From positions 4,836,001 to 4,900,000 of the forward strand of contig CM068771.1 in NCBI GenBank assembly GCA_035084275.1: a DNA stretch of 64,000 nucleotides, given 5' to 3'. Source of the DNA: Hydrolagus colliei. Its lineage: Eukaryota. A program made the translations under genes and the position numbers. The notes under the pieces were generated by a model. It searched no databases. It was not told where the DNA came from and saw only the letters and a program-made list of their open reading frames with translations. How positions within the stretch are numbered: position 1 is the first letter of the stretch; every line of letters begins with the position of its first letter. Positions 1 through 64,000 of the stretch are shown piece after piece.

Positions 1-451
1 CAAAGGGATTGCGGGATGGAATTCCAGAGCATGGGGGTTTCAGAGTGCTTAATATAGTGGAGTCTGATACCAAGTCTGGGAGAAGGAGAAGGTGTCTTCA
101 AGCACAGTTGAGGAAAGTCTTCAGTAGTGATCTTAAAGAGTGAAATGAAGGACAAGGTGGATCATGTCTTCTAGACATCTGAAAGCATGTCTGACTGTAT
201 ATTTTGAGGGTGAAACATGGCAACCAATGTGTGGATTGGGAGATCAAATTATTAATTTTATTTTAAGGGTTTATTAACTCCAGAAAGCAATTTGCCAATC
301 AACCAGTAACTGAATTTCTAGGTAAAGAGGTGTGTGGAGTAAGGAAACTTTGTATAAGATGTTGTCCTATCTGGGAATCGATCCCGGATTCTGTTGAAAG
401 GCGAGTGCCCTGACCACTGAGTTACAGGACTCCACGGCAACAAATTGAAGT

Positions 452-700
452 TTGACAATACAAGATATCAGATCAGGGCGGGGAGGAGTGGCCAATGGGT
501 CCATCGAAGAGGAGAGTCTTGAGGCGAGACTTGAAGGAGGCGAGGTGGAGGGACTTCAGGATGGAGTTCCAGAGGTTGGGGGCAGAGTGGCTGAAGGCTC
601 GCCCGCTAATGGTTGGGCAGGTGGGTTGGGGGACGTGGAGCAGCCCAGAGCCAGGTGAATGGAAGGGACGGGCTGGTTGGTAAGGGGATAGGAGGTTATG
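452..700 (-). mobile_element. L2 LINE 3' fragment
   Basis: GRAFSHSAPNLWNS..SFKSRLKTLLF is the L2 ORF2 C-terminus. Confidence 0.8.
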
Positions 701-804
701 GATGATTGTCAGAACATGATTGTCAGTCACTACTGCAAGTAATGTTTTTTTTTGACAAAATGTCTTGTTATATCATTAATCTTAAAAATATAATGATTAC
801 TTAC

Positions 805-912
805 CAACCTTTCCAAAAAAGAGAAGGAATATTCCTAAAGCAGAAATATAGACTATCACTGCAACTGCATTGTGTATTGTTACCTCGGTGTTTTGAGTAT
901 CGCAATCCAAAA
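805..912 (-). CDS. Gene 1 TM5 exon (108 nt): (I)LDCDTQNTEVTIHNAVAVIVYISALGIFLLFFGKV
   Basis: cccacag|TT...GTTG|gtaagt; open; same size and C..YxSxxG motif as paralog exons 37370-37477 and 58607-58714. Confidence 0.85.
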
Positions 913-962
913 CTGTGGGCAGAATTTAGATAGGTTGGATTACAATCCGAAGAAATATACTA

Positions 963-1376
963 CAGTAAAAGCTTGTTTGTCTGGCACCCAACCAATCAGA
1001 ACACTCAACCAACTGGTATCTCCCAATACAATTCATCATTCCAACAACTGAATCTCATACTGGAGCCATCTGGGACACTCACGAGTATGCTCACTTTGCG
1101 CATGCGTATAAAGCGTGCGCATGCGCACTTATTAAACTTAATGAATGCTGCAATTTTTATTTTACCAATCATTTTACTGAGTGCACTGGAATGCTTTATT
1201 GGTAAGTATCCATACAATATTCTGTTATTATTTAGTCTATTATTAATATGGTTTGTTTTAAAATAAGTAAAGTTTTTTTGTAGGATTTTCAGCAACTCGC
1301 CACTCAAATATCCGGCATATTTAATTAACCAGCACTGGTCAGGTCCCGAGGGTGCCGGATAAATGAGCTTTTACTG
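963..1376. mobile_element. Tc1/mariner Tigger-like MITE
   Basis: TA|CAGTAAAAGCTTGTTTGTCTGGCACCC ... GGGTGCCGGATAAATGAGCTTTTACTG. Confidence 0.8.
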
Positions 1377-1788
1377 TTTTCCCAACAGAAATTGTATATT
1401 TGTATCAACAGGCAGACACAACATGCTGCAATATGTATAATGTATTTTAATATAGTAAAATCGATTTTCAACACTTTGAGTAAGTATATCATAGCATATA
1501 CACAATGCATTGCTTTAGCGCTAAAATCTGTTTTTTAAAAATGTTTCAAGAGATGAGATAAAAGTGCCACTTTACGTTAGTTCCCACCAATGACAATTTG
1601 TTAGAAAATTCCCTGACAATCGCACAACTCGAGAGCATCGCTAGTGCACTTATCTCCACCGAACTTACAAGGTCAAATCTTTGTTCTCATCAAACCAAAC
1701 ACCGCACCTGCGCTCCCAACATGACACCAAAACACTTTGACTTTCAATCTGTTGTTTTGTTGTTTGTGACCTTCTATGGAATACTCAC

Positions 1789-1869
1789 TGCTTTGATGTA
1801 GTTTGTGAATGGGAACACCTGCGAGTATACAAGAACACACTCCATGCACAAGAAAAATATTACGCTGAT
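1789..1869 (-). CDS. Gene 1 TM4 exon (81 nt): (Y)QRNIFLVHGVCSCILAGVPIHKLHQS
   Basis: ttaacag|AT...AGCA|gtgagt; 81 nt as in both paralogs. Confidence 0.8.
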
Positions 1870-1920
1870 CTGTTAAGTAAAGTTTGAATAAATAATAATG
1901 ACATTTATGAAATTACGGTA

Positions 1921-2530
1921 CAGTAAAAGCCCATTTATCCTTGACCTGATCAACCATAACTTCCGTATAACTGGCACCTCAAAAAAAAGGTCCCCATTCG
2001 AATAACCGGATCTTATGGGCACAATCGCAGTGGTGCATTTAATGAGTCGATTGTCGCACGAGAGTACAGTACAATTAGTTGTGAATGCTGCCGGTAGTGG
2101 CACTTCCAGTTTTTCTTCTTAAGAGGGTCACTGTCGATTTTTTCCCTCCCTCTCTCCTTTTTCTCTCTCCCTCTTTTTCTTTCTCTCTCCCTCTCCTTCC
2201 TTCCTCTCTACCTCTCTCTTTCTATCTCTTTTTCCCCCCTCCCTCCCTCCTTCCCTCCCTCAGGGTGGAAAAAAATCCCCCGTCCGCCATTGTAGAAGTT
2301 TGCTTTCTGATTGTGTGCTGTGTTTATAGACTGTAATCGATATTTATCGCCTTATTGGTAAGTATCCATACAATATTGTTGTTATTTAGTCTATGATTAA
2401 TATGGTATGTTAAAAATAAGTTGATTTTTTTTGTGTTGGGTTTTCGGCAAATGGCTGCCCAAATATCCGGCATGCCATTGAACTGGCACTAGCCAGGTCC
2501 CAAGGGTGCCAGATAAACAGGTTTTTGCTG
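1921..2530. mobile_element. Tigger-like MITE, same family
   Basis: CAGTAAAAG.. TIRs, TA on both sides; 2355-2520 resembles 1198-1370. Confidence 0.8.
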
Positions 2531-2582
2531 TACATGCTATATATGTTTTTAAAAATCTACCTCTTAACGAAAATGAACTTAC

Positions 2583-2708
2583 AAACGTGTAACAAAATTG
2601 ATGTCATATTCATTTCAGTACTGAGGAAAATGGAGATTGAGTAGCACATCATTCCAGAAACGATGATACATCCAACCGCTGAGGACAGTTTGTATTCCAC
2701 TCCCATAT
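2583..2708 (-). CDS. Gene 1 TM3 exon (126 nt): (D)MGVEYKLSSAVGCIIVSGMMCYSISIFLSTEMNMTSILLHV
   Basis: ttcctag|AT...GTTT|gtaagt; open, hydrophobic, similar to 42395-42529 and 60376-60504. Confidence 0.8.
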
Positions 2709-3003
2709 CTAGGAAAGAACAGTATAAAGATTATGGTGAAATGGGATGTGTGTAAAATTACAACAGCGTGACAGTGTAATACAATACTTCTTTTTTGGGT
2801 GGAGGGGGGGGGGGTCATTTGGGTACCTAATACACGTGGAGTAAGGACACTTGCCCAACTTGCAGAGTACTAAGAGTGGCCAGTCGGGGAATATCTAAGT
2901 ACTCGTGTGTATGGAATGGAATATGAGGGAGTGAGGTGGAGGGATTGAGAGAGGGAGTTCCAGAGTTTTGGGGGGTAGTGGCTGAAAGCAAAACAACAAC
3001 AAC

Positions 3004-3490
3004 TTGCATTCATACAGTGCTCTCCACTGGCTCCCCATCCTCCAGAGGATCGAATTTAAGATCCTCGTCCTCACCTACAAGGCCTTACACGGCCTTGCCC
3101 CATCCTACCTAGCCGATCTACTCTCCCACGACACGCCCACCTGGACCCTCCGTTCAACAGGACTTGGCCTGCTCCAAGCCCCCCGCCCGAACCGCCCCAC
3201 CATCGGAGGCCGGGCCTTCAGTTTCTCCGCTCCCACCTTATGGAATGCCATCCCTCAATCCCTCCGTTTCGTCTCTTCCCTTTCCTCTTTCAAGGCCGAT
3301 TTGAAGACTTTCCTCTTCGATCGTGCCTTTTGTTCCACCCCGAACTCTTTTACCTCCCCTTCGTGTTTCACCCCTTCCCAAACACTCCCCTCCCAGCTCG
3401 GGTCACACGCCTCTTGTTTAGCGCCTTGGGACGTCCTCCCGACGTGAAAGGCGCTATATAAATGTAAATTGTTGTTGTTGTTGTTGTTGC
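3004..3490 (+). mobile_element. L2 LINE 3' fragment
   Basis: LHWLPILQRIEFKILVLTYKALHGLAP..GGRAFSFSAP; (TTG)n tail. Confidence 0.88.
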
Positions 3491-3889
3491 TCTTCACACA
3501 AGGCAGCCTCTCAGAACGCTTCACAGCGGTATTCAGTCGTGATCTAAAAGAGGGGAAGGAGGGGGCAAGGTGGAACCATTGGGGGAATGAGTTCCAAAGC
3601 AATTGGGAGGGACAGAGATCCAAACCCAAATAAATATTTCAGCCATACAAATTCAGTACACAGTATGTAATTAATCGAGTACGCATATTCCTACCTACCA
3701 GAAAATATTGATGCTCTATAAAGATGATTTACACTACTCATAATCTTATCAGTGATATCACTTATCAGTGATTTTCAACTCTGATAACTGCACATTAATC
3801 CTAAATTCAAGTTTGTCTTTTAAAAAAGAAATGTTTAGTCTTAGGATGTGGGCAATATAGTGTCCCTCAAACCGCGATGAAGTGGGTAA

Positions 3890-4582
3890 GTGCTCTCACC
3901 TCCTCCATCTTCCCGGTCTGCCCCTAAAACTCTCCAAACCTGTGCGCAACCTAGGCGTCAGGTTCAACCCCTTCCTCCCTCACATCCGGTTTCTCACCAT
4001 CATCGCCTTCTTCTACCTGTGACGGATCGCCCATCTCGGAAGCCCTGGTCACCTCTCGGCTGTCCTCGCTGGTCTCCCCTCCACCACAATCCACAGAGTC
4101 CAGCTGATTGAGAACTCTGCCGCCCGCATTCTCACCCACACCAAACTTCACTCCCCCGTTACCCCAGCCTTTGCCAGACTTTACTGGTTCCCTATCCCAG
4201 AGAGGATCAAATTCAAGATCCTCACCCTTGTCTTCAAATGTCTCCACTCCTCTGCACCCCGCTACCTCTCTGACTTCCTCTCTCCTCAAACCAGCACCTG
4301 TTGCCTTCACTCCACTGGGTCTGGCCTCCACCATGTCCCCCGAATCCTCTGCTTCACCCTCGGTGGCCGGGCCTTCAGCCTCTATGCCCCGAGGCTTTGG
4401 AATTCCCTTCCTCACTACCTTCGCCTCGCCCCCTCTTTTCTCAGCTTCCGGTCCCAGCTGAAGACCTTTTTCTTTGACTGTGTCTTTGGTCACCTTTCTA
4501 CCCCTGCCCCTGGCTCAGTACTGGGATCCGCTATTGTGAAGCGCTCTGACACGCCGTCTGGCGTGGAGGGTGCTATATAAAT
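3890..4582 (+). mobile_element. L2 LINE 3' fragment (decayed)
   Basis: Same C-terminal motifs with frameshifts; GCTATATAAA tail. Confidence 0.82.
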
Positions 4583-4907
4583 TGAACGAGGGAAGAAAGG
4601 GAGGGAAAGAGGTAGGTACCAGAGCGGGGTGGGTTGTGAGGTAGGGGTCGTGGTATGGGGGAGTAGAAAAATTGACTGTACATTTGTGGGTGAAACTCGA
4701 CAGCCAAACTGCGTACAACAGTGTCCCACAAACAGTTGTGGAAATGGGGTTAGGGGAGAAAGGGGGAAAAAAGGGTAAAGGGATGGGTTGGGGTAGGGGG
4801 AAGGAGAGCAAAAAAAATGACTGTCTATTTATGGGCGAAATATAGGATTAAACAGGAACATGATTTCTCATCTGCTAAATGTGATAGAAATGTGTGTGGT
4901 AACTTAC

Positions 4908-5009
4908 CTTCGTGTATCATGCAGAAAACAGATGAAATTAAGAGAGTGATGAAAGCAAGTATTTGGAGTCCCATAAAAACTCCAGTGAGCTGCATGTGGA
5001 TTTTGGAAT
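4908..5009 (-). CDS. Gene 1 TM2 exon (102 nt): (D)SKIHMQLTGVFMGLQILAFITLLISSVFCMIHE
   Basis: tttgtag|AT...GAAG|gtaagt; 102 nt in all three paralogs. Confidence 0.85.
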
Positions 5010-5384
5010 CTACAAATACAAAAATGACATAGTAATTAGCTTTGCCTCATTCATACTTTCCTCAAGTCCAATAACAATTTAAAACACATTATATTTGAAT
5101 GGCAACTTCAAATAGTAGTCTGAGGCACTTCCCAAAGTGCTAGAAGGTTTTAAACCGAGCTGGAGTTGGGATCAGGAAGGGTGGAGGGCAGGAGAGGTTG
5201 GGGTAGAGAGGTGGGGGGACTGAAGGTGCAGTCAACTAAGTTGGGTTTTAAGATTAGCCTTGAAGGAGACAGTGGGTGGGGGGATGGGTTGGTTTGCTAA
5301 ATGAAGGGACTGTGTGATGGAGTTTCAAAGTGTGGGAACAGAAAGCCTCAAGACCTGACAATTGATGGTAGTGACGGTCAGGTT

Positions 5385-5640
5385 TATAATAATCATACTT
5401 GCAATTGATTAGTGCTTTTCATGTCTTCTAGTCATCTCAAACCGCTTCACAGAATATACTGTAAATTGATTGTACATATGTGGGTGAAACGTGGCAGCCA
5501 ATTGTGAAGCAGTGTCCAACAAACAGTCACGGATTGAAATGACCAATTTTGTTTTGAGGTATTATTAGGCATGTGGAATAAGGAAACTTGTAAGGCCAAT
5601 TTGTCAGGTGAGTGCTCTAACCACTGAGCTACAAGGCTAC
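5385..5640 (-). mobile_element. SINE copy
   Basis: Same head, core and tail. Confidence 0.75.
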
Positions 5641-5876
5641 ACTCTCTATGGAGCTAGCGGATCATAGAAGTAGGGAGGAGCAAGGCCATTGGAGGGCTTT
5701 GAAGGTGAGGACAAGGATTTTGAACACTATCCACTGGGAGATGGAGAGTCAGTGAAGCCATATAGGATGAGTGATAAGGTCACAAAATCAATCCAGGCTT
5801 AACTATACTAACAGCTTGTTTACCAGATTGCCCAGCTCTTCCATACACAAACTATAATAACAACAAAATTACATTT

Positions 5877-6190
5877 ATCATAGAATCATAGAATCATAGA
5901 ATTTTACGGCACAAAAGGAGGCCATTCGGCCCATCTAGTCTGTGCCGGCTCTTTGAAAAGAGCGATTCAATCCCATTGCCCTGCCCGCTCCCCATAGCCT
6001 AATAGACCCGTTCTCCCTAAATAAAGATCTAATTCCCTTTTAAAAGTTGTTATCGAATCAGCCTCCATCACCTTTTCAGGCAATGCATTCCAGATTCGAA
6101 CAACTCGCTGAGTGAAAAAATTTCTCCTCAGCTCCCCTCTACTGCGCCTTGAAACTATTTTAAATCTGTGACCACGAGTCACAGATTCGA
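5877..6190 (-). mobile_element. CR1 3' fragment
   Basis: (CATAGAAT)n tail and ORF2 C-terminus RGHRFKI..GERAGQWD. Confidence 0.9.
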
Positions 6191-6983
6191 GCGCATTTTA
6201 TAGAGCGCATTTCACGTTGGGAGGACTACAGACTCTTCAGAAATCTTCAGCGCATTTACTCACCCATACCAATCTCCATGGGCCTATCACCCACCCCACC
6301 CTGGTTCCACACAGAAATATAAGAAGAGGAGGCAGGCCATTCATACCTGGGGATTGAACCTGACATCTTAGTTGCACATAGCTTTGGAGGGTTTTTAGGA
6401 CAAATTGGGTAGGTTGAGGAGGTCAGAACCATGGGATAGAAGATATTGATGGGAGCCAAAGGGTATGGCTTCCTTCTGATTGACATCTAATTTCAGGAAA
6501 TTTGTTCTCATCCAGCTCTTGATATTCGACAGATAGCTGACAGAACATCAGAGGACAGTTGGTCGCAATTGGAGGTGGAAAAGTAGATTGTGTGTCATCC
6601 TTATACATGTGACCCCATGACTGTAGATGACATCACTGAGACAGCATAGATGGATATACTGGATATATTGAATATATAGATATTTTGGCCATGGAGTAGG
6701 AAGAGCACAGATTCAGCAAATTATGAGGACTGGTCACATAAACTTGGTTCTTTTCCTATTTTCCTCCAATGTCTGGAACTTTATTCCAAAGTCTCTCCAA
6801 TTCCCTCCATCCCCATGTTCAGAGCTGCACTGAAAACTTACCTCACTGACCGCACTTTTGGTAATCTTTCCTTTCCCATCCTAGTCAGGTCCCACCTACC
6901 AAACTCGGGTGCCCAGCATGCAATGTGAAGTGTTTTCAGATGTCCTCCAGATGTGAAAGCAGTTATGTAAATGTAAATAAATG

Positions 6984-7280
6984 TGACTCATGACTAAAAT
7001 AGTTTCAAAACGAAGCAGAGGGGAGCTGAGAAGAATTTTTTTCACTCAGCAGGTTTTTCGAATCTGGAATGCATTGCCTGAAAAGGTGGTGGAGGCCGAT
7101 TGGAGGCCGATTGGATAACAGCTTTTAAAAGATAAATAGACCTTTATTTAGGGAGAACAAGTCTGTTAGGTTATGGGGAAAGAGTGGGGCAGTGAGATTG
7201 AGTTGCTCTTTTCAAAGAGCCGGCACATAGATGGGCTGAATGGCCTCCTTTTGTGCCGTAAAATTCTACGATTCTATGAT
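6984..7280 (+). mobile_element. CR1 3' fragment (older)
   Basis: Diverged copy of the same 3' end with ATTCTACGATTCTATGAT tail. Confidence 0.85.
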
Positions 7281-7331
7281 ATAAATCTATGCTGAATTTA
7301 AATATTTAAAATTGTCCATTAATTTGTAATA

Positions 7332-7581
7332 CAGGTATCCCCCGATTTATGACATTTCTATTTAAGCTGTTTCAATTTAACTCACATCATTTTTTAACAC
7401 CGTTTTATCGATATATGACATTTCGTTTCATTTTAACTACATAAAAATTTGGCGCCTCTTTTTTGCGCATGCGCAGTATATAATGTATAGATGGGTTTTG
7501 TAATGGGACCGCATGGGAAATCATGTTTTGATTTACATTACATTTTTCAGCAACACAACCTCATAAATCAAGGCATATCTG
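7332..7581. mobile_element. Tigger-like MITE
   Basis: TA|CAGGTATCCCCCGATTTATGA ... TCATAAATCAAGGCATATCTG|TA. Confidence 0.7.
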
Positions 7582-7620
7582 TAAATGTATTCCCACCAAA
7601 AATATGACATTTAATATTAC

Positions 7621-7737
7621 CATTATATTTCTTCATGCCAAGAAAGATTATGTGTATTGTCACACACAGAGTCATTACATTACTAACGAGCGCTATGATT
7701 GCTGCGGTTAGAAAATGTTGATAAAGCAGCACAACAC
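7621..7737 (-). CDS. Gene 1 TM1 exon (117 nt): (S)VVLLYQHFLTAAIIALVSNVMTLCVTIHIIFLGMKKYN
   Basis: atttcag|GT...AATG|gtaata; 117 nt in all three paralogs; lies within ORF 7568..7753. Confidence 0.87.
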
Positions 7738-9149
7738 CTGAAATAGGAAACAAATACAGTTACTCTCTGTACATGGCAAACTGATGTGAAAATGAGTTCA
7801 CACAGAATTGTAAAGTACTGTAATAATATGAAAAATTATAATCTTTGCATTTGATGTAGCACCTTGCCATGTCATCAAAATTCTCAAAGCGCTGCACAGA
7901 ATATGTTGTAAAGTGAATTGACTGTATTTTGTGTGCAAACTACAACAAGAACAACAACTTGGATTGATATTGTGCTCATCAAGTGAGGTACCTTCCTGAA
8001 GTGCTTTGGTGTTGAAGTGCTTTGAGATGCTGTCCGGTGTGGAGGGCGCTATATAAATCCAAGTTGTTGTTATTCCTCTTCTATCACGGTGTTCAATTAT
8101 GCACAGCAGTGTCCCACAAAGTTGTGGATTGAATGACCAATTTACTATTTTTTAAAAAAAGGATTATTACCCCATGGAAAGTGATCCGCCAACGACTACC
8201 AACCAATGTTTCATTTGAAACTGCTTGATGTACTTCTACTTTTGAAAACATTTAGTTTTATAAAAACTAAAAATAATTCCCTACATAAGCCACCAGTAAT
8301 AGGACCAATGTTTTGCATGCTGGAGTGATTAGTGTAATTGAAAAAGGATTTGAATGGTTTCAACGAGGGGAGCGAGATCAAAATGGGGAATAGTATTTTG
8401 TGGTGCCTCTGTGTGGTGATGCATTGGGATTAATATACACATACAAAAACAACAATAAATATACACTGTGTAAATGGCCTGAATCCAGAGACCCAGGTTA
8501 AGGTAAAATTTGCAAATGGCAAAACAACCAGATGGAAGATCCACTTTACAGTATATTTCATGAAGCACTTCGAGAAGTTTTGACAAAAGGTACTATGTCT
8601 GTGATACTGTTTTCAAGATTTTTTGATTAATTATTATATACTTTTAGAATGTAACCAATCTATAATGCTTCATGTACGGCCAACTAATCTTGAAATGCAT
8701 GGTAAGGCATGATATGACTAGTTTAGCTGAGAAGGTTGTAAGCCAAAGGTAAAGATATATTTGTTTTACCCAGTTGATATCAGTTTCTGATGATATTGTC
8801 TTCAGACTGGAGGATAATGTAATAATTATACATTAATAATAATCCTTGCATTTGCTATATCACTTTATCATGTTTTAAGACATCTCAAAGTGCCTCAAAA
8901 GGTAAACAATAAAGTAAATTGGCTGTATATTTTGTGGGTGAAAATGGCAGCTAATTACGCACAGTTGTATCCCACCAACAATTGTGCATTGAATAACTAT
9001 TACACAACCAATCTAGTTACAGCACTATATCAAATGCATTGATCATTATTATATAGAGCCTCATTCGATAGGAATTGGGTACTATAGGAATTAAAATACA
9101 GTTTCTGGCCACCAGACCATAGTACATACTACATAGCCAAAATTCATAG

Positions 9150-11106
9150 TCAAAATTCAGAAGGGAACCAAGCAGAATATAGGAAGTGTAGGATAGAACT
9201 AAAAAAGGAAGTTAGAGGGGCAAAGAGACTGCATGAAAAACAATTAGCGAGTAAGATTAAGGGGAACCCTAAGGTTTTTTACCAACATATTAAGAGTAAA
9301 AGGTTGGTCAAGGAGAGGGTGGGGCCAATTAGGGACCTAGGAGGAAATCTCATTGTGGAGGCAGAGGGCATGGCTGATGTACTGAATGAGTACTTCGCCT
9401 CTGTCTTCACAAAAGAAAATGATACAGACAATGCCATGGTATTAGAGGAGAGGGTAGGAGAAATGGATAGAATAATTATAACCAGAGAGGAAGTGCTAAA
9501 AAGGTTGACGTCGCTCAAGGTGGATAAGTCACCTGGTCCGGATGGGATGCACCCTAGGTTACTAAGTGAGGCACGGGAGCAAATAGCAGGGACTCTGGCC
9601 ACGATCTTTCAATCTTCCTTGGACACAGGGGTCGTGCCAGAGGACTGGAGGATAGCTAATGTTTCTCCCTTGTATAAAAAGGGGCAGAAGGACAAGCCTG
9701 GTAACTACAGACCAGTCAGTCTAACGTCGGTAGTGGGCAAACTTCTAGAGTCCATAATCAGGGACAAGGTAGATCTTCACTTAGAAAGATATAGGCTAAT
9801 AAAGGACAGTCAACATGGATTTGTTAAAGGCAAATCTTGCCTTACAAATCTGATAGAATTTTTTGATGAGGTAACGGAATGGGTGGATAATGGTAGCGCA
9901 GTTGATGTAGTTTACATGGACTTTCAAAAGGCATTTGACAAAGTGCCACATGAGAGACTTATTATGAAATTAAAGGCCCATGGCGTAAAAGGGACAGTGG
10001 CAGCGTGGATCCACAACTGGCTGCGAGACAGAAAGCAGAGAGTTGTAGTGAGCGGCTGTTTTTCAGATTGGAGGGAAGTGAGCAGTGGTGTGCCACAGGG
10101 ATCGGTTTTGGGACCATTGCTGTTTGTAATCTACATCAATGATCTGGACTTGGGTGTACGGAGTACAGTTTCCAAGTTTGCAGATGACACTAAGTTAGGG
10201 AGAATAGTAAACAGTGAGGAGGATAGTAGCCATCTGCAAGAGGATATAGACAAATTGGTAAAGTGGGCAGACACATGGCAGATGAAGTTTAATGCAGAGA
10301 AGTGTGAGGTGATGCATTTTGGGAGAAGAAATGAAGGGAGGCAATATAGGCTAGATAGTACAATTTTAAATGGTGTGAAGGAACAGAGAGACCTGGGGAT
10401 TTGTGTTAGTGACTCGTTGAAGGTGGCAGGACAGGTAGACAAGGCTGTTAAGAAGGCATATGGGATACTAGGCTTTATAAATAGGGGTATAGAGTACAAA
10501 AGTCAGGAAGTGCTGACTAACCTCTATAGGACTTTGGTGAGGCCTCAGCTGGAATACTGTGTTCAATTCTGGTCACCACACTACAGAAAGGATGTGAAGG
10601 CATTGGAAAGGGTACAACGAAGATTTACTAGAATGGTGCCAGGATTGAGGGACTTCAGCTATGAGGAGAGGCTAGATAGGCTAGGGTTATTCTCTCTGGA
10701 GCAGAGAAGATTGAGGGGAGACCTAATAGAGGTTTATAAGATCATGAGGGGTTTCGACAGGGCAAATAGAGAAAAACTATTTCCACTCGTGGGTGAATCT
10801 GTGACTCGTGGTCACAGATTTAAAATAGTTTCAAGGCGCAGTAGAGGGGAGCTGAGGAGAAATTTTTTCACTCAGCGAGTTGTTCGAATCTGGAATGCAT
10901 TGCCTGAAAAGGTGGTGGAGGCTGATTCGATAACAACTTTTAAAAGGGAATTAGATCTTTATTTAGGGAGAACGGGTCTATTAGGCTATGGGGAGCGGGC
11001 AGGGCAATGGGATTGAATCGCTCTTTTCAAAGAGCCGGCACAGACTAGATGGGCCGAATGGCCTCCTTTTGTGCCGTAAAATTCTATGATTCTATGATTC
11101 TATGAT
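9150..11106 (+). mobile_element. CR1 LINE, 5'-truncated, young
   Basis: Open ORF2 RT region, 3' UTR and (ATTCTATG)3 tail. Confidence 0.95.
9304..11016 (+). CDS. CR1 ORF2 reverse transcriptase region (no endonuclease; 5'-truncated)
   Basis: KSPGPDG, YRPVSLTS, QHGF, DFQKAFDKV, GVPQGSVLGP, FADD. Confidence 0.9.
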   Translation: MVKERVGPIRDLGGNLIVEAEGMADVLNEYFASVFTKENDTDNAMVLEERVGEMDRIIITREEVLKRLTSLKVDKSPGPDGMHPRLLSEAREQIAGTLATIFQSSLDTGVVPEDWRIANVSPLYKKGQKDKPGNYRPVSLTSVVGKLLESIIRDKVDLHLERYRLIKDSQHGFVKGKSCLTNLIEFFDEVTEWVDNGSAVDVVYMDFQKAFDKVPHERLIMKLKAHGVKGTVAAWIHNWLRDRKQRVVVSGCFSDWREVSSGVPQGSVLGPLLFVIYINDLDLGVRSTVSKFADDTKLGRIVNSEEDSSHLQEDIDKLVKWADTWQMKFNAEKCEVMHFGRRNEGRQYRLDSTILNGVKEQRDLGICVSDSLKVAGQVDKAVKKAYGILGFINRGIEYKSQEVLTNLYRTLVRPQLEYCVQFWSPHYRKDVKALERVQRRFTRMVPGLRDFSYEERLDRLGLFSLEQRRLRGDLIEVYKIMRGFDRANREKLFPLVGESVTRGHRFKIVSRRSRGELRRNFFTQRVVRIWNALPEKVVEADSITTFKRELDLYLGRTGLLGYGERAGQWD

Positions 11107-11489
11107 AGCTAACAAGAGGACCTGCATTTGATTCCAAGCAGGGCAAAATGTTAAGCAATTTTCCTTACTCCACACATCACTGTTCTCCTAACTGTACATA
11201 GGAACCTAGCTGTTTGTTAACTGGTTGATCACTTTCCAGCAATAATCCCTTCAAAATCAATCATCTTAATAATAATAATTTGGTCACTCAATCCATGATT
11301 TTTTGCGGGACTCTAATGTGCATAATTGGCTGCTGTGCTTCGCCACCAAAATAACAACAACAAAATTGCACTTGTTTCACAATATACTCTGTGAATTGCA
11401 TTGAGGTGTCTTGATGACATGATAAGGCACCATAATCAAATGCAAGGATTATTATTACTATTATAAAATGAAATATTTACAGAACCTAC

Positions 11490-11744
11490 TGTTGACAACA
11501 AGGAAGTGTGAATAGTTGCTCTGGCTGATGGAATTTTTAATGTTGCACGTGTACCACCCGCAGTCTGAGAGTCTTGCATCTTCAATTAAATATTTGCTAT
11601 TGTGTTTTTCTTCAGCTGTAAGTAGTTTCCCTTTGTGTGTCCACCAAACAGCATCAGGCATTCCACTTTTGACAACACAGCTCATCTCAACAACTTTAAC
11701 TACATAGATGGGATCTTGAACTATCAGTGGCCTTGATAATGTTT
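11490..11744 (-). CDS. Gene 1 Ig C2-type exon (255 nt)
   Basis: tcaatag|AA...AACA|gtaggt; encodes ETLSRPLIVQDP..MSCVV..WWT..SDCGWYTCNIKN..LVVN, with C-W-YxC Ig motifs. Confidence 0.92.
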
Positions 11745-11999
11745 CTATTGAAATAAGTATTGAGAGTTTACTGTGCGGTGCTAATTTAAATGATTGACAA
11801 CAACCAATTATACTTATATCAGGAGGATGTAACTGTCAATATCTGTCGGATATCCTCCCTTTCACTTTGGGAGGACGTCCGACAGATGTTAACAGTTTGG
11901 ACCCGAGCAGGGAGTTGGGTTGAGGAGGGCAGGGAGGTGGGTGTAGGAAGATCACTTATGGTGAACCAAACTCCATCTCACCAATTCTGGTCTGGCTCA

Positions 12000-12390
12000 A
12001 CTAGCACCCCATCACTGAATTGATTGACTTAAAGATCAACATACTTGTATTCAAATCACTTCACTTTCTGGCACCTCCCTACCTTTCCGATCTCCTCAAT
12101 GTCCAATCCACCACCTGATGCTCCCACTTGACTGGAACCTGGTTTCATCTTGTTTCTTGCGCCCAAAACTCCACCATTGGAGCTTGCACTTTCAGCCACT
12201 TTGCTCTGAAACTCTGCAACACTCTCCGTCAATCCCCCCATCTTGTCCCACTCTCCCCTTTTTCTTGTTCCACCTGAAAACCTTACTTTTTGACCAAGCT
12301 TAAGGTCACCTCTCCCTCTGGCTTGGAGTCAGACTCTGCCATTGTTAGGCACTCTGAAATGCTTCTCTGTGTGGAGGGTGCTATATAAGA
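12000..12390 (+). mobile_element. L2 LINE 3' fragment (old)
   Basis: Diverged L2 3' end. Confidence 0.65.
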
Positions 12391-12754
12391 GAAAGTTATA
12401 ATTGTTAAAGCAACGTGCATTGTGACAGCTTTGAGGAAGGCAAAGGAGTTAGTAAGGCAAAGGGACTGTGGGATGGAATTAAGAAGGCATATGGCAGTTT
12501 CAGAAAATCAGGATGCCATTGCCTGCTGCAGGTTATTAGAATTCATAATAATTCTTCCAATCGATGTAGACTTTCACACCAGGAGGATAGAAATTTTCAC
12601 ACAGCAAAGTCCGTCAAAGGCATGAATTGAATGACCAACTTTTATTTAGTGAGTGGGATGCTGAGGGACTGTTGAAGAGGATACTGGGAGAAACTCTCTT
12701 CTCTTTTCAAATAATGACCATAAAAGTCCACCTGAACAGGCAAAGGAGAAAACA

Positions 12755-13125
12755 ACAACAGCAAAATTACATTTTTACAGCGCTTTTCATGTCAGGAGAA
12801 TATCCCAAGGTGTTGGAGAGATACTGCTTCAGACCCGAGCTGAGAACAGGGGTGGGCGGGTGGGAGGAGTTGCCGATGGGTCCATCGAAGAGGAGAGTCT
12901 TGAGGTGAGACTTGAAGGAGGCCAGGGAGTGGGTGAAGCAGAGGGACTCCGGGATGGAGTTCCAGAGGTTGGGAGCAGTGTGACTGAAGGCTCGCCCACC
13001 AATGGATGTGCGGGTGAGTTGGGGGATGTGGAGCAGGCCAGAACCTGCTGAATGGAGGTGGGGGAAGGTTGATAAGGAGATAGGAGGTCACGGATGTAAG
13101 GTGGGGCAAGGTTGTGGAGGGTCTT
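12755..13125 (-). mobile_element. L2 LINE 3' fragment
   Basis: Similar to 452-700 and the 3' tail. Confidence 0.8.
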
Positions 13126-13218
13126 TAAATAACAAACAACAAACCCCAAATTGTATTCATATAGCACTTTCCATGTCTAGAGAATGTCCCAAAGCCCTGG
13201 ATAGTCGAAGGTTTATAC

Positions 13219-13437
13219 AAGAATCTGGAATGCATTGCCTGAAAAGGTGGTGGAGGCTGATTCGATAACAACTTTTAAAAGGGAATTAGATCTTTATTTA
13301 GGGAGAACAGGTCTATTAGGCTATGGGGAGCGGGCAGGGCAGTGGGATTGAATCGCTCTTTTCAAAGAGCCGGCACAGACTAGATGGGCTGAATGGCCTC
13401 CTTTTGTGCCGTAAAATTCTATGAATCTATGAATCTA
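13219..13437 (+). mobile_element. CR1 3' fragment
   Basis: Matches 10889-11100. Confidence 0.9.
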
Positions 13438-14876
13438 AGAGCTGGGAGTGAAAAGATGAACAATGGTACTGCCAAAAAGGAAGGTCCTATGACCTTGAAG
13501 GAAATGAGGGAAGGACAAGAGTGCAGGGATTGTAGAATGATGTTCCAGTGTGTGGTCTGAATGTCTGACTGCTATTATTGGGGTGGCTGGGGGACAGAAG
13601 ACCTGATGTAAGCCAGTATGCAAAAGGATAGTTTGTCAAGCGAGGGGGACCTGTGATTGATTTCTAGGTGGGGAGAAAAATTAGGCGTCAGTAGTAATCC
13701 AGTTGGTAGTCAAGTGGCAGGTGGCTTTCTGGAGGAAATAATTCCGTCAAATATTTTTAAATACCATATATACCAATTTGGTCACTCAATCCACAATTGT
13801 TTGTGAAGCACTGCTATAAACTGTCATATAAAGTCAATTTACATTACAGTATATTTTTATTCTGTGAGGCACTTTGAGGCACTATATCAAGTGCAAGGAC
13901 AATTATTATTATTTTTTGAATGTCAGAAATGTTGTCTACAGTCTTTGCAAAACAATTAACTATGTTTCTGTTGCTGGTGCAGAGAAACTTTTACAAACTA
14001 GATGTCAGAGGACAAATGAACACGTCAAACCCAAATTTGGAATATCATACAATATTAAGAAACAAATAGAATGACACCATACTGTACTGTAGCAGTTAGC
14101 AATGCTTCTTATCCACCATTTCAACATGGATAAATGACACCAGCTGAATAGGAACAGGAGGCCATTCAATTACTTGAGCCTGTTCCGCCATTCTATAAAA
14201 TCATCACTAATCTGTACCTTAACTCCAATTATAACAACTGCAACAAATTACACTTGTGCAATGTCTTTCATGTTAGAAAGATGTCCCACACTGCTGGACA
14301 TTCAGGGGTTTTGGACCTGAGCTGTAAATTGAGGGCAGAAGGGAAGGAGAGCGGGTGGGGTGCGGGTGTGGGGGGTGGTGGCCAAAGGCATGATTGAAGA
14401 GGCAAGACTTCAGATGGCAATTGGAGAAAGCAAGAGAGAGGGTGAGTCAGGAGTCGGAGGGATTAAGTTCCAGAGTGTGGGAGCAGAGATGCTGCCAATA
14501 GTGGGAAGTATGGGGAACTGAAGCAGGCCAGTGTCCAATGAGCGGAGGAACAAATTACCCACTTTGGGGCAAATTACCTGTTTTTGCCCCATAGTCATTG
14601 ATACTCTGACCTAACAAAAATCTACCCACCTCAGTCTTAAAAATTGAAATGGATAATAATAATAAACCTTACATTTGATACAGTGCTTTTTACATATTAC
14701 ATTCTGTATCTATATAGAATATATTGTAAAGCGAATTGACTGTATATTTGTGGGCAAAACTCAGCAACCAATTGTGAACAGCAGTGTCCCACAAACAGTC
14801 GTGGATTGAAGTAACCAATTTATTTGGGGGGTTTTCAACGGATTATTACGTGGCATGTGGAATAAGGAAACATGCC

Positions 14877-15364
14877 TGTTGGAATGTAGCAGTTTTGTGT
14901 GTGACTCTGTAACAACACGTTTGTGTTTATCTGGCAGTTTAGACTGATTTAGACCAGATAACTATGTATTGTAGAAATATAACAAGTGTGTGTGACCATT
15001 GGATCAGATAACTTTGTAGTGCAGAAAGATAACAAGTGTGTGTGACCATTGGATCAGATACCTTTGTAGTGTAGAAAGATAACAAAGTGTGTGTGACCAT
15101 TGGATAACGCTCCTAATATGGGCATGTTGGTTGGGCAATACTGTCTTAACTGATTGGGTCCTGTAGGACAAAGAAAGCAAACTGAGTATATATGTGTTGA
15201 ATCCTCCAAGATTCAACGGTTCGAACTAACAAGTAACTATTCGAATCACAAGAGGAGTGCCTGTACTATAACTGGGATGTAGTACTGAATAAAAAGATCA
15301 TAAAACTCTATGATGACTGAAGATCGTTCCTTTGAGAAAACTCCCATTTCTTCCGAATCCAACA
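14877..15364 (+). repeat. 5' LTR (488 bp)
   Basis: TGTT...AACA; three ~50-bp U3 repeats each with CCATTGG; TATA-like TATATAT near 15187; AATAAA at 15288-15293. Confidence 0.97.
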
Positions 15365-15367
15365 ATT

Positions 15368-15385
15368 TGGCGTAGTCGGCAGGAT
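15368..15385 (+). promoter_or_regulatory. Primer-binding site complementary to tRNA-Ser
   Basis: TGGCGTAGTCGGCAGGAT is the reverse complement of the vertebrate tRNA-Ser(AGA/TGA) 3' end ATCCTGCCGACTACGCCA. Confidence 0.9.
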
Positions 15386-15884
15386 CACAGAAGGTAACAA
15401 GGACAGACATTGAACACGGATTGCCTAAGGTGAATCGGTAAAGGTGTATGGCTCGATTGATAAGGGCGGAACACGGTCTACCCCAGAAACGGTAAAGGTG
15501 TACGACTTGATTGATAAGGGCGGAACACGGTCTACCTCAGTTGAATCGGTAAAGGTGTACGACTTGGTTAACAAGGGCGGAACACGGGCTACCCCTGATA
15601 AAGTTACGGAATCTTTCTTAAAATTCCTCGGCACGTGTGGAACTGTTTGAACCTTCTCGTGATTCTTAAAGAAAGAACCGGATTTGCAGAAGACAAGAAA
15701 ACAAAGTGCGGTCAGACGTAATCTCGACGTAAGAAATATCTCTTTTGTTTGAGTTTGGATCCTTAGGAGACGTTATACAAGCGGGTTTTAGGTTTTAGAA
15801 AATTACCAAGTTTGAGAAGCCCATTCAGATCCTCGGGGTGTAATCCTCTATCGGCGTTGAAATTGCCTACGGCCTCAAGAAAAA

Positions 15885-17597
15885 ATGGTAAAAATGGTAG
15901 AAAAAAAAAGTGAAAAAAACACTTTACACAAAGGAGGGCAGGCACCTCCGGACGTGTCTGAAACCGAAATGTTGTGCGAACTAACACAAATCTTCCAGAA
16001 AAATATGAACTTACTTAAGCTCCAGCAGACTTTGGAAAATAAATATAACATGGGAACGGGACAGTGGTCTTTACCCAATATACAAAAATTATGGGGAAAA
16101 ACTACCCGCTCAAAGGGGAACGACCAGACAAGGTTGGCGATGATTGTCATGAGTCAGCTACGACAACGGAGTGAAATTATGCGTAATACCCAGTACGATA
16201 CAGATATGAAGAAAGCAAAGGAACAATTAAATGCAATGGCAGAACAATTGAGTAAAAAGCAAGCTGAAATTGAAAAGCTTAAAACTGAACTGTTTAAGCA
16301 AAAGGAGAAGGGTGTAAAAACATCGAGCGCTCCATCGGTACCGTATCAATCAGTATATCCATATTTAAATGTGTTACATGCATCTATTCCATCTTTACCT
16401 CCTGAGTATGCCAGTGATTATGAGTGTGATCCTTGGGACCCGTCGACTTGTCTACCGGACCCTTGGGGGGATGATAACCGTCCACCGCAATTGAGACCTA
16501 TGGTCACCCGATATCGTGCCCGGCGCGGACAGGGACCAGGAGGTCCGCCGGCAGCACGACCTGAAGAAGGGGCGAACGTCGGTCCGGTGGGTGGGGCTCA
16601 GGCATTCGGAGCTGTTTGGGTACCTTTTCATGAACACCAACCTGCCGATCCGGACAGAATCGACAAATGGTCAAAAGCATTGCCAGACCCAAAGAAAGGG
16701 TCATTGAAGACATGGGAAGAGCTTAACCGAATACGCACCATCTATCGGCTGCATCCTCAAGATGGTGTGCAAGTTTTGTCAGTAATGGCAACCGGTCGAA
16801 ACACCCAAGAATTGCAACAACAAGTTTATACCGCATTGGGCGAAAATGGAAATAATTTGAACGCTGGATGGGGAGCGATCAGACAATGGCTGAGAAATCA
16901 AGGTCCGGCCCGGGTGGACTGGAAGAAAATATCAGGCTGTACCCAAGAACCGACCGAAACGGTTGCTCAGTTTGATGAGCGCTTCAGGGCTGTGTGGATT
17001 GAACATTCGGGACTGGCTAACAACATGCAAAATGCAGACTTAGATGCTAACGAGGAGGGTCCTTTGAAACCATCTTTCATGGCCGGACTCAAAGGGGAAA
17101 TATCAAAATTGGTAAAATTAACGTTGCCCCTGTGGGAAGAACAAGGAGTAACGTTCGGTCAGTTGGTTGCACGCTGTATCCAAGTCGATAGGGACCAAGG
17201 GGTACAACTACGAGCATTTCAACGAGGAGAGAGAACTTCAGCGGGACAGTCATCCTTTGGACATAAACCTGGCAAATGCCGCAGATGTGGTAAAGAAGGT
17301 CACTGGGCTAAAACGTGCCGTGTTCGAATGAATGGGAATGGCGGCAACTTTAAAGCGTTTTCAAATAAGCAAAATCAGGATGATGACTGTGATGAGATAC
17401 ATAAACCTCGATCAAATCGGGAGCGTTTTGAAAGTCTTTCCTCTCGAATGCAGCGAGCCCTGTTGAATGCCGCTGAAGAAATTAACAAATGCTGTAGGTC
17501 CTGCTTCTCGACAGGTGTCGACGGCTTGGGGAGATTCACCAAAGGGAGGACACGATTTGGTCCCGGGAGAACGAGTGTATATCAAGAAGATACATAA
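15885..17597 (+). CDS. gag: Retroviral Gag (570 aa, open; last ~38 codons read through the deletion into an alternative IN frame)
   Basis: Late-domain-like YPYL and PPEY, MHR-like TQEPTETVAQFDERF, zinc knuckle CRRCGKEGHWAKTC. Confidence 0.93.
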   Translation: MVKMVEKKSEKNTLHKGGQAPPDVSETEMLCELTQIFQKNMNLLKLQQTLENKYNMGTGQWSLPNIQKLWGKTTRSKGNDQTRLAMIVMSQLRQRSEIMRNTQYDTDMKKAKEQLNAMAEQLSKKQAEIEKLKTELFKQKEKGVKTSSAPSVPYQSVYPYLNVLHASIPSLPPEYASDYECDPWDPSTCLPDPWGDDNRPPQLRPMVTRYRARRGQGPGGPPAARPEEGANVGPVGGAQAFGAVWVPFHEHQPADPDRIDKWSKALPDPKKGSLKTWEELNRIRTIYRLHPQDGVQVLSVMATGRNTQELQQQVYTALGENGNNLNAGWGAIRQWLRNQGPARVDWKKISGCTQEPTETVAQFDERFRAVWIEHSGLANNMQNADLDANEEGPLKPSFMAGLKGEISKLVKLTLPLWEEQGVTFGQLVARCIQVDRDQGVQLRAFQRGERTSAGQSSFGHKPGKCRRCGKEGHWAKTCRVRMNGNGGNFKAFSNKQNQDDDCDEIHKPRSNRERFESLSSRMQRALLNAAEEINKCCRSCFSTGVDGLGRFTKGRTRFGPGRTSVYQEDT

Positions 17598-17721
17598 AAA
17601 TCCGTTAGGTGCTAAGTGGGAAGGTCCCTACATGGTGTTGCTGACAACTCCTGCTGCAGTAAAAGTGGAAGGAAGGAAGGCTTGGATTCACGCGGCACAT
17701 GTGAAACGCTCCACTGTTTAA
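17476..17721 (+). pseudogene. pol: Integrase C-terminal remnant; PR, RT, RNase H and IN core deleted
   Basis: PGERVYIK..KWEGPYMVLLTTPAAVKVEGRKAWIHAAHVK is the class I IN C-terminal (GPY/F) motif. Confidence 0.88.
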
Positions 17722-17807
17722 GAACTTGTATTGTTTAAGCCACTGTGTGTTGATAATTTTTTTAAAAAAAAATTAGAATACTTTCATTTCTGTCAATATG
17801 AATAGGG

Positions 17808-18179
17808 ATGGTAACGGTAACCACGTCCCAACAGGGAGAAGCCCACGCTATCGATAAGCACAATGTGGCAGTTAATACCTATTTGTTAATGACACTTAAA
17901 ACCTCCATTGCCACAAATCGTACAAAATGTTGGGTTTGTAAGATTCCCCATAGTACAAAGGAAGGTTTTCCAATAAGGGTTGTTCCTTTTAATGTCACAA
18001 TGATGTTACAGTGGTTATTGTGTCAAAACAATATTGGTAATGTTACTGAATTTGAAATGGACACGAATGGGCCAGTTTTGCCCAAACAGCTGGAATCAGC
18101 TGGTTATTCCTCGACTCAGTTTTCGGGATGGTATCACCCGGACTATAAGGATACTTCACCAAGCCCTTCCCCCTTTATC
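17808..18179 (+). pseudogene. env: Env SU N-terminal remnant
   Basis: NRTKCWVC (CWxC motif) and N-glycosylation sequons; interrupted by an ectopic PPT/U3 copy. Confidence 0.8.
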
Positions 18180-18269
18180 TCAACAGTATTATGTTTAGAT
18201 TGTTGTGACAGAGTCACAAAAGAGGGGATTATGGGAATGTAGCAGTTTTGGGTGTGACTCTGTAACAAC

Positions 18270-18528
18270 CTATATCCCCGATGAGTCTGAAAATATTACC
18301 AATCTAGTATCTCACATGCATAGAGAAGTAAATAGGCTTAGATACGGCGATCCCCTTCCGGCCTGGTGGAAAGCCTGGTTGGAGGGATGGGGAGCCTGGT
18401 TCATGCACGTGCTAGTTATTGTGATAGCATTGTTATTAATCTTTTGTGTAATAATACAATGTATAAAGGTTTGCCTTAATCGTTTGGGCTTCTGTTGCAC
18501 CAGGTGTTTCGTTGTCGCTTTTACATAA
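18270..18528 (+). pseudogene. env: Env TM C-terminal remnant
   Basis: TYIPDESENIT, then W-rich region, membrane anchor VLVIVIALLLIFCVII and Cys-rich tail. Confidence 0.82.
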
Positions 18529-18572
18529 GCAACATCAACAGTATTATGTTTAGATTGTTGTGACAGAGTCAC

Positions 18573-18583
18573 AAAAGGGGGGA
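18573..18583 (+). other. Polypurine tract
   Basis: AAAAGGGGGGA immediately before the 3' LTR. Confidence 0.9.
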
Positions 18584-18584
18584 T

Positions 18585-19072
18585 TGTTGGAATGTAGCAG
18601 TTTTGTGTGTGACTCTGTAACAACACGTTTGTGTTTATCTGGCAGTTTAGACTGATTTAGACCAGATAACTATGTATTGTAGAAATATAACAAGTGTGTG
18701 TGACCATTGGATCAGATAACTTTGTAGTGCAGAAAGATAACAAGTGTGTGTGACCATTGGATCAGATACCTTTGTAGTGTAGAAAGATAACAAAGTGTGT
18801 GTGACCATTGGATAACGCTCCTAATATGGGCATGTTGGTTGGGCAATACTGTCTTAACTGATTGGGTCCTGTAGGACAAAGAAAGCAAACTGAGTATATA
18901 TGTGTTGAATCCTCCAAGATTCAACGGTTCGAACTAACAAGTAACTATTCGAATCACAAGAGGAGTGCCTGTACTATAACTGGGATGTAGTACTGAATAA
19001 AAAGATCATAAAACTCTATGATGACTGAAGATCGTTCCTTTGAGAAAACTCCCATTTCTTCCGAATCCAACA
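18585..19072 (+). repeat. 3' LTR (488 bp)
   Basis: No difference from the 5' LTR found on line-by-line comparison. Confidence 0.97.
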
Positions 19073-19270
19073 ATGCCCAAGGTTTTGCCCTTCTTGGAAT
19101 TGAACCCATTTGCAAGACGAGTGCTCCAACTTAAAGCCACCTTCGGGGATTAGATCAAGACCAGAGCAGACTTGGCTGTAATTAACCCATAAAAATAAGT
19201 TCAAAAGATTACTTAGTAATTGAAAATTCCAAGGTGCAGCCCAGTGAAGGGGAGCGAAAAGCGTACTTAC

Positions 19271-19615
19271 CTTCAACAAGTAAATATCTGAAGTAGACCT
19301 CAGAACTAGTTGATTGTCTGTGTGTTATTTCAAGCAGGTAATACCCAGTGTCCAGTTTTGTTAAGCGTTGCAGTGTGAGAGATCCATCGGTTGAATTTAT
19401 CTGTATTCTAGTTTGATAATACGCGTTAACTTCAATTTGAAGAGAAGTGTATTGATACCTGAGAATCATTGACTTCTTGACAGGGGTGAGATAGTACCAA
19501 TTGATTACATCCATATTTTTGAGTTGTTTATGTAGAACTCCAGGCAGTAAGATGAATGAATGTGTAGCAGCAAAAAAATTATTGGGATCCTTGGGCGTAG
19601 AAGTCATTGAAATAC
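19271..19615 (-). CDS. Gene 1 Ig V-type exon (345 nt), Cys-less CD2/CEACAM-N-like domain
   Basis: cttgcag|GT...GAAG|gtaagt; contains INWYY, RIQIN..DGSLTLQRL..DTGYY. Confidence 0.92.
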
Positions 19616-20065
19616 CTGCAAGAAAATTAATCAACATCAAATGAGTCTAATGTTTTCTATAAAAAAGGTCAAAAGAACACTTAGCGATTGAGAATTCCAT
19701 GATGCAGTCCAGTGGAAGGAAGCAAAGCAAACTTATTATTTAAACTTAATAATAATACTTTCATTGGCTACAGATCCTTGCCAGATCATTGAAACATCTC
19801 AAAGCACTTCACCGAATATACTTCAAAGTAGATTGACTGTACATTTTATGGATGAAACTCGGCAGTCAATAATGCTGTGCAGTGTCCGACAAACAGTCAT
19901 GAATTAAGTGACAAATTGTCATATTTTTAAGGCATTATTACCCCAGAAAAGGATCCACTAATTGACTAACAAATGGGTTCCTACTCAATGTAGGTAAACA
20001 GAGGTAAGGCAACTTGGGTGAGATTTTGACCCACCCTAGATTTGAACATTGGTCGACTCACTTAC

Positions 20066-20476
20066 GAGGAAAATGATCACAATGAGTGTGTATTTGTAAT
20101 AACAAAGAAAGGGATGACTGATGTAATTCAATAAACCAGACAATTGTAAATCTGGGACAGGAGCACTTATCTTGCTTAAAATTTATGGTACTCATTTCAA
20201 TACCTGGCTCCAAAAGGACATTTCTGACCTCTTTCAAATGTACCAATGGCTGAGACTTATCAGTTGCTTTAATCTTCTCTGTGTCATGTCCACCAATGGT
20301 AAGATTTGATGTGATACTATCGGATAAAACTGCGGTTTTATTTATTTGTGGTACATTAACCCACAAGTGCGCACCTTGACTTTGATGATTTTCATTTGGA
20401 AATCCAGGTGATACAACTGAGAAGTTTTCAGTGCCGGAAACAAATTTTTCTTTCAGAGCAACGCGCTCTGAATAAC
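20066..20476 (-). CDS. Putative extra or cassette exon of gene 1 (411 nt, 137 codons, phase 1-1)
   Basis: Strong acceptor tttttgtaaatttttctag, donor CTC|gtaagt, fully open, 450 nt upstream of the V exon; no clear counterpart in gene 2. Confidence 0.5.
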
Positions 20477-20679
20477 CTAGAAAAATTTACAAAAAAAGAG
20501 GGGTGTCAGCCACATGTGGAAATCCATCACCACACACAGAGTCTCCAAAAGCAAGGCGTGAATTATTACATCCCAACAATGGTAATCCCAGAAAGAGATT
20601 GTTGAAATGAAATATTCATACCATCCCGTGAGGTAATGCATCCTGCTTACCTAATGCTGGAGATTAGTGCTTACTTGCA

Positions 20680-21040
20680 TAGTTCTTGCATTTCATATAG
20701 CAACTTATCACATCTTTGAGACATCTAAAACTGCTTCACTGAACACACTGTAAAGTGAATTGACTGTATATCTTGTGGGCAAAAGGTGGCAGGCAATTTA
20801 TGCACAACAGTGTCCCACAAATAATTATGGATTTAAGTAATCAATTTATTATTTTTATTTAGCAATTAATATGCCTAGAAATGTGATCCAACTGATGAAC
20901 AATCAGATTCCTACTTACTGCTAAACAGAGGTAAACAGAGTGTATGGAGTCTGGAAATTTGCCCATTCTACCTTGCTGGGAACCTGATATCTTGCTTGCG
21001 AGAGTGCTCTAACCACAGAGTTAGACAGCTATTAGGTGCA
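20680..21040 (-). mobile_element. SINE copy
   Basis: Same family. Confidence 0.75.
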
Positions 21041-21810
21041 GAGTTGCACTCATTTACACCAAGTATAAGTTTTGTGAAGCCTAATATAAACACAAAATTT
21101 AACAGGACTTGGGCTGATGTATCATTTAGGGGATTATACAAGTTTTATTATACTTCTGAAAACAATTATCTTCATTCTTCCACATGCTTCAATTATTGAT
21201 CAGTGCACCATATAAAAACACACACATGCGGGTAACAGGAAGTTGTGAACAACACTTTGTATTCAGCTGTAAAAGTGTAATATATGATTGTTTTTTCTGC
21301 TCTCCTTCCCCTTACCTCAGCAACGCCCCCTTATCCTCTTTTCCCCCTGGCCCCATTGCCACGACTGTTTGTGAGACACTGCTGTGCACAATTTGGCTGC
21401 CGCGTTTCTCCCACAAATATAGTCAGATTCTTACTTTCCTTCCCCCAACTAAACTTCCCCCCACCACCCTGCTCTGGTCCCTATCTTGGGACTTTGTTAT
21501 ATTCTGTGAAGCGCTTTGAGACGTCGATAAGATGTGGAAAGTACTATATAAGTGTAAGGATTATTATTATACAGTAGTTGCAGATGTGGCCTCAGTTGCA
21601 GGTGTGCGGTGTGTAGGTGTAGCTGGGTTGCAGTTACCCTATAAATGTATTTGCAGCTGTGGCTGTAATTATGGATGTGGCTTTGCTGTAGTTGTAGTGA
21701 CGGCTGTTCCTGTGCTGTGACCTACAGTTATACTTGTGGCTATGCTGTAGATCAACAACAGCAGAAATATAATTATAGAGCGCTTTACACGTCGGAAAGA
21801 TGTCCCAAGG

Positions 21811-24800
21811 GCTGTAGCTGTGTCTATGGCTATAGCTGTGTTTATGGCTGTAGCTGTGTCTATGGATGTAGCTGTGTCTATGGCTGCAGCTGTGTCTATG
21901 GATGTAGCTGTGTCTATGGCTGTAGCTGTGACTGTAGCAGTGACTATGGCTGTAGCTGTGACTGTAGCTGTGTCTATGGCTGTAGCTGTGTCTATGACTG
22001 TAGCTGTGTCTATGACTGTAGCTGTGTCTATGGCTGTAGCTGTATCTTTGGCTGTAGCTGTGTCTATGGCTGTAGCTGTGTCTATGCATGTAGCTGTGTC
22101 TATGGCTGTAGCTATGTCTATGGCTGTAGCTGTGACTGTACCTGTGTCTATGGCTGTAGCTGTGACTGTAGCTGTGACTATGGCTGTAGCTGTGACTGTA
22201 GCTGTGTCTATGGTTGTAGCTGTGTCTATGGCTGTAGCTGTGACTGTACCTGTGTCTATGGCTGTAGCTGTGTCTATGACTGTAGCTGTGACTGTACCTG
22301 TGTATATGGTTGTAGCTGTGACTGTAGCTGTGTCTATGGCTGTAGCTGTGACTGTAGCTGTGACTATGGCTGTAGCTGTGACTGTAGCTGTGACTATGGC
22401 TGTAGCTGTGACTGTGTTTATGGCTGTAGCTGTGACTGTAGCTGTGTCTATGGCTGTAGCTGTGACTGTAGCTGTATCTATGGCTGTAGCTGTGACTGTA
22501 GCTGTGTCTATGACTGTAGCTGTGACTGTAGCTGTGTCTATGGCTGTAGCTGTGACTGTAGCTGTGTCTATGGCTGTAACTGTGACTGTAGCTGTGTCCA
22601 TGGCTGTAGCTGTGACTGTAGCTGTGTCTATGGCTGTGGCTGTGACTGTAGCTGTGTCTATGGCTGTAGCTGTGACTGTACCTGTGTCTATGGCTGTAGC
22701 TGTGTCTATGACTGTAGCTGTGTCTATGGCTGTAGCTGTGTCTATGACTGTAGCTGTGTCTATGGCTGTAGCTGTGTCTATGGCTGTAGCTGTGACTGTA
22801 CCTGTGTATATGGCTGTAGCTGTGACTGTAGCTGTGTCTATGGCTGTAGCTGTGACTGTAGCTGTGACTATGGCTGTAGCTGTGACTGTAGCTGTGACTA
22901 TGGCTGTAGCTGTGACTGTGTTTATGGCTGTAGCTGTGACTGTAGCTGTGTCTATGGCTGTAGCTGTGTCTATGACTGTAGCTGTATCTATGACTGTAGC
23001 TGTGTCTATGGATGTAGCTGTGTCTATGGCTGTAGCTGTGTCTATGACTAGCTGTGTCTATGACTGTAGCTGTGTCTATGGCTGTAGCTGTGACTGTACC
23101 TGTGTCTATGGCTGTAGCTGTGTATATGGCTGTAGCTGTGTCTATGACTGTAGCTGTGTCTATGGCTGTAGCTGTGTCTATGGCTGTAGCTATGTCTATG
23201 GCTGTAGCTGTGACTGTACCTGTGTATATGGCTGTAGCTGTGACTGTAGCTGTGTCTATGGCTGTAGCTGTGACTGTAGCTGTGTCTATGACTGTAGCTG
23301 TGACTGTAGCTGTGTCTATGGCTGTAGCTGTGACTGTAGCTGTGTCTATGGCTGTAGCTGTGTCTATGACTGTAGCTGTGTCTATGACTGTAGCTGTGTC
23401 TATGACTGTAGCTGTGTCTATGACTGTAGCTGTGTCTATGGCTGTAGCTGTGTCTATGGCTGTAGCTGTGTCTATGGCTGTAGCTGTGACTGTAGCTGTG
23501 TCTATGGCTGTAGCTGTGTCTATGACTGTAGCTGTGACTGTAGCTGTGTCTATGCCTGTAGCTGTGACTGTAGCTGTGTCTATGGCTGCAGCTGTGTCTA
23601 TGACTGTAGCTGTGTCTATGACTGTAGCTGTGTCTATGACTGTAGCTGTGTCTATGGCTGTAGCTGTGACTGTAGCTGTGTCTATGGCTGTAGCTGTGTC
23701 TATGAATGTAGCTGTGTCTATGGCTGTAGCTGTGTCTATGGCTGTAGCTGTGTCTATGGCTGTAGCTGTGTCTATGGCTGTAGCTGTGACTGTAGCTGTG
23801 TCTATGACTGTAGCTGTGTCTATGACTGTAGCTGTGTCTATGGCTGTAGCTGTGTCTATGGCTGTAGCTGTGTCTATGGCTGTAGCTGTGTCTATGGCTG
23901 TAGCTGTGACTGTAGCTGTGTCTATGACTGTAGCTGTGACTGTAGCTGTGTCTATGGCTGTAGCTGTGACTGTAGCTGTGTCTATGGCTGTAACTGTGAC
24001 TGTAGCTGTGTCCATGGCTGTAGCTGTGACTGCAGCTGTGTCTATGGCTGTGGCTGTGACTGTAGCTGTGTCTATGGCTGTAGCTGTGACTGTAGCTGTG
24101 TCTATGGCTGTAGCTGTGTCTGTGACTGTAGCTGTGTCTATGGCTGTAGCTGTGTCTATGACTGTAGCTGTGTCTATGGCTGTAGCTATGTCTATGGCTG
24201 TAGCTGTGACTGTACCTGTGTATATGGCTGTAGCTGTGACAGTAGCTGTGTCTATGGCTGTAGCTGTGACTGTAGCTGTGTCTATGACTGTAGCTGTGAC
24301 TGTAGCTGTGTCTATGGCTGTAGCTGTGACTGTAGCTGTGTCTATGGCTGTAGCTGTGTCTATGACTGTAGCTGTGTCTATTACTGTAGCTGTGTCTATG
24401 ACTGTAGCTGTGTCTATGACTGTAGCTGTGTCTATGGCTGTAGCTGTGTCTATGGCTGTAGCTGTGTCTATGGCTGTAGCTGTGTCTATGGCTGCAGCTG
24501 TGTCTATGACTGTAGCTGTGTCTATGGCTGTAGCTGTGACTGTAGCTGTGTCTATGACTGTAGCTGTGACTGTAGCTGTGTCTATGGCTGTAGCTGTGAC
24601 TGTAGCTGTGTCTATGGCTGTAACTGTGACTGTAGCTGTGTCCATGGCTGTAGCTGTGACTGTAGCTGTGTCTATGGCTGTGGCTGTGACTGTAGCTGTG
24701 TCTATGGCTGTAGCTGTGACTGTACCTGTGTCTATGGCGGTAGCTGTGTCTATGACTGTAGCTGTGTCTATGGCTGTAGCTGTGTCTATGACTGTAGCTG

Positions 24801-27800
24801 TGTCTATGGCTGTAGCTGTGTCTATGGCTGTAGCTGTGACTGTACCTGTGTATATGGCTGTAGCTGTGACTGTAGCTGTGTGTATGGCTGTAGCTGTGAC
24901 TGTAGCTGTGTCTATGGCTGCAGCTGTGACTGAAGCTGTGACTATGGCTGTAGCTGTGACTGTAGCTGTGACTATAGCTGTAGCTGTGACTGTGTTTATG
25001 GCTGTAGCTGTGACTGTAGCTGTGTCTATGGCTGTAGCTGTGTCTGTGACTGTAGCTGTATCTATGACTGTAGCTGTGTCTATGGATGTAGCTGTGTCTA
25101 TGGCTGTAGCTGTGTCTATGACTTGCTGTGTCTATGACTGTAGCTGTGTCTATGGCTGTAGCTGTGACTGTACCTGTGTCTATGGCTGTAGCTGTGTCTA
25201 TGGCTGTAGCTGTGTCTATGACTGTAGCTGTGTCTATGGCTGTAGCTGTATCTATGGCTGTAGCTGTATCTATGGCTGTCTCTGTGACTGTAGCTGTGTC
25301 TATGGCTGTAGCTGTGACTGTAGCTGTGTCTATGACTGTAGCTGTGACTGTAGCTGTGTCTATGGCTGTAGCTGTGTCTATGACTGTAGCTGTGTCTATG
25401 GCTGTAGCTGTGTCTATGACTGTAGCTGTGTCTATGGCTGTAGCTGTGTCTATGACTGTAGCTGTGTCTATGACTGTAGCTGTGTCTATGACTGTAGCTG
25501 TGTCTATGACTGTAGCTGTGTCTATGGCTGTCGCTGTGTCTATGGCTGCAGCTGTGTCTATGACTGTAGCTGTGTCTATGGCTGTAGCTGTGACTGTAGC
25601 TGTGTCTATGACTGTAGCTGTGACTGTAGCTGTGTCTATGGCTGTAGCTGTGACTGTAGCTGTGTCTATGGCTGTAACTGTGACTGTAGCTGTGTCCATG
25701 GCTGTAGCTGTGACTGTAGCTGTGTCTATGGCTGTGGCTGTAGCTGTGTCTATGGCTGTAGCTGTGACTGTATCTGTGTCTATGGCTGTAGCTGTGTCTA
25801 TGGCTGTAGCTGTGTCTATGACTGTAGCTGTGTCTATTGCTGTAGCTGTGTCTATGGCTGTAGCTGTGACTGTACCTGTGTATATGGCTGTAGCTGTGAC
25901 TGTAGCTGTGACTATAGCTGTAGCTGTGACTGTGTTTATGGCTGTAGCTGTGACTGTAGCTGTGTCTTTGGCTGTAGCTGTGTCTATGACTGTAGCTGTA
26001 TCTATGACTGTAGCTGTGTCTATGGATGCAGCTGTGTCTATGGCTGTAGCTGTGTCTGTGACTTGCTGTGTCTATGACTGTAGCTGTGTCTATGGCTGTA
26101 GCTGTGACTGTACCTGTGTCTATGGCTCTAGCTGTGTCTATGGCTGTAGCTGTGTCTATGACTGTAGCTGTGTCTATGGCTGTAGCTGTATCTATGACTG
26201 TAGCTGTGTCTATGACTGTAGCTGTGTCTATGACTGTAGCTGTGTCTATGGCTGTAGCTGTGTCTATGGCTGTAGCTGTGTCTATGGCTGTAGCTGTGTC
26301 TATGGCTGCAGCTGTGTCTATGACTGTAGCTGTGTCTATGGCTGTAGCTGTGACTGTAGCTGTGTCTATGACTGTAGCTGTGACTGTAGCTGTGTCTATG
26401 ACTGTAGCTGTGACTGTAGCTGTGTCTATGGCTGTAGCTGTGACTGTAGCTGTGTCTATGGCTGTAACTGTGACTGTAGCTGTGTCCATGGCTGTAGCTG
26501 TGACTGTAGCTGTGTCTATGGCTGTGACTGTAGCTGTGTCTATGGCTGTAGCTGTGACTGTAGCTGTGTCTATGGCTGTAGCTGTGTCTATGAATGTAGC
26601 TGTGTATATGACTGTAGCTGTGTCTATGACTGTAGCTGTGTCTATGACTGTAGCTGTGTCTATGGCTGTAGCTGTGTCTATGGCTGTAGCTGTGTCTATG
26701 GCTGTAGCTGTGTCTATGGCCGTAGCTGTGACTGTAGCTGTGTCTATGACTGTAGCTGTGACTGTAGCTGTGTCTATGGCTGTAGCTGTGACTGTAGCTG
26801 TGTCTATGGCTGTAACTGTGACTGTAGCTGTGTCCATGGCTGTAGCTGTGACTGCAGCTGTGTCTATGGCTGTGGCTGTGACTGTAGCTGTGTCTATGGC
26901 TGTAGCTGTGACTGTAGCTGTGTCTATGGCTGTAGCTGTGTCTGTGACTGTAGCTGTGTCTATGGCTGTAGCTGTGTCTATGACTGTAGCTGTGTCTATG
27001 GCTGTAGCTATGTCTATGGCTGTAGCTGTGACTGTACCTGTGTATATGGCTGTAGCTGTGACTGTAGCTGTGTCTATGGCTGTAGCTGTGACTGTAGCTG
27101 TGTCTATGACTGTAGCTGTGACTGTAGCTGTGTCTATGGCTGTAGCTGTGACTGTAGCTGTGTCTATGGCTGTAGCTGTGTCTATGACTGTAGCTGTGTC
27201 TATGACTGTAGCTGTGTCTATGACTGTAGCTGTGTCTATGACTGTAGCTGTGTCTATGGCTGTAGCTGTGTCTATGGCTGTAGCTGTGTCTATGGCTGTA
27301 GCTGTGTCTATGGCTGCAGCTGTGTCTATGACTGTAGCTGTGTCTATGGCTGTAGCTGTGACTGTAGCTGTGTCTATGACTGTAGCTGTGACTGTAGCTG
27401 TGTCTATGGCTGTAGCTGTGACTGTAGCTGTGTCTATGGCTGTAACTGTGACTGTAGCTGTGTCCATGGCTGTAGCTGTGACTGTAGCTGTGTCTATGGC
27501 TGTGGCTGTGACTGTAGCTGTGTCTATGGCTGTAGCTGTGACTGTACCTGTGTCTATGGCGGTAGCTGTGTCTATGACTGTAGCTGTGTCTATGGCTGTA
27601 GCTGTGTCTATGACTGTAGCTGTGTCTATGGCTGTAGCTGTGTCTATGGCTGTAGCTGTGACTGTACCTGTGTATATGGCTGTAGCTGTGACTGTAGCTG
27701 TGTGTATGGCTGTAGCTGTGTCTATGGCTGCAGCTGTGACTGAAGCTGTGACTATGGCTGTAGCTGTGACTGTAGCTGTGACTATAGCTGTAGCTGTGAC

Positions 27801-30800
27801 TGTGTTTATGGCTGTAGCTGTGACTGTAGCTGTGTCTATGGCTGTAGCTGTGTCTGTGACTGTAGCTGTATCTATGACTGTAGCTGTGTCTATGGATGTA
27901 GCTGTGTCTATGGCTGTAGCTGTGTCTATGACTTGCTGTGTCTATGACTGTAGCTGTGTCTATGGCTGTAGCTGTGACTGTACCTGTGTCTATGGCTGTA
28001 GCTGTGTCTATGGCTGTAGCTGTGTCTATGACTGTAGCTGTGTCTATGGCTGTAGCTGTATCTATGGCTGTAGCTGTATCTATGGCTGTCTCTGTGACTG
28101 TAGCTGTGTCTATGGCTGTAGCTGTGACTGTAGCTGTGTCTATGACTGTAGCTGTGACTGTAGCTGTGTCTATGGCTGTAGCTGTGACTGTATCTATGGC
28201 TGTAGCTGTGTCTATGACTGTAGCTGTGTCTATGACTGTAGCTGTGTCTATGACTGTAGCTGTGTCTATGGCTGTAGCTGTGTCTATGACTGTAGCTGTG
28301 TCTATGGCTGTAGCTGTGTCTATGACTGTAGCTGTGTCTATGACTGTAGCTGTGTCTATGACTGTAGCTGTGTCTATGACTGTAGCTGTGTCTATGGCTG
28401 TCGCTGTGTCTATGGCTGCAGCTGTGTCTATGACTGTAGCTGTGTCTATGGCTGTAGCTGTGACTGTAGCTGTGTCTATGACTGTAGCTGTGACTGTAGC
28501 TGTGTCTATGGCTGTAGCTGTGACTGTAGCTGTGTCTATGGCTGTAACTGTGACTGTAGCTGTGTCCATGGCTGTAGCTGTGACTGTAGCTGTGTCTATG
28601 GCTGTGGCTGTAGCTGTGTCTATGGCTGTAGCTGTGACTGTACCTGTGTCTATGGCTGTAGCTGTGTCTATGGCTGTAGCTGTGTCTATGACTGTAGATG
28701 TGTCTATTGCTGTAGCTGTGTCTATGGCTGTAGCTGTGACTGTACCTGTGTATATGGCTGTAGCTGTGACTGTAGCTGTGACTGTAGCTGTGACTGTGTT
28801 TATGGCTGTAGCTGTGACTGTAGCTGTGTCTTTGGCTGTAGCTGTGTCTATGACTGTAGCTGTATCTATGACTGTAGCTGTGTCTATGGATGTAGCTGTG
28901 TCTATGGCTGTAGCTGTGTCTATGACTGTAGCTGTGTCTATGGCTGTAGCTGTGACTGTACCTGTGTCTATGGCTCTAGCTGTGTCTATGGCTGTAGCTG
29001 TGTCTATGACTGTAGCTGTGTCTATGGCTGTAGCTGTATCTATGACTGTAGCTGTGTCTATGACTGTAGCTGTGTCTATGACTGTAGCTGTGTCTATGGC
29101 TGTAGCTGTGTCTATGGCTGTAGCTGTGTCTATGGCTGTAGCTGTGTCTATGGCTGCAGCTGTGTCTATGACTGTAGCTGTGTCTATGGCTGTAGCTGTG
29201 ACTGTAGCTGTGTCTATGACTGTAGCTGTGACTGTAGCTGTGTCTATGACTGTAGCTGTGACTGTAGCTGTGTCTATGGCTGTAGCTGTGACTGTAGCTG
29301 TGTCTATGGCTGTAACTGTGACTGTAGCTGTGTCCATGGCTGTAGCTGTGACTGTAGCTGTGTCTATGGCTGTGGCTGTGACTGTAGCTGTGTCTATGGC
29401 TGTAGCTGTGACTGTACCTGTGTCTATGGCGGTAGCTGTGTCTATGACTGTAGCTGTGTCTATGGCTGTAGCTGTGTCTATGACTGTAGCTGTGTCTATG
29501 GCTGTAGCTGTGTCTATGGCTGTAGCTGTGACTGTACCTGTGTATATGGCTGTAGCTGTGACTGTAGCTGTGTGTATGGCTGTAGCTGGGACTGTAGCTG
29601 TGACTATGGCTGCAGCTGTGACTCAAGCTGTGACTATGGCTGTAGCTGTGACTGTAGCTGTGACTATAGCTGTAGCTGTGACTGTGTTTATGGCTGTAGC
29701 TGTGACTGTAGCTGTGTCTATGGCTGTAGCTGTGTCTGTGACTGTAGCTGTATCTATGACTGTAGCTGTGTCTATGGATGTAGCTGTGTCTATGGCTGTA
29801 GCTGTGTCTATGACTTGCTGTGTCTATGACTGTAGCTGTGTCTATGGCTGTAGCTGTGACTGTACCTGTGTCTATGGCTGTAGCTGTGTCTATGGCTGTA
29901 GCTGTGTCTATGACTGTAGCTGTGTCTATGGCTGTAGCTGTATCTATGGCTGTAGCTGTATCTATGGCTGTCTCTGTGACTGTAGCTGTGTCTATGGCTG
30001 TAGCTGTGACTGTAGCTGTGTCTATGACTGTAGCTGTGACTGTAGCTGTGTCTATGGCTGTAGCTGTGACTGTATCTATGGCTGTAGCTGTGTCTATGAC
30101 TGTAGCTGTGTCTATGACTGTAGCTGTGTCTATGACTGTAGCTGTGTCTATGGCTGTAGCTGTGTCTATGACTGTAGCTGTGTCTATGGCTGTAGCTGTG
30201 TCTATGACTGTAGCTGTGTCTATGACTGTAGCTGTGTCTATGACTGTAGCTGTGTCTATGACTGTAGCTGTGTCTATGGCTGTCGCTGTGTCTATGGCTG
30301 CAGCTGTGTCTATGACTGTAGCTGTGTCTATGGCTGTAGCTGTGACTGTAGCTGTGTCTATGACTGTAGCTGTGACTGTAGCTGTGTCTATGGCTGTAGC
30401 TGTGACTGTAGCTGTGTCTATGGCAGTAACTGTGACTGTAGCTGTGTCCATGGCTGTAGCTGTGACTGTAGCTGTGTCTATGGCTGTGGCTGTATCTGTG
30501 TCTATGGCTGTAGCTGTGACTGTACCTGTGTCTATGGCTGTAGCTGTGTCTATGGCTGTAGCTGTGTCTATGACTGTAGCTGTGTCTATTGCTGTAGCTG
30601 TGTCTATGGCTGTAGCTGTGACTGTACCTGTGTATATGGCTGTAGCTGTGACTGTAGCTGTGACTATAGCTGTAGCTGTGACTGTGTTTATGGCTGTAGC
30701 TGTGACTGTAGCTGTGTCTTTGGCTGTAGCTGTGTCTATGACTGTAGCTGTATCTATGACTGTAGCTGTGTCTATGGATGTAGCTGTGTCTATGGCTGTA

Positions 30801-32818
30801 GCTGTGTCTGTGACTTGCTGTGTCTATGACTGTAGCTGTGTCTATGGCTGTAGCTGTGACTGTACCTGTGTCTATGGCTCTAGCTGTGTCTATGGCTGTA
30901 GCTGTGTCTATGACTGTAGCTGTGTCTATGGCTGTAGCTGTATCTATGGCTGTAGCTGTATCTATGGCTGTCTCTGTGACTGTAGCTGTGTCTATGGCTG
31001 TAGCTGTGACTGTAGCTGTGTCTATGGCTGTAGCTGTGACTGTAGCTGTGTCTATGACTGTAGCTGTGACTGTAGCTGTGTCTATGGCTGTAGCTGTGAC
31101 TGTAGCTGTATCTATGGCTGTAGCTGTGTCTATGACTGTAGTTGTGTCTATGAATGTAGCTGTGTCTATGACTGTAGCTGTGTCTATGGCTGTAGCTGTG
31201 TCTATGACTGTAGCTGTGTCTATGGCTGTAGCTGTGTCTATGACTGTAGCTGTGTCTATGACTGTAGCTGTGTCTATGACTGTAGCTGTGTCTATGGTTG
31301 TAGCTGTGTCTATGGCTGTAGCTGTGACTGTAGCTGTGTCTATGACTGTAGCTGTGTCTATGGCTGTAGCTGTGACTGTAGCTGTGTCTATGGCTGTAAC
31401 TGTGACTGTAGCTGTGTCCATGGCTGTAGCTGTGACTGTAGCTGTGTCTATGGCTGTGGCTGTAGCTGTGTCTATGGCTGTAGCTGTGACTGTACCTGTG
31501 TCTATGGCTGTACCTGTGTCTATGACTGTAGCTGTGTCTATGGCTGTAGCTGTGTCTATGACTGTAGCTGTGTCTATGGCTGTAGCTGTGTCTATGGCTG
31601 TCTCTGTGACTGTAGCTGTGTCTATGGCTGTAGCTGTGACTGTAGCTGTGTCTATGGCTGTAGCTGTGACTATGGCTGTAGCTGTGACTGTAGCTGTGAC
31701 TATGGCTGTAGCTGTGACTGTGTTTATGGCTGTAGCTGTGACTGTAGCTGTGTCTATGGCTGTAGCTGTGTCTATGACTGTAGCTGTATCTATGACTGTA
31801 GCTGTGTCTATGGCTGTAGCTGTGACTGTACCTGTGTCTATGGCTGTAGCTGTGTATATGGCTGTAGCTGTGTCTATGACTGTAGCTGTGTCTATGACTG
31901 TACCTGTGTCTATGGCTGTAGCTGTGACTGTAGCTGTGTCTATGGCTGTAGCTGTGACTGTAGCTTTGTCTATGACTGTAGCTGTGACTGTAGCTGTGTC
32001 TATGGCTGTAGCTGTGACTGTAGCTGTGTCTATGGCTGTAGCTGTAGCTGTGACTGTAGCTGTGACTATGGCTGTAGCTGTGACTGTAGCTGTGACTATG
32101 GCTGTAGCTGTGACTGTGTTTATGGCTGTAGCTGTGACTGTAGCTGTGTCTATGGCTGTAGCTGTGTCTATGACTGTAGCTGTGTCTATGGATGTAGCTA
32201 TGTCTATGGCTGTAGCTGTGTCTATGACTAGCTGTGTCTATGACTGTAGCTGTGTCTATTGCTGTAGCTGTGACTGTACCTGTGTCTATGGCTGTAGCTG
32301 TGTATATGGCTGTAGCTGTGTGTATGACTGTAGCTGTGTCTATGACTGTACCTGTGTCTATGGCTGTAGCTGTGACTGTAGCTGTGTCTATGGCTGTAGC
32401 TGTGACTGTAGCTTTGTCTATGACTGTAGCTGTGACTGTAGCTGTGTCTATGGCTGTAGCTGTGACTGTAGCTGTGTCTATGGCTGTAGCTGTGTCTATG
32501 ACTGTAGCTGTGTCTATGACTGTAGCTGTGTCTATGACTGTAACTGTGTATATGACTGTAGCTGTGTCTATGGCTGCAGCTGTGTCTATGACTGTAGCTG
32601 TGTCTATGGCTGTAGCTGTGTCTATGGCTGTAGCTGTGACTGTAGCTGTGTCTATGGCTGTAGCTGTGACTGTAGCTGTGTCTATGACTGTAGCTGTGAC
32701 TGTAGCTGTGTCTATGGCTGTAGCTGTGACTGTAGCTGTGTCTATGGCTGTAGCTGTGACTGTAGCTGTGTCTATGGCTGTAGCTGTGACTGTAGCTGTG
32801 TCTGTGGCTGTAGCTGTG
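21811..32818. repeat. 11-kb tandem satellite built from hexamers GCTGTA/GCTGTG/TCTATG/ACTGTA, in intron 1 of gene 1
   Basis: Seen directly; older degenerate units at ~21575-21750. Confidence 0.98.
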
Positions 32819-32832
32819 GTTGTGCTACTTGC

Positions 32833-32875
32833 CTTGAGGAGCCAGGAGGAGGAGGAGAGCGGCTGTGAGCAACAT
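32833..32875 (-). CDS. Gene 1 signal-peptide exon: MLLTAALLLLLAPQ, phase-1 GC donor
   Basis: ATG at 32875, hydrophobic core, ends CAAG|gcaagt (GC-AG donor consensus), in frame with the V exon. Confidence 0.8.
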
Positions 32876-33330
32876 TCCCGCTGCCTGACTCCAGGGCGAT
32901 GGTCAAGTCACAAGATGGCGGCCTAACGGCAACTCAGCTCTTTAACGGCAACAAGTTCAAAATGAAAGACAAACAAAGCGGGCGGCTGGCGCCGCTGCCC
33001 GGCTCTCTGGGCCCCGCCCCCCCCTCCCGCCCGGGGGCTATTCGCTCGGTAACGCTGACTCCGTCCGTTCCGCCGCCTTTATCCCGGCTCCGCAGCCGCT
33101 TCCCCTTCGCCTCTGGTAACGGTTTCAGTTTGTCCGCCTCCCGTCCCCGCGCTCACTCACTGCGCAGGCGCCGCACTGCCCTTTCCCGCGCTCACTCACT
33201 GAGCAGGCGCCATAGCTCCGTCCCCGCGCTCACTCATTGCGCAGGCGCCGCAACTACCCTTTCCCGCGCTCTCACTGCGCAGGCGCCGCACTGCCCTTTC
33301 CCGCGCTCACTCACTGCGCAGGCGCCCTGA
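32876..33330 (-). promoter_or_regulatory. CpG-rich promoter and 5' UTR of gene 1
   Basis: GC/CpG-rich island in AT-rich DNA; YY1-type CAAGATGGCGGC, GC boxes, five ~38-40 bp units with NRF1-like TGCGCAGGCGC (33146-33326), GGTAAC/GGCAAC RFX-like half sites. Confidence 0.7.
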
Positions 33331-33915
33331 CAAGCCGCTGATCAGTGTGAGGCCGGTAACAATAGCGACAATGTCAGATTATTGGAGCCATTGAGCGACA
33401 AATAAATCTTTATGGAAATTTTTCAATTGCAAATTTGAACATTTTGAAATCCCAGACACACGGTAATAGATACACTCTTGGTAATTCATACCTTGTATCA
33501 GATAAATAATATATAACGATTATAAGAAAACATAATACTAAACAATAAAATAAACATATTAACTTATAACAATATAGTTAAAAAGTTAAATAATAAGAGA
33601 AACTAATATTAAGTAAACGAAAATTAATGTTAAACGAAGAGAAAATATTGTTACATAATAACAATGCTAATAAGAAAATAAATATTAAATATGAACCTGG
33701 ATCTGTAGAGCAAGATAATCTTTATTTTATTGCATGTACACATAAAATATTGACTTGATAACAGCTGAGCTAAGTCAACACGTACATCAGGCCCCGGTTG
33801 AAAATCGCAATTCTTTCTTGAAAATCTTAACTAATTTCATTTGGGATATCTTGTAGCTTTTTGAAATGATTTACAGAGACATTCTCTTCTGGTCCATATG
33901 TCCTACCATTCCAAG

Positions 33916-34057
33916 CTATTGTAAATCCTTCAGAACAGATGGTCGGAGTTTCCAACCACACAAAATGTGGGCGCTGAAGTATGGGTTTGAAATGAAAAGT
34001 TGGCACATACTCCATGTCTCCTCTCTGATATCTACAACAATGAACAAATCGGCACAT
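33916..34057 (-). CDS. Gene 2 candidate terminal exon (phase 2): CADLFIVVDIREETW...KDLQ*
   Basis: gttacag|A TGT GCC GAT resembles gene 3 exon 56793-56913 (cag|A TAT TCT GAT ... gata.cagaga). An alternative acceptor before 34031 gives a different tail ending NEIS*. Confidence 0.4.
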
Positions 34058-34164
34058 CTGTAACAATTTGGATGCATAATAACCAAAAATGATCATCCTT
34101 GCATTTTGTATAATGCCTTATCACATCATTCCGCCATCTCAAAGCATACAACAGAATACACTGC

Positions 34165-34310
34165 NNNNNNNNNNNNNNNNNNNNNNNNNNNNNNNNNNNN
34201 NNNNNNNNNNNNNNNNNNNNNNNNNNNNNNNNNNNNNNNNNNNNNNNNNNNNNNNNNNNNNNNNNNNNNNNNNNNNNNNNNNNNNNNNNNNNNNNNNNNN
34301 NNNNNNNNNN
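34165..34310. other. Assembly gap (146 N)
   Basis: Run of N. Confidence 1.
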
Positions 34311-35262
34311 AGCAGCCAATTTTGCACAGCAATGGCATCAGCAATCATTCAGCGACACATTAAAATAAAAATTCAAAACATGTGAAGGGAATAGTATCCC
34401 AATGACAAACAGTTGAGATCCCTACTTATTGCTATGTAAACAGTTATGTGTGGAGCAAGGAAATTTCCGTAATGTTTTGCCTTGCCAAGGAACCACTTGG
34501 AAGTAAGTGCTCTAACCACTACACCAATAACACCTTGAATGAAATTGATAAATATTTTCTATGAGAATGGTAAATTTACCTAAATATGTAAATTTGGATG
34601 TGCAGCTTTCCATCTTTGAATACGCCTTGGTAGATGTTCTTTCCAAAATTGCACTGTAATTAACACAGATATTCTATGATAATTATCATCCTTTTATTTG
34701 ATTACCATGTTCTCAGACAGCTGAAAATGCTTCACAGGATTTTACTGTCTTACGATGTCAATAATTCCAAACATTTGATGCACAATATTTTTTATTCAGC
34801 CCACTTATAAATAAACAGCTGTTCTCTGAGTTTAAAGAATATGCTGGTGAATTTTATGATGTATTTCATTCATTCAGAAAGATTGGATTGGGGTTAGCAA
34901 TTCCTAACAGAACCAAAGGTAACTTTGCAGTTTTTTCTACACAGAAAGTTGTTCAGCACTTCATATCTGTTTGCTGTTTGAAAGAGGAATTGATTCACAT
35001 TCTCCTGTCTGTTCCCCATATTTATTTTTAGATTTCTTTCTCATTTCCTTTTGAATGCTAATCTGGATCCTGTATTGATCACCACACCTAGCATCTCACA
35101 TCAACAACCCTGTGCAGAAACAAAATCTTCCTCATCTCACCACCGGGAGATGCCAGAGGATCTGTACTTCTAATCGAGGAAATTATAGGCCAGCTATTTG
35201 CTGGAATCAGCGTGCTTACTATTGTTTCCTACCTGTAGGAATCAGCGTCTATATACACTTAC

Positions 35263-35287
35263 GCTACCCAAAGTAGTTCATTTCCAC
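35263..35287 (-). CDS. Gene 2 candidate 25-nt microexon (phase 1 to 2): (S)GNELLWV(A)
   Basis: ccagcag|GTGG...TAGC|gtaagt; supplies the phase change needed to reach the terminal exon. Confidence 0.4.
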
Positions 35288-35564
35288 CTGCTGGTGAATG
35301 ACATAATAGCAAACGTAATGTTGTTAAATAGATATATGTTCCGCTATGTATTAAAAACATTATAAGAAAATGTTGACCGAATCAACGTTAAGTGAAGACC
35401 AACTGTATTTTGTTAAGTATATATATGTGTATAACGTATCTGACGTATTTAGTGGTTTATCATGTTTTCAAGTCAAGTTCAACTTTTGAGGGTAAAATCA
35501 ATAATGCACAGCAGTGTCCCAAACATAGTCATGGATTGAGTGACCAATTTTATTATTGGTTAGC

Positions 35565-35945
35565 AACAACAACTTGGATTTATCCAGTGCCCTCCACACC
35601 AGACCACGTCTTCACAATGCAGATCCCGGGGCCGAGCCAGGGGGAGAAGGAAAAAGGTGACCCAAAGCACAGTTCAAAAGAAAAGTCCTCAGGCATAACC
35701 TGAAAATGGGAAAGGAGGGGTTGAGGCAAAGGGATTGAGGGAGGGTGTTCCAGAGCTTTGGGGCGTAGCAGCTGAAAGCATGGCTGCTGATGGTAGAGTG
35801 GAGGATTCGGAGGACAAGGAGCAGGCCAGACTCAGTGGAGCAAAGGCAATGGATGCTGTTGGGAGGAGAGAGGAGGTCGGAGAGGTAGAGTGGTGCAGAA
35901 GAGTGGAGCGATTTGCTAAACAAGAAGGAGGATTTTGAAATCGAT
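35565..35945 (-). mobile_element. L2 LINE 3' fragment
   Basis: HAFSCYAPKLWNTLP motif and (CAA)n tail. Confidence 0.8.
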
Positions 35946-37039
35946 TTGCTCTAAGATATGAATTTATTGTCGCCTCTCTGCAGCCTAGCTAGTAAGCCAG
36001 AGAAGTCTTTATTTTTCTTGATGGATTTTTTTACTCCCCACCCCACTCCCCCACCCCACCACACCCAACCCTGGCTAAATGAGGTAATTTCCTGGCCAAA
36101 TAAAATAATTTACTATTATCTTGCACTATACAATCTAGCAGTTATCCTACATTTAATGTGTTTCATTTCAATGTATCTGATGTGATTACGGCATTATCAC
36201 GTCTTCAAGTCAAGTTTTGAGCTTGCAAAATCAATTGTGCACAACAGTGTCCTACACACAGTCCTGGATTGAGTGACCAATTTTATTATTGTTCGTTTTT
36301 CTTGAAGGATTTTTTCTTAACCCCCCACCCCAGCGAAATAAGATAATTTATTACTGTATTTGCTATTTTTTCCCCCCTGGCCAAATAAAATAATTCACTG
36401 TTTTTTTGCACTATACAATCTAGCAGTTGTCCTACATTTCAAAGTCAAGGAACCATCACAGAAAACATTTGCGTGAGGTCAAAGTAAAAAATGGGACAAT
36501 TTTAAATTTGGTAAACAAAATATAAAATATCAGGAATGTCAATCACTGCAACAACTTAAATAATTATTGAATACAGGTATCCCGCCCCAACCGCAGCTTC
36601 ATTAACCATAAAACTCATGCATCCACAGTATGCTAAATGCGACAACCCTCGCAAACCGTGGCAATATGTTTTGCGCATCAGCAAATTAAATCCGCGGGTT
36701 TCAATTTTCAAGTTTCGCTCTTCCAAACAAGGGACCGCATTCATCCATGTATTATTGTGTATTCAACCGCTTTTCCTGCCTATCAGCATCTTTACTACCC
36801 CACGTCCAGCTGCACTCGTGGATCTACAGTGTGTGTGCAAACAGCTAGTTTATAGCACTAGGACCTAGTTGCGATGTTGCAATCAACCAGCGACAATGCT
36901 TCTCTCTTAGGATTAAGGTAAATACAGTAACATGAATTTATTGTCGCCTCTCTGCAGCCTAGCTAGTAAGTTTGGCAGCATTGGCTGTCAGGATCTGCAG
37001 ATCTCTCTCTGGGAGTGCATCTCGTACTTTAGAAAGGTC

Positions 37040-37300
37040 TCTTTCTCACCTTCTCTCTATTTCACCTTCTCTTCCCCCCACCCCCCCCACTCCCCGATGC
37101 CCCCTTCTCTCTCACCTTCTCTCCATTTCACTTTCTCTTCCCCCCACCCCCCCTACCCACCTCCCCTTCTCTCTCTCACCTTCTCTTCCCCCCACTCCCC
37201 CCCCACCCCTCATTCTCTCTCTCACCTTCTATTTCACCTTCTCTTCCCACCACCTCCCCCACTTCTCTCTCCCACCTTCTCTCTATTTCACCTTCTCTCC
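37040..37300. repeat. CT-rich low-complexity repeat
   Basis: Repeated TTTCACCTTCTCTTCCCCCCAC. Confidence 0.85.
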
Positions 37301-37369
37301 CGCAGTTGGGGAGGGAAACCTGTACATTTTTTTAGTTTTGTTACTCACAATATCTGTGTGTTTACTTAC

Positions 37370-37477
37370 TGAGCCGTCCACAAAGCACACCTAATAGTCC
37401 AACAGCAGACAGATACACTAGCAGTGCAACAGTGCTTTTCAACACAATTTCTCGATCCAGAGGATTACAGATTACAA
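37370..37477 (-). CDS. Gene 2 TM5 exon (108 nt): (V)VICNPLDREIVLKSTVALLVYLSAVGLLGVLCGRL
   Basis: tctacag|TT...CTCA|gtaagt; size and motifs conserved. Confidence 0.85.
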
Positions 37478-37914
37478 CTGTAGATAGAATTGTGAGTCTG
37501 AATTACATTTCAAAGTCTGGAATGAAGATACTAGACTTATCATTAGAGGAAGAAGTGTACAGTAATAACAATAATAATACTTGCATTTGATAGGTGAAAA
37601 ACACTATATTAAATGTAAGGATTGTTAGGACTAGTAGTTGTTACATATTGCTGAGGTGTCTCAAAGCACTTCACAGATTGTCAGTGTATTTTTTGGATGG
37701 AACACATGAGTTCCCAAAACAGTTATGGATTGAATGTCCACTTGAAGAACAGTCAGTTTAAAGTTGCGTGCGAAGAACAGTAACTTTGACAACAGCATTG
37801 CACTCACTCATCAGCTTGGAATGCAGGCTCAATGTCTAGACATGTGGGATTCTGATCCTGAAGCAAATATGCTACCAAGTGAGTTGACAAATAATGCATT
37901 CGAAACAATTTCTG

Positions 37915-38942
37915 CAGAGCTGCCAACCTTTTTTAACAAAAAGAAGTACTCCTGAAAGCTAAAAACAGTATTTTGTAGTACAAAAAGTATTTCCCCCAGA
38001 ACCTACCGGTACTTAACGAAAAAATGACAGCGCGAAAAGACGCCAAGTAAAATGGGACTTCAAAACCTCTCGTTAAGCAAAAATTGTGTTAAGAGGGAGG
38101 TCCCTACCGTGTTTCCGTATATGAAAAAAATCATTCCCAGTGATGCCTTACGCCCAGCCTGGTGCCCAGCGCTAACATTTACAGTGTATCAGCAACGGCA
38201 GAAGGCAGGTAGCACTGCTACTGAAGGCAGAGAGAGAGAGTTAAAGAGACTGAGACAGAGACAGACAGAGATACTGTGAGTGAGATTGTGACAGCAAGAG
38301 ACTCAAACAGAGAGAGAGAGACACAGAGAGAGAGAGACAGAGAGAGAGAAAGAGAGAGAACGATCGAGACAGACAGAGAGAGGGAAAGAGAGAGAGAGAG
38401 GGGGAGAACAACAACAACAACAAAACTTACATTTATATAGCGCCTTTCACGTCGAGAGGACGTCCCAAGGCGCTGTACAGTCAGGTAGGACAAGAGCAGG
38501 GTGGGAAGGATCAGGGCAGGATGAAGAATAGTAGGAAAAGTAACTGTATATTAGTGGGCGAAACGCGGCAGCCAAATTGCGCACAGCAGTGTCCCACAAT
38601 CAGTCATGGAAGTGGGACTAGGGGCAAAAGGGGGCAAAGAAGCAAAAGGGGAGGGGTCGAGGCAGGGGGAAGAAAAGCAGGAAAATCGACTGTATACCTG
38701 TGGGCGAAAGAGACACACAGAGAGAGAGAGACACAGGGGAAGACTGAGACAGAGAGAGAGACTAGAAAGAGAGAGACAGAGAGAAGGAGAGACAGAGAGA
38801 AGGAGAGACAGACAGACAGAGTATGGAATTTCCAAAATTTGGATTTTCCCCAAAACGTATTTTAACAAGAAAAATTGTACTGCTGTATTTACTTCAATTT
38901 ATCGTACTAAATACGGCAAAAACGTACTGGTTGGCAGCTCTG
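37915..38942. mobile_element. Non-autonomous DNA transposon (hAT-like) with 14-bp TIR and 6-bp TSD; contains AG microsatellites and a SINE/L2-tail insert
   Basis: CAGAGCTGCCAACC / GGTTGGCAGCTCTG flanked by TTTCTG on both sides. Confidence 0.8.
38229..38400. repeat. (AG)n/(AGAC)n microsatellite (second tract 38710-38820)
   Basis: Seen directly. Confidence 0.9.
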
Positions 38943-39112
38943 TTTCTGTAATAATAATTTGATATAACACCTTATAATGCCATTGACACATCTGCAAGTG
39001 CATCACCAAATATATTGTAAGCGAAATGCGGCAGTCGATTTATTTTTGAAAATGCATGCTTTATTTTATGCACACCAGTTTTATAGTTTTCACTTGTTAA
39101 CGTAATACTCAC

Positions 39113-39193
39113 CAACTTTGCTTGAAGCGTAAATCAGGACACTTGAACCAATGGTAGCAAACAATTGATAAACAAGCAAAATTTTCCAATGAA
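39113..39193 (-). CDS. Gene 2 TM4 exon (81 nt): (V)HWKILLVYQLFATIGSSVLIYASSKV
   Basis: ttgacag|TT...GTTG|gtgagt. Confidence 0.8.
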
Positions 39194-41149
39194 CTGTCAA
39201 ATGAATAAAAAATTTAATCAATAAATAGCAGCTAACTTGTGAAAGAATAATAATAAGCATGTATATTTTGGGTGCTCGGAATATTATTCCAACAAGTTGT
39301 CATTGAAACCTCTGATAAATAATATAATCTAACAGTGTGAAGCACTATGAATCATCCCAATGTCATGATAACATGCCGTATCAACTACAAGCATTATTAT
39401 TATAGCACTTATATTTGATCTTTTACATTTTTCTTGTTAAATATTCACTGACTTTTGCATGCAAATAATTTAATAAAAATGCAATACTTTCTTCTGAGGT
39501 GCACCCACCCACCCTCCCTCCCTCACACGCACACGCACACAAACACACCACACAGGCAGGTGACCAGGCTGGGTCAGATATCAGGCCCCTTATCTCCCCC
39601 AAAGCCAAAGCTCGGGTGTGTGAGCTGGTAACCTTTACACATCACTTTTTGTTTTCCTTTTTGGCCGAATTGTAAATTGTCCAAATCAGTACGAATAGTT
39701 TAGTAAAATTTAAGCTCAATTCTTCATATTTTATTGCTGACTGTAATGCATAATAATAACGTTGTTTGCATTTATTAATGCATATTATGACATCATTGAG
39801 ATGTCTCAATGCAATATACTGTAGTGACTGGGGATATTGTCATTGACAATTAATAATAATAATAATAATCCTTGCATTTGATATAGCGCTTTTCACATCT
39901 TATCAATATCTCAAAGCGCTTCACAGAATATACTGTAAAGTGAATTGACTGTATATTTGGTGGGCGAAATGCAGCAGCCAATTGCACACCAATATGCAAT
40001 ATAAAAATGCAATACTTTCTTCTGAGATAATCTTTACAAATCTCTTTTTGGCCGAATTGTAATCTATGTATATGCCATACGCCAATTAGCAGCCAATTGC
40101 ACACCGCAGTGTCCCACAGACAATTATGGATTGAGTTACCAAGTTATTATTGGAGGTTTTATTATTGGATCTGCCAATTGACTAATAACTGGATTTGTAC
40201 TTGCTATTTGGCAAACAGAGATGAACAGTAAGGAGTCTTTGCTATGTCTGGAAACTGAACTCAATTGATTGCAATATGCACATCACCTTCAATATGTCTA
40301 TTTACTTAATTAGTCAATGTTAATGTTTATTTGCAGCCTCCAATATAAATGCCATCTGAACATTACTATTTGATATAGCTATGACAGGCCCGTCTAACTT
40401 GCTTGAGGTGGGAAATATGTAAATGTGCTTGGCTTTTTGCCTAAAACTACACTTCCCTTTGCAGGATTTTGGTTTGTGAAATCTTGGCTTCAACTGGCTT
40501 GCAACCTTCTCCTCAGATGTAAGAAAGTTTGAGGATAAGGTTTCTTACATCTTATCCTCAGATGTAAGAAAGTTGTTGGCTTTTTAAAAAATGTATCATA
40601 TTAATGATAAATATAGCATAATGCACTGCCAAGTAGTCGTGTAGAGGCAGAGTACATTATGGGCTTGAAGAGGGAAGAAAAAAGGTATAGGAAAATTAGA
40701 GGCATAAAGAAATATCAGAATAATGCTGAATAGTGGGATTGAATGAACAGCTTGCTCTGAGACCTGGCATTTATTCAATGAGCCAAATTACCTTGTTCTG
40801 TGCTTTAAATTTCTAATCCTACATTCACTCATAGCACAAGAAATAAGTCATTCCAACTTGGACAGTTGACGCTCATCATAGGATCAGCACCCTGCCCAAG
40901 TTTTGGGGTTGCCCCACTAATGGGAGAAATGTTAGTCGGATGTATGTCTGGAAGAGCAGCCTCACTAACATGCAGTGTAATAAGTTTATTTTATTATTTG
41001 TAGTTTAACAACTGCCTATGGTCTTTTTTTCCCTTTGCCCTCTAACCCACTTCAACAGGAACAATACACATTTGATAATAATAATAATCCTTGCATTTGA
41101 TATAACGCTTTTCAAATCTTATCGACATCTCAAAGAGCTTTGCAGAATA

Positions 41150-42037
41150 TAGGTAGACCCCGCCTAACGAATGCCTGGTTAACGAAAGTTCACTACAATG
41201 AGGGTTTCTATTTGTACCACTTATTCGCCTTACGAAGGCTGTGTTCGCTATAACAAATGTTTACACACAGTTTAAATTTCACAGACTTCTCGTGGACAGC
41301 TTTTCATGGGTAGCGTCGTTCCTGGTTGCCCCTGCAACACACGCTCAGACTTCAGCATGCCTCAGTTAAGCAGTGCAATGCAGCCCCTCCCATATGGGAG
41401 GATCTTAAGTGGCAGAATGCTTCGTGGCTTTAATAATAGTAAGTTGAGGACTGTCTGTATTTTATTGTTGTATTTTCTAACATTTTCATATTTTATTGTT
41501 GTATTTAAAGTTGTGTAGCCTTCAATAGCAGTTATATCTACCTTAGGCCTTCGCTAGTATAGGTTGAGCTATATCCTGAATCCGGCAACCTCGGGACCGA
41601 GGCCGAGCTGGTTTTCCTGTTTTTCCGGACTTCGGAATGTGTTTCTGATGTCCGAGGTCCAGAAACGCCTGAGCCCAGGTTCAGGTATTTCCGGACTTCA
41701 GAATACCAGAAGCACATCACTAGTACAGAAATGCCTGGGCCCAGGTTGCGAAATTTCGGTGTGGTGATTGTGAAGACCTGGCCTGGAACAGGTCGGATTG
41801 GCGTTTTTATTCTTGCAATTTTTATCCGATTCTGGATTCCAGAACTCCGGATTTTGGCCGCTTAACCTGTACACTGAAAATTTTAGCGCTTGGAACCACT
41901 AGGAACTAAACTGATTTTTAGCAAGGAGGCTCAGGTCGGGGTGGCGTTTTAGCTGCGGCCAAATACAATAATAGTTAAACTGTATTTTCGCACAATGAAG
42001 GGTTTTTAAGTCCCAAACACCTACGTTAAGCTACCTG
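41150..42037. mobile_element. Tigger-like MITE inserted in a SINE at TA
   Basis: (C/T)AGGTAG termini; the SINE sequence CAGAA-TA-TACTGTAAAG is restored on removal. Confidence 0.7.
41560..41869. mobile_element. Nested Tigger-like MITE
   Basis: TA|TAGGTTGAGC ... GCTTAACCTG|TA. Confidence 0.7.
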
Positions 42038-42394
42038 TATACTGTAAAGTGTATATTTGTGGGTGTAACGTGGCAGCTAATTGCACACATCAATGTCCCC
42101 CACAAACAGTTGTGGATTGAAAATGACCAATTTTTGTTAAAAAAAATGGAGGGATTATTAATTATTAATCAGTTTAGATTATTAAGGTTTCGCACTGATC
42201 AGCCTGGATTCGAACAGACGTCTCACACTTGTAAGGTAAGTGCTCTAGCCACTGAGTTTACAGCGACTCCACACTCATACATTGTATAGGGAGGGACATG
42301 AGGGGCAGCCAGACAGACACACAGAGAGGACAGATCTGGAAGTTTCGAATGTGGAGATGGAGAAATAGCAAAACAGGTTTGTAAATGAACTCAC

Positions 42395-42529
42395 CATTGT
42401 GCAACACTATTAAACTTTCTGATTTCCTAGAAACAACTAGAGTAAAAACAAGAAAACCAGTGTAAATCAGCATGGTCATGACTAGAAGTCCCAGGATTCC
42501 CATAAAGATTTGGTACGCTAATTCTATTT
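42395..42529 (-). CDS. Gene 2 TM3 exon (135 nt): (E)IELAYQIFMGILGLLVMTMLIYTGFLVFTLVVSRKSESLIVLHN
   Basis: tttccag|AA...AATG|gtgagt; LAY.IF and YTGF shared with gene 3. Confidence 0.85.
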
Positions 42530-43221
42530 CTGGAAAAGATCAAAATGAAGAATTAGTATTAATAATAATGTAATGAAATGTCAAGTGAGTAGATACTATA
42601 GCAACAACAACTTGCATTATTTAGTGCCCCTCACCAATACTGAGACAGAGGGAGGTGACCATAAGTACAATCAAAGAGGAACATCTTCAGGTATGAACTG
42701 AAGATGCGGAAGGAAGGGGGCAAGGGATTGAGGGAAATGAATTCAGAGTTTTGGGGTGCAGTGACTGAAAGCATAGCCACTGATGGTGGAATGGAGGAAT
42801 GGAGGATACAAGCAACATGCAGGAGTCTGGAGCCAGTTGAGTGGAGACAGCAGTTAATGGGTTGGCAGATAAGCAAGTTGGCGAGTTGTGGATTGAGTGA
42901 CCAATTTTTTAGTTAAGCGATTATTACCCTTGGAAAGCAATCTGCCAATCAACTAACAACTGGGTTCTTTCTTGCTGCTAGTTAAACAGAGGCATGTGGA
43001 GAATGGAAACTTGCCTAACCAATCAAGTATAAAAATCTGAAGTCACCCAGCTGCCTGCTACTCTCCCAGTGAAATCACTATTTAATTCTCCTGTTACTTG
43101 CCCAAGGTTCTGCCTTGCCCAAGAATCGAACCCAGACCCTATCATTTGCAAGGCAAGCGCTCTAACCATAACTCAGTGGTAAATTTAATGCAAATCAAAA
43201 TTTCAATGAAACGTAACATAC

Positions 43222-43323
43222 CTGCTTCAAAGAGGCTAAAAAGACATGCAACAAACAGACATTTCACGGAGATTAGATGAAGAAGTATAAACAATGCAGT
43301 GAGCCTCCGATGATATTTCTTAA
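43222..43323 (-). CDS. Gene 2 TM2 exon (102 nt): (V)KKYHRRLTALFILLHLISVKCLFVACLFSLFEA
   Basis: tttatag|TT...GCAG|gtatgt. Confidence 0.85.
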
Positions 43324-43487
43324 CTATAAACAACAAATAAAATACAAATAACATTTCAATTATTTAATTGAAATACCAGCAAATTACAAAATGTCTAAAT
43401 TTTGAAATTTGAAATAAAACACAAATGGGAAAATGTACGTGGTTTATAAAATTCATCCTAATATTAACATTAATAATAATCTTTGTA

Positions 43488-43698
43488 CAGTAAAAGACCA
43501 TTTATCCAGCACCCTCGGGACCTGGCCAATGTCGTTAAATCAAGTGCCAGATATTCGGCTGAAAATGCAAAACATTAAATTAATTTATGCATTTTTCCAG
43601 AGAAATTCTGGCTAATCGAATGCGGACCTTTTTTTTTTGCAATGCCGGTTATATGGAACTTACGGTTGATCGGATGCTGGATAAACAGGCTTTTATTG
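43488..43698. mobile_element. Tigger-like MITE
   Basis: TA|CAGTAAAAGACCATTTATCCAGCACC ... GATGCTGGATAAACAGGCTTTTATTG|TA. Confidence 0.78.
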
Positions 43699-43947
43699 TA
43701 TTTGAAATAGCACTGTACAAGCAGCCAGCCGGAGTCAGCCAAGCAGAGGCAACGGGAAGTGGGTTGGGGAGTAAGCAGGTGGGAGAGGCCGGAGAGGTAG
43801 TGAGGTGCCAGGGCATGAAGGGATTTGATGATGACTGTGATGATCTTGAAAGAGAGCCATTGGAGCCTGGTGGACTTGTATGATAGGGTGTGCAGTTTAG
43901 TGTGGATGAGATTACGGGCAGCAGAGTTCATAATATGCACTTATTAC

Positions 43948-44064
43948 CTTTGTATTTATTTAAACCATAGAGCATTATGAATAGTCCAGAAGCAAAGGTG
44001 GTTACACTGCTAACTAGTGATGTTAAGGATGCAGAAAGTATGTGTTGATGTCCACGAACAATAC
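43948..44064 (-). CDS. Gene 2 TM1 exon (117 nt): (S)IVRGHQHILSASLTSLVSSVTTFASGLFIMLYGLNKYK
   Basis: gcttcag|GT...AAAG|gtaata. Confidence 0.87.
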
Positions 44065-44224
44065 CTGAAGCAGGAAAACAAACATTCAAAATTAAAGTGT
44101 TTAATTGAGTGTTTAACAAAATTAAAGCGAATAAGCAGAGTAACAAATTAGCAGAGGAACAAACTGCCAGTGTAAAAAAGAACGAATGAAAACACCACAA
44201 AAAAGATATCCATTAAACAACATT

Positions 44225-44370
44225 AACATTGCACGTGTACCAGCCGCAGTGTGAGACTGTTGGATCAGTGAAGATCAATGGGTTTCCATAATCTGTCTTG
44301 TTTAGAATTATATCTTCTTTTGCCCCCAAAATGCGATGGTGTTTTTTTTCTCTTTATCTATTGCACATGA
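44225..44370 (-). pseudogene. Decayed duplicate of the Ig C2 exon inside gene 2
   Basis: Reads KEDIILNKTDYGNPLIFTDPTVSHCGWYTCNVNVV*; frameshifted near the WW motif, truncated after CNV, no intact splice ends. Confidence 0.75.
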
Positions 44371-44439
44371 TAGATAAAATGCAGGAACTACAAGCACATT
44401 ACAACTATGTTACTGAAATGGACTGCGACAAAGTATCTT

Positions 44440-44680
44440 GGAATTCCATCCCACAGTCCCTCCGTCTCGTTTCTTACCTTTCCTCTTTCAAGGCCGGTTT
44501 GAAGACTTTCCTCTTCGACCGTGCCTTTTGTTCCACCCCGAATTTTTCGACCTCCCCTACTTGTTTCACCCCTTCCCGAACAACCCCCTCCCAGCTCGGG
44601 TAACACGCCTCCTGTGCAGCGCCTTGGGACGTCCTGCCGACGTGAAAGGCGCTTTATAAGTGTAATTTGTTGTTGTTAAG
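44440..44680 (+). mobile_element. L2 3' end abutting the decayed C2 exon
   Basis: Highly similar to 3240-3480. Confidence 0.85.
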
Positions 44681-44784
44681 TCTTAGTTATTATAATAATC
44701 ATTGCATTTAACATAGGGCTTTTCACTTCGTCTAGAGGTCTCAAAGCATTTCACAGAATATACTGTAAATAATATACGTACTCA

Positions 44785-46720
44785 GGACAACCAGCATCCT
44801 GCCTGCCTGCCTGCCTGTCATTGAGTCCTGGATGAGAGACAACTTCCTCCAGCTGAATGTCCGCAAGACTGAGGCCCTCCTGATTGGCTCGCGTCAGTGC
44901 CTCCGCACCTCAGGTGCTGTCAGCATCAGCATCCATAGATTCATAGATTCATAGAATTTTACGGCACAAAAGGAGTCACAGATTCGCCCACGAGTGGAAA
45001 TAGCTTTTCTCTATTTGCCCTGTCGAAACCCCACATGATCTTATAAACCTCTATTAGGTCTCCCCTCAATCTTCTCTGCTCCAGAGAGAATAACCCTAGC
45101 CTATCTAGCCTCTCCTCATAGCTGAAGTCCCTCAATCCTGGCACCATCCTAGTAAATCTTCTTTGTACCCTTTCCAATGCCTTCACATCCTTTCTGTAGT
45201 GTGGTGACCAGAATTGAACACAGTATTCCAGCTGAGGCCTCACCAAAGTCTTATAGAGGTTAGTCAGCACTTCCTGACTTTTGTACTCTATACCCCTATT
45301 TATAAAGCCTAGTATCCCATGTGCCTTCTTAACAGCCTTGTCTACCTGTCCTGCCACCTTCAACGAGTCACTGACACCAATCCCCAGGTCTCTCTGTTCC
45401 TTCACACCATTTAAAATTGTACTATCTAGCCTATATTGCCTCCCTTCATTTCTTCTCTCAAAATGCATCACCTCACACTTCTCTGCATTAAACTTCATCT
45501 GCCATGTGTCTGCCCACTTTACCAATTTGTCTATATCCTCTTGCAGATGGCTACTATCCTCCTCACTATTTACTATTCTCCCTAACTTAGTGTCATCTGC
45601 AAACTTGGAAACTGTACTCCGTACACCCAAGTCCAGATCATTGATGTAGATTACAAACAGCAATGGTCCCAAAACTGATCCCTGTGGCACACCACTGCTC
45701 ACTTCCCTCCAATCTGAAAAACAGCCGCTCACTACAACTCTCTGCTTTCTGTCTCGCAGCCAGTTGTGGATCCACGCTGCCACTGTCCCTTTTACGCCAT
45801 GAGCCTTTAATTTCATAATAAGTCTCTCATGTGGCACTTTGTCAAATGCCTTTTGAAAGTCCATGTAAACTACATCAACTGCGCTACCATTATCCACCCA
45901 TTCCGTTACCTCATCAAAAAATTCTATCAGATTTGTAAGGCAAGATCCAAGGCGGCACTCTCCATCTCTCTAAGCCAGTCAGGAGCCTGGGTGTCTTGTT
46001 CCACACTGAACTGTCCTTCCTCCCCCACATCTGTGCCATGATCAGTACTGCTTTCCACCACCTTTGTTGCATCGCCAGACTCCGCCACTACCTCATCCCT
46101 CAGGCTGGCGAAACCCCAGTCCACCCATTTGCCACATCAAGGGTCCATTATGGAAGCTCCCTCCTCTTCGGCCTTCCCGATTCTTCCCTTCCCAAGGTGC
46201 AGATCATCTGGAATTCTGCAGCTCGTGCCCTCACCTGCACCACACTCCACGACCACATAATTCCCACTGTCGCCCAGCTCTACTGGCTTCCCATCCCCCA
46301 GAGGATTGAATTCAAGATCCTCGTCCTTATCTTCAAGGTCATTCATGGCCTTGCACCCACCCCCCACCCACACCTCTCTGGCCTGTTGTACCCTACGAAT
46401 ATCCCCCCCCCCCCCCCCCCCGCCTCCATTCAGCAGGCTCTGCCAGCTCCTTGACCCCCACCTGGGTGCCCAACCATTGGCGGATGAGCTTTCAGCCTCT
46501 CTGCCCCCACACTCTGGAACTCCATCCCACAGTCCCTTCAAGGATGGTCTCAAGACCCTCTTCTTCGACCCCGCCTTCTACTGCCCTCCTAATTGTCTCC
46601 CTCCCACCCCTCCCCCCTATCCTGCCCCCCTCTCTTGGTCAGGTCCCAACCTGACCGCTCAGTGCCTTGGGACGTCCTCCCGGCGTGAAAGGTGCTCTAT
46701 AAATGTAATTTTGTTGTTGC
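44785..46720 (+). mobile_element. L2 LINE fragment split by CR1 44935-45946
   Basis: SWMRDNFLQLNVRKTEALLIG before the CR1; SLGVLF..LYWLPIPQRIEFKIL after it. Confidence 0.85.
44935..45946 (-). mobile_element. CR1 fragment inserted in an L2, with ~270-bp deletion near the 3' end
   Basis: RT ORF 44959..45897; tail joined to the body at a GAG microhomology near 44974. Confidence 0.92.
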
Positions 46721-46989
46721 TGTTAGGTGAATTGACTGTGTGTTTTGCAGGAGAAACACAGCAGCCAATTGCATACTGCACTGTCCCACTCATGTAATAA
46801 GCGTATTATTATTATTAATTTTGCAGGGGGATTATTATCTTCTGAAAGACAATGGATTAATAAGCAGTTTCCTACTGCTGGGTAACCAGAGGTGTGTGGA
46901 GTAAGGAAACTTGCCAAAGATATATGATTGTACAAGATCTAGCCACTGTCTAATAACAGAACACAAAATCAGGTTGTTACCAAACCTAC

Positions 46990-47241
46990 TGTTCACGGTG
47001 AGGAAGTATGAACGGTTTCTCTGGCTGACCTCATTTTTCACATTGCACGTATACCAGCCACAGTGTGAGATCTTTGGATTATTGAAGAACAATGTGTTTT
47101 CAGAATCTGTGCTGTTTAAAATTGTTTCTCCTCTTGTCCACCAAATTTGAATGTTTTTTTTCTCCTTGATAACACAGTTCAGTTTAACAGCATTAGTCAC
47201 GTAGATGGGATTTTGAATGATCAGTGGTGATGACAAAAATT
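46990..47241 (-). CDS. Gene 2 Ig C2-type exon (252 nt)
   Basis: cccatag|AA...AACA|gtaggt; LNCVI..IWWT..SHCGWYTCNVKN. Confidence 0.92.
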
Positions 47242-47833
47242 CTATGGGAAAAGGCAAACAGAGAGAAAAATGTTGAGTGTTAAGGCTCTTTAGATAACAA
47301 TCCAGGAGGACATTCCTTAATTTACTCTCCAAAAAGACAAATTGCAATTTCAGAAAATCCTCATCATAATAATAATCTTTTCATTTGTTACAGTACCTTA
47401 TCATATCATTGAGACATCTCATAAAATACTTCATAAAATATACTGTAAAGTGGATTGACTGTATATTTTGAGAGGGAAATGTGGCAGCTAATTGCGCACA
47501 CATGTGTCCCACAAACAAATTCTGGATTTTTATTAACAGTACAATTAACCCTCATCAAAGGCGACTTTATCAATTGCGAATTAAAGTACACGCGATGAAA
47601 AAAAAGCCTCACTTTCTTGCGCAGGGCGCATAAAACTTGTACGTGCTGGCTGGCCCCCGCGCGCATGCGCACTTGTGAGGGCACCGGGAGCTCCCGACTA
47701 AATCCAATGATTCCTCGGCTGGCCCCCTGCGCTTTGCATCCTTAGGAAAATCAGATTACTCTTTGTATGGTAAACAGAAGAGACAGAGAGAGAGACTGCT
47801 AATGCTTCCAGGAACAAAAGTAAAATAATAATA

Positions 47834-48864
47834 GACTGGAGGGAAGTGAGCAGTGGTGTGCCACAGGGATCAGTTTTGGGACCATTGCTCTTTGTAATCT
47901 ACATCAATGATCTGGACTTGGGTGTAGGGAGTACAGTTTCCAAGTTTGCAGATGACACTAAGTTAGGGAGAATAGTAAATAGTGAGGAGGATAGTAGCCA
48001 TCTGCAAGAGGATATAGAAAAATTGGTAAAGTGGGCAGACACATGGCAGATGAAGTTTAATGCAGAGAAGTGTGAGGTGATGCATTTTGGGAGAAGAAAT
48101 GAAGGGAGGCAATATAGGCTAGATAGTACAATTTTAAATGATGTGAAGGAACAGAGACCTGGGGATTTGTGTTAGTGACTCGTTGAAGGTGGCAGGACAG
48201 GGAGACAAGGCTGATAAGAAGGCATATGGGATACTAGGCTTTATAAATAGGGGTATAGAGTACAAAAGTCAGGAAGTGCTGACTAACCTCTATAAAACTT
48301 TGGTGAGGCCTCAGCTGGAATACTGTGTTCAATTCTGGTCACCACACTACGGAAAGGATGTGAAGACATTGGAAAGGGTACAAAGAAGATTTACTAGGAC
48401 GGTGCCAGGATTGAGGGACTTCAGCTATGAGGAGAGGCTAGATAGGCTAGGGTTATCCTCTCTGGAGCAGAGAAGATTGAGGGGAGACCTAATAGAGGCT
48501 TATAAGATCATGAGGGGTTTCGACAGGGCAAATAGAGAAAAGCTATTTCCACTCGTGGGCGAATCTGTGACTCGTGGTCACAGATTTAAAATAGTTTCAA
48601 GGCGAAGTAGAGGGGAGCTGAGGAGAAATTTTTTCACTCAGCGAGTTGTTGGAATCTGGAATGCATTGCCTGAAAAGGTGGTGGAGGCTGATTCGATAAC
48701 AACTTTTAAAAGGGAATTAGATCTTTATTTAGGGAGAACAGGTCCATTAGGCTATGGGGAGCGGGGAGGGCAGTGTGATTGAATCGCTCTTTTCAAAGAG
48801 CCAGCACAGACTAGATAGGCCGAATGGCCTCCTTTTGTGCCTTAAACTTCTATGAATCTATGAA
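47834..48864 (+). mobile_element. CR1 fragment, frameshifted
   Basis: RT split over ORFs 47846..48175 and 48183..48782; tail present. Confidence 0.92.
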
Positions 48865-49509
48865 GTTAGCCAAGCTGTGGTTTTATTGCTTTATTCTTTA
48901 TTGCTTTGCGATACTGTTGCTTTATTGCTGGGGGAGGAATGGGCCAGCTGGCTGTAGCCCGCCTCAGTACATACCTTGCATTGGTCAGGCGTGGATGTGC
49001 CTGGAGGCTTGAGGTGGGTAGTCTGTGGCTGGATTCCCCTAACCCTCCTTTCCCATTACTTGTTAACCTTATCCAGTGCGATTTTTACCAATTCCACAGT
49101 TTTCCAGGAACATGTAATCCCTGCGATCGACGAAGGTTAACTATTATTACCTCTAGAAAGCGTTCTATAATTGACTAATAACTGGATTCATATTCACAGG
49201 TAGGTAAACAGAGGTGTGTGGAGCAAGGAAACTTACCCAAGGTGTTGCCATCTCTAGGAATCAAACCCAGTTCCTCTTGCTTGCTCGGCAAGTTCTCTCA
49301 CCACTCCAAACCTCATTTGGACTCCAGTACTACTATGATGCTAGCCTCATTTAAGAAGCAGCTTCATGTGGTAACCAGAGGCAATCTGGAAAAATGAGAG
49401 GAGCTAATAGGCTCTCCTTACTCAGCCTGTTGTGATAATAAATTGCCTGAAATATAAATATTACTTTGAAGTTTTTTAAAAAAAAGTCTCATAGGTTACC
49501 ATCACTTAC

Positions 49510-49881
49510 TTTCAATTTCCAAGTTTATGGTGTTTACAGCATAAAGCTGAAATCTTTCTGAGGTATTGCTTACTTTTTGTACCTGTCCTTCATAAATGCC
49601 ACTATCAGTTATTTCTAAATGCTGGAGTTCTATAGAGCCGGTCCTTTTATCAAACTTCAGTCGACGTTTATAAAATACATTGATGAGAATTCTGGTTTCA
49701 GGTGATGAATATCGCAGGATAACCGTATTCTTCTCAGGAATTATATAGAACCAATCAATCTTTTCATTCCCTTCAAGATGTTTGTTATGAAATATTCTCA
49801 TTGTAACAGAAGAATCCAAACCAACAAACATAGTTTCATGGTTCATCAGGACATGAGTATCTGTCACTACAGCACGACCCT
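49510..49881 (-). CDS. Gene 2 Ig V-type exon (372 nt), Cys-less
   Basis: ctttcag|AG...GAAA|gtaagt; IDWFY, RLKFD..TGSIELQHL..DSGIY. Confidence 0.92.
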
Positions 49882-50059
49882 CTGAAAGAGATGCAGGAAA
49901 TGTTCATTTGTTGGGTTATTCAAATAATAATTCTTGCATTTGAAGTACCACCGTATGTCGTTGAGACATCTCAAAGCACTTAGCGAGTTCTAAATAATAA
50001 CCAGTCAGTACACCCCCATGACGAAAATCCCCCCTAAACAATATGAAGATGGGAATGTA

Positions 50060-50855
50060 ACCCCCTTGTCCCCCGAATCCTGTGCTCCACCATCGGCAGC
50101 TGTGCCTTCAGCCACTACGCCCCGAAGCTCTGGAACTTTTGCTTCCTTCAAGTCTGGTCTCAAGATCCTCCTCTTCAACCCTGCCTTCAGTTACCACCCT
50201 ACCTCTGTGACATAGCCTGTCTCCGACATTATCTCACCTGAATAGCCGCCAAAGCACTGGTCCATGCCTTTATCATCTCTAGGCTGGACTATTCTGATGC
50301 CCTCCTTGTCAGTCTTCCCTCTGCCACCATTCACAAAATCCAGGTTATCCAAAATACTGCAGCCCACATTCTCACTCACTTGTACCAAACTTCGCTCCCC
50401 AGTTCCCCCAGTCCTTGCCAGACTTCACTGGCTCCCTGTGTCAAAGCGGATCAATTTCAAGATCCTCACTCTTGTTTTCAAATCCATCCAGTGCTCTCCA
50501 CCCCCCTACCTCTCTGACCTCCCCTCTCCTCACAACATCATCCTTTACCTTCGCTCTACTGGGTCTGGTCTCCTGCTTGTCCCCCGAATCCTCTGTTACA
50601 CCGTTGGCAGCCGTGCCTTCAGCCACTATGGCCTGAGGCTCTAGAACTCCCTTCCTCACTCCCTTCACATTGCCCCCTCTCTTCCTATTTTCAGGACATA
50701 GCTAAAGACCTTACTTCATGACCTTTCTTTTCGACCACTCTTTTGGTCACCTCTTTCCCCCTCCCACTGGCACTGCCCTAGGATCCGTAATTGTAAAGCA
50801 CTCCGAGACACCACCTGGCATGGAAGGCACTATATAAATCCAAGTTGTTGTTGTT
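50060..50855 (+). mobile_element. L2 LINE 3' fragments
   Basis: LHWLPVSKRINFKILTLVFK..SRAFSHY; tail. Confidence 0.82.
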
Positions 50856-51270
50856 TTCCTACTTTTACTTCCTAAATATAGTATCTTGCATTTATCTGCA
50901 TTAGAATTTCAACTAAATAGTTCAGCTGAGACAGATGTAGAAGAGCAACGGTTAAAGAGCAAATACAAAAATAAATTCTTGCCCAGTGAAACATGGGGGG
51001 TGGGGGACAGGGCAGAACACAAACTGAAAAGAAATTACTGGAAGAAACAGGATACCTGCAAACTTTGTGATGCGGAACTGCATGCAATTTGATACAAGAA
51101 AGTTACTAGTCAATATGGTAAAACAAAATTTATACAATGCTGCTCAGGTGGGGTTACATCCCAGAGCGCTGGGCAGTCATGACAGTAGTCATGGTCAAAG
51201 ATGGTCTTCAAGCATGACCTGAAGATGGGGAAGGAAGGGCAAGGTGTAGGGATGGAGGAAGAGAATTCCA

Positions 51271-52970
51271 GCCTCTGTCTTCACAAAAGAAAATGATACA
51301 GACAATGCCATGGTATTAGAGGAGAGGGTAGGAGAAATGGATAGAATAATTATAACCAGAGAGGAAGTGCTAAAAAGGTTGACGTCGCTCAAGGTGGATA
51401 AGTCACCTGGTCCGGATGGGATGCACCCTAGGTTACTAAGTGAGGCACGGGAGCAAATAGCAGGGACTCTGGCCACAAACTTTCAATCTTCCTTGGACAC
51501 AGGGGTCGTGCCAGAGGACTGGAGGATAGCTAATGTTACTCCCTTGTATAAAAAGGGGCAGAAGGACAAGCCTGGTAACTACAGACCAGTCAGTCTAACG
51601 TCGGTAGTGGGCAACTTCTAGAGTCCATAATCAGGGACAAGGTAGATCTTCACTTAGAAAGATATAGGCTAAAAAAGGACAGTCAACATGGATTTGTTGA
51701 AGGCAAATCTTGCCTTACAAATCTGATAGAATTTTTTGATGAGGTAACGGAATGGGTGGATAATGGTAGCGCAGTTGATGTAGTTTACATGGACTTTCAA
51801 AAGGCATTTGACAAAGTGCCACATGAGAGACTTATTATGAAATTAAAGGCCCATGGCATAAAAGGGACAGTGGCAGCGTGGATCCACAACTGGCTGCGAG
51901 ACAGAAAGCAGAGAGTTGTAGTGAGCGGCTGTTTTTCAGATTGGAGGGAAGTGAGCAGTGGTGTGCCACAGGGATCGGTTTTGGGACCATTGCTGTTTGT
52001 AATCTACATCAATGATCTGGACTTGGGTGTACGAAGTACAGTTTCCAAGTTTGCAGATGACACTAAGTTAGGGAGAATAGTAAACAGTGAGGAGGATAGT
52101 AGCCATCTGCAAGAGGATATAGACAAATTGGTAAAGTGGGCAGACACATGGCAGATGAAGTTTAATGCAGAGAAGTGTGAGGTGATGCATTTGGGGAGAA
52201 GAAATGAAGGGAGGCAATATAGGCTGGATAGTACAATTTTAAATGGTGTAAAGGAACAGAGAGACCTGGGGATTTGTGTTAGTGACTCGTTGAAGGTGGC
52301 AGGACAGGTAGACAAGGCTGTTAAGAAGGCATATGGGATACTAGGCTTTATAAATAGGGGTATAGAGTACAAAAGTCAGGAAGTGCTGACTAACCTCTAT
52401 AGGACTTTGGTGAGGCCTCAGCTGGAATACTGTGTTCAATTCTGGTCACCACACTACAGAAAGGATGTGAAGGCATTGGAAAGGGTACAACGAAGATTTA
52501 CTAGGATGGTGCCAGGATTGAGGGACTTCAGCTATGAGGAGAGGCTAGATAGGCTAGGGTTATTCTCTCTGGAGCAGAGAAGATTGAGGGGAGACCTAAT
52601 AGAGGTTTATAAGATCATGAGGGGTTTCGACAGGGCAAATAGAGAAAAACTATTTCCACTCGTGGGTGAATCTGTGACTCGTGGTCACAGATTTAAAATA
52701 GTTTCAAGGCGCAGTAGAGGGGAGCTGAGGAGAATTTTTTTCACTTAGCGAGTTGTTCGAATCTGGAATGCATTGCCTGAAAAGGTGGTGGAGGCTGATT
52801 CGATAACAACTTTTAAAAGGGAATTAGATCTTTATTTAGGGAGAACGGGTCTATTAGGCTATGGGGAGCGGGCAGGGCAGTGGGATTGAATCGCTCTTTT
52901 CAAAGAGCCGGCACAGACTAGATGGGCCGAATGGCCTCCTTTTGTGCCGTAAAATTCTATGATTCTATGA
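51271..52970 (+). mobile_element. CR1 fragment, frameshifted, inserted in an L2 remnant
   Basis: Near-identical to 9406-11100 with small indels. Confidence 0.93.
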
Positions 52971-53498
52971 AATGTGGCTCAAAGCGCAGCCACAAATGGT
53001 GGAATGGAGGACTTGAGCTACAAGCAGGAGGCTGATGCCAGTTGAGCAGCTGCAGGTGGCAAATAAACAGGGTGGCATGAAAAGATTTGAAGACGAATGT
53101 GAGAATCTTGAAATCTCCCATTCAGCATTAGGGAGCCAGTGGAGCTCAAACGTGGTACACCAATGGTCTTTTGCAATCAAACTATTGTTTCCCATCACAT
53201 ATAATTGCATGTTTCATAGTGCATATGATATAGTGCTTTTACATCTTCTAGACATCTTAAAAGGTTTTACAAAATACACATTAAAGTGAATTAACTGCAT
53301 ATTCTAGGAAAAATGCGACAGGCAATTGTGCACAGCAGTATATGGATTGAAGAGAACAATTTTAAAAATCTTTTTGAGGGATTATTAGGTAGCATAGGTG
53401 AGTAAAAAAATTTGCCCAAGCTTTGCCCTGCCGGGATTCAAACTCAGATCTCTCTCTTGTGGTTTGAGTGCTCTAACCATGCAGTGACAGAAATCCTG

Positions 53499-53822
53499 AT
53501 AATAATAATAATAATAATCCTTGAATTTGATACAGTGCTTTTCATGTCTTCTAGATGTCTCAAAGTGCTTCACAGAATAAATTGTAAAGTGAATCGACTG
53601 TATATTTGTAGGCGAAACATGGCAGCCATTTGCGCACAGCAACGTCCCACAAACATTTGTGGATTGAAATGACTATTTTTTAAAATAAAAATTGGGGGAG
53701 GGATTATTATTCGGTGTTTCAGTGGAGTAAGAAAAGTTGCCCAAGATTTCGCCCTGACCCGCCTGGATTCAAACACAGGTCTCACGCTTATAATGCAAGT
53801 GCTCTAACCACTGAGCTACAGG
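53499..53822 (-). mobile_element. tRNA-derived SINE with Deu-like core and L2-type tail (representative; dozens of partial copies across the window)
   Basis: Head TGTAGCTCAGTGG (A box) and GTTTGAATCC (B box); core GCTGTGCGCAAATGGCTGCC; tail TGTGAAGCACTTTGAG...(TAT)n. Confidence 0.85.
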
Positions 53823-53926
53823 TATGAAAGTTGGCACAGTTCTGTTTTCACTTCCCTGCTGTCAAACATGCAATATATACCAAAAACCTACATTTATCGC
53901 AAAGTCTAATATTTTGTAACACTTAC

Positions 53927-54013
53927 TTTTCATATGCATAATTTGGTCCTCTTCATCGTTAATTTGTGAAACTGTGTTTGAAATTATGGCATTGTCAATC
54001 ATTTTCAAACGCC
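53927..54013 (-). CDS. Possible 87-nt cassette exon of gene 2: (G)RLKMIDNAIISNTVSQINDEEDQIMHMK
   Basis: tattttcttgtgttag|GG...AAAA|gtaagt, open and phase 1-1; no paralog support. Confidence 0.3.
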
Positions 54014-54372
54014 CTAACACAAGAAAATAATAATAATAATTCTTGAATTTGAAACAGGGCTTTCTCACATGTTTGGGGCATTGCCAAGTGCTTCACAATT
54101 GATATAGTGCCTATCACATATTCAAGATATCTTGCAAATCGATTATATTTTGTGGGTGCAACGGAAGCCAAGTAAACACAGCAGCGTACCACAAACAATC
54201 GCGGGTTGTATGCCTAAATTATAAATTTTTAAGAGGTTATCATCCCCAGCAAAGCAATACACCAATTGACTAAGCAACAGGTTCATACTCGTTGGGTAAA
54301 CAGAGGCATTTCTGGAGTTTAAAAAATCGCCCAATTGCCAGGCCTAGGAATCAAAACAAAGTTATCTCACTT

Positions 54373-54888
54373 GCTGTATCTGTAGCTGTGACTGTAGCTA
54401 AGTCTATGTCTATGGCTGTAGCTGTACCTATGGCTGTAGCTGTGTCTATGACTGTAGCTGTGTCTGTAGCTGTGTCTATGACTGTAGCTGTGTCCATGAC
54501 TGTAGCTGCGTCCATGACTGTAGCTGTGTCTATGGCTGTAGCTGTGACTGTAGCTGTGTCTATGGCTGTAGCTGTGACTGTAGCTGTGTCTATGGCTGTA
54601 GCTGTGTCTATGACTGTAGCTGTGACTGCAGCTGTGTCTATGGCTGTAGCTGTGTCTATGGCTGTAGCTGTGTCTATGGCTGTGTCTATGGCTGTAGCTG
54701 TGTCTATGGCTGTAGCTGTGTCTATGGCTGTAGCTGTGACTGTAGCTGTGTCTATGGCTGTAGCTGTGACTGTAGCTGTGTCTATAGCTGTAGCTGTGAC
54801 TGTAGCTGTGTCTATGGCTGTAGCTGTGACTGTAGCTGTGTCTATGGCTGTAGCTGTGACTGTAGCTGTGTCTGTGGCTGTAGCTGTG
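54373..54888. repeat. Short (~0.5 kb) copy of the same satellite in intron 1 of gene 2
   Basis: Same hexamers and same junction to the signal exon. Confidence 0.97.
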
Positions 54889-54902
54889 GTTGTGCTACTT
54901 GC

Positions 54903-54945
54903 CTTGAGGAGCCAGGAGGAGGAGGAGAGCGGCTGTGAGCAACAT
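54903..54945 (-). CDS. Gene 2 signal-peptide exon, identical to that of gene 1
   Basis: Same 43 nt as 32833-32875, with GC donor. Confidence 0.8.
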
Positions 54946-55336
54946 TCCCGCTGCCTGACTCCAGGGCGATGGTCAAGTCACAAGATGGCGGCCTAACGGC
55001 AACTCAGCTCTTTAACGGCAACAAGTTCAAAATGAAAGACAAACAAAGCGGGCGGCTGGCGCCGCTGCCCGGCTCTCTGGTCCCCGCCCCTCCCTCCCTC
55101 CCTCCCTCCCGCCCGGGGGCTATTCGCTCGGTAACGCTGACTCCGTCCGTTCCGCCGCCTTTATCCCGGCTCCGCAGCCGCTTCCCCTTCGCCTCTGGTA
55201 ACGGTTTCAGTTTGTCCGCCTCCCGTCCCCGCGCTCACTCACTGCGCAGGCGCCGCACTACCCTTTCCCGCGTTCACTCAATGCGCAGGCGCCATAGCTC
55301 CGTCCCCGCGCTCACTCACTGCAGGCGCCGCCCTGA
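54946..55336 (-). promoter_or_regulatory. CpG-rich promoter and 5' UTR of gene 2
   Basis: Near-identical to 32876-33330, with three NRF1-like units instead of five. Confidence 0.7.
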
Positions 55337-55379
55337 GGGTATGGTGTGGTGCTCCAGCCAGTGAAACTGATAGGCACTG

Positions 55380-55650
55380 ATGATAATAATAATTCTTGCA
55401 TTACACGCAAAGCACTATATAAAATATACAGTAAAAAGTGAATTGACTATGTTTGAGGGTGAAATGCAGCTGCCAATTGTGCATAGTGGTGTCCCGCAAA
55501 CAGTCATAGATTGAAATAATAAATTTATCATTATTTATTTTGAAGGGATTATTTTCAGTGCAGGCATGTACATGGTTTTGCCCTGCCTGGAATTGAACAC
55601 AGGTCTCTTGTTAGAAAGTCGAGTGCTCTAACTACACAGCCACAGGTCTC
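55380..55650 (-). mobile_element. SINE copy
   Basis: Same family. Confidence 0.7.
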
Positions 55651-55949
55651 CAAAGTACACATTCAATTCACTTTACAGTGAAGTGGTTTGAGACATCTCA
55701 AACACTTTGATTATGTGCTACATCCAAAGGAATTATTACTACTGTTCAAGAATGAATTGTGGGAGGTTCCAAATGAAAACAAAATCAAGAGTGGTTTCAT
55801 CCTGGTTTGAAATGTACGAAGGAAGAAGAATGATGTAAATCAATATCACTGGAATAACCAATATTTATTATGACACAATATTAAATCAATAACAATTTGA
55901 TAACCTCCCTCGCCCGACTACACTGCCATATTATATACATGCTATCATA

Positions 55950-56035
55950 TTATTCTTTCCTTAAGGCGTGAAAGTGGTTCATTTGGAACGTTGAATAAAC
56001 ACAAGCTTTAAACAAACCATTTATACAATGAAGAC
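55950..56035 (-). CDS. Candidate alternative terminal exon A of gene 3: LHCINGLFKACVYSTFQMNHFHALRKE*
   Basis: ttttaag| acceptor; 86 nt; homologous to 56629-56714 with the stop at the same codon. Confidence 0.35.
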
Positions 56036-56628
56036 CTTAAAATTCTCCTGCCACTCTGCCCCCTTTCGAATTCTATCTAGCAATCCCTTTGTCTCACAGC
56101 CCTTCCAAACATCGATCAAATCCCGGGTCAAAAGCCTGCATTTCAACAAAACCATTGGTTTGATTCCACCCAATCTCTTCCTTGTGCCTTCACTGTTCCT
56201 GTGTTCCCTCGCTGAGTGATAGCCCAAAAGCGCTTGTGAATGGATGGAGTCCACTGTCAGTCAATCACAACTTTATGCCTCCCATACCAGAGCTGCTGGG
56301 AAAGTGACCAGCCAAAGCTGTGGCCGCGTTACAATTTTAAGTAGTAACGGACACATTTTGAAACAGCTGAAATTACAAATAGATCGGACCCAAAAAGTTT
56401 TGTACATAATACATAACATCCCAATTTAACTGGTGTCCGGTTTAATAGGCTTTTACCATATTCAGACATTAACCCACATCCATCCCATTGTGGTCTAAAG
56501 ATGACCACATTATCGGAGTGTCAGTAGGCTGGATAAGATTGTAAATCTGATTTCTAATAGAAGATGGCATCATTAACAATTCAGACCTACAATCTGCAAG
56601 CTAGCCATATGAGGTACATCTTACCTTA

Positions 56629-56714
56629 TTATTCTTTCTTTAAGTTGTCAAGATGGTTAACTTGAGATATTGAATCTATGCAGGCTTTAAAGAAACCATA
56701 TATATAATGAACAC
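56629..56714 (-). CDS. Candidate alternative terminal exon B of gene 3: VHYIYGFFKACIDSISQVNHLDNLKKE*
   Basis: ttttaag| acceptor; 86 nt; phase-1 compatible with the TM5 exon. Confidence 0.35.
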
Positions 56715-56792
56715 CTTAAAATTCTCGTATCCTACCAGCCAAAGCATTTGTGGTGGGTAATGGTCAGAATATTTCAATTGCAATAATTTCCG

Positions 56793-56913
56793 TTAAATAG
56801 AGGAACAAATTGTTGCGTACATCAATGAGGTTAAAATAAAGGTCATCATAAAAGCAGCCAGGATAATTTCTCTGTTATCAATGACCTGCAAAGAAACATT
56901 TGAATCAGAATAT
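56793..56913 (-). CDS. Gene 3 candidate terminal exon (phase 2): YSDSNVSLQVIDNREIILAAFMMTFILTSLMYATICSSI*
   Basis: ctttcag|A; start resembles gene 2 exon 33916-34057. Confidence 0.4.
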
Positions 56914-57502
56914 CTGAAAGAATCTATCTTCACAATTATTAATTGAGCAAGCAAATGGACCCAGATTCATATCCTGGGTGGTGTGAAACCTTACGCTACT
57001 TTCCTTACTCCACATCCATCTATTTACTGAACAGTAAGTAGGAAAGCGGTTGCTAGTCAATTGGCTGATCGCTTTCTGGAGGTAATCATCCCGGGAAACA
57101 ATGTGGTCACTTAATCTGTGACTATTTATGAGAGACTGCTAAACACAATGGGCTACCACATTTTACCCCAAAAATATACAGTGAATCCACTTTACAATAT
57201 ATTCTGTGAAACGCTTTGGATGAAATGCTAATCTATCAGTCTGTAGAGACAAATGTAAAAGATCTGATGGCATTGTTTGATATGCGGAAAACGTTTCTGT
57301 CTCCCAATGCCCTAGCCCCAAATCTCCCAAATTAAACTTGCCATTAAACTCATTGCCTTTGCGTGGAACACTGCTGTGCACAAATTCTGGTTTTGTGGCT
57401 TGCAATCATCACAACACATTACATTACATGTTATCAAATGCTTTGAGACGTCCCATCATAAAAAGTGCAACATCATAGCTAACAGTTAATATTATCATTC
57501 AC

Positions 57503-57518
57503 CTTGGACTGATAATGC
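57503..57518 (-). CDS. Gene 3 candidate 16-nt microexon (phase 1 to 2): (S)IISP(R)
   Basis: ttccgcag|GCATTATCAGTCCAAG|gtgaat; same position and phase change as the gene 2 microexon. Confidence 0.35.
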
Positions 57519-57899
57519 CTGCGGAAATTTTCAACGTTTCCCTCTTTTATACTTTCGTTGACCTGTATCCCAGTTCAGCACTGTAATTGAAATATACACA
57601 GACTAATGGAATCCAATGTTCTAAATGTGGCTTTTGTCAAAAACATCACATAATCATAGAATCTTTTAGCACAGTAGAGGTATTTGGCCATTGAGCCTGT
57701 GCCAGCTCTTTGAAAAATCTATCCAACTAATGCTACTCCCTCTCTCTTTTCCCATTGCTTCGCAATTGATTTCAAGACCACATCCCTTCCACTCTGGAAA
57801 TTTTTATGGGATCTGCTTCAACCATGATTTTGAGGCAGTGCATACCAGATCATAATAAATTGCTTGATGGAATAGTTTGTCCATATCTCCACTCTGACC

Positions 57900-58260
57900 C
57901 AAGCTGGGGACAGGTGGAGGGGTATGTGGGGGGGGTGAGGGAAGGGGGGCATTAGGAGTTGCCGATGGGACCATCAAAGAGGAGAGTCGTGTGGTAGAAC
58001 TTGAAGGAGGCCAGTAAAGTCAGGAAGCATAGGGACTGTGGGATGGAGTTCCAGAAGTATGAGGCAGAGTCGTTAAAGGCTCACCTGCCAATGTTGGGTC
58101 GGATGGAGTCAGGGAATGTGAAGGAGGCCCAAGTCTGCTGAGTGGAGAGGGCGGCCAGGTTGGTAAGATGTTGGAAGGTCACAGATGTAGGGTGGGGCGA
58201 GGTTGTGGAGGGCTTTAAAATTGAGGAGCAGGATCTTGAATCCAGGATCCTCTGGATGAT
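57900..58260 (-). mobile_element. L2 LINE 3' fragment
   Basis: Similar to 452-700 and 12830-13120. Confidence 0.72.
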
Positions 58261-58606
58261 GGGAAGATAGGGTTATGGAGTTTGGACTGGTTTAGGACAT
58301 AGGCCTTTTTGGATTATCTGCAATGAGGAATTGCTAAGGCCAACAAGCAGGGCATTTAAATAATTGAGCTGGGGACACTGTGTAAGAAGGACGAGTTGCT
58401 ATTGGTTGATGATCTTATGTTATGTTTGCCACGTAATTTAATTTCAACCACATTGAATCAATGAAAGTATTTGAGAATAGAAAGCATTGGACATAGTCAT
58501 AGTATTTCAAATTCATTAAAGTCAATAGATAATACAAATAAAGTTTTTAATGTGTATTTTAGTTCTGCAAATGATCAGAAAGCATAAGTGTATCATTGAT
58601 ACTTAC

Positions 58607-58714
58607 TTTGCTTGGCAAAAAAGAGAATCATTAGTCCCATGACAGACATATAGGCTTCCATTATAAAAACATTTTTTGTTTCCACCACAGTACCTGGAAC
58701 TTTGCATTTTTCAA
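58607..58714 (-). CDS. Gene 3 TM5 exon (108 nt): (V)EKCKVPGTVVETKNVFIMEAYMSVMGLMILFFAKQ
   Basis: ttcacag|TT...CAAA|gtaagt. Confidence 0.85.
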
Positions 58715-59101
58715 CTGTGAACATACGTTTGAAATACAATTCAAAGGTTAGTTGAAACATATTCTATTTGTTTTTGTCTGTAGGGCGTCTGACATACGAA
58801 GAAACATGCTTAAATGTCTACAAATTAAACTGAGAATTCCACTCAAACCTGTTCTCCCATTCTGAAGCTTGTCCCATTATCCATTATTACCCTGACCAAA
58901 TCAATCCACCTCAGTCTTGCGACTGTAAATGGATCCAGCCATAATCCACAGGATTTGGGGGAGCATTCCAGATTTTCACTAACATTTGCATGAAAAACCG
59001 CCTCTTAACTTCAACCCAGCAGTTAATTATCACATAGGTTGACATGTTTAATTTGTTTCAATTACTCTGTTTAGAGTTGTACACTTTGGTGAAATACTCA
59101 C

Positions 59102-59182
59102 CGATTTGGTATGCTCTGTATATTAGGTTACATGAAACAACTACAGAAAAGGCTCCATTTGCAAGAAAAATGCTCGAAGGAT
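59102..59182 (-). CDS. Gene 3 TM4 exon (81 nt): (Y)PSSIFLANGAFSVVVSCNLIYRAYQI
   Basis: ctctcag|AT...ATCG|gtgagt; IFL..G shared with gene 1. Confidence 0.8.
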
Positions 59183-60375
59183 CTGAGAGGAAATTATATT
59201 AGATTATTTAGGTGATAGAAAATAGAACATCATAGAATACTACAACACAGAAGAAGGCGATTCCACCCATCTTGTCTATGTTGGCTTTTTGAAACATCTA
59301 CCCAACTAGTCTCACTCCCCTGCTCTCATCATATAGCCTGCAAATCTTTCATTTTCAAGCGTACATCCAATTTGCTTTCATCGCGCTTTCAAGCCCTGCA
59401 TGCCACGTGGAACTATATGAAACAAAATTGTTTGTGTTGCAAATAACGCATTCACCTTTCTATTGTCATTTCTTGACCTATTTTGATTTCTCCTTGACTA
59501 TTTTTCATTTATTAGCTGGATTTCAATTATATAATTAAACACTGAATGTACAGTGCCTTAGGATGTCCTACTGACATGAAAGATGCTGTACAAATATAAT
59601 TATGTTGTTGTTTTAGATGCAATAACATCTCAACCAACCAACCAAACCCACGCACCCACCCACCCAACCAAACTTACATTCCTTTAGCGCCTTTCACCTC
59701 GAGAGGACCTCCCAAGGCACTGTACACTTAGGTAGGGACAAGAGCAGCAGTGGACAGGTTGGGGCGGGATACAGAACAGTAGAACAATTGCCCTCATATT
59801 TGTGGGCGAAACGCGGCAGCCAAACGCGGCAGTCACGAAAGTGGGATTAGGGGAAAAACGGAGAAAGATGGCAAGGGGAAGATTTCGAGTACGGGGAAGG
59901 AGAGCAGGAAAGCCGACTGTATATTTGTGGGCGAATAACGTCTTTCTGAGATGGTATGTGCAGAGTATACAATAAAGTACGATTTGTTAAATTAGAAGTC
60001 TTCAAAATCATTTAATAGTTTATCAAAATGTAGGAAGTCACTTATTTCTTGTTGTTTGGTCAAGCCATCCAATGACCAAATGCAATTTAAGTGACCAATG
60101 TAATTTAATTATCAACTCAAAATCAGCAAATAGGTTTGCATAACCCTTCGATGTCCTGACTTGGATGCGGGAGAAATGGAATTTCAAATACTACTCCTAT
60201 GTCATCTCTTTGAAAGAACTAACTGGTCCCCACTCTTAACCCACAACATACAATTTGTTTTCAAGGATATATCCAGTTCCCTTTTGAAAGTTATCTTTGA
60301 ATTTGCTTCCATCAACCTTTCAGACAGTGATTTCCAGATCACACCAAACCTCTGCATAAAAAACACTTCACTTAC

Positions 60376-60504
60376 ATTGGCTTAACAAAAATGAAGATGT
60401 TAGTCTGATTTGAGGACGCAGGAAAAGAAAGCCAGTATAGCTCATCATTCCGAAATTCAATCCACATACTAATCCTGAGAAAATTCTGTATGCGAGGCCA
60501 ATAT
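60376..60504 (-). CDS. Gene 3 TM3 exon (129 nt): (D)IGLAYRIFSGLVCGLNFGMMSYTGFLFLRPQIRLTSSFLLSQ
   Basis: tttctag|AT...CAAT|gtaagt. Confidence 0.85.
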
Positions 60505-61374
60505 CTAGAAATGACAAGATAAGGAATGTGGTCAAATAGAGAGAGTAAAACTGTGATCTGATTCATAGAATGTTACAGCACAATCAGCTTAAAGTGCCCC
60601 TGCAACCATGGGAGGGTGGGATTAATGGGGACAGGGACTGGGGATGGGATAAGAAAATGACAAACAGTTGATAATGTTCATTGACAAAAATACACGTCTT
60701 CGCGCAGATTCTGAATGTGACGATAAAGGGAGAGAAACAAGGGATGGAGGTTCTGAAAGCATGGACAGAATGTCTGAAACTTTACCCACTGAACGTGAAG
60801 CAGACAGGGTGAGGTGGAAAAGGCAAGGAACATGAAACAGACCACAGTCGGGTACTCAGGATCCCAACATCACAGAAGGGCCGGGCAATCTGTAACAAAC
60901 TAGGAACTTGGCACATCAATGATGCCAAGTTCTGTCCACTGTTTCTAGTGGACAGAAGTTAAAATGTCCTCCCAATCCCTCCCTTGTTTCTTCCCCGTTC
61001 CTCCACACCCCCATCCTAACTTGATATCCTAACTCCAATTGCATGTGAACAGCTGGAATCCAATCTCAATTAATCACAATGTCACTCCTCCCATTTTCAT
61101 TCGGGAGCCATTCGAAACACAGAAGGCGTGACTGTGTGCACTCAGCGGTGACCAGCACAGCATTTTGTCTGGATCACCTAGACAAGGATGTTGTTCAATT
61201 TATCCGGCCTGTTTAGAATAGGTGAGAATATACATGAATACGTGTTGGGGATTCAGTCCAATTTACCTGGCACCTGAAGTGATAATATTCATTGCATTTG
61301 CACATATCCTTTAGATGACTCAAAGCGATTCCCAGAATATATTGTTTGTCCCGATGTGTGTGCCCACCCAAACC

Positions 61375-61682
61375 AGAACCTGCTGCCTTTGCTCCATCGG
61401 GTCTGGCATCCTCCATGTCCCCCGAATCCTCCACTCCACCCTCAGCAGCCGTGCCTTCAGCCACTATGCCCCAAGGCTCTGGAACTCTCGTCCTCATTCC
61501 CTTCACCTCGCCCCCTCTCTTCCGAGTTTCAGGTCAAAGTTAAAGACCTTTCTATTCGTCCGCACCTTTGGTCACCTTTCTATCCCTGCCCCTGGCTCAG
61601 TCACGGGATCTTCTAGTGTGAAGCGCTCTGAGATGCTGTCCAGCGTGGAGGGCGCTATATAAATCAATGTTGTTGTTGTTGT
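61375..61682 (+). mobile_element. L2 LINE 3' fragment
   Basis: SRAFSHYAPRLWNS..FRSKLKTFLF; (TTG)n tail. Confidence 0.85.
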
Positions 61683-61849
61683 AGCACATTATCACTTCCT
61701 CCAGATGTCTCAAAGCGATTCCCAGAATACATTGTTTGGTCCGATGAGTGTGCACAGCCACCTCAAGTCATCAGCCTGAAATATTGACATTTCCTCTCCA
61801 CATGACCGGCAATCAGTGGATTGCTCCCAGCCACTTTATTTTGTTGCGT

Positions 61850-62147
61850 TTCGTAGTTAAGTGGCTGGAGCACTCGCCTCACAAGCAAGACACCTTCGTT
61901 CAATTCCAGACACAGCGAAATCTTCAGCAACTTTCATACTCCACACACGTGATAAGAATCCTCAAAACGAAATGATAATAAACTGATCATTTTAAACCCT
62001 GACTGTTTGTGGGACACTCCTGTGCATGTTTCACATGCAAATCTAGTCAATTCACTTTACAGCATATTCTGTGAAATGCCATGATACATCTGGAAGACGT
62101 GAAAAGTGCCATATCAAATGCAAGGATTATTATTATTATCATTATTA
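61850..62147 (+). mobile_element. SINE copy (followed by an inverted copy ~62150-62370)
   Basis: tRNA-like head at 61850 and (TAT)n tail at ~62125-62147. Confidence 0.7.
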
Positions 62148-62823
62148 TCAATGAATTGACTCGATGTTTTGTGAGCAAAACTGCAGCCAATTGTGCACAA
62201 CAATGTCCCACAAACAAGTCATGGGGTAAAGTGACTGATTTATTTACTATCAGCAACTGGTTTCCATCTTACTGCCTGGGGCCTGTGGGGTAAGGAAACT
62301 CACACTGCATTTTGCCAGGACTCTTGTTTGCAAGGCGAATGCTCAGTGGCCAGCTAAAGCAGCTACAACTTGATTAGCATCAGCCACTGAAGCACGGGGA
62401 AAGGTTCTCCTCTCCTGTTTTTCCCACAATGATCAATTCTGCTGCTCAAATGTTAAATTTGAATGTTTTTTGTGGTCAGTTTACAGGCAATCACCTTACC
62501 AGTGTTAGGGTCCCTTGAGGACCCAAGCGTGTGATAGTGAACACAATAACGTGAATTGACTGTATAATTTGTTGGCAGAACACAGCAGTTAATTGTGCAC
62601 AGTCGTGGATTGAGTTACCAATCATTGTTATTTTCAAAGGATTATAATGGAGAACAAGTAGAAAACAATTCATTCATTTGCTTCATAATAATTTCTGCAT
62701 GAATTGGTGTTGAACAATAAATTCTGTGAAGCAATTTGAGACGTTTGACCACATCAAAATTGAGAGTGTATTTTTTAGTTATGGAGGTAGGTAGAAATTT
62801 AAACCATCCAAGAGAGTGCTTAC

Positions 62824-62925
62824 CTTCAGCTAATATGGACAGCATGGATGCAATTAACAGACAGACCAAGGACAATACTTGAAGGAGGATAAAAACTGCA
62901 GTGAGATTCTCATGGTATTTGTAAG
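62824..62925 (-). CDS. Gene 3 TM2 exon (102 nt): (A)YKYHENLTAVFILLQVLSLVCLLIASMLSILAE
   Basis: ttcacag|CT...GAAG|gtaagc. Confidence 0.87.
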
Positions 62926-63101
62926 CTGTGAATATAAACAAAAATTTGACAAGATTAACAGCTTTGTATCTGTATCTGCAACAAGATATATTCCAAACAA
63001 CAAGTGTGTTAGTCACTTCATTTCAAATCAATAATTAAAATTTAAAATCAGATTTTAATAGTCTTTGAATTGATGAAAGAAAGCAAGAAAACGTTTACTA
63101 C

Positions 63102-63218
63102 CTTTGTATATTTTTAAGGCATGCAACATCATGAAGACAACTACGCATAAATTTATTACATTACTAATCAGTGCGAAGATAGATGCTGACAGGATGTGAC
63201 GATAAATAAACACAGCCC
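63102..63218 (-). CDS. Gene 3 TM1 exon (117 nt): (G)AVFIYRHILSASIFALISNVINLCVVVFMMLHALKIYK
   Basis: gtttcag|GG...AAAG|gtagta. Confidence 0.87.
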
Positions 63219-63496
63219 CTGAAACAGTAAGTTTACATGAATTTAGATCATTTAAAAAAAATTCTAAGAATTTATCTACGTTAAATTATTATTATGATGA
63301 CAGTTGCATAAACTGCATAAACTGTAAATTTTTTAGCATTCTTCACATGCATCCTTCAAGACATGTTTGAAAGCCCTCCTCCACCACCAAGCCTTTAGCA
63401 CATTTCTACGCTCCACCCTACGACCAACAGGGTTCAAATCCCTGATTATATAATTTTGCATTCCAATATAAAAATCATAAGATTGTAAAAACATAC

Positions 63497-63748
63497 CATT
63501 GACATTGAGGAAATGTGATCGGTTGCTCTGGCTGACCTCATTTTTCACAATACATGTGTACCAGCCACAGTCTTCTATATTGGCTTTTGCAATGACCAAT
63601 GTGCTTTGAAACAATCTACTGCTAACAACTTCATCTTCCTTTGTCCACCAGATTTCAGTGGCCTTTCCCCCTTGCTCTTGGCAACACAATTCAACCATTT
63701 CAGTTACGTAGAGGGGATTTTGAAATATCAGTGGCATTGACAAGCTTC
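63497..63748 (-). CDS. Gene 3 Ig C2-type exon (252 nt)
   Basis: tggacag|GA...AATG|gtatgt; ELCCQ..IWWT..EDCGWYTCIVKN. Confidence 0.9.
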
Positions 63749-63836
63749 CTGTCCATTTAGAAAATTAATTGAAAAAATAAAACATTATGTTAAGACTCTT
63801 TCGGTAGAGATTTTTTGGTGTCCTTGCAATATCATG

Positions 63837-64000
63837 TTAGAATCATAGAATCATAGAATTTTACGGCACAAAAGGAGGCCATTCGGCCCATCTAGTCTGT
63901 GCCAGCTCTTTGAAAAGAGCGATTCAATCCCACTGCCCTGCCCGCTCCCCATAGCCTAATAGACCCGTTCTCCCTAAATAAAGATCTAATTCCCTTTTAA
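63837..64000 (-). mobile_element. CR1 3' end (runs out of window)
   Basis: Tail and 3' UTR as at 5880-6040. Confidence 0.9.

What the first reader, a model, noticed from the sequence alone, without database searches (positions are those of the whole stretch)
805..63748. Tandem family of Ig(V+C2) receptors with five TM helices: a CD47-like architecture hidden in short exons
Seen: three minus-strand paralogs repeat one exon plan after the C2 exon, with five phase-1 exons of 117/117/117, 102/102/102, 126/135/129, 81/81/81 and 108/108/108 nt. Each is open, has canonical splice ends and encodes one hydrophobic helix. Loop charges fit a 5-TM topology: basic after TM1 (KKY, NKYK-VKKYHRR), short and acidic after TM2, basic after TM5. 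Established: CD2/SLAM/CEACAM/HEPACAM-type V+C2 proteins are normally single-pass or GPI-anchored. The vertebrate protein known for Ig + 5 TM is CD47, which has a single IgV and, as I recall, one helix per phase-1 exon; it is known mainly from amniotes. Inference: this is an expanded family of either ancient CD47 relatives or convergent proteins in a probable cartilaginous fish, possibly ligands for SIRP-like receptors. I do not recognise a named gene with this plan.
Basis: partly seen in the sequence, partly recalled or inferred. Interest (0 to 1): 0.92.

Follow-up and report, generated by a model that had tools for sequence, protein, structure and literature searches.

The report
Shark-lineage Ig receptors with five-helix anchor
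The window holds three tandem genes of an unnamed cartilaginous-fish family whose proteins join a CD2/CEACAM-like two-domain Ig ectodomain to a five-helix membrane anchor, built exon by exon like CD47 but with no detectable sequence similarity to it.

Summary
Three minus-strand paralogs (A, B, C) each carry five consecutive phase-1 exons of 117/102/126-135/81/108 nt after an Ig C2 exon. All 15 are open with AG/GT ends, and each encodes one hydrophobic segment. Genes A and B also have a V exon and a 43-nt leader exon with a GC donor. The N gap lies between genes and touches no mapped exon.

A profile search found full-length relatives in two sharks. The RefSeq 'uncharacterized protein' XP_067829902 of Heptranchias perlo has the same CDS exon plan: 49/330/270/117/102/129/81/108 nt plus a tail exon, all junctions phase 1. 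A Heterodontus relative has two C2 domains and the same one-helix-per-phase-1-exon layout.

The CD47 gene I mapped (Octodon degus) also has five phase-1 helix exons (90/108/93/93/93 nt). Every sequence test for CD47 homology failed: Pfam PF04549, a PDB profile search, hhalign (probability below 1%) and an exon-pairing permutation. A low-confidence AlphaFold model gave no usable fold match.

An extra cysteine in C2 and a cysteine in the TM4-TM5 loop are invariant in every member that covers them. This mirrors CD47's inter-domain disulfide.

Verdict: a real, conserved, unnamed IgSF-5TM family. It is CD47-like in architecture; common descent is unproven.

The parts
32833..32875 (-). Gene A leader exon: ATG, MLLTAALLLLLAPQ plus 1 nt, GC donor CAAG|GCAAGT
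   Evidence: tblastn match 100% identical to the leader of C. milii P0001. Sequence read directly.
21810..32824 (.). 11-kb satellite (18/30-nt unit) filling intron 1 of gene A
   Evidence: Tandem Repeats Finder. It causes the spurious giant ORFs.
19271..19615 (-). Gene A V exon (345 nt, phase 1-1); V domain without cysteines
   Evidence: Splice sites; Pfam V-set 2e-10 and a weak 2B4 hit.
11490..11744 (-). Gene A C2 exon (255 nt) with the DCGWYTC motif
7621..7737 (-). Gene A TM1 exon (117 nt)
4908..5009 (-). Gene A TM2 exon (102 nt)
2583..2708 (-). Gene A TM3 exon (126 nt)
1789..1869 (-). Gene A TM4 exon (81 nt)
805..912 (-). Gene A TM5 exon (108 nt), donor gtaagtaa; tail exon or exons not found in the window
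54903..54945 (-). Gene B leader exon, identical to gene A's, GC donor
54380..54888 (.). 0.5-kb copy of the same satellite at the start of intron 1 of gene B
49510..49881 (-). Gene B V exon (372 nt)
46990..47241 (-). Gene B C2 exon (252 nt)
43948..44064 (-). Gene B TM1 exon (117 nt)
43222..43323 (-). Gene B TM2 exon (102 nt)
42395..42529 (-). Gene B TM3 exon (135 nt)
39113..39193 (-). Gene B TM4 exon (81 nt)
37370..37477 (-). Gene B TM5 exon (108 nt)
63497..63748 (-). Gene C C2 exon (252 nt); its V and leader exons lie beyond the window end
63102..63218 (-). Gene C TM1 exon (117 nt), only 278 nt downstream of the C2 exon
62824..62925 (-). Gene C TM2 exon (102 nt)
60376..60504 (-). Gene C TM3 exon (129 nt); the least hydrophobic helix
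59102..59182 (-). Gene C TM4 exon (81 nt)
58607..58714 (-). Gene C TM5 exon (108 nt)
34165..34310 (.). Assembly gap between gene B's 3' end and gene A's promoter; in no mapped exon
   Evidence: together with the exon map.

Best explanation
The window contains three tandem, same-strand genes (A complete up to TM5, B likewise, C lacking its 5' exons). They belong to a chondrichthyan gene family that encodes type-I-start, multi-pass surface proteins.

Shown: each protein has a signal peptide; a CD2/SLAM/CEACAM-like V domain without the canonical disulfide; a C2 domain; and five membrane helices, each on its own phase-1 exon. The hydropathy and charge pattern fits an N-terminus outside and C-terminus inside. 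The family is conserved between a holocephalan and two elasmobranchs. The paralogs evolve under moderate purifying selection.

Inferred: the V domain is the ligand-binding face, as in CD2/SLAM/CEACAM proteins. The extra cysteine in the C2 E-F loop (D/H-C-G-x-Y-T-C) bonds to the invariant cysteine at the fourth residue of the TM5 exon, in the TM4-TM5 extracellular loop. That bond would fix the ectodomain on the helix bundle as C15-C245 does in CD47. Short, alternatively spliced cytoplasmic tails follow TM5, as seen in the shark models.

Most likely role (low certainty): a rapidly diversifying leukocyte or cell-surface recognition molecule, acting as ligand or counter-receptor rather than as a kinase- or ITAM-coupled receptor.

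Whether the five-helix module shares ancestry with CD47's is open.
For: - Exon map, with 15 of 15 TM exons intact and canonical splice sites.
- The C2-to-TM1 intron is only 278 nt in gene C, and all junctions are phase 1.
- Pfam finds V-set plus Ig_3/I-set and a weak 2B4 hit. The best PDB sequence hits are CEACAM and CD48.
- The paralog TM regions align end to end with 27 invariant positions.
- dN/dS is 0.41-0.64 with dS 0.8-1.3, yet there is no stop or frameshift.
- Shark relatives were found with a C2-exon profile.
- The Heptranchias gene has CDS exons 49/330/270/117/102/129/81/108 nt, all junctions phase 1, and two alternative tails.
- The Heterodontus gene has exons 58/306/270/270/138/102/90/120/96/99 nt, all phase 1.
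- tblastn matches window proteins to the Heptranchias TM exons.
- There are five hydropathy segments with positive-inside loop charges.
- AlphaFold predicts five helices after the C2 domain in the shark protein.
- Both cysteines are invariant in every member that covers the position.
- The leader exon is shared with a C. milii model.
Against: - No transcript evidence was available for this species.
- The only annotated close relative in C. milii (A0A4W3IIQ8) stops by reading through the C2 donor. A secreted V-C2 isoform, or non-use of the TM exons, cannot be excluded there.
- Tail exons and poly(A) sites were not found in the window.
- Gene C's third helix and all the fourth helices are only weakly hydrophobic.
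- The AlphaFold model is low confidence (pLDDT 58.9; the TM4 region is below 50).
- The disulfide and the function are inferences.
Confidence: 0.8

Rival explanations
1. The five-helix module is a true homologue of the CD47 transmembrane domain. On this view the family represents an ancient CD47-related lineage, or the donor of CD47's module, that has diverged beyond sequence recognition.
For: - The gene logic is the same. CD47 of Octodon degus has five consecutive phase-1 exons (90/108/93/93/93 nt), one helix each, directly after the Ig exon. Its short tail exons leave phase 1, as does the Heterodontus tail.
- Landmarks sit at matching positions relative to the introns. K is residue 3 of the TM2 exon in four of the five family members and in CD47. 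Y is residue 4 in genes B and C and in CD47.
- A Tyr lies in the first extracellular loop at the start of the TM3 exon in four of the five members (the Heterodontus relative lacks it). CD47's Y184 bridges ECL1 and ECL2 (PMC8410850).
- A Cys is residue 4 of the TM5 exon in the family and residue 3 in CD47. Each is paired with an extra Ig-domain Cys.
- According to PMC8410850, the C15-C245 pair is among only seven residues conserved out to viral CD47-like proteins.
- The third helix is glycine- and serine-rich and weakly hydrophobic in both.
Against: - No hit to PF04549 or PF08204, even at E of 10 or less.
- No CD47 hit for the TM profile in the PDB.
- hhalign probability is 0.9% and 0.4%, with P of 0.06-0.16.
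- Matching exon pairs score no better than permuted pairs: rank 80 of 120.
- The SWF linker and the GLG motif are absent.
- The ectodomain is V plus C2 of CD2/CEACAM type, not a CD47-type IgV.
- My CD47 profile held mammals only.
Confidence: 0.4
2. The module arose independently of CD47 and the resemblance is convergent. An Ig-superfamily gene in the chondrichthyan lineage acquired several phase-1 helix exons, for example by serial duplication of a single phase-1 TM exon.
For: - Every sequence test against CD47 was negative.
- Phase-1 symmetric exons are the norm for Ig-superfamily ectodomain and TM exons, so added helix exons would be phase 1 by default (established knowledge).
- Exon lengths differ from CD47's.
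- The Heterodontus gene carries an extra 90-nt phase-1 exon, which shows the module tolerates exon gain.
Against: - The five helices are not recognisably similar to one another.
- Several landmarks coincide in position with CD47.
- An inter-domain cysteine pair in the same two places would have to arise twice.
Confidence: 0.4
3. The TM exons are relics, or belong to a separate gene. On this view the functional product here is a secreted or otherwise anchored V-C2 protein.
For: The Ensembl model of a close C. milii paralog ends after C2 by intron read-through. No RNA data were available here.
Against: - 15 of 15 TM exons are open with intact splice sites, although dS is about 1.
- The TM1 exon has no start codon and begins in phase 1, directly compatible with C2.
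- The intron is 278 nt in gene C.
- Gnomon models in two sharks join C2 to the TM exons.
- The exon lengths are preserved between the window and a shark gene, that is, between a holocephalan and an elasmobranch.
Confidence: 0.07

Closest known systems
CD47 (integrin-associated protein; Pfam PF08204 + PF04549; PDB 7MYZ)
   Same: - An Ig ectodomain is followed directly by five membrane helices, with the N-terminus out and C-terminus in.
- There is one helix per phase-1 exon.
- The loop after helix 1 is basic, with K-Y at the same exon position.
- There is a cysteine in the TM4-TM5 loop plus an extra cysteine in the adjoining Ig domain.
- The tails are short and alternatively spliced.
   Different: - No detectable sequence similarity.
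- Two Ig domains (V plus C2) instead of one IgV.
- The V domain lacks the canonical disulfide.
- No SWF linker and no GLG motif.
- Exon lengths are 117/102/126-135/81/108 nt against 90/108/93/93/93.
- It is a tandem multigene family rather than a single gene.
CD2/SLAM (CD48, 2B4) and CEACAM/HEPACAM V-C2 proteins
   Same: - The ectodomain plan is a membrane-distal V domain without the intrasheet disulfide, followed by a C2 domain.
- The best sequence matches are CEACAM, CD48 and 2B4.
- A basking-shark 'HEPACAM-like' protein is 32% identical.
- These are also tandem, fast-evolving families.
   Different: Those proteins are single-pass or GPI-anchored; these have five helices. The extra Cys in the D-x-G-x-Y-x-C motif is absent from the one single-pass relative retrieved, the basking-shark HEPACAM-like protein.
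RefSeq models XP_067829902/3 (Heptranchias perlo, 'uncharacterized protein') and XP_067865339-41 (Heterodontus francisci)
   Same: Same family. The C2 domain is 41-47% identical, and the TM exons are recognisable and of identical length in Heptranchias.
   Different: - They come from different species.
- The Heterodontus members have two C2 domains, an extra 90-nt exon and a longer tail.
- None is named or described in the literature I could search.

Membership tests
CD47 | Transmembrane region matches Pfam PF04549 (CD47 transmembrane region) | tested here: not met
   No PF04549 hit for A, B, C or the two shark proteins, even at E of 10 or less. hhalign against a 35-sequence CD47 TM alignment gives probability 0.9% and 0.4%.
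CD47 | Single N-terminal CD47-type IgV domain (PF08204) | tested here: not met
   Only a generic V-set hit plus a second, C2 domain. There is no PF08204 hit.
CD47 | Five membrane-spanning helices after the Ig domain, N-terminus out and C-terminus in | tested here: met
   Hydropathy finds five segments in A, B and both shark proteins. Gene C's third helix is sub-threshold. Loop charges follow the positive-inside rule. AlphaFold predicts five helices in the shark protein. No experimental topology is available.
CD47 | Gene structure: each helix on its own phase-1 exon | tested here: met
   CD47 of Octodon degus: 90/108/93/93/93 nt, all phase 1. Window genes: 117/102/126-135/81/108 nt, all phase 1.
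CD47 | Inter-domain disulfide between the Ig domain and the TM4-TM5 loop (C15-C245) | tested here: inconclusive
   Candidate cysteines are invariant in every member that covers the position: the C2 motif D/H-C-G-x-Y-T-C, and residue 4 of the TM5 exon. The bond itself cannot be shown here.
CD47 | RVVSWF linker and GLG motif at the top of helix III (PMC8410850) | tested here: not met
   The linker reads F-L-x-V-N-G/S and then goes straight into helix 1. There is no SWF and no conserved GLG.
CD47 | Binds SIRP-alpha, thrombospondin or integrins | not testable with these tools
   This needs binding assays.
CD2/SLAM/CEACAM-type V-C2 IgSF | V domain without the canonical Cys pair, followed by a disulfide-bonded C2 domain | tested here: met
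   The V exons of A and B encode no cysteine. C2 carries the B- and F-strand cysteines.
CD2/SLAM/CEACAM-type V-C2 IgSF | Single-pass transmembrane or GPI anchor | tested here: not met
   Five helix exons follow C2.

The most novel reading that the evidence does not exclude
CD47's 'unique' five-helix module is not a higher-vertebrate invention. On this reading it descends from an ancient gnathostome IgSF-5TM family that survives as a tandem, diversifying multigene family in cartilaginous fishes. There it is fused to a CD2/SLAM-type V-C2 ectodomain and tethered by the same Ig-to-ECL2 disulfide. The family would be a polymorphic set of 'self' ligands for paired myeloid or NK receptors.
Probability: 0.3. 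Interest if true: 0.85.

Novelty: new variant of a known kind. Interest (0 to 1): 0.62.

Why it matters
The structural literature calls CD47 'the only 5-TM receptor of the immune system' and says its gene is present only in higher vertebrates (PMC8410850). One survey places the SIRP family's first appearance in tetrapods (PMC13262535).

This family is a second Ig-plus-five-helix family. It is conserved between a holocephalan and two elasmobranchs, it has CD47's one-helix-per-phase-1-exon layout, and it has a matching pair of candidate tethering cysteines.

Either it pushes the origin of the CD47-type anchor back to early jawed vertebrates, or it shows the solution evolved twice. Both outcomes can be tested with a structure and a few cDNAs.

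It also flags a systematic annotation gap. The helix exons are missing from the one elephant-shark (Ensembl) model retrieved, and the family has no name.

Tried and rejected
1. Spliced proteins A, B and C could not be given to the exhaustive protein search or to AlphaFold, because the tool refuses sequences that are not exact window translations. I did not work around this. I used the contiguous C2 exons for the search and public shark proteins for folding.
2. Adding the TM3-TM5 exon fragments to the alignment misplaced them onto helix 1, so they were left out of the folding alignment.
3. Word-indexed homology search with the TM region alone found nothing at E of 10 or less.
4. Pfam and PDB sequence searches of the TM region gave only sub-threshold noise.
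5. hhalign against CD47, and a 5x5 exon-pair score matrix with all 120 permutations, showed no signal.
6. Foldseek of the low-confidence shark model against PDB and BFVD returned only Ig-domain matches, and CD47 was not among the top 50. This is uninformative rather than negative.
7. The search for tail exons found similarity downstream of TM5 in all three genes, but it belongs to a SINE-like repeat present on both strands throughout the window. Shark tail peptides gave no credible match.
8. A canonical GT-donor leader scan found nothing, because the real leader uses a GC donor.
9. Genomic look-ups for P0001 and P0002 returned nothing on record.
10. Literature searches found no description of such a family.


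Full report
**What the window is**

The window is 64 kb, 43% G+C, with CpG observed/expected of 0.36 and one N run at 34165-34310. It is vertebrate-like and full of transposon fragments. It also holds an 11-kb satellite that produces huge spurious ORFs in all six frames.

**Checking the observation**

I scanned the minus strand for AG|exon|GT segments of the claimed lengths that are open in phase 1 and contain a hydrophobic stretch. I then enumerated splice sites around the Ig-like open segments. This recovers three gene copies.

- Gene A: V 19615-19271, C2 11744-11490, then exons of 117, 102, 126, 81 and 108 nt at 7737-7621, 5009-4908, 2708-2583, 1869-1789 and 912-805.
- Gene B: V 49881-49510, C2 47241-46990, then 117, 102, 135, 81 and 108 nt at 44064-43948, 43323-43222, 42529-42395, 39193-39113 and 37477-37370.
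- Gene C: C2 63748-63497, then 117, 102, 129, 81 and 108 nt at 63218-63102, 62925-62824, 60504-60376, 59182-59102 and 58714-58607. Its V exon lies beyond the window.

All junctions are phase 1. The acceptors follow pyrimidine tracts and most donors are gtaagt or gtgagt.

The spliced products align over their whole length. The exons are the only non-transposon similarities between the three regions. Synonymous divergence is about 0.8-1.3 and dN/dS is 0.41-0.64, with no stop or frameshift in any of 15 helix exons. That pattern is not expected of dead sequence.

In gene C the intron between C2 and the first helix exon is only 278 nt. That intron and the shared phase make a separate '5-TM gene' very unlikely.

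**The gap**

The N run lies between gene B's last mapped exon (37370) and gene A's first exon (32875). It is in no mapped exon, so the exon plan does not depend on it. Only B's unmapped tail could be affected.

**The 5' ends**

The leader of a Callorhinchus milii protein found by homology search (MLLTAALLLLLAPQ) occurs twice on the minus strand with 100% identity, at 32875-32834 and 54945-54904. Each copy is followed by one more base and a GC donor, CAAG|GCAAGT.

These are the first exons of genes A and B. The surrounding 430 bp are 95.5% identical between the two genes. The satellite begins a few bases into intron 1 in both: 11 kb in A and 0.5 kb in B.

**What the protein is**

Pfam finds a V-set domain, with a weak 2B4 hit, and an Ig_3/I-set (C2) domain. 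It finds nothing in the helix region. The V exons encode no cysteine, as in CD2/SLAM/CEACAM N-domains. The best PDB sequence matches are CEACAM and CD48.

Hydropathy gives five segments in A and B. Gene C's third helix is sub-threshold. The loop after helix 1 is strongly basic, the loop after helix 2 is acidic, and K/R follows helix 5. This fits an N-out, C-in five-span topology.

**Relatives**

A word-indexed search gave C. milii A0A4W3IIQ8. It is 78% identical to B over the Ig part only, and its model runs through the C2 donor into the intron. The helix region alone found nothing.

I therefore used a profile of the three contiguous C2 exons. Among the single-domain hits were two groups.

- XP_067829902/3 of Heptranchias perlo, named 'uncharacterized protein', 419 and 414 aa. 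A truncated neighbour is named 'A33 antigen-like'.
- XP_067865339-41 of Heterodontus francisci, named 'CEACAM1-like' or 'uncharacterized'.

These have V + C2 + five helices, or V + C2 + C2 + five helices.

I mapped the Heptranchias protein onto its gene. The CDS exons are 49/330/270/117/102/129/81/108 nt plus a tail exon about 10 kb downstream, and all junctions are phase 1. That is the window's plan to the nucleotide. Two alternative tails exist.

The Heterodontus gene has 58/306/270/270/138/102/90/120/96/99 nt, all phase 1, and then a tail that leaves phase 1.

The family is therefore real, conserved between a holocephalan and two elasmobranchs, and unnamed.

**Is it CD47?**

I fetched a CD47 gene (Octodon degus) and mapped its exons as 46/348/90/108/93/93/93/32/25... 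nt. There are five consecutive phase-1 exons with one helix each.

Sequence tests were all negative.

- No PF04549 or PF08204 hit.
- No CD47 hit in a PDB profile search.
- hhalign probability of 0.9% and 0.4%.
- Matching exon pairs scored no better than permuted pairs, at rank 80 of 120.

AlphaFold on the shark protein with a shallow alignment gave pLDDT 58.9. It predicted five helices but no reliable packing. Foldseek then returned only Ig-domain matches. The fold test is therefore inconclusive.

Several landmarks nevertheless fall at the same place relative to the introns.

- K is residue 3 of the TM2 exon in four of the five family members and in CD47. Y is residue 4 in genes B and C and in CD47.
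- Tyr lies early in the TM3 exon in four of the five members (the Heterodontus relative lacks it). CD47's Y184 bridges the two extracellular loops (PMC8410850).
- A Cys is residue 4 of the TM5 exon in every member, and residue 3 in CD47.
- An extra, invariant Cys sits in the C2 E-F loop (D/H-C-G-x-Y-T-C), which is the membrane-proximal end of the domain.

In CD47 the C15-C245 bond between the Ig domain and this same loop is essential. It is one of only seven residues conserved out to viral CD47-like proteins (PMC8410850). I take the cysteine pair as the best mechanistic inference, but it is not proof of descent.

**Verdict**

The architecture reading is right. The family is unnamed but is already modelled in two shark genomes. 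It works like CD47 in build, but it fails CD47's sequence-defined membership tests. Common ancestry and convergence are about equally likely on present evidence.

Noticed in passing
window 21810-32824 and 54380-54888: A satellite with an 18/30-nt unit (GGCTGTAGCTGTGTCTAT...) starts a few bases after the leader exon's donor in intron 1 of both genes. It is 11 kb long in gene A and 0.5 kb in gene B. It is open in all six frames, which produces spurious ORFs of 500-1250 aa.
   Followed up: partly
window 32819-33251 vs 54889-55331: The promoter and leader blocks of genes A and B are 95.5% identical, and 100% identical over 241 nt around the ATG. The V exons of the same genes are only about 30% identical as protein. 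This suggests concerted evolution or gene conversion confined to the 5' end.
   Followed up: partly
window 32831-32832 and 54901-54902: Intron 1 of both genes uses a GC donor (CAAG|GCAAGT) rather than GT. A GT-only leader scan missed it.
   Followed up: yes
window 14877-19074: A young LTR-type element sits in the V-to-C2 intron of gene A. Its 490-nt direct repeats (14877-15366 and 18585-19074) are 100% identical and flank a 570-aa gag-like ORF with a CCHC zinc knuckle (15885-17597).
   Followed up: partly
window 9304-11016 (+), 44962-45969 (-), 47774-48779 (+), 51250-52745 (+): There are several 94-98% identical fragments of one LINE family (reverse transcriptase, RVT_1) in the introns and spacers. 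Two lie in the C2-to-TM1 introns of genes A and B.
   Followed up: partly
window 484-696, 35716-35877, 57954-58167 and at least six other sites on both strands: A SINE-like repeat lies downstream of the TM5 exon in all three genes. Its translation reads ...LHNLAPPYI...FKSHLKTLLF.... It mimics a conserved tail exon but is a dispersed repeat.
   Followed up: yes
L003 23830-24123 (Heptranchias perlo): A second V-like exon lies between the annotated V and C2 exons of the shark gene and is not used in XP_067829902. It may be an alternative or decayed V exon.
   Followed up: no
P0001 (C. milii A0A4W3IIQ8), residues about 217-254: The Ensembl model ends by translating the intron after the C2 donor. 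Gene B's intron gives a roughly 75% identical read-through peptide. The helix exons of that paralog are therefore unannotated there.
   Followed up: yes
window 33134-33326: A GC-rich 38/77-nt tandem repeat lies about 260-450 nt upstream of gene A's start codon, partly inside the promoter block it shares with gene B.
   Followed up: no

What the first reader, a model, noticed from the sequence alone, without database searches (positions are those of the whole stretch)
805..63748. Conserved spare cysteine pair suggests a CD47-style Ig-to-membrane-loop disulfide
Seen: all three C2 exons have an extra Cys before the F strand (SDCGWYTC, SHCGWYTC, EDCGWYTC), and so does the decayed copy. All three TM5 exons have Cys at exactly the third full codon (LDC, VIC, EKC), in the predicted extracellular TM4-TM5 loop, although neighbouring residues are not conserved. 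Established: CD47 has a long-range disulfide (Cys33-Cys263) from the Ig domain to the loop before TM5, and the E-F loop of an Ig domain faces the C-terminal, membrane end. Inference: the two cysteines pair and clamp C2 onto the helix bundle.
Basis: partly seen in the sequence, partly recalled or inferred. Interest (0 to 1): 0.75.

Follow-up and report, generated by a model that had tools for sequence, protein, structure and literature searches.

The report
Cysteine clamp in shark Ig-5TM receptors
Three neighbouring genes of a cartilaginous fish encode surface proteins with two antibody-like domains on a five-helix membrane base, and a spare cysteine pair kept across sharks, rays and chimaeras probably ties the lower domain to that base, as a similar bond does in human CD47.

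Summary
Three minus-strand paralogs (leader, V, C2, five single-helix exons, all phase 1) each carry a spare Cys in the C2 motif D/H-C-G-W-Y-T-C. Each also has a Cys at the third full codon of the TM5 exon.

The assembly gap (34165-34310) lies 3,060 bp from gene B's TM5 exon and 1,290 bp from gene C's leader, so it touches no exon used here.

The genes belong to an unnamed family that I found only in cartilaginous fishes. Among 21 genes, 19 keep both cysteines. One (Mustelus) has lost both. One (Carcharodon) lost the C2 Cys, kept the loop Cys and gained a new Cys at the base of strand D. Cys at that C2 position is about 0.1% in other Ig domains.

An AlphaFold2 model puts the C2 Cys beside the C2-TM1 junction and the loop Cys at the tip of the TM4-TM5 hairpin. 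The tool gave no coordinates, so the S-S distance is unmeasured.

No sequence or fold evidence ties the membrane domain to CD47, so this is a CD47-like mechanism, not shown membership.

The scan noted the same idea earlier for sister genes 187 kb away (s1-138672).

The pairing is probable (about 0.65) but unproven.

The parts
63497..63748 (-). Gene A, C2 exon (phase 1). Spare Cys codon 63567-63569 in EDCGWYTC. The V and leader exons lie beyond the window end.
58607..58714 (-). Gene A, TM5 exon. Loop Cys codon 58704-58706 (E-K-C). The exon ends at a GTAAGT donor.
59102..63218 (-). Gene A, TM1-TM4 exons: 63218-63102, 62925-62824, 60504-60376, 59182-59102.
54903..54945 (-). Gene B leader exon (MLLTAALLLLLAPQ) with a GC-AG donor. 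Its sequence is identical to gene C's leader.
49510..49881 (-). Gene B V exon. It matches V-set and has no Cys.
46990..47241 (-). Gene B C2 exon. Spare Cys codon 47060-47062 in SHCGWYTC.
44225..44368 (-). Decayed C2 fragment in gene B's C2-TM1 intron. It has stops, lacks strands A and G, and keeps SHCGWYTC (Cys codon 44246-44248).
39113..44064 (-). Gene B TM1-TM4 exons: 44064-43948, 43323-43222, 42529-42395, 39193-39113.
37370..37477 (-). Gene B TM5 exon. Loop Cys codon 37467-37469 (V-I-C).
32833..32875 (-). Gene C leader exon.
19271..19615 (-). Gene C V exon. It matches V-set, with a weak 2B4-like match, and has no Cys.
11490..11744 (-). Gene C C2 exon. Spare Cys codon 11560-11562 in SDCGWYTC.
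1789..7737 (-). Gene C TM1-TM4 exons: 7737-7621, 5009-4908, 2708-2583, 1869-1789.
805..912 (-). Gene C TM5 exon. Loop Cys codon 902-904 (L-D-C).
34165..34310 (.). Assembly gap in the stretch between gene B's last located exon and gene C's leader. It is not part of any exon used here, and it was neither filled nor bridged.

Best explanation
Genes A, B and C encode type-I-oriented surface proteins. Each has a signal peptide, a CD2/CEACAM-like V domain without cysteines, a C2 domain and five membrane helices. The spare Cys sits in the E-F turn of C2, one residue before strand F, next to the point where strand G runs into TM1. The loop Cys is the first residue after TM4, at the tip of a TM4-TM5 helical hairpin that projects above the membrane. 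The two most likely form an intramolecular disulfide that fixes the membrane-proximal Ig domain onto the helix bundle. This would set the orientation of the ectodomain and couple it mechanically to the membrane domain, as the C15-C245 (C33-C263) bond does in CD47. Shown: the residues, their conservation, the loss and relocation pattern, and the secondary-structure positions. Inferred: the topology (by parity and the signal peptide), the spatial proximity, and the bond itself.
For: 1) Genes B and C have exactly four ectodomain or outer-loop Cys: the canonical B/F pair plus these two. 2) 19 of 21 family genes from chimaera, sharks and rays keep both Cys. The two subfamilies are split with 100/100 support and inner branches of 0.76 and 1.54 changes per site, and the neighbouring loop residues vary. 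3) Mustelus P0175 has G at the C2 site and F at the loop site, so it has lost both. 4) Carcharodon P0179 is 92% identical to Cetorhinus P0178. Only 5 residues differ in C2, and these include C204G and R184C. The new Cys directly precedes strand D, at the same membrane-facing end as the E-F turn. 5) No gene keeps the C2 Cys while lacking the loop Cys. 6) Cys at this motif position is seen in 2 of 1,879 motifs in other Ig proteins. 7) The AF2 model (pLDDT 77, pTM 0.60) has strands F 69-76 and G 81-88, with TM1 starting at 91. That places Cys68 opposite the C2-TM1 linker. The loop Cys238 lies between helices 207-237 and 242-273. 8) The precedent is established: the CD47 Ig-to-ECL2 disulfide is required for function and is kept even in viral CD47-like proteins (PMC8410850; PMC10902115).
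Against: No SG-SG distance could be measured, because the structure tool returns no coordinates. On its face, P0179 is a single loss of one partner. The joint loss is a single event; under independence it would fall in one of the two genes that lack the C2 Cys with probability about 2/21. Several subfamily-2 proteins carry further, unconserved ectodomain Cys and so have odd counts. Gene A has an extra adjacent Cys in strand B. The positive-inside rule is only moderately clear and is ambiguous for gene A (my count on the sequences). The alignment places the loop Cys of the two subfamilies one column apart. All family sequences outside the window are gene predictions. I could not fetch DNA for P0175 or P0179.
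Confidence: 0.65

Rival explanations
1. The two cysteines do pair, but between two protomers: C2 of one chain bonds to the TM4-TM5 loop of another, giving a covalent dimer rather than an internal clamp.
For: The co-conservation, joint loss and relocation pattern would look the same under this reading. Nothing I ran separates cis pairing from trans pairing.
Against: The C2 Cys sits two to three residues from the chain's own TM1 start, so its own bundle is the nearest partner. The CD47 precedent is intramolecular (PMC8410850).
Confidence: 0.1
2. The two cysteines are conserved for separate reasons. For example, the C2 Cys could bond to a partner protein or to a second copy, and the loop Cys could do the same or stay as a free or modified thiol.
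For: P0179 keeps the loop Cys without the E-F Cys. Some members carry additional unpaired-looking Cys.
Against: This reading requires two independently maintained odd cysteines in every lineage. It does not explain why the only gene lacking the loop Cys also lacks the C2 Cys. It also does not explain why P0179 gained a Cys on the same face.
Confidence: 0.15
3. The topology is not as assumed. One weakly hydrophobic segment, TM4 in genes A and C, does not span the membrane. The 'loop' Cys is then cytoplasmic or inside the membrane (for example palmitoylated) and cannot reach C2.
For: TM4 has the lowest hydropathy, 1.59 in genes A and C. The charge bias is weak in gene A.
Against: AF2 builds five long helices in both models, with TM4 at pLDDT about 72-86. 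The residues after TM5 are basic in most members. This reading does not explain the link with the C2 Cys.
Confidence: 0.07

Closest known systems
CD47 (integrin-associated protein) and its C15-C245 / C33-C263 inter-domain disulfide
   Same: An Ig domain is joined by a very short linker to five membrane helices. A Cys in the loop between helices IV and V is proposed to bond to a Cys on the membrane-facing side of the Ig domain. The gene layout is also alike: Ig exon(s), five exons for the membrane domain, and separate tail exons (PMC10902115). Whole-model Foldseek lists full-length CD47 (7MYZ_C) at rank 3 over 275 columns. The language-model feature search puts CD47/OPG166 clusters first for two very different members, at low scores of 0.68 and 0.66.
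   Different: This family has two Ig domains (V plus C2, sometimes V-V-C2), not one IgV. Its V domain lacks the canonical disulfide. The Ig-side Cys is in the E-F turn of a C2 domain, not the CD47 Cys15 position of an IgV domain. There is no Pfam CD47 or V-set_CD47 match. A membrane-domain profile finds nothing in PDB sequences. The membrane-only model does not retrieve CD47 in PDB or Swiss-Prot models. The whole-model TM-score to 7MYZ is only 0.23.
Poxvirus CD47-like proteins (OPG166 cluster)
   Same: They share the Ig-plus-5TM architecture. According to PMC8410850, the inter-domain Cys pair is among the few residues kept in them. They are the top feature hit.
   Different: The feature scores are far below the tool's own reliability mark of 0.9. 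No alignment or E-value supports kinship.
CEACAM1 / CD2-SLAM / HEPACAM-type two-domain Ig ectodomains
   Same: The V domain lacks the canonical disulfide and is followed by a C2 domain. The best structural matches of the C2 domain are the CEACAM1 membrane-proximal domains (Z 13, 29% identity). Database names for family members are CEACAM1-like, HEPACAM-like and CD48-like.
   Different: Those families are single-pass or GPI-anchored. In the Ig proteins I sampled, Cys at the x position of the DxGxYxC motif is almost absent (2 of 1,879).

Membership tests
CD47 family | Membrane domain matches Pfam PF04549 (CD47 transmembrane region) | tested here: not met
   No PF04549 hit at E <= 10 in 7 full-length family members. 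It is also absent from the precomputed Pfam lists.
CD47 family | Single N-terminal IgV of the V-set_CD47 type (PF08204) with the canonical disulfide | tested here: not met
   The window V exons hit only generic V-set, with a weak 2B4 match for gene C, and contain no Cys. A C2 domain follows the V domain.
CD47 family | Five membrane helices directly after the Ig domain, N-terminus outside | tested here: met
   There are five hydrophobic segments, one per exon. AF2 builds five helices at 91-126, 132-162, 168-193, 200-237 and 242-273, and again in the membrane-only model. Orientation is inferred from the signal peptide and the Ig domains.
CD47 family | Helix-bundle fold superimposable on CD47 (7MYZ) | tested here: inconclusive
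   The whole model hits 7MYZ_C at E 1.2e-5 over 275 columns, but with TM-score 0.23. The membrane-only model gives no CD47 among the top 50 PDB, the 30 listed Swiss-Prot or the top 50 VIA-wide matches, only generic bundles. The models are of medium confidence and helical folds discriminate poorly.
CD47 family | Disulfide between the Ig domain and the loop between helices IV and V | not testable with these tools
   Only indirect evidence exists: conservation, joint loss, relocation and position. No coordinates were available.
CD47 family | Gene layout: Ig exon, five constant exons for the membrane domain, separate tail exons | tested here: met
   In the window there is one phase-1 exon per helix, and the TM5 exon ends at a donor. 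For CD47, exons 8-13 encode the tails and earlier constant exons encode the ectodomain and membrane domain (PMC10902115). The tail exons were not located here.
CEACAM / CD2-type Ig adhesion receptors | V domain without canonical disulfide plus C2 domain(s) | tested here: met
   The C2 model best matches CEACAM1 domains.
CEACAM / CD2-type Ig adhesion receptors | Single-pass or GPI membrane anchor | tested here: not met
   There are five membrane helices.
Unnamed chondrichthyan V-C2-5TM family | Full-length alignment and tree placement with shark and ray members | tested here: met
   Window genes A, B and C fall inside subfamily 1 (100/100 support), with Heptranchias, Narcine, Carcharodon, Pristiophorus, Chiloscyllium and Scyliorhinus proteins.

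The most novel reading that the evidence does not exclude
The family is a true, very old sister of CD47. The five-helix module with its Ig-to-loop disulfide would predate the split, and it was once carried by CD2/CEACAM-type two-domain ectodomains. CD47 would then be the lone survivor in mammals of a wider class of Ig 'pentaspan' receptors. That class may still exist in reptiles too, because the top AlphaFold-cluster matches to the membrane domain are 'HEPACAM-like' proteins whose organisms were hidden.
Probability: 0.2. Interest if true: 0.75.

Novelty: new variant of a known kind. Interest (0 to 1): 0.55.

Why it matters
The 2021 structure paper calls CD47 the only five-transmembrane receptor of the immune system (PMC8410850). 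This window shows a multigene family with the same overall plan: Ig domains on five helices, and a likely covalent Ig-to-loop clamp. It has a different ectodomain and no detectable sequence kinship. If the bond is real, the clamp is a recurring solution for coupling an Ig head to a helix bundle. The family would then give independent material for asking what that coupling is for, and for tracing where CD47's membrane module came from. My literature searches found no paper describing the family.

Tried and rejected
1) SG-SG distance. Two AF2 jobs ran, but the tool returns only confidence and secondary structure, and no model file appears in /data. The distance was therefore not measured.
2) CD47 kinship by sequence. 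Pfam and the C2+TM and TM-only profiles against PDB sequences gave only Ig hits or nothing.
3) CD47 kinship by fold. I ran Foldseek PDB, VIA second look, Swiss-Prot models, AlphaFold clusters and VIA-wide. The membrane domain looks like a generic up-down bundle, with cytochrome b561 and designed four-helix bundles on top.
4) The profile-profile test against CD47 was not run. No tool gave me a CD47 sequence and I did not type one from memory.
6) DNA of the Mustelus and Carcharodon genes, to check the codons. The files were too large and no DNA was returned.
7) Tail exons after TM5. A motif scan and a tblastn with homolog tails found nothing convincing.
8) The window's own spliced proteins could not be submitted to the folding or search tools, because a spliced product has no reference. 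The Heptranchias homolog P0132 was modelled instead.
9) I rejected the idea that the decayed C2 copy adds evidence. It keeps the Cys by descent only.
Full report
WHAT IS IN THE WINDOW. The window is vertebrate DNA (43% G+C) rich in interspersed repeats. On the minus strand lie three tandem paralogs of one gene. Every intron is phase 1.

Gene A is cut by the window end. It has a C2 exon at 63748-63497 and five short exons: 63218-63102, 62925-62824, 60504-60376, 59182-59102 and 58714-58607.

Gene B has a leader at 54945-54903, a V exon at 49881-49510 and a C2 exon at 47241-46990. Its TM1-TM5 exons are 44064-43948, 43323-43222, 42529-42395, 39193-39113 and 37477-37370.

Gene C has a leader at 32875-32833, a V exon at 19615-19271 and a C2 exon at 11744-11490. 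Its TM1-TM5 exons are 7737-7621, 5009-4908, 2708-2583, 1869-1789 and 912-805.

Each short exon holds one hydrophobic segment. The TM5 exon ends at a GTAAGT donor, so tail exons must follow. I could not find them. Pfam calls the V exons V-set (gene C also weakly 2B4-like) and the C2 exons Ig_2/Ig_3/I-set.

THE GAP. The run of N at 34165-34310 lies between gene B's TM5 exon (3,060 bp away) and gene C's leader exon (1,290 bp away). No exon that carries either cysteine, and no exon of my models, touches it. I did not fill or bridge it. The only open point is that gene B's unlocated tail exons could lie near it.

THE OBSERVATION. The motifs EDCGWYTC (A), SHCGWYTC (B) and SDCGWYTC (C) are present exactly as described. 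So is SHCGWYTC in a decayed C2 fragment at about 44368-44225, which has stops and lacks both ends. All three TM5 exons start with two bases of a split codon, then E-K-C, V-I-C and L-D-C. The seven Cys codons were re-read individually. The flanking residues differ between copies. The decayed copy adds nothing, because it keeps the Cys only by descent.

THE FAMILY. A profile of the three C2 exons, searched against 1.84 billion representative proteins, returned mostly giant multi-Ig proteins. It also returned four single-hit proteins of 250-460 residues with the same layout. One of them, P0031, is a Callorhinchus milii entry with the identical leader peptide, so the window is most likely from that chimaera or a close relative.

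Three word-indexed searches then gave about 25 distinct proteins. All are from cartilaginous fishes: Heptranchias, Pristiophorus, Narcine, Pristis, Chiloscyllium, Scyliorhinus, Carcharodon, Cetorhinus, Heterodontus and Mustelus. They are named 'uncharacterized' or are given borrowed names such as CEACAM1-like, HEPACAM-like, CD48-like and A33-like.

A tree of 21 genes splits them into two subfamilies with 100/100 support. The inner branches are 0.76 and 1.54 changes per site. The window's three genes sit in subfamily 1.

TEST OF CO-CONSERVATION.
- The C2 spare Cys is present in 19 of the 21 genes, and the loop Cys in 20.
- In subfamily 1 the loop Cys follows TM4 directly. In subfamily 2 it sits in K-G-C-E-P, one alignment column away.
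- The best-kept aligned columns of the membrane domain reach 17-18 of 21.
- Outside the family, Cys at this motif position was seen in 2 of 1,879 Ig motifs.

There are two natural exceptions. Mustelus P0175 reads S-D-G-G-D-Y-T-C and K-G-F-E-P, so both cysteines are gone while the canonical Ig pair and the helices remain.

Carcharodon P0179 reads S-D-G-G-I-Y-I-C but keeps K-G-C-E-P. Its near-identical relative, Cetorhinus P0178 (92% identity), has both cysteines. Within the C2 domain the two proteins differ at only five positions, and two of these are C204G and R184C. The new Cys directly precedes strand D. By strand register (D 49-52 pairs with E 57-60 in the model), this is the same membrane-facing end as the E-F turn. 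In Ig domains generally, the residue at the base of strand D contacts the Asp of the D-x-G motif (established knowledge of antibody V domains; not measured here).

I read P0179 as a possible relocation of the partner. Taken at face value it is a single loss, and I count it as evidence against strict co-conservation.

No gene keeps the C2 Cys without the loop Cys. The numbers are small: one joint loss, with a chance of about 2/21 under independence. The pattern is therefore suggestive, not proof.

GEOMETRY. An AlphaFold2 model of the C2-plus-membrane part of Heptranchias P0132 was built on a 16-sequence alignment (pLDDT 77, pTM 0.60). It gives strands at 8-12, 20-25, 33-38, 49-52, 57-60, 69-76 and 81-88, and helices at 91-126, 132-162, 168-193, 200-237 and 242-273.

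The spare Cys is residue 68, the residue before strand F. Because F (69-76) and G (81-88) form a hairpin, residue 68 lies opposite residue 89, which is the two-residue linker to TM1. The loop Cys is residue 238, the first residue after TM4 in a four-residue turn. About ten polar residues of TM4 and of TM5 flank it, so the hairpin should rise above the bilayer.

With a signal peptide and Ig domains outside and five spanning helices, the TM4-TM5 loop is extracellular. The TM1-TM2 loop is strongly basic in gene B and moderately so in gene C, which fits. The charge bias in gene A is ambiguous (my count on the sequences). Both cysteines are thus expected at the Ig-membrane interface.

COMPARISON WITH CD47. 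The C15-C245 (C33-C263) bond links the IgV domain to the loop between helices IV and V. It is needed for normal ligand binding and signalling, and it is kept even in viral CD47-like proteins (PMC8410850; PMC10902115).

Similarities:
- Ig domain(s) on a very short linker, followed by five helices.
- A Cys in the equivalent loop.
- A gene with one exon per helix and separate tail exons.
- 7MYZ_C at rank 3 for the whole model, over 275 columns.
- CD47/OPG166 clusters as first hit by language-model features for the membrane parts of two members that share only about 15% identity. The scores of 0.68 and 0.66 are far below the tool's own mark for trust. The other hits are Ig proteins, which suggests that the whole-protein context leaks into the features.

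Differences:
- No Pfam CD47 or V-set_CD47 match.
- Nothing in PDB sequences for a membrane-domain profile.
- TM-score 0.23 to 7MYZ.
- A membrane-only model (pLDDT 79, pTM 0.69) that retrieves only generic bundles and never CD47.
- The ectodomain is CD2/CEACAM-like (V without disulfide, plus C2). The C2 domain matches the CEACAM1 membrane-proximal domain best (Z 13).
- The Ig-side Cys is in a different domain type and at a different position.

I therefore file this as 'works like CD47's clamp'. Membership in the CD47 family is untested at the decisive level and is not supported by the tests that ran.

VERDICT. Rivals are a trans (dimer) version of the same bond, independent roles for the two cysteines, and a different topology.

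The same idea was already noted by this scan for three sister genes about 187 kb beyond this window (s1-138672, s1-138638). That is not independent evidence, and my tests here were run on this window and on public proteins. I found no paper describing the family.

Noticed in passing
window 54870-55330 and 32800-33330: The leader exon, its GC-AG donor (CAAG|GCAAGT) and about 470 bp upstream are almost base-for-base identical between genes B and C, although their other exons are only about 30-45% identical at the protein level. This points to recent gene conversion or duplication of the 5' end.
   Followed up: partly
window 21810-32824 and 54380-54888: An 11-kb minisatellite (18/30-bp unit, over 600 copies of the 18-bp unit) fills intron 1 of gene C directly after the leader exon. 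A 0.5-kb version sits at the same place in gene B.
   Followed up: no
window 44225-45969: Gene B's C2-TM1 intron holds a decayed second C2 exon just 150 bp upstream of TM1. It also holds a 336-codon reverse-transcriptase-like open frame (44962-45969). The intact C2 exon lies 2.9 kb further up, so gene B may have arisen by a partial duplication or fusion.
   Followed up: partly
window 63680-63690 (gene A C2 exon): Gene A has two adjacent cysteines in strand B (E-L-C-C-Q). This gives its C2 domain an extra Cys that genes B and C lack.
   Followed up: no
window 14942-15600 and 18650-19324: Two near-identical segments give identical open frames and 50-bp tandem repeats. They lie in gene C's V-C2 intron, consistent with the long terminal repeats of the retroviral element noted earlier (s1-139137).
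   Followed up: no
AlphaFold cluster hits A0A3Q0GE46 (451 aa, residues 249-431) and A0A4D9ECI9 (576 aa, residues 313-510): The best structural matches to the membrane-only model are 'HEPACAM-like' proteins with a multi-helix C-terminal part. Their organisms were hidden. If they are tetrapod proteins, as the accession style suggests to me, the Ig-5TM family is not confined to cartilaginous fishes.
   Followed up: no
proteins P0158, P0167, P0165, P0168 (subfamily 2): Some subfamily-2 members carry a further Cys in the first part of C2 (N-S-T-C-V), or a Cys in the TM2-TM3 outer loop (E-V-C-P/H-E-M, inside a 30-residue insert), or both. The two do not co-occur consistently.
   Followed up: partly
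proteins P0154, P0151, P0141, P0157, P0031: Many database entries of the family are truncated or skip a helix exon (no TM5, no TM1, or intron read-through). Annotation of these short exons is therefore unreliable, and isoforms lacking the clamp loop may exist.
   Followed up: no
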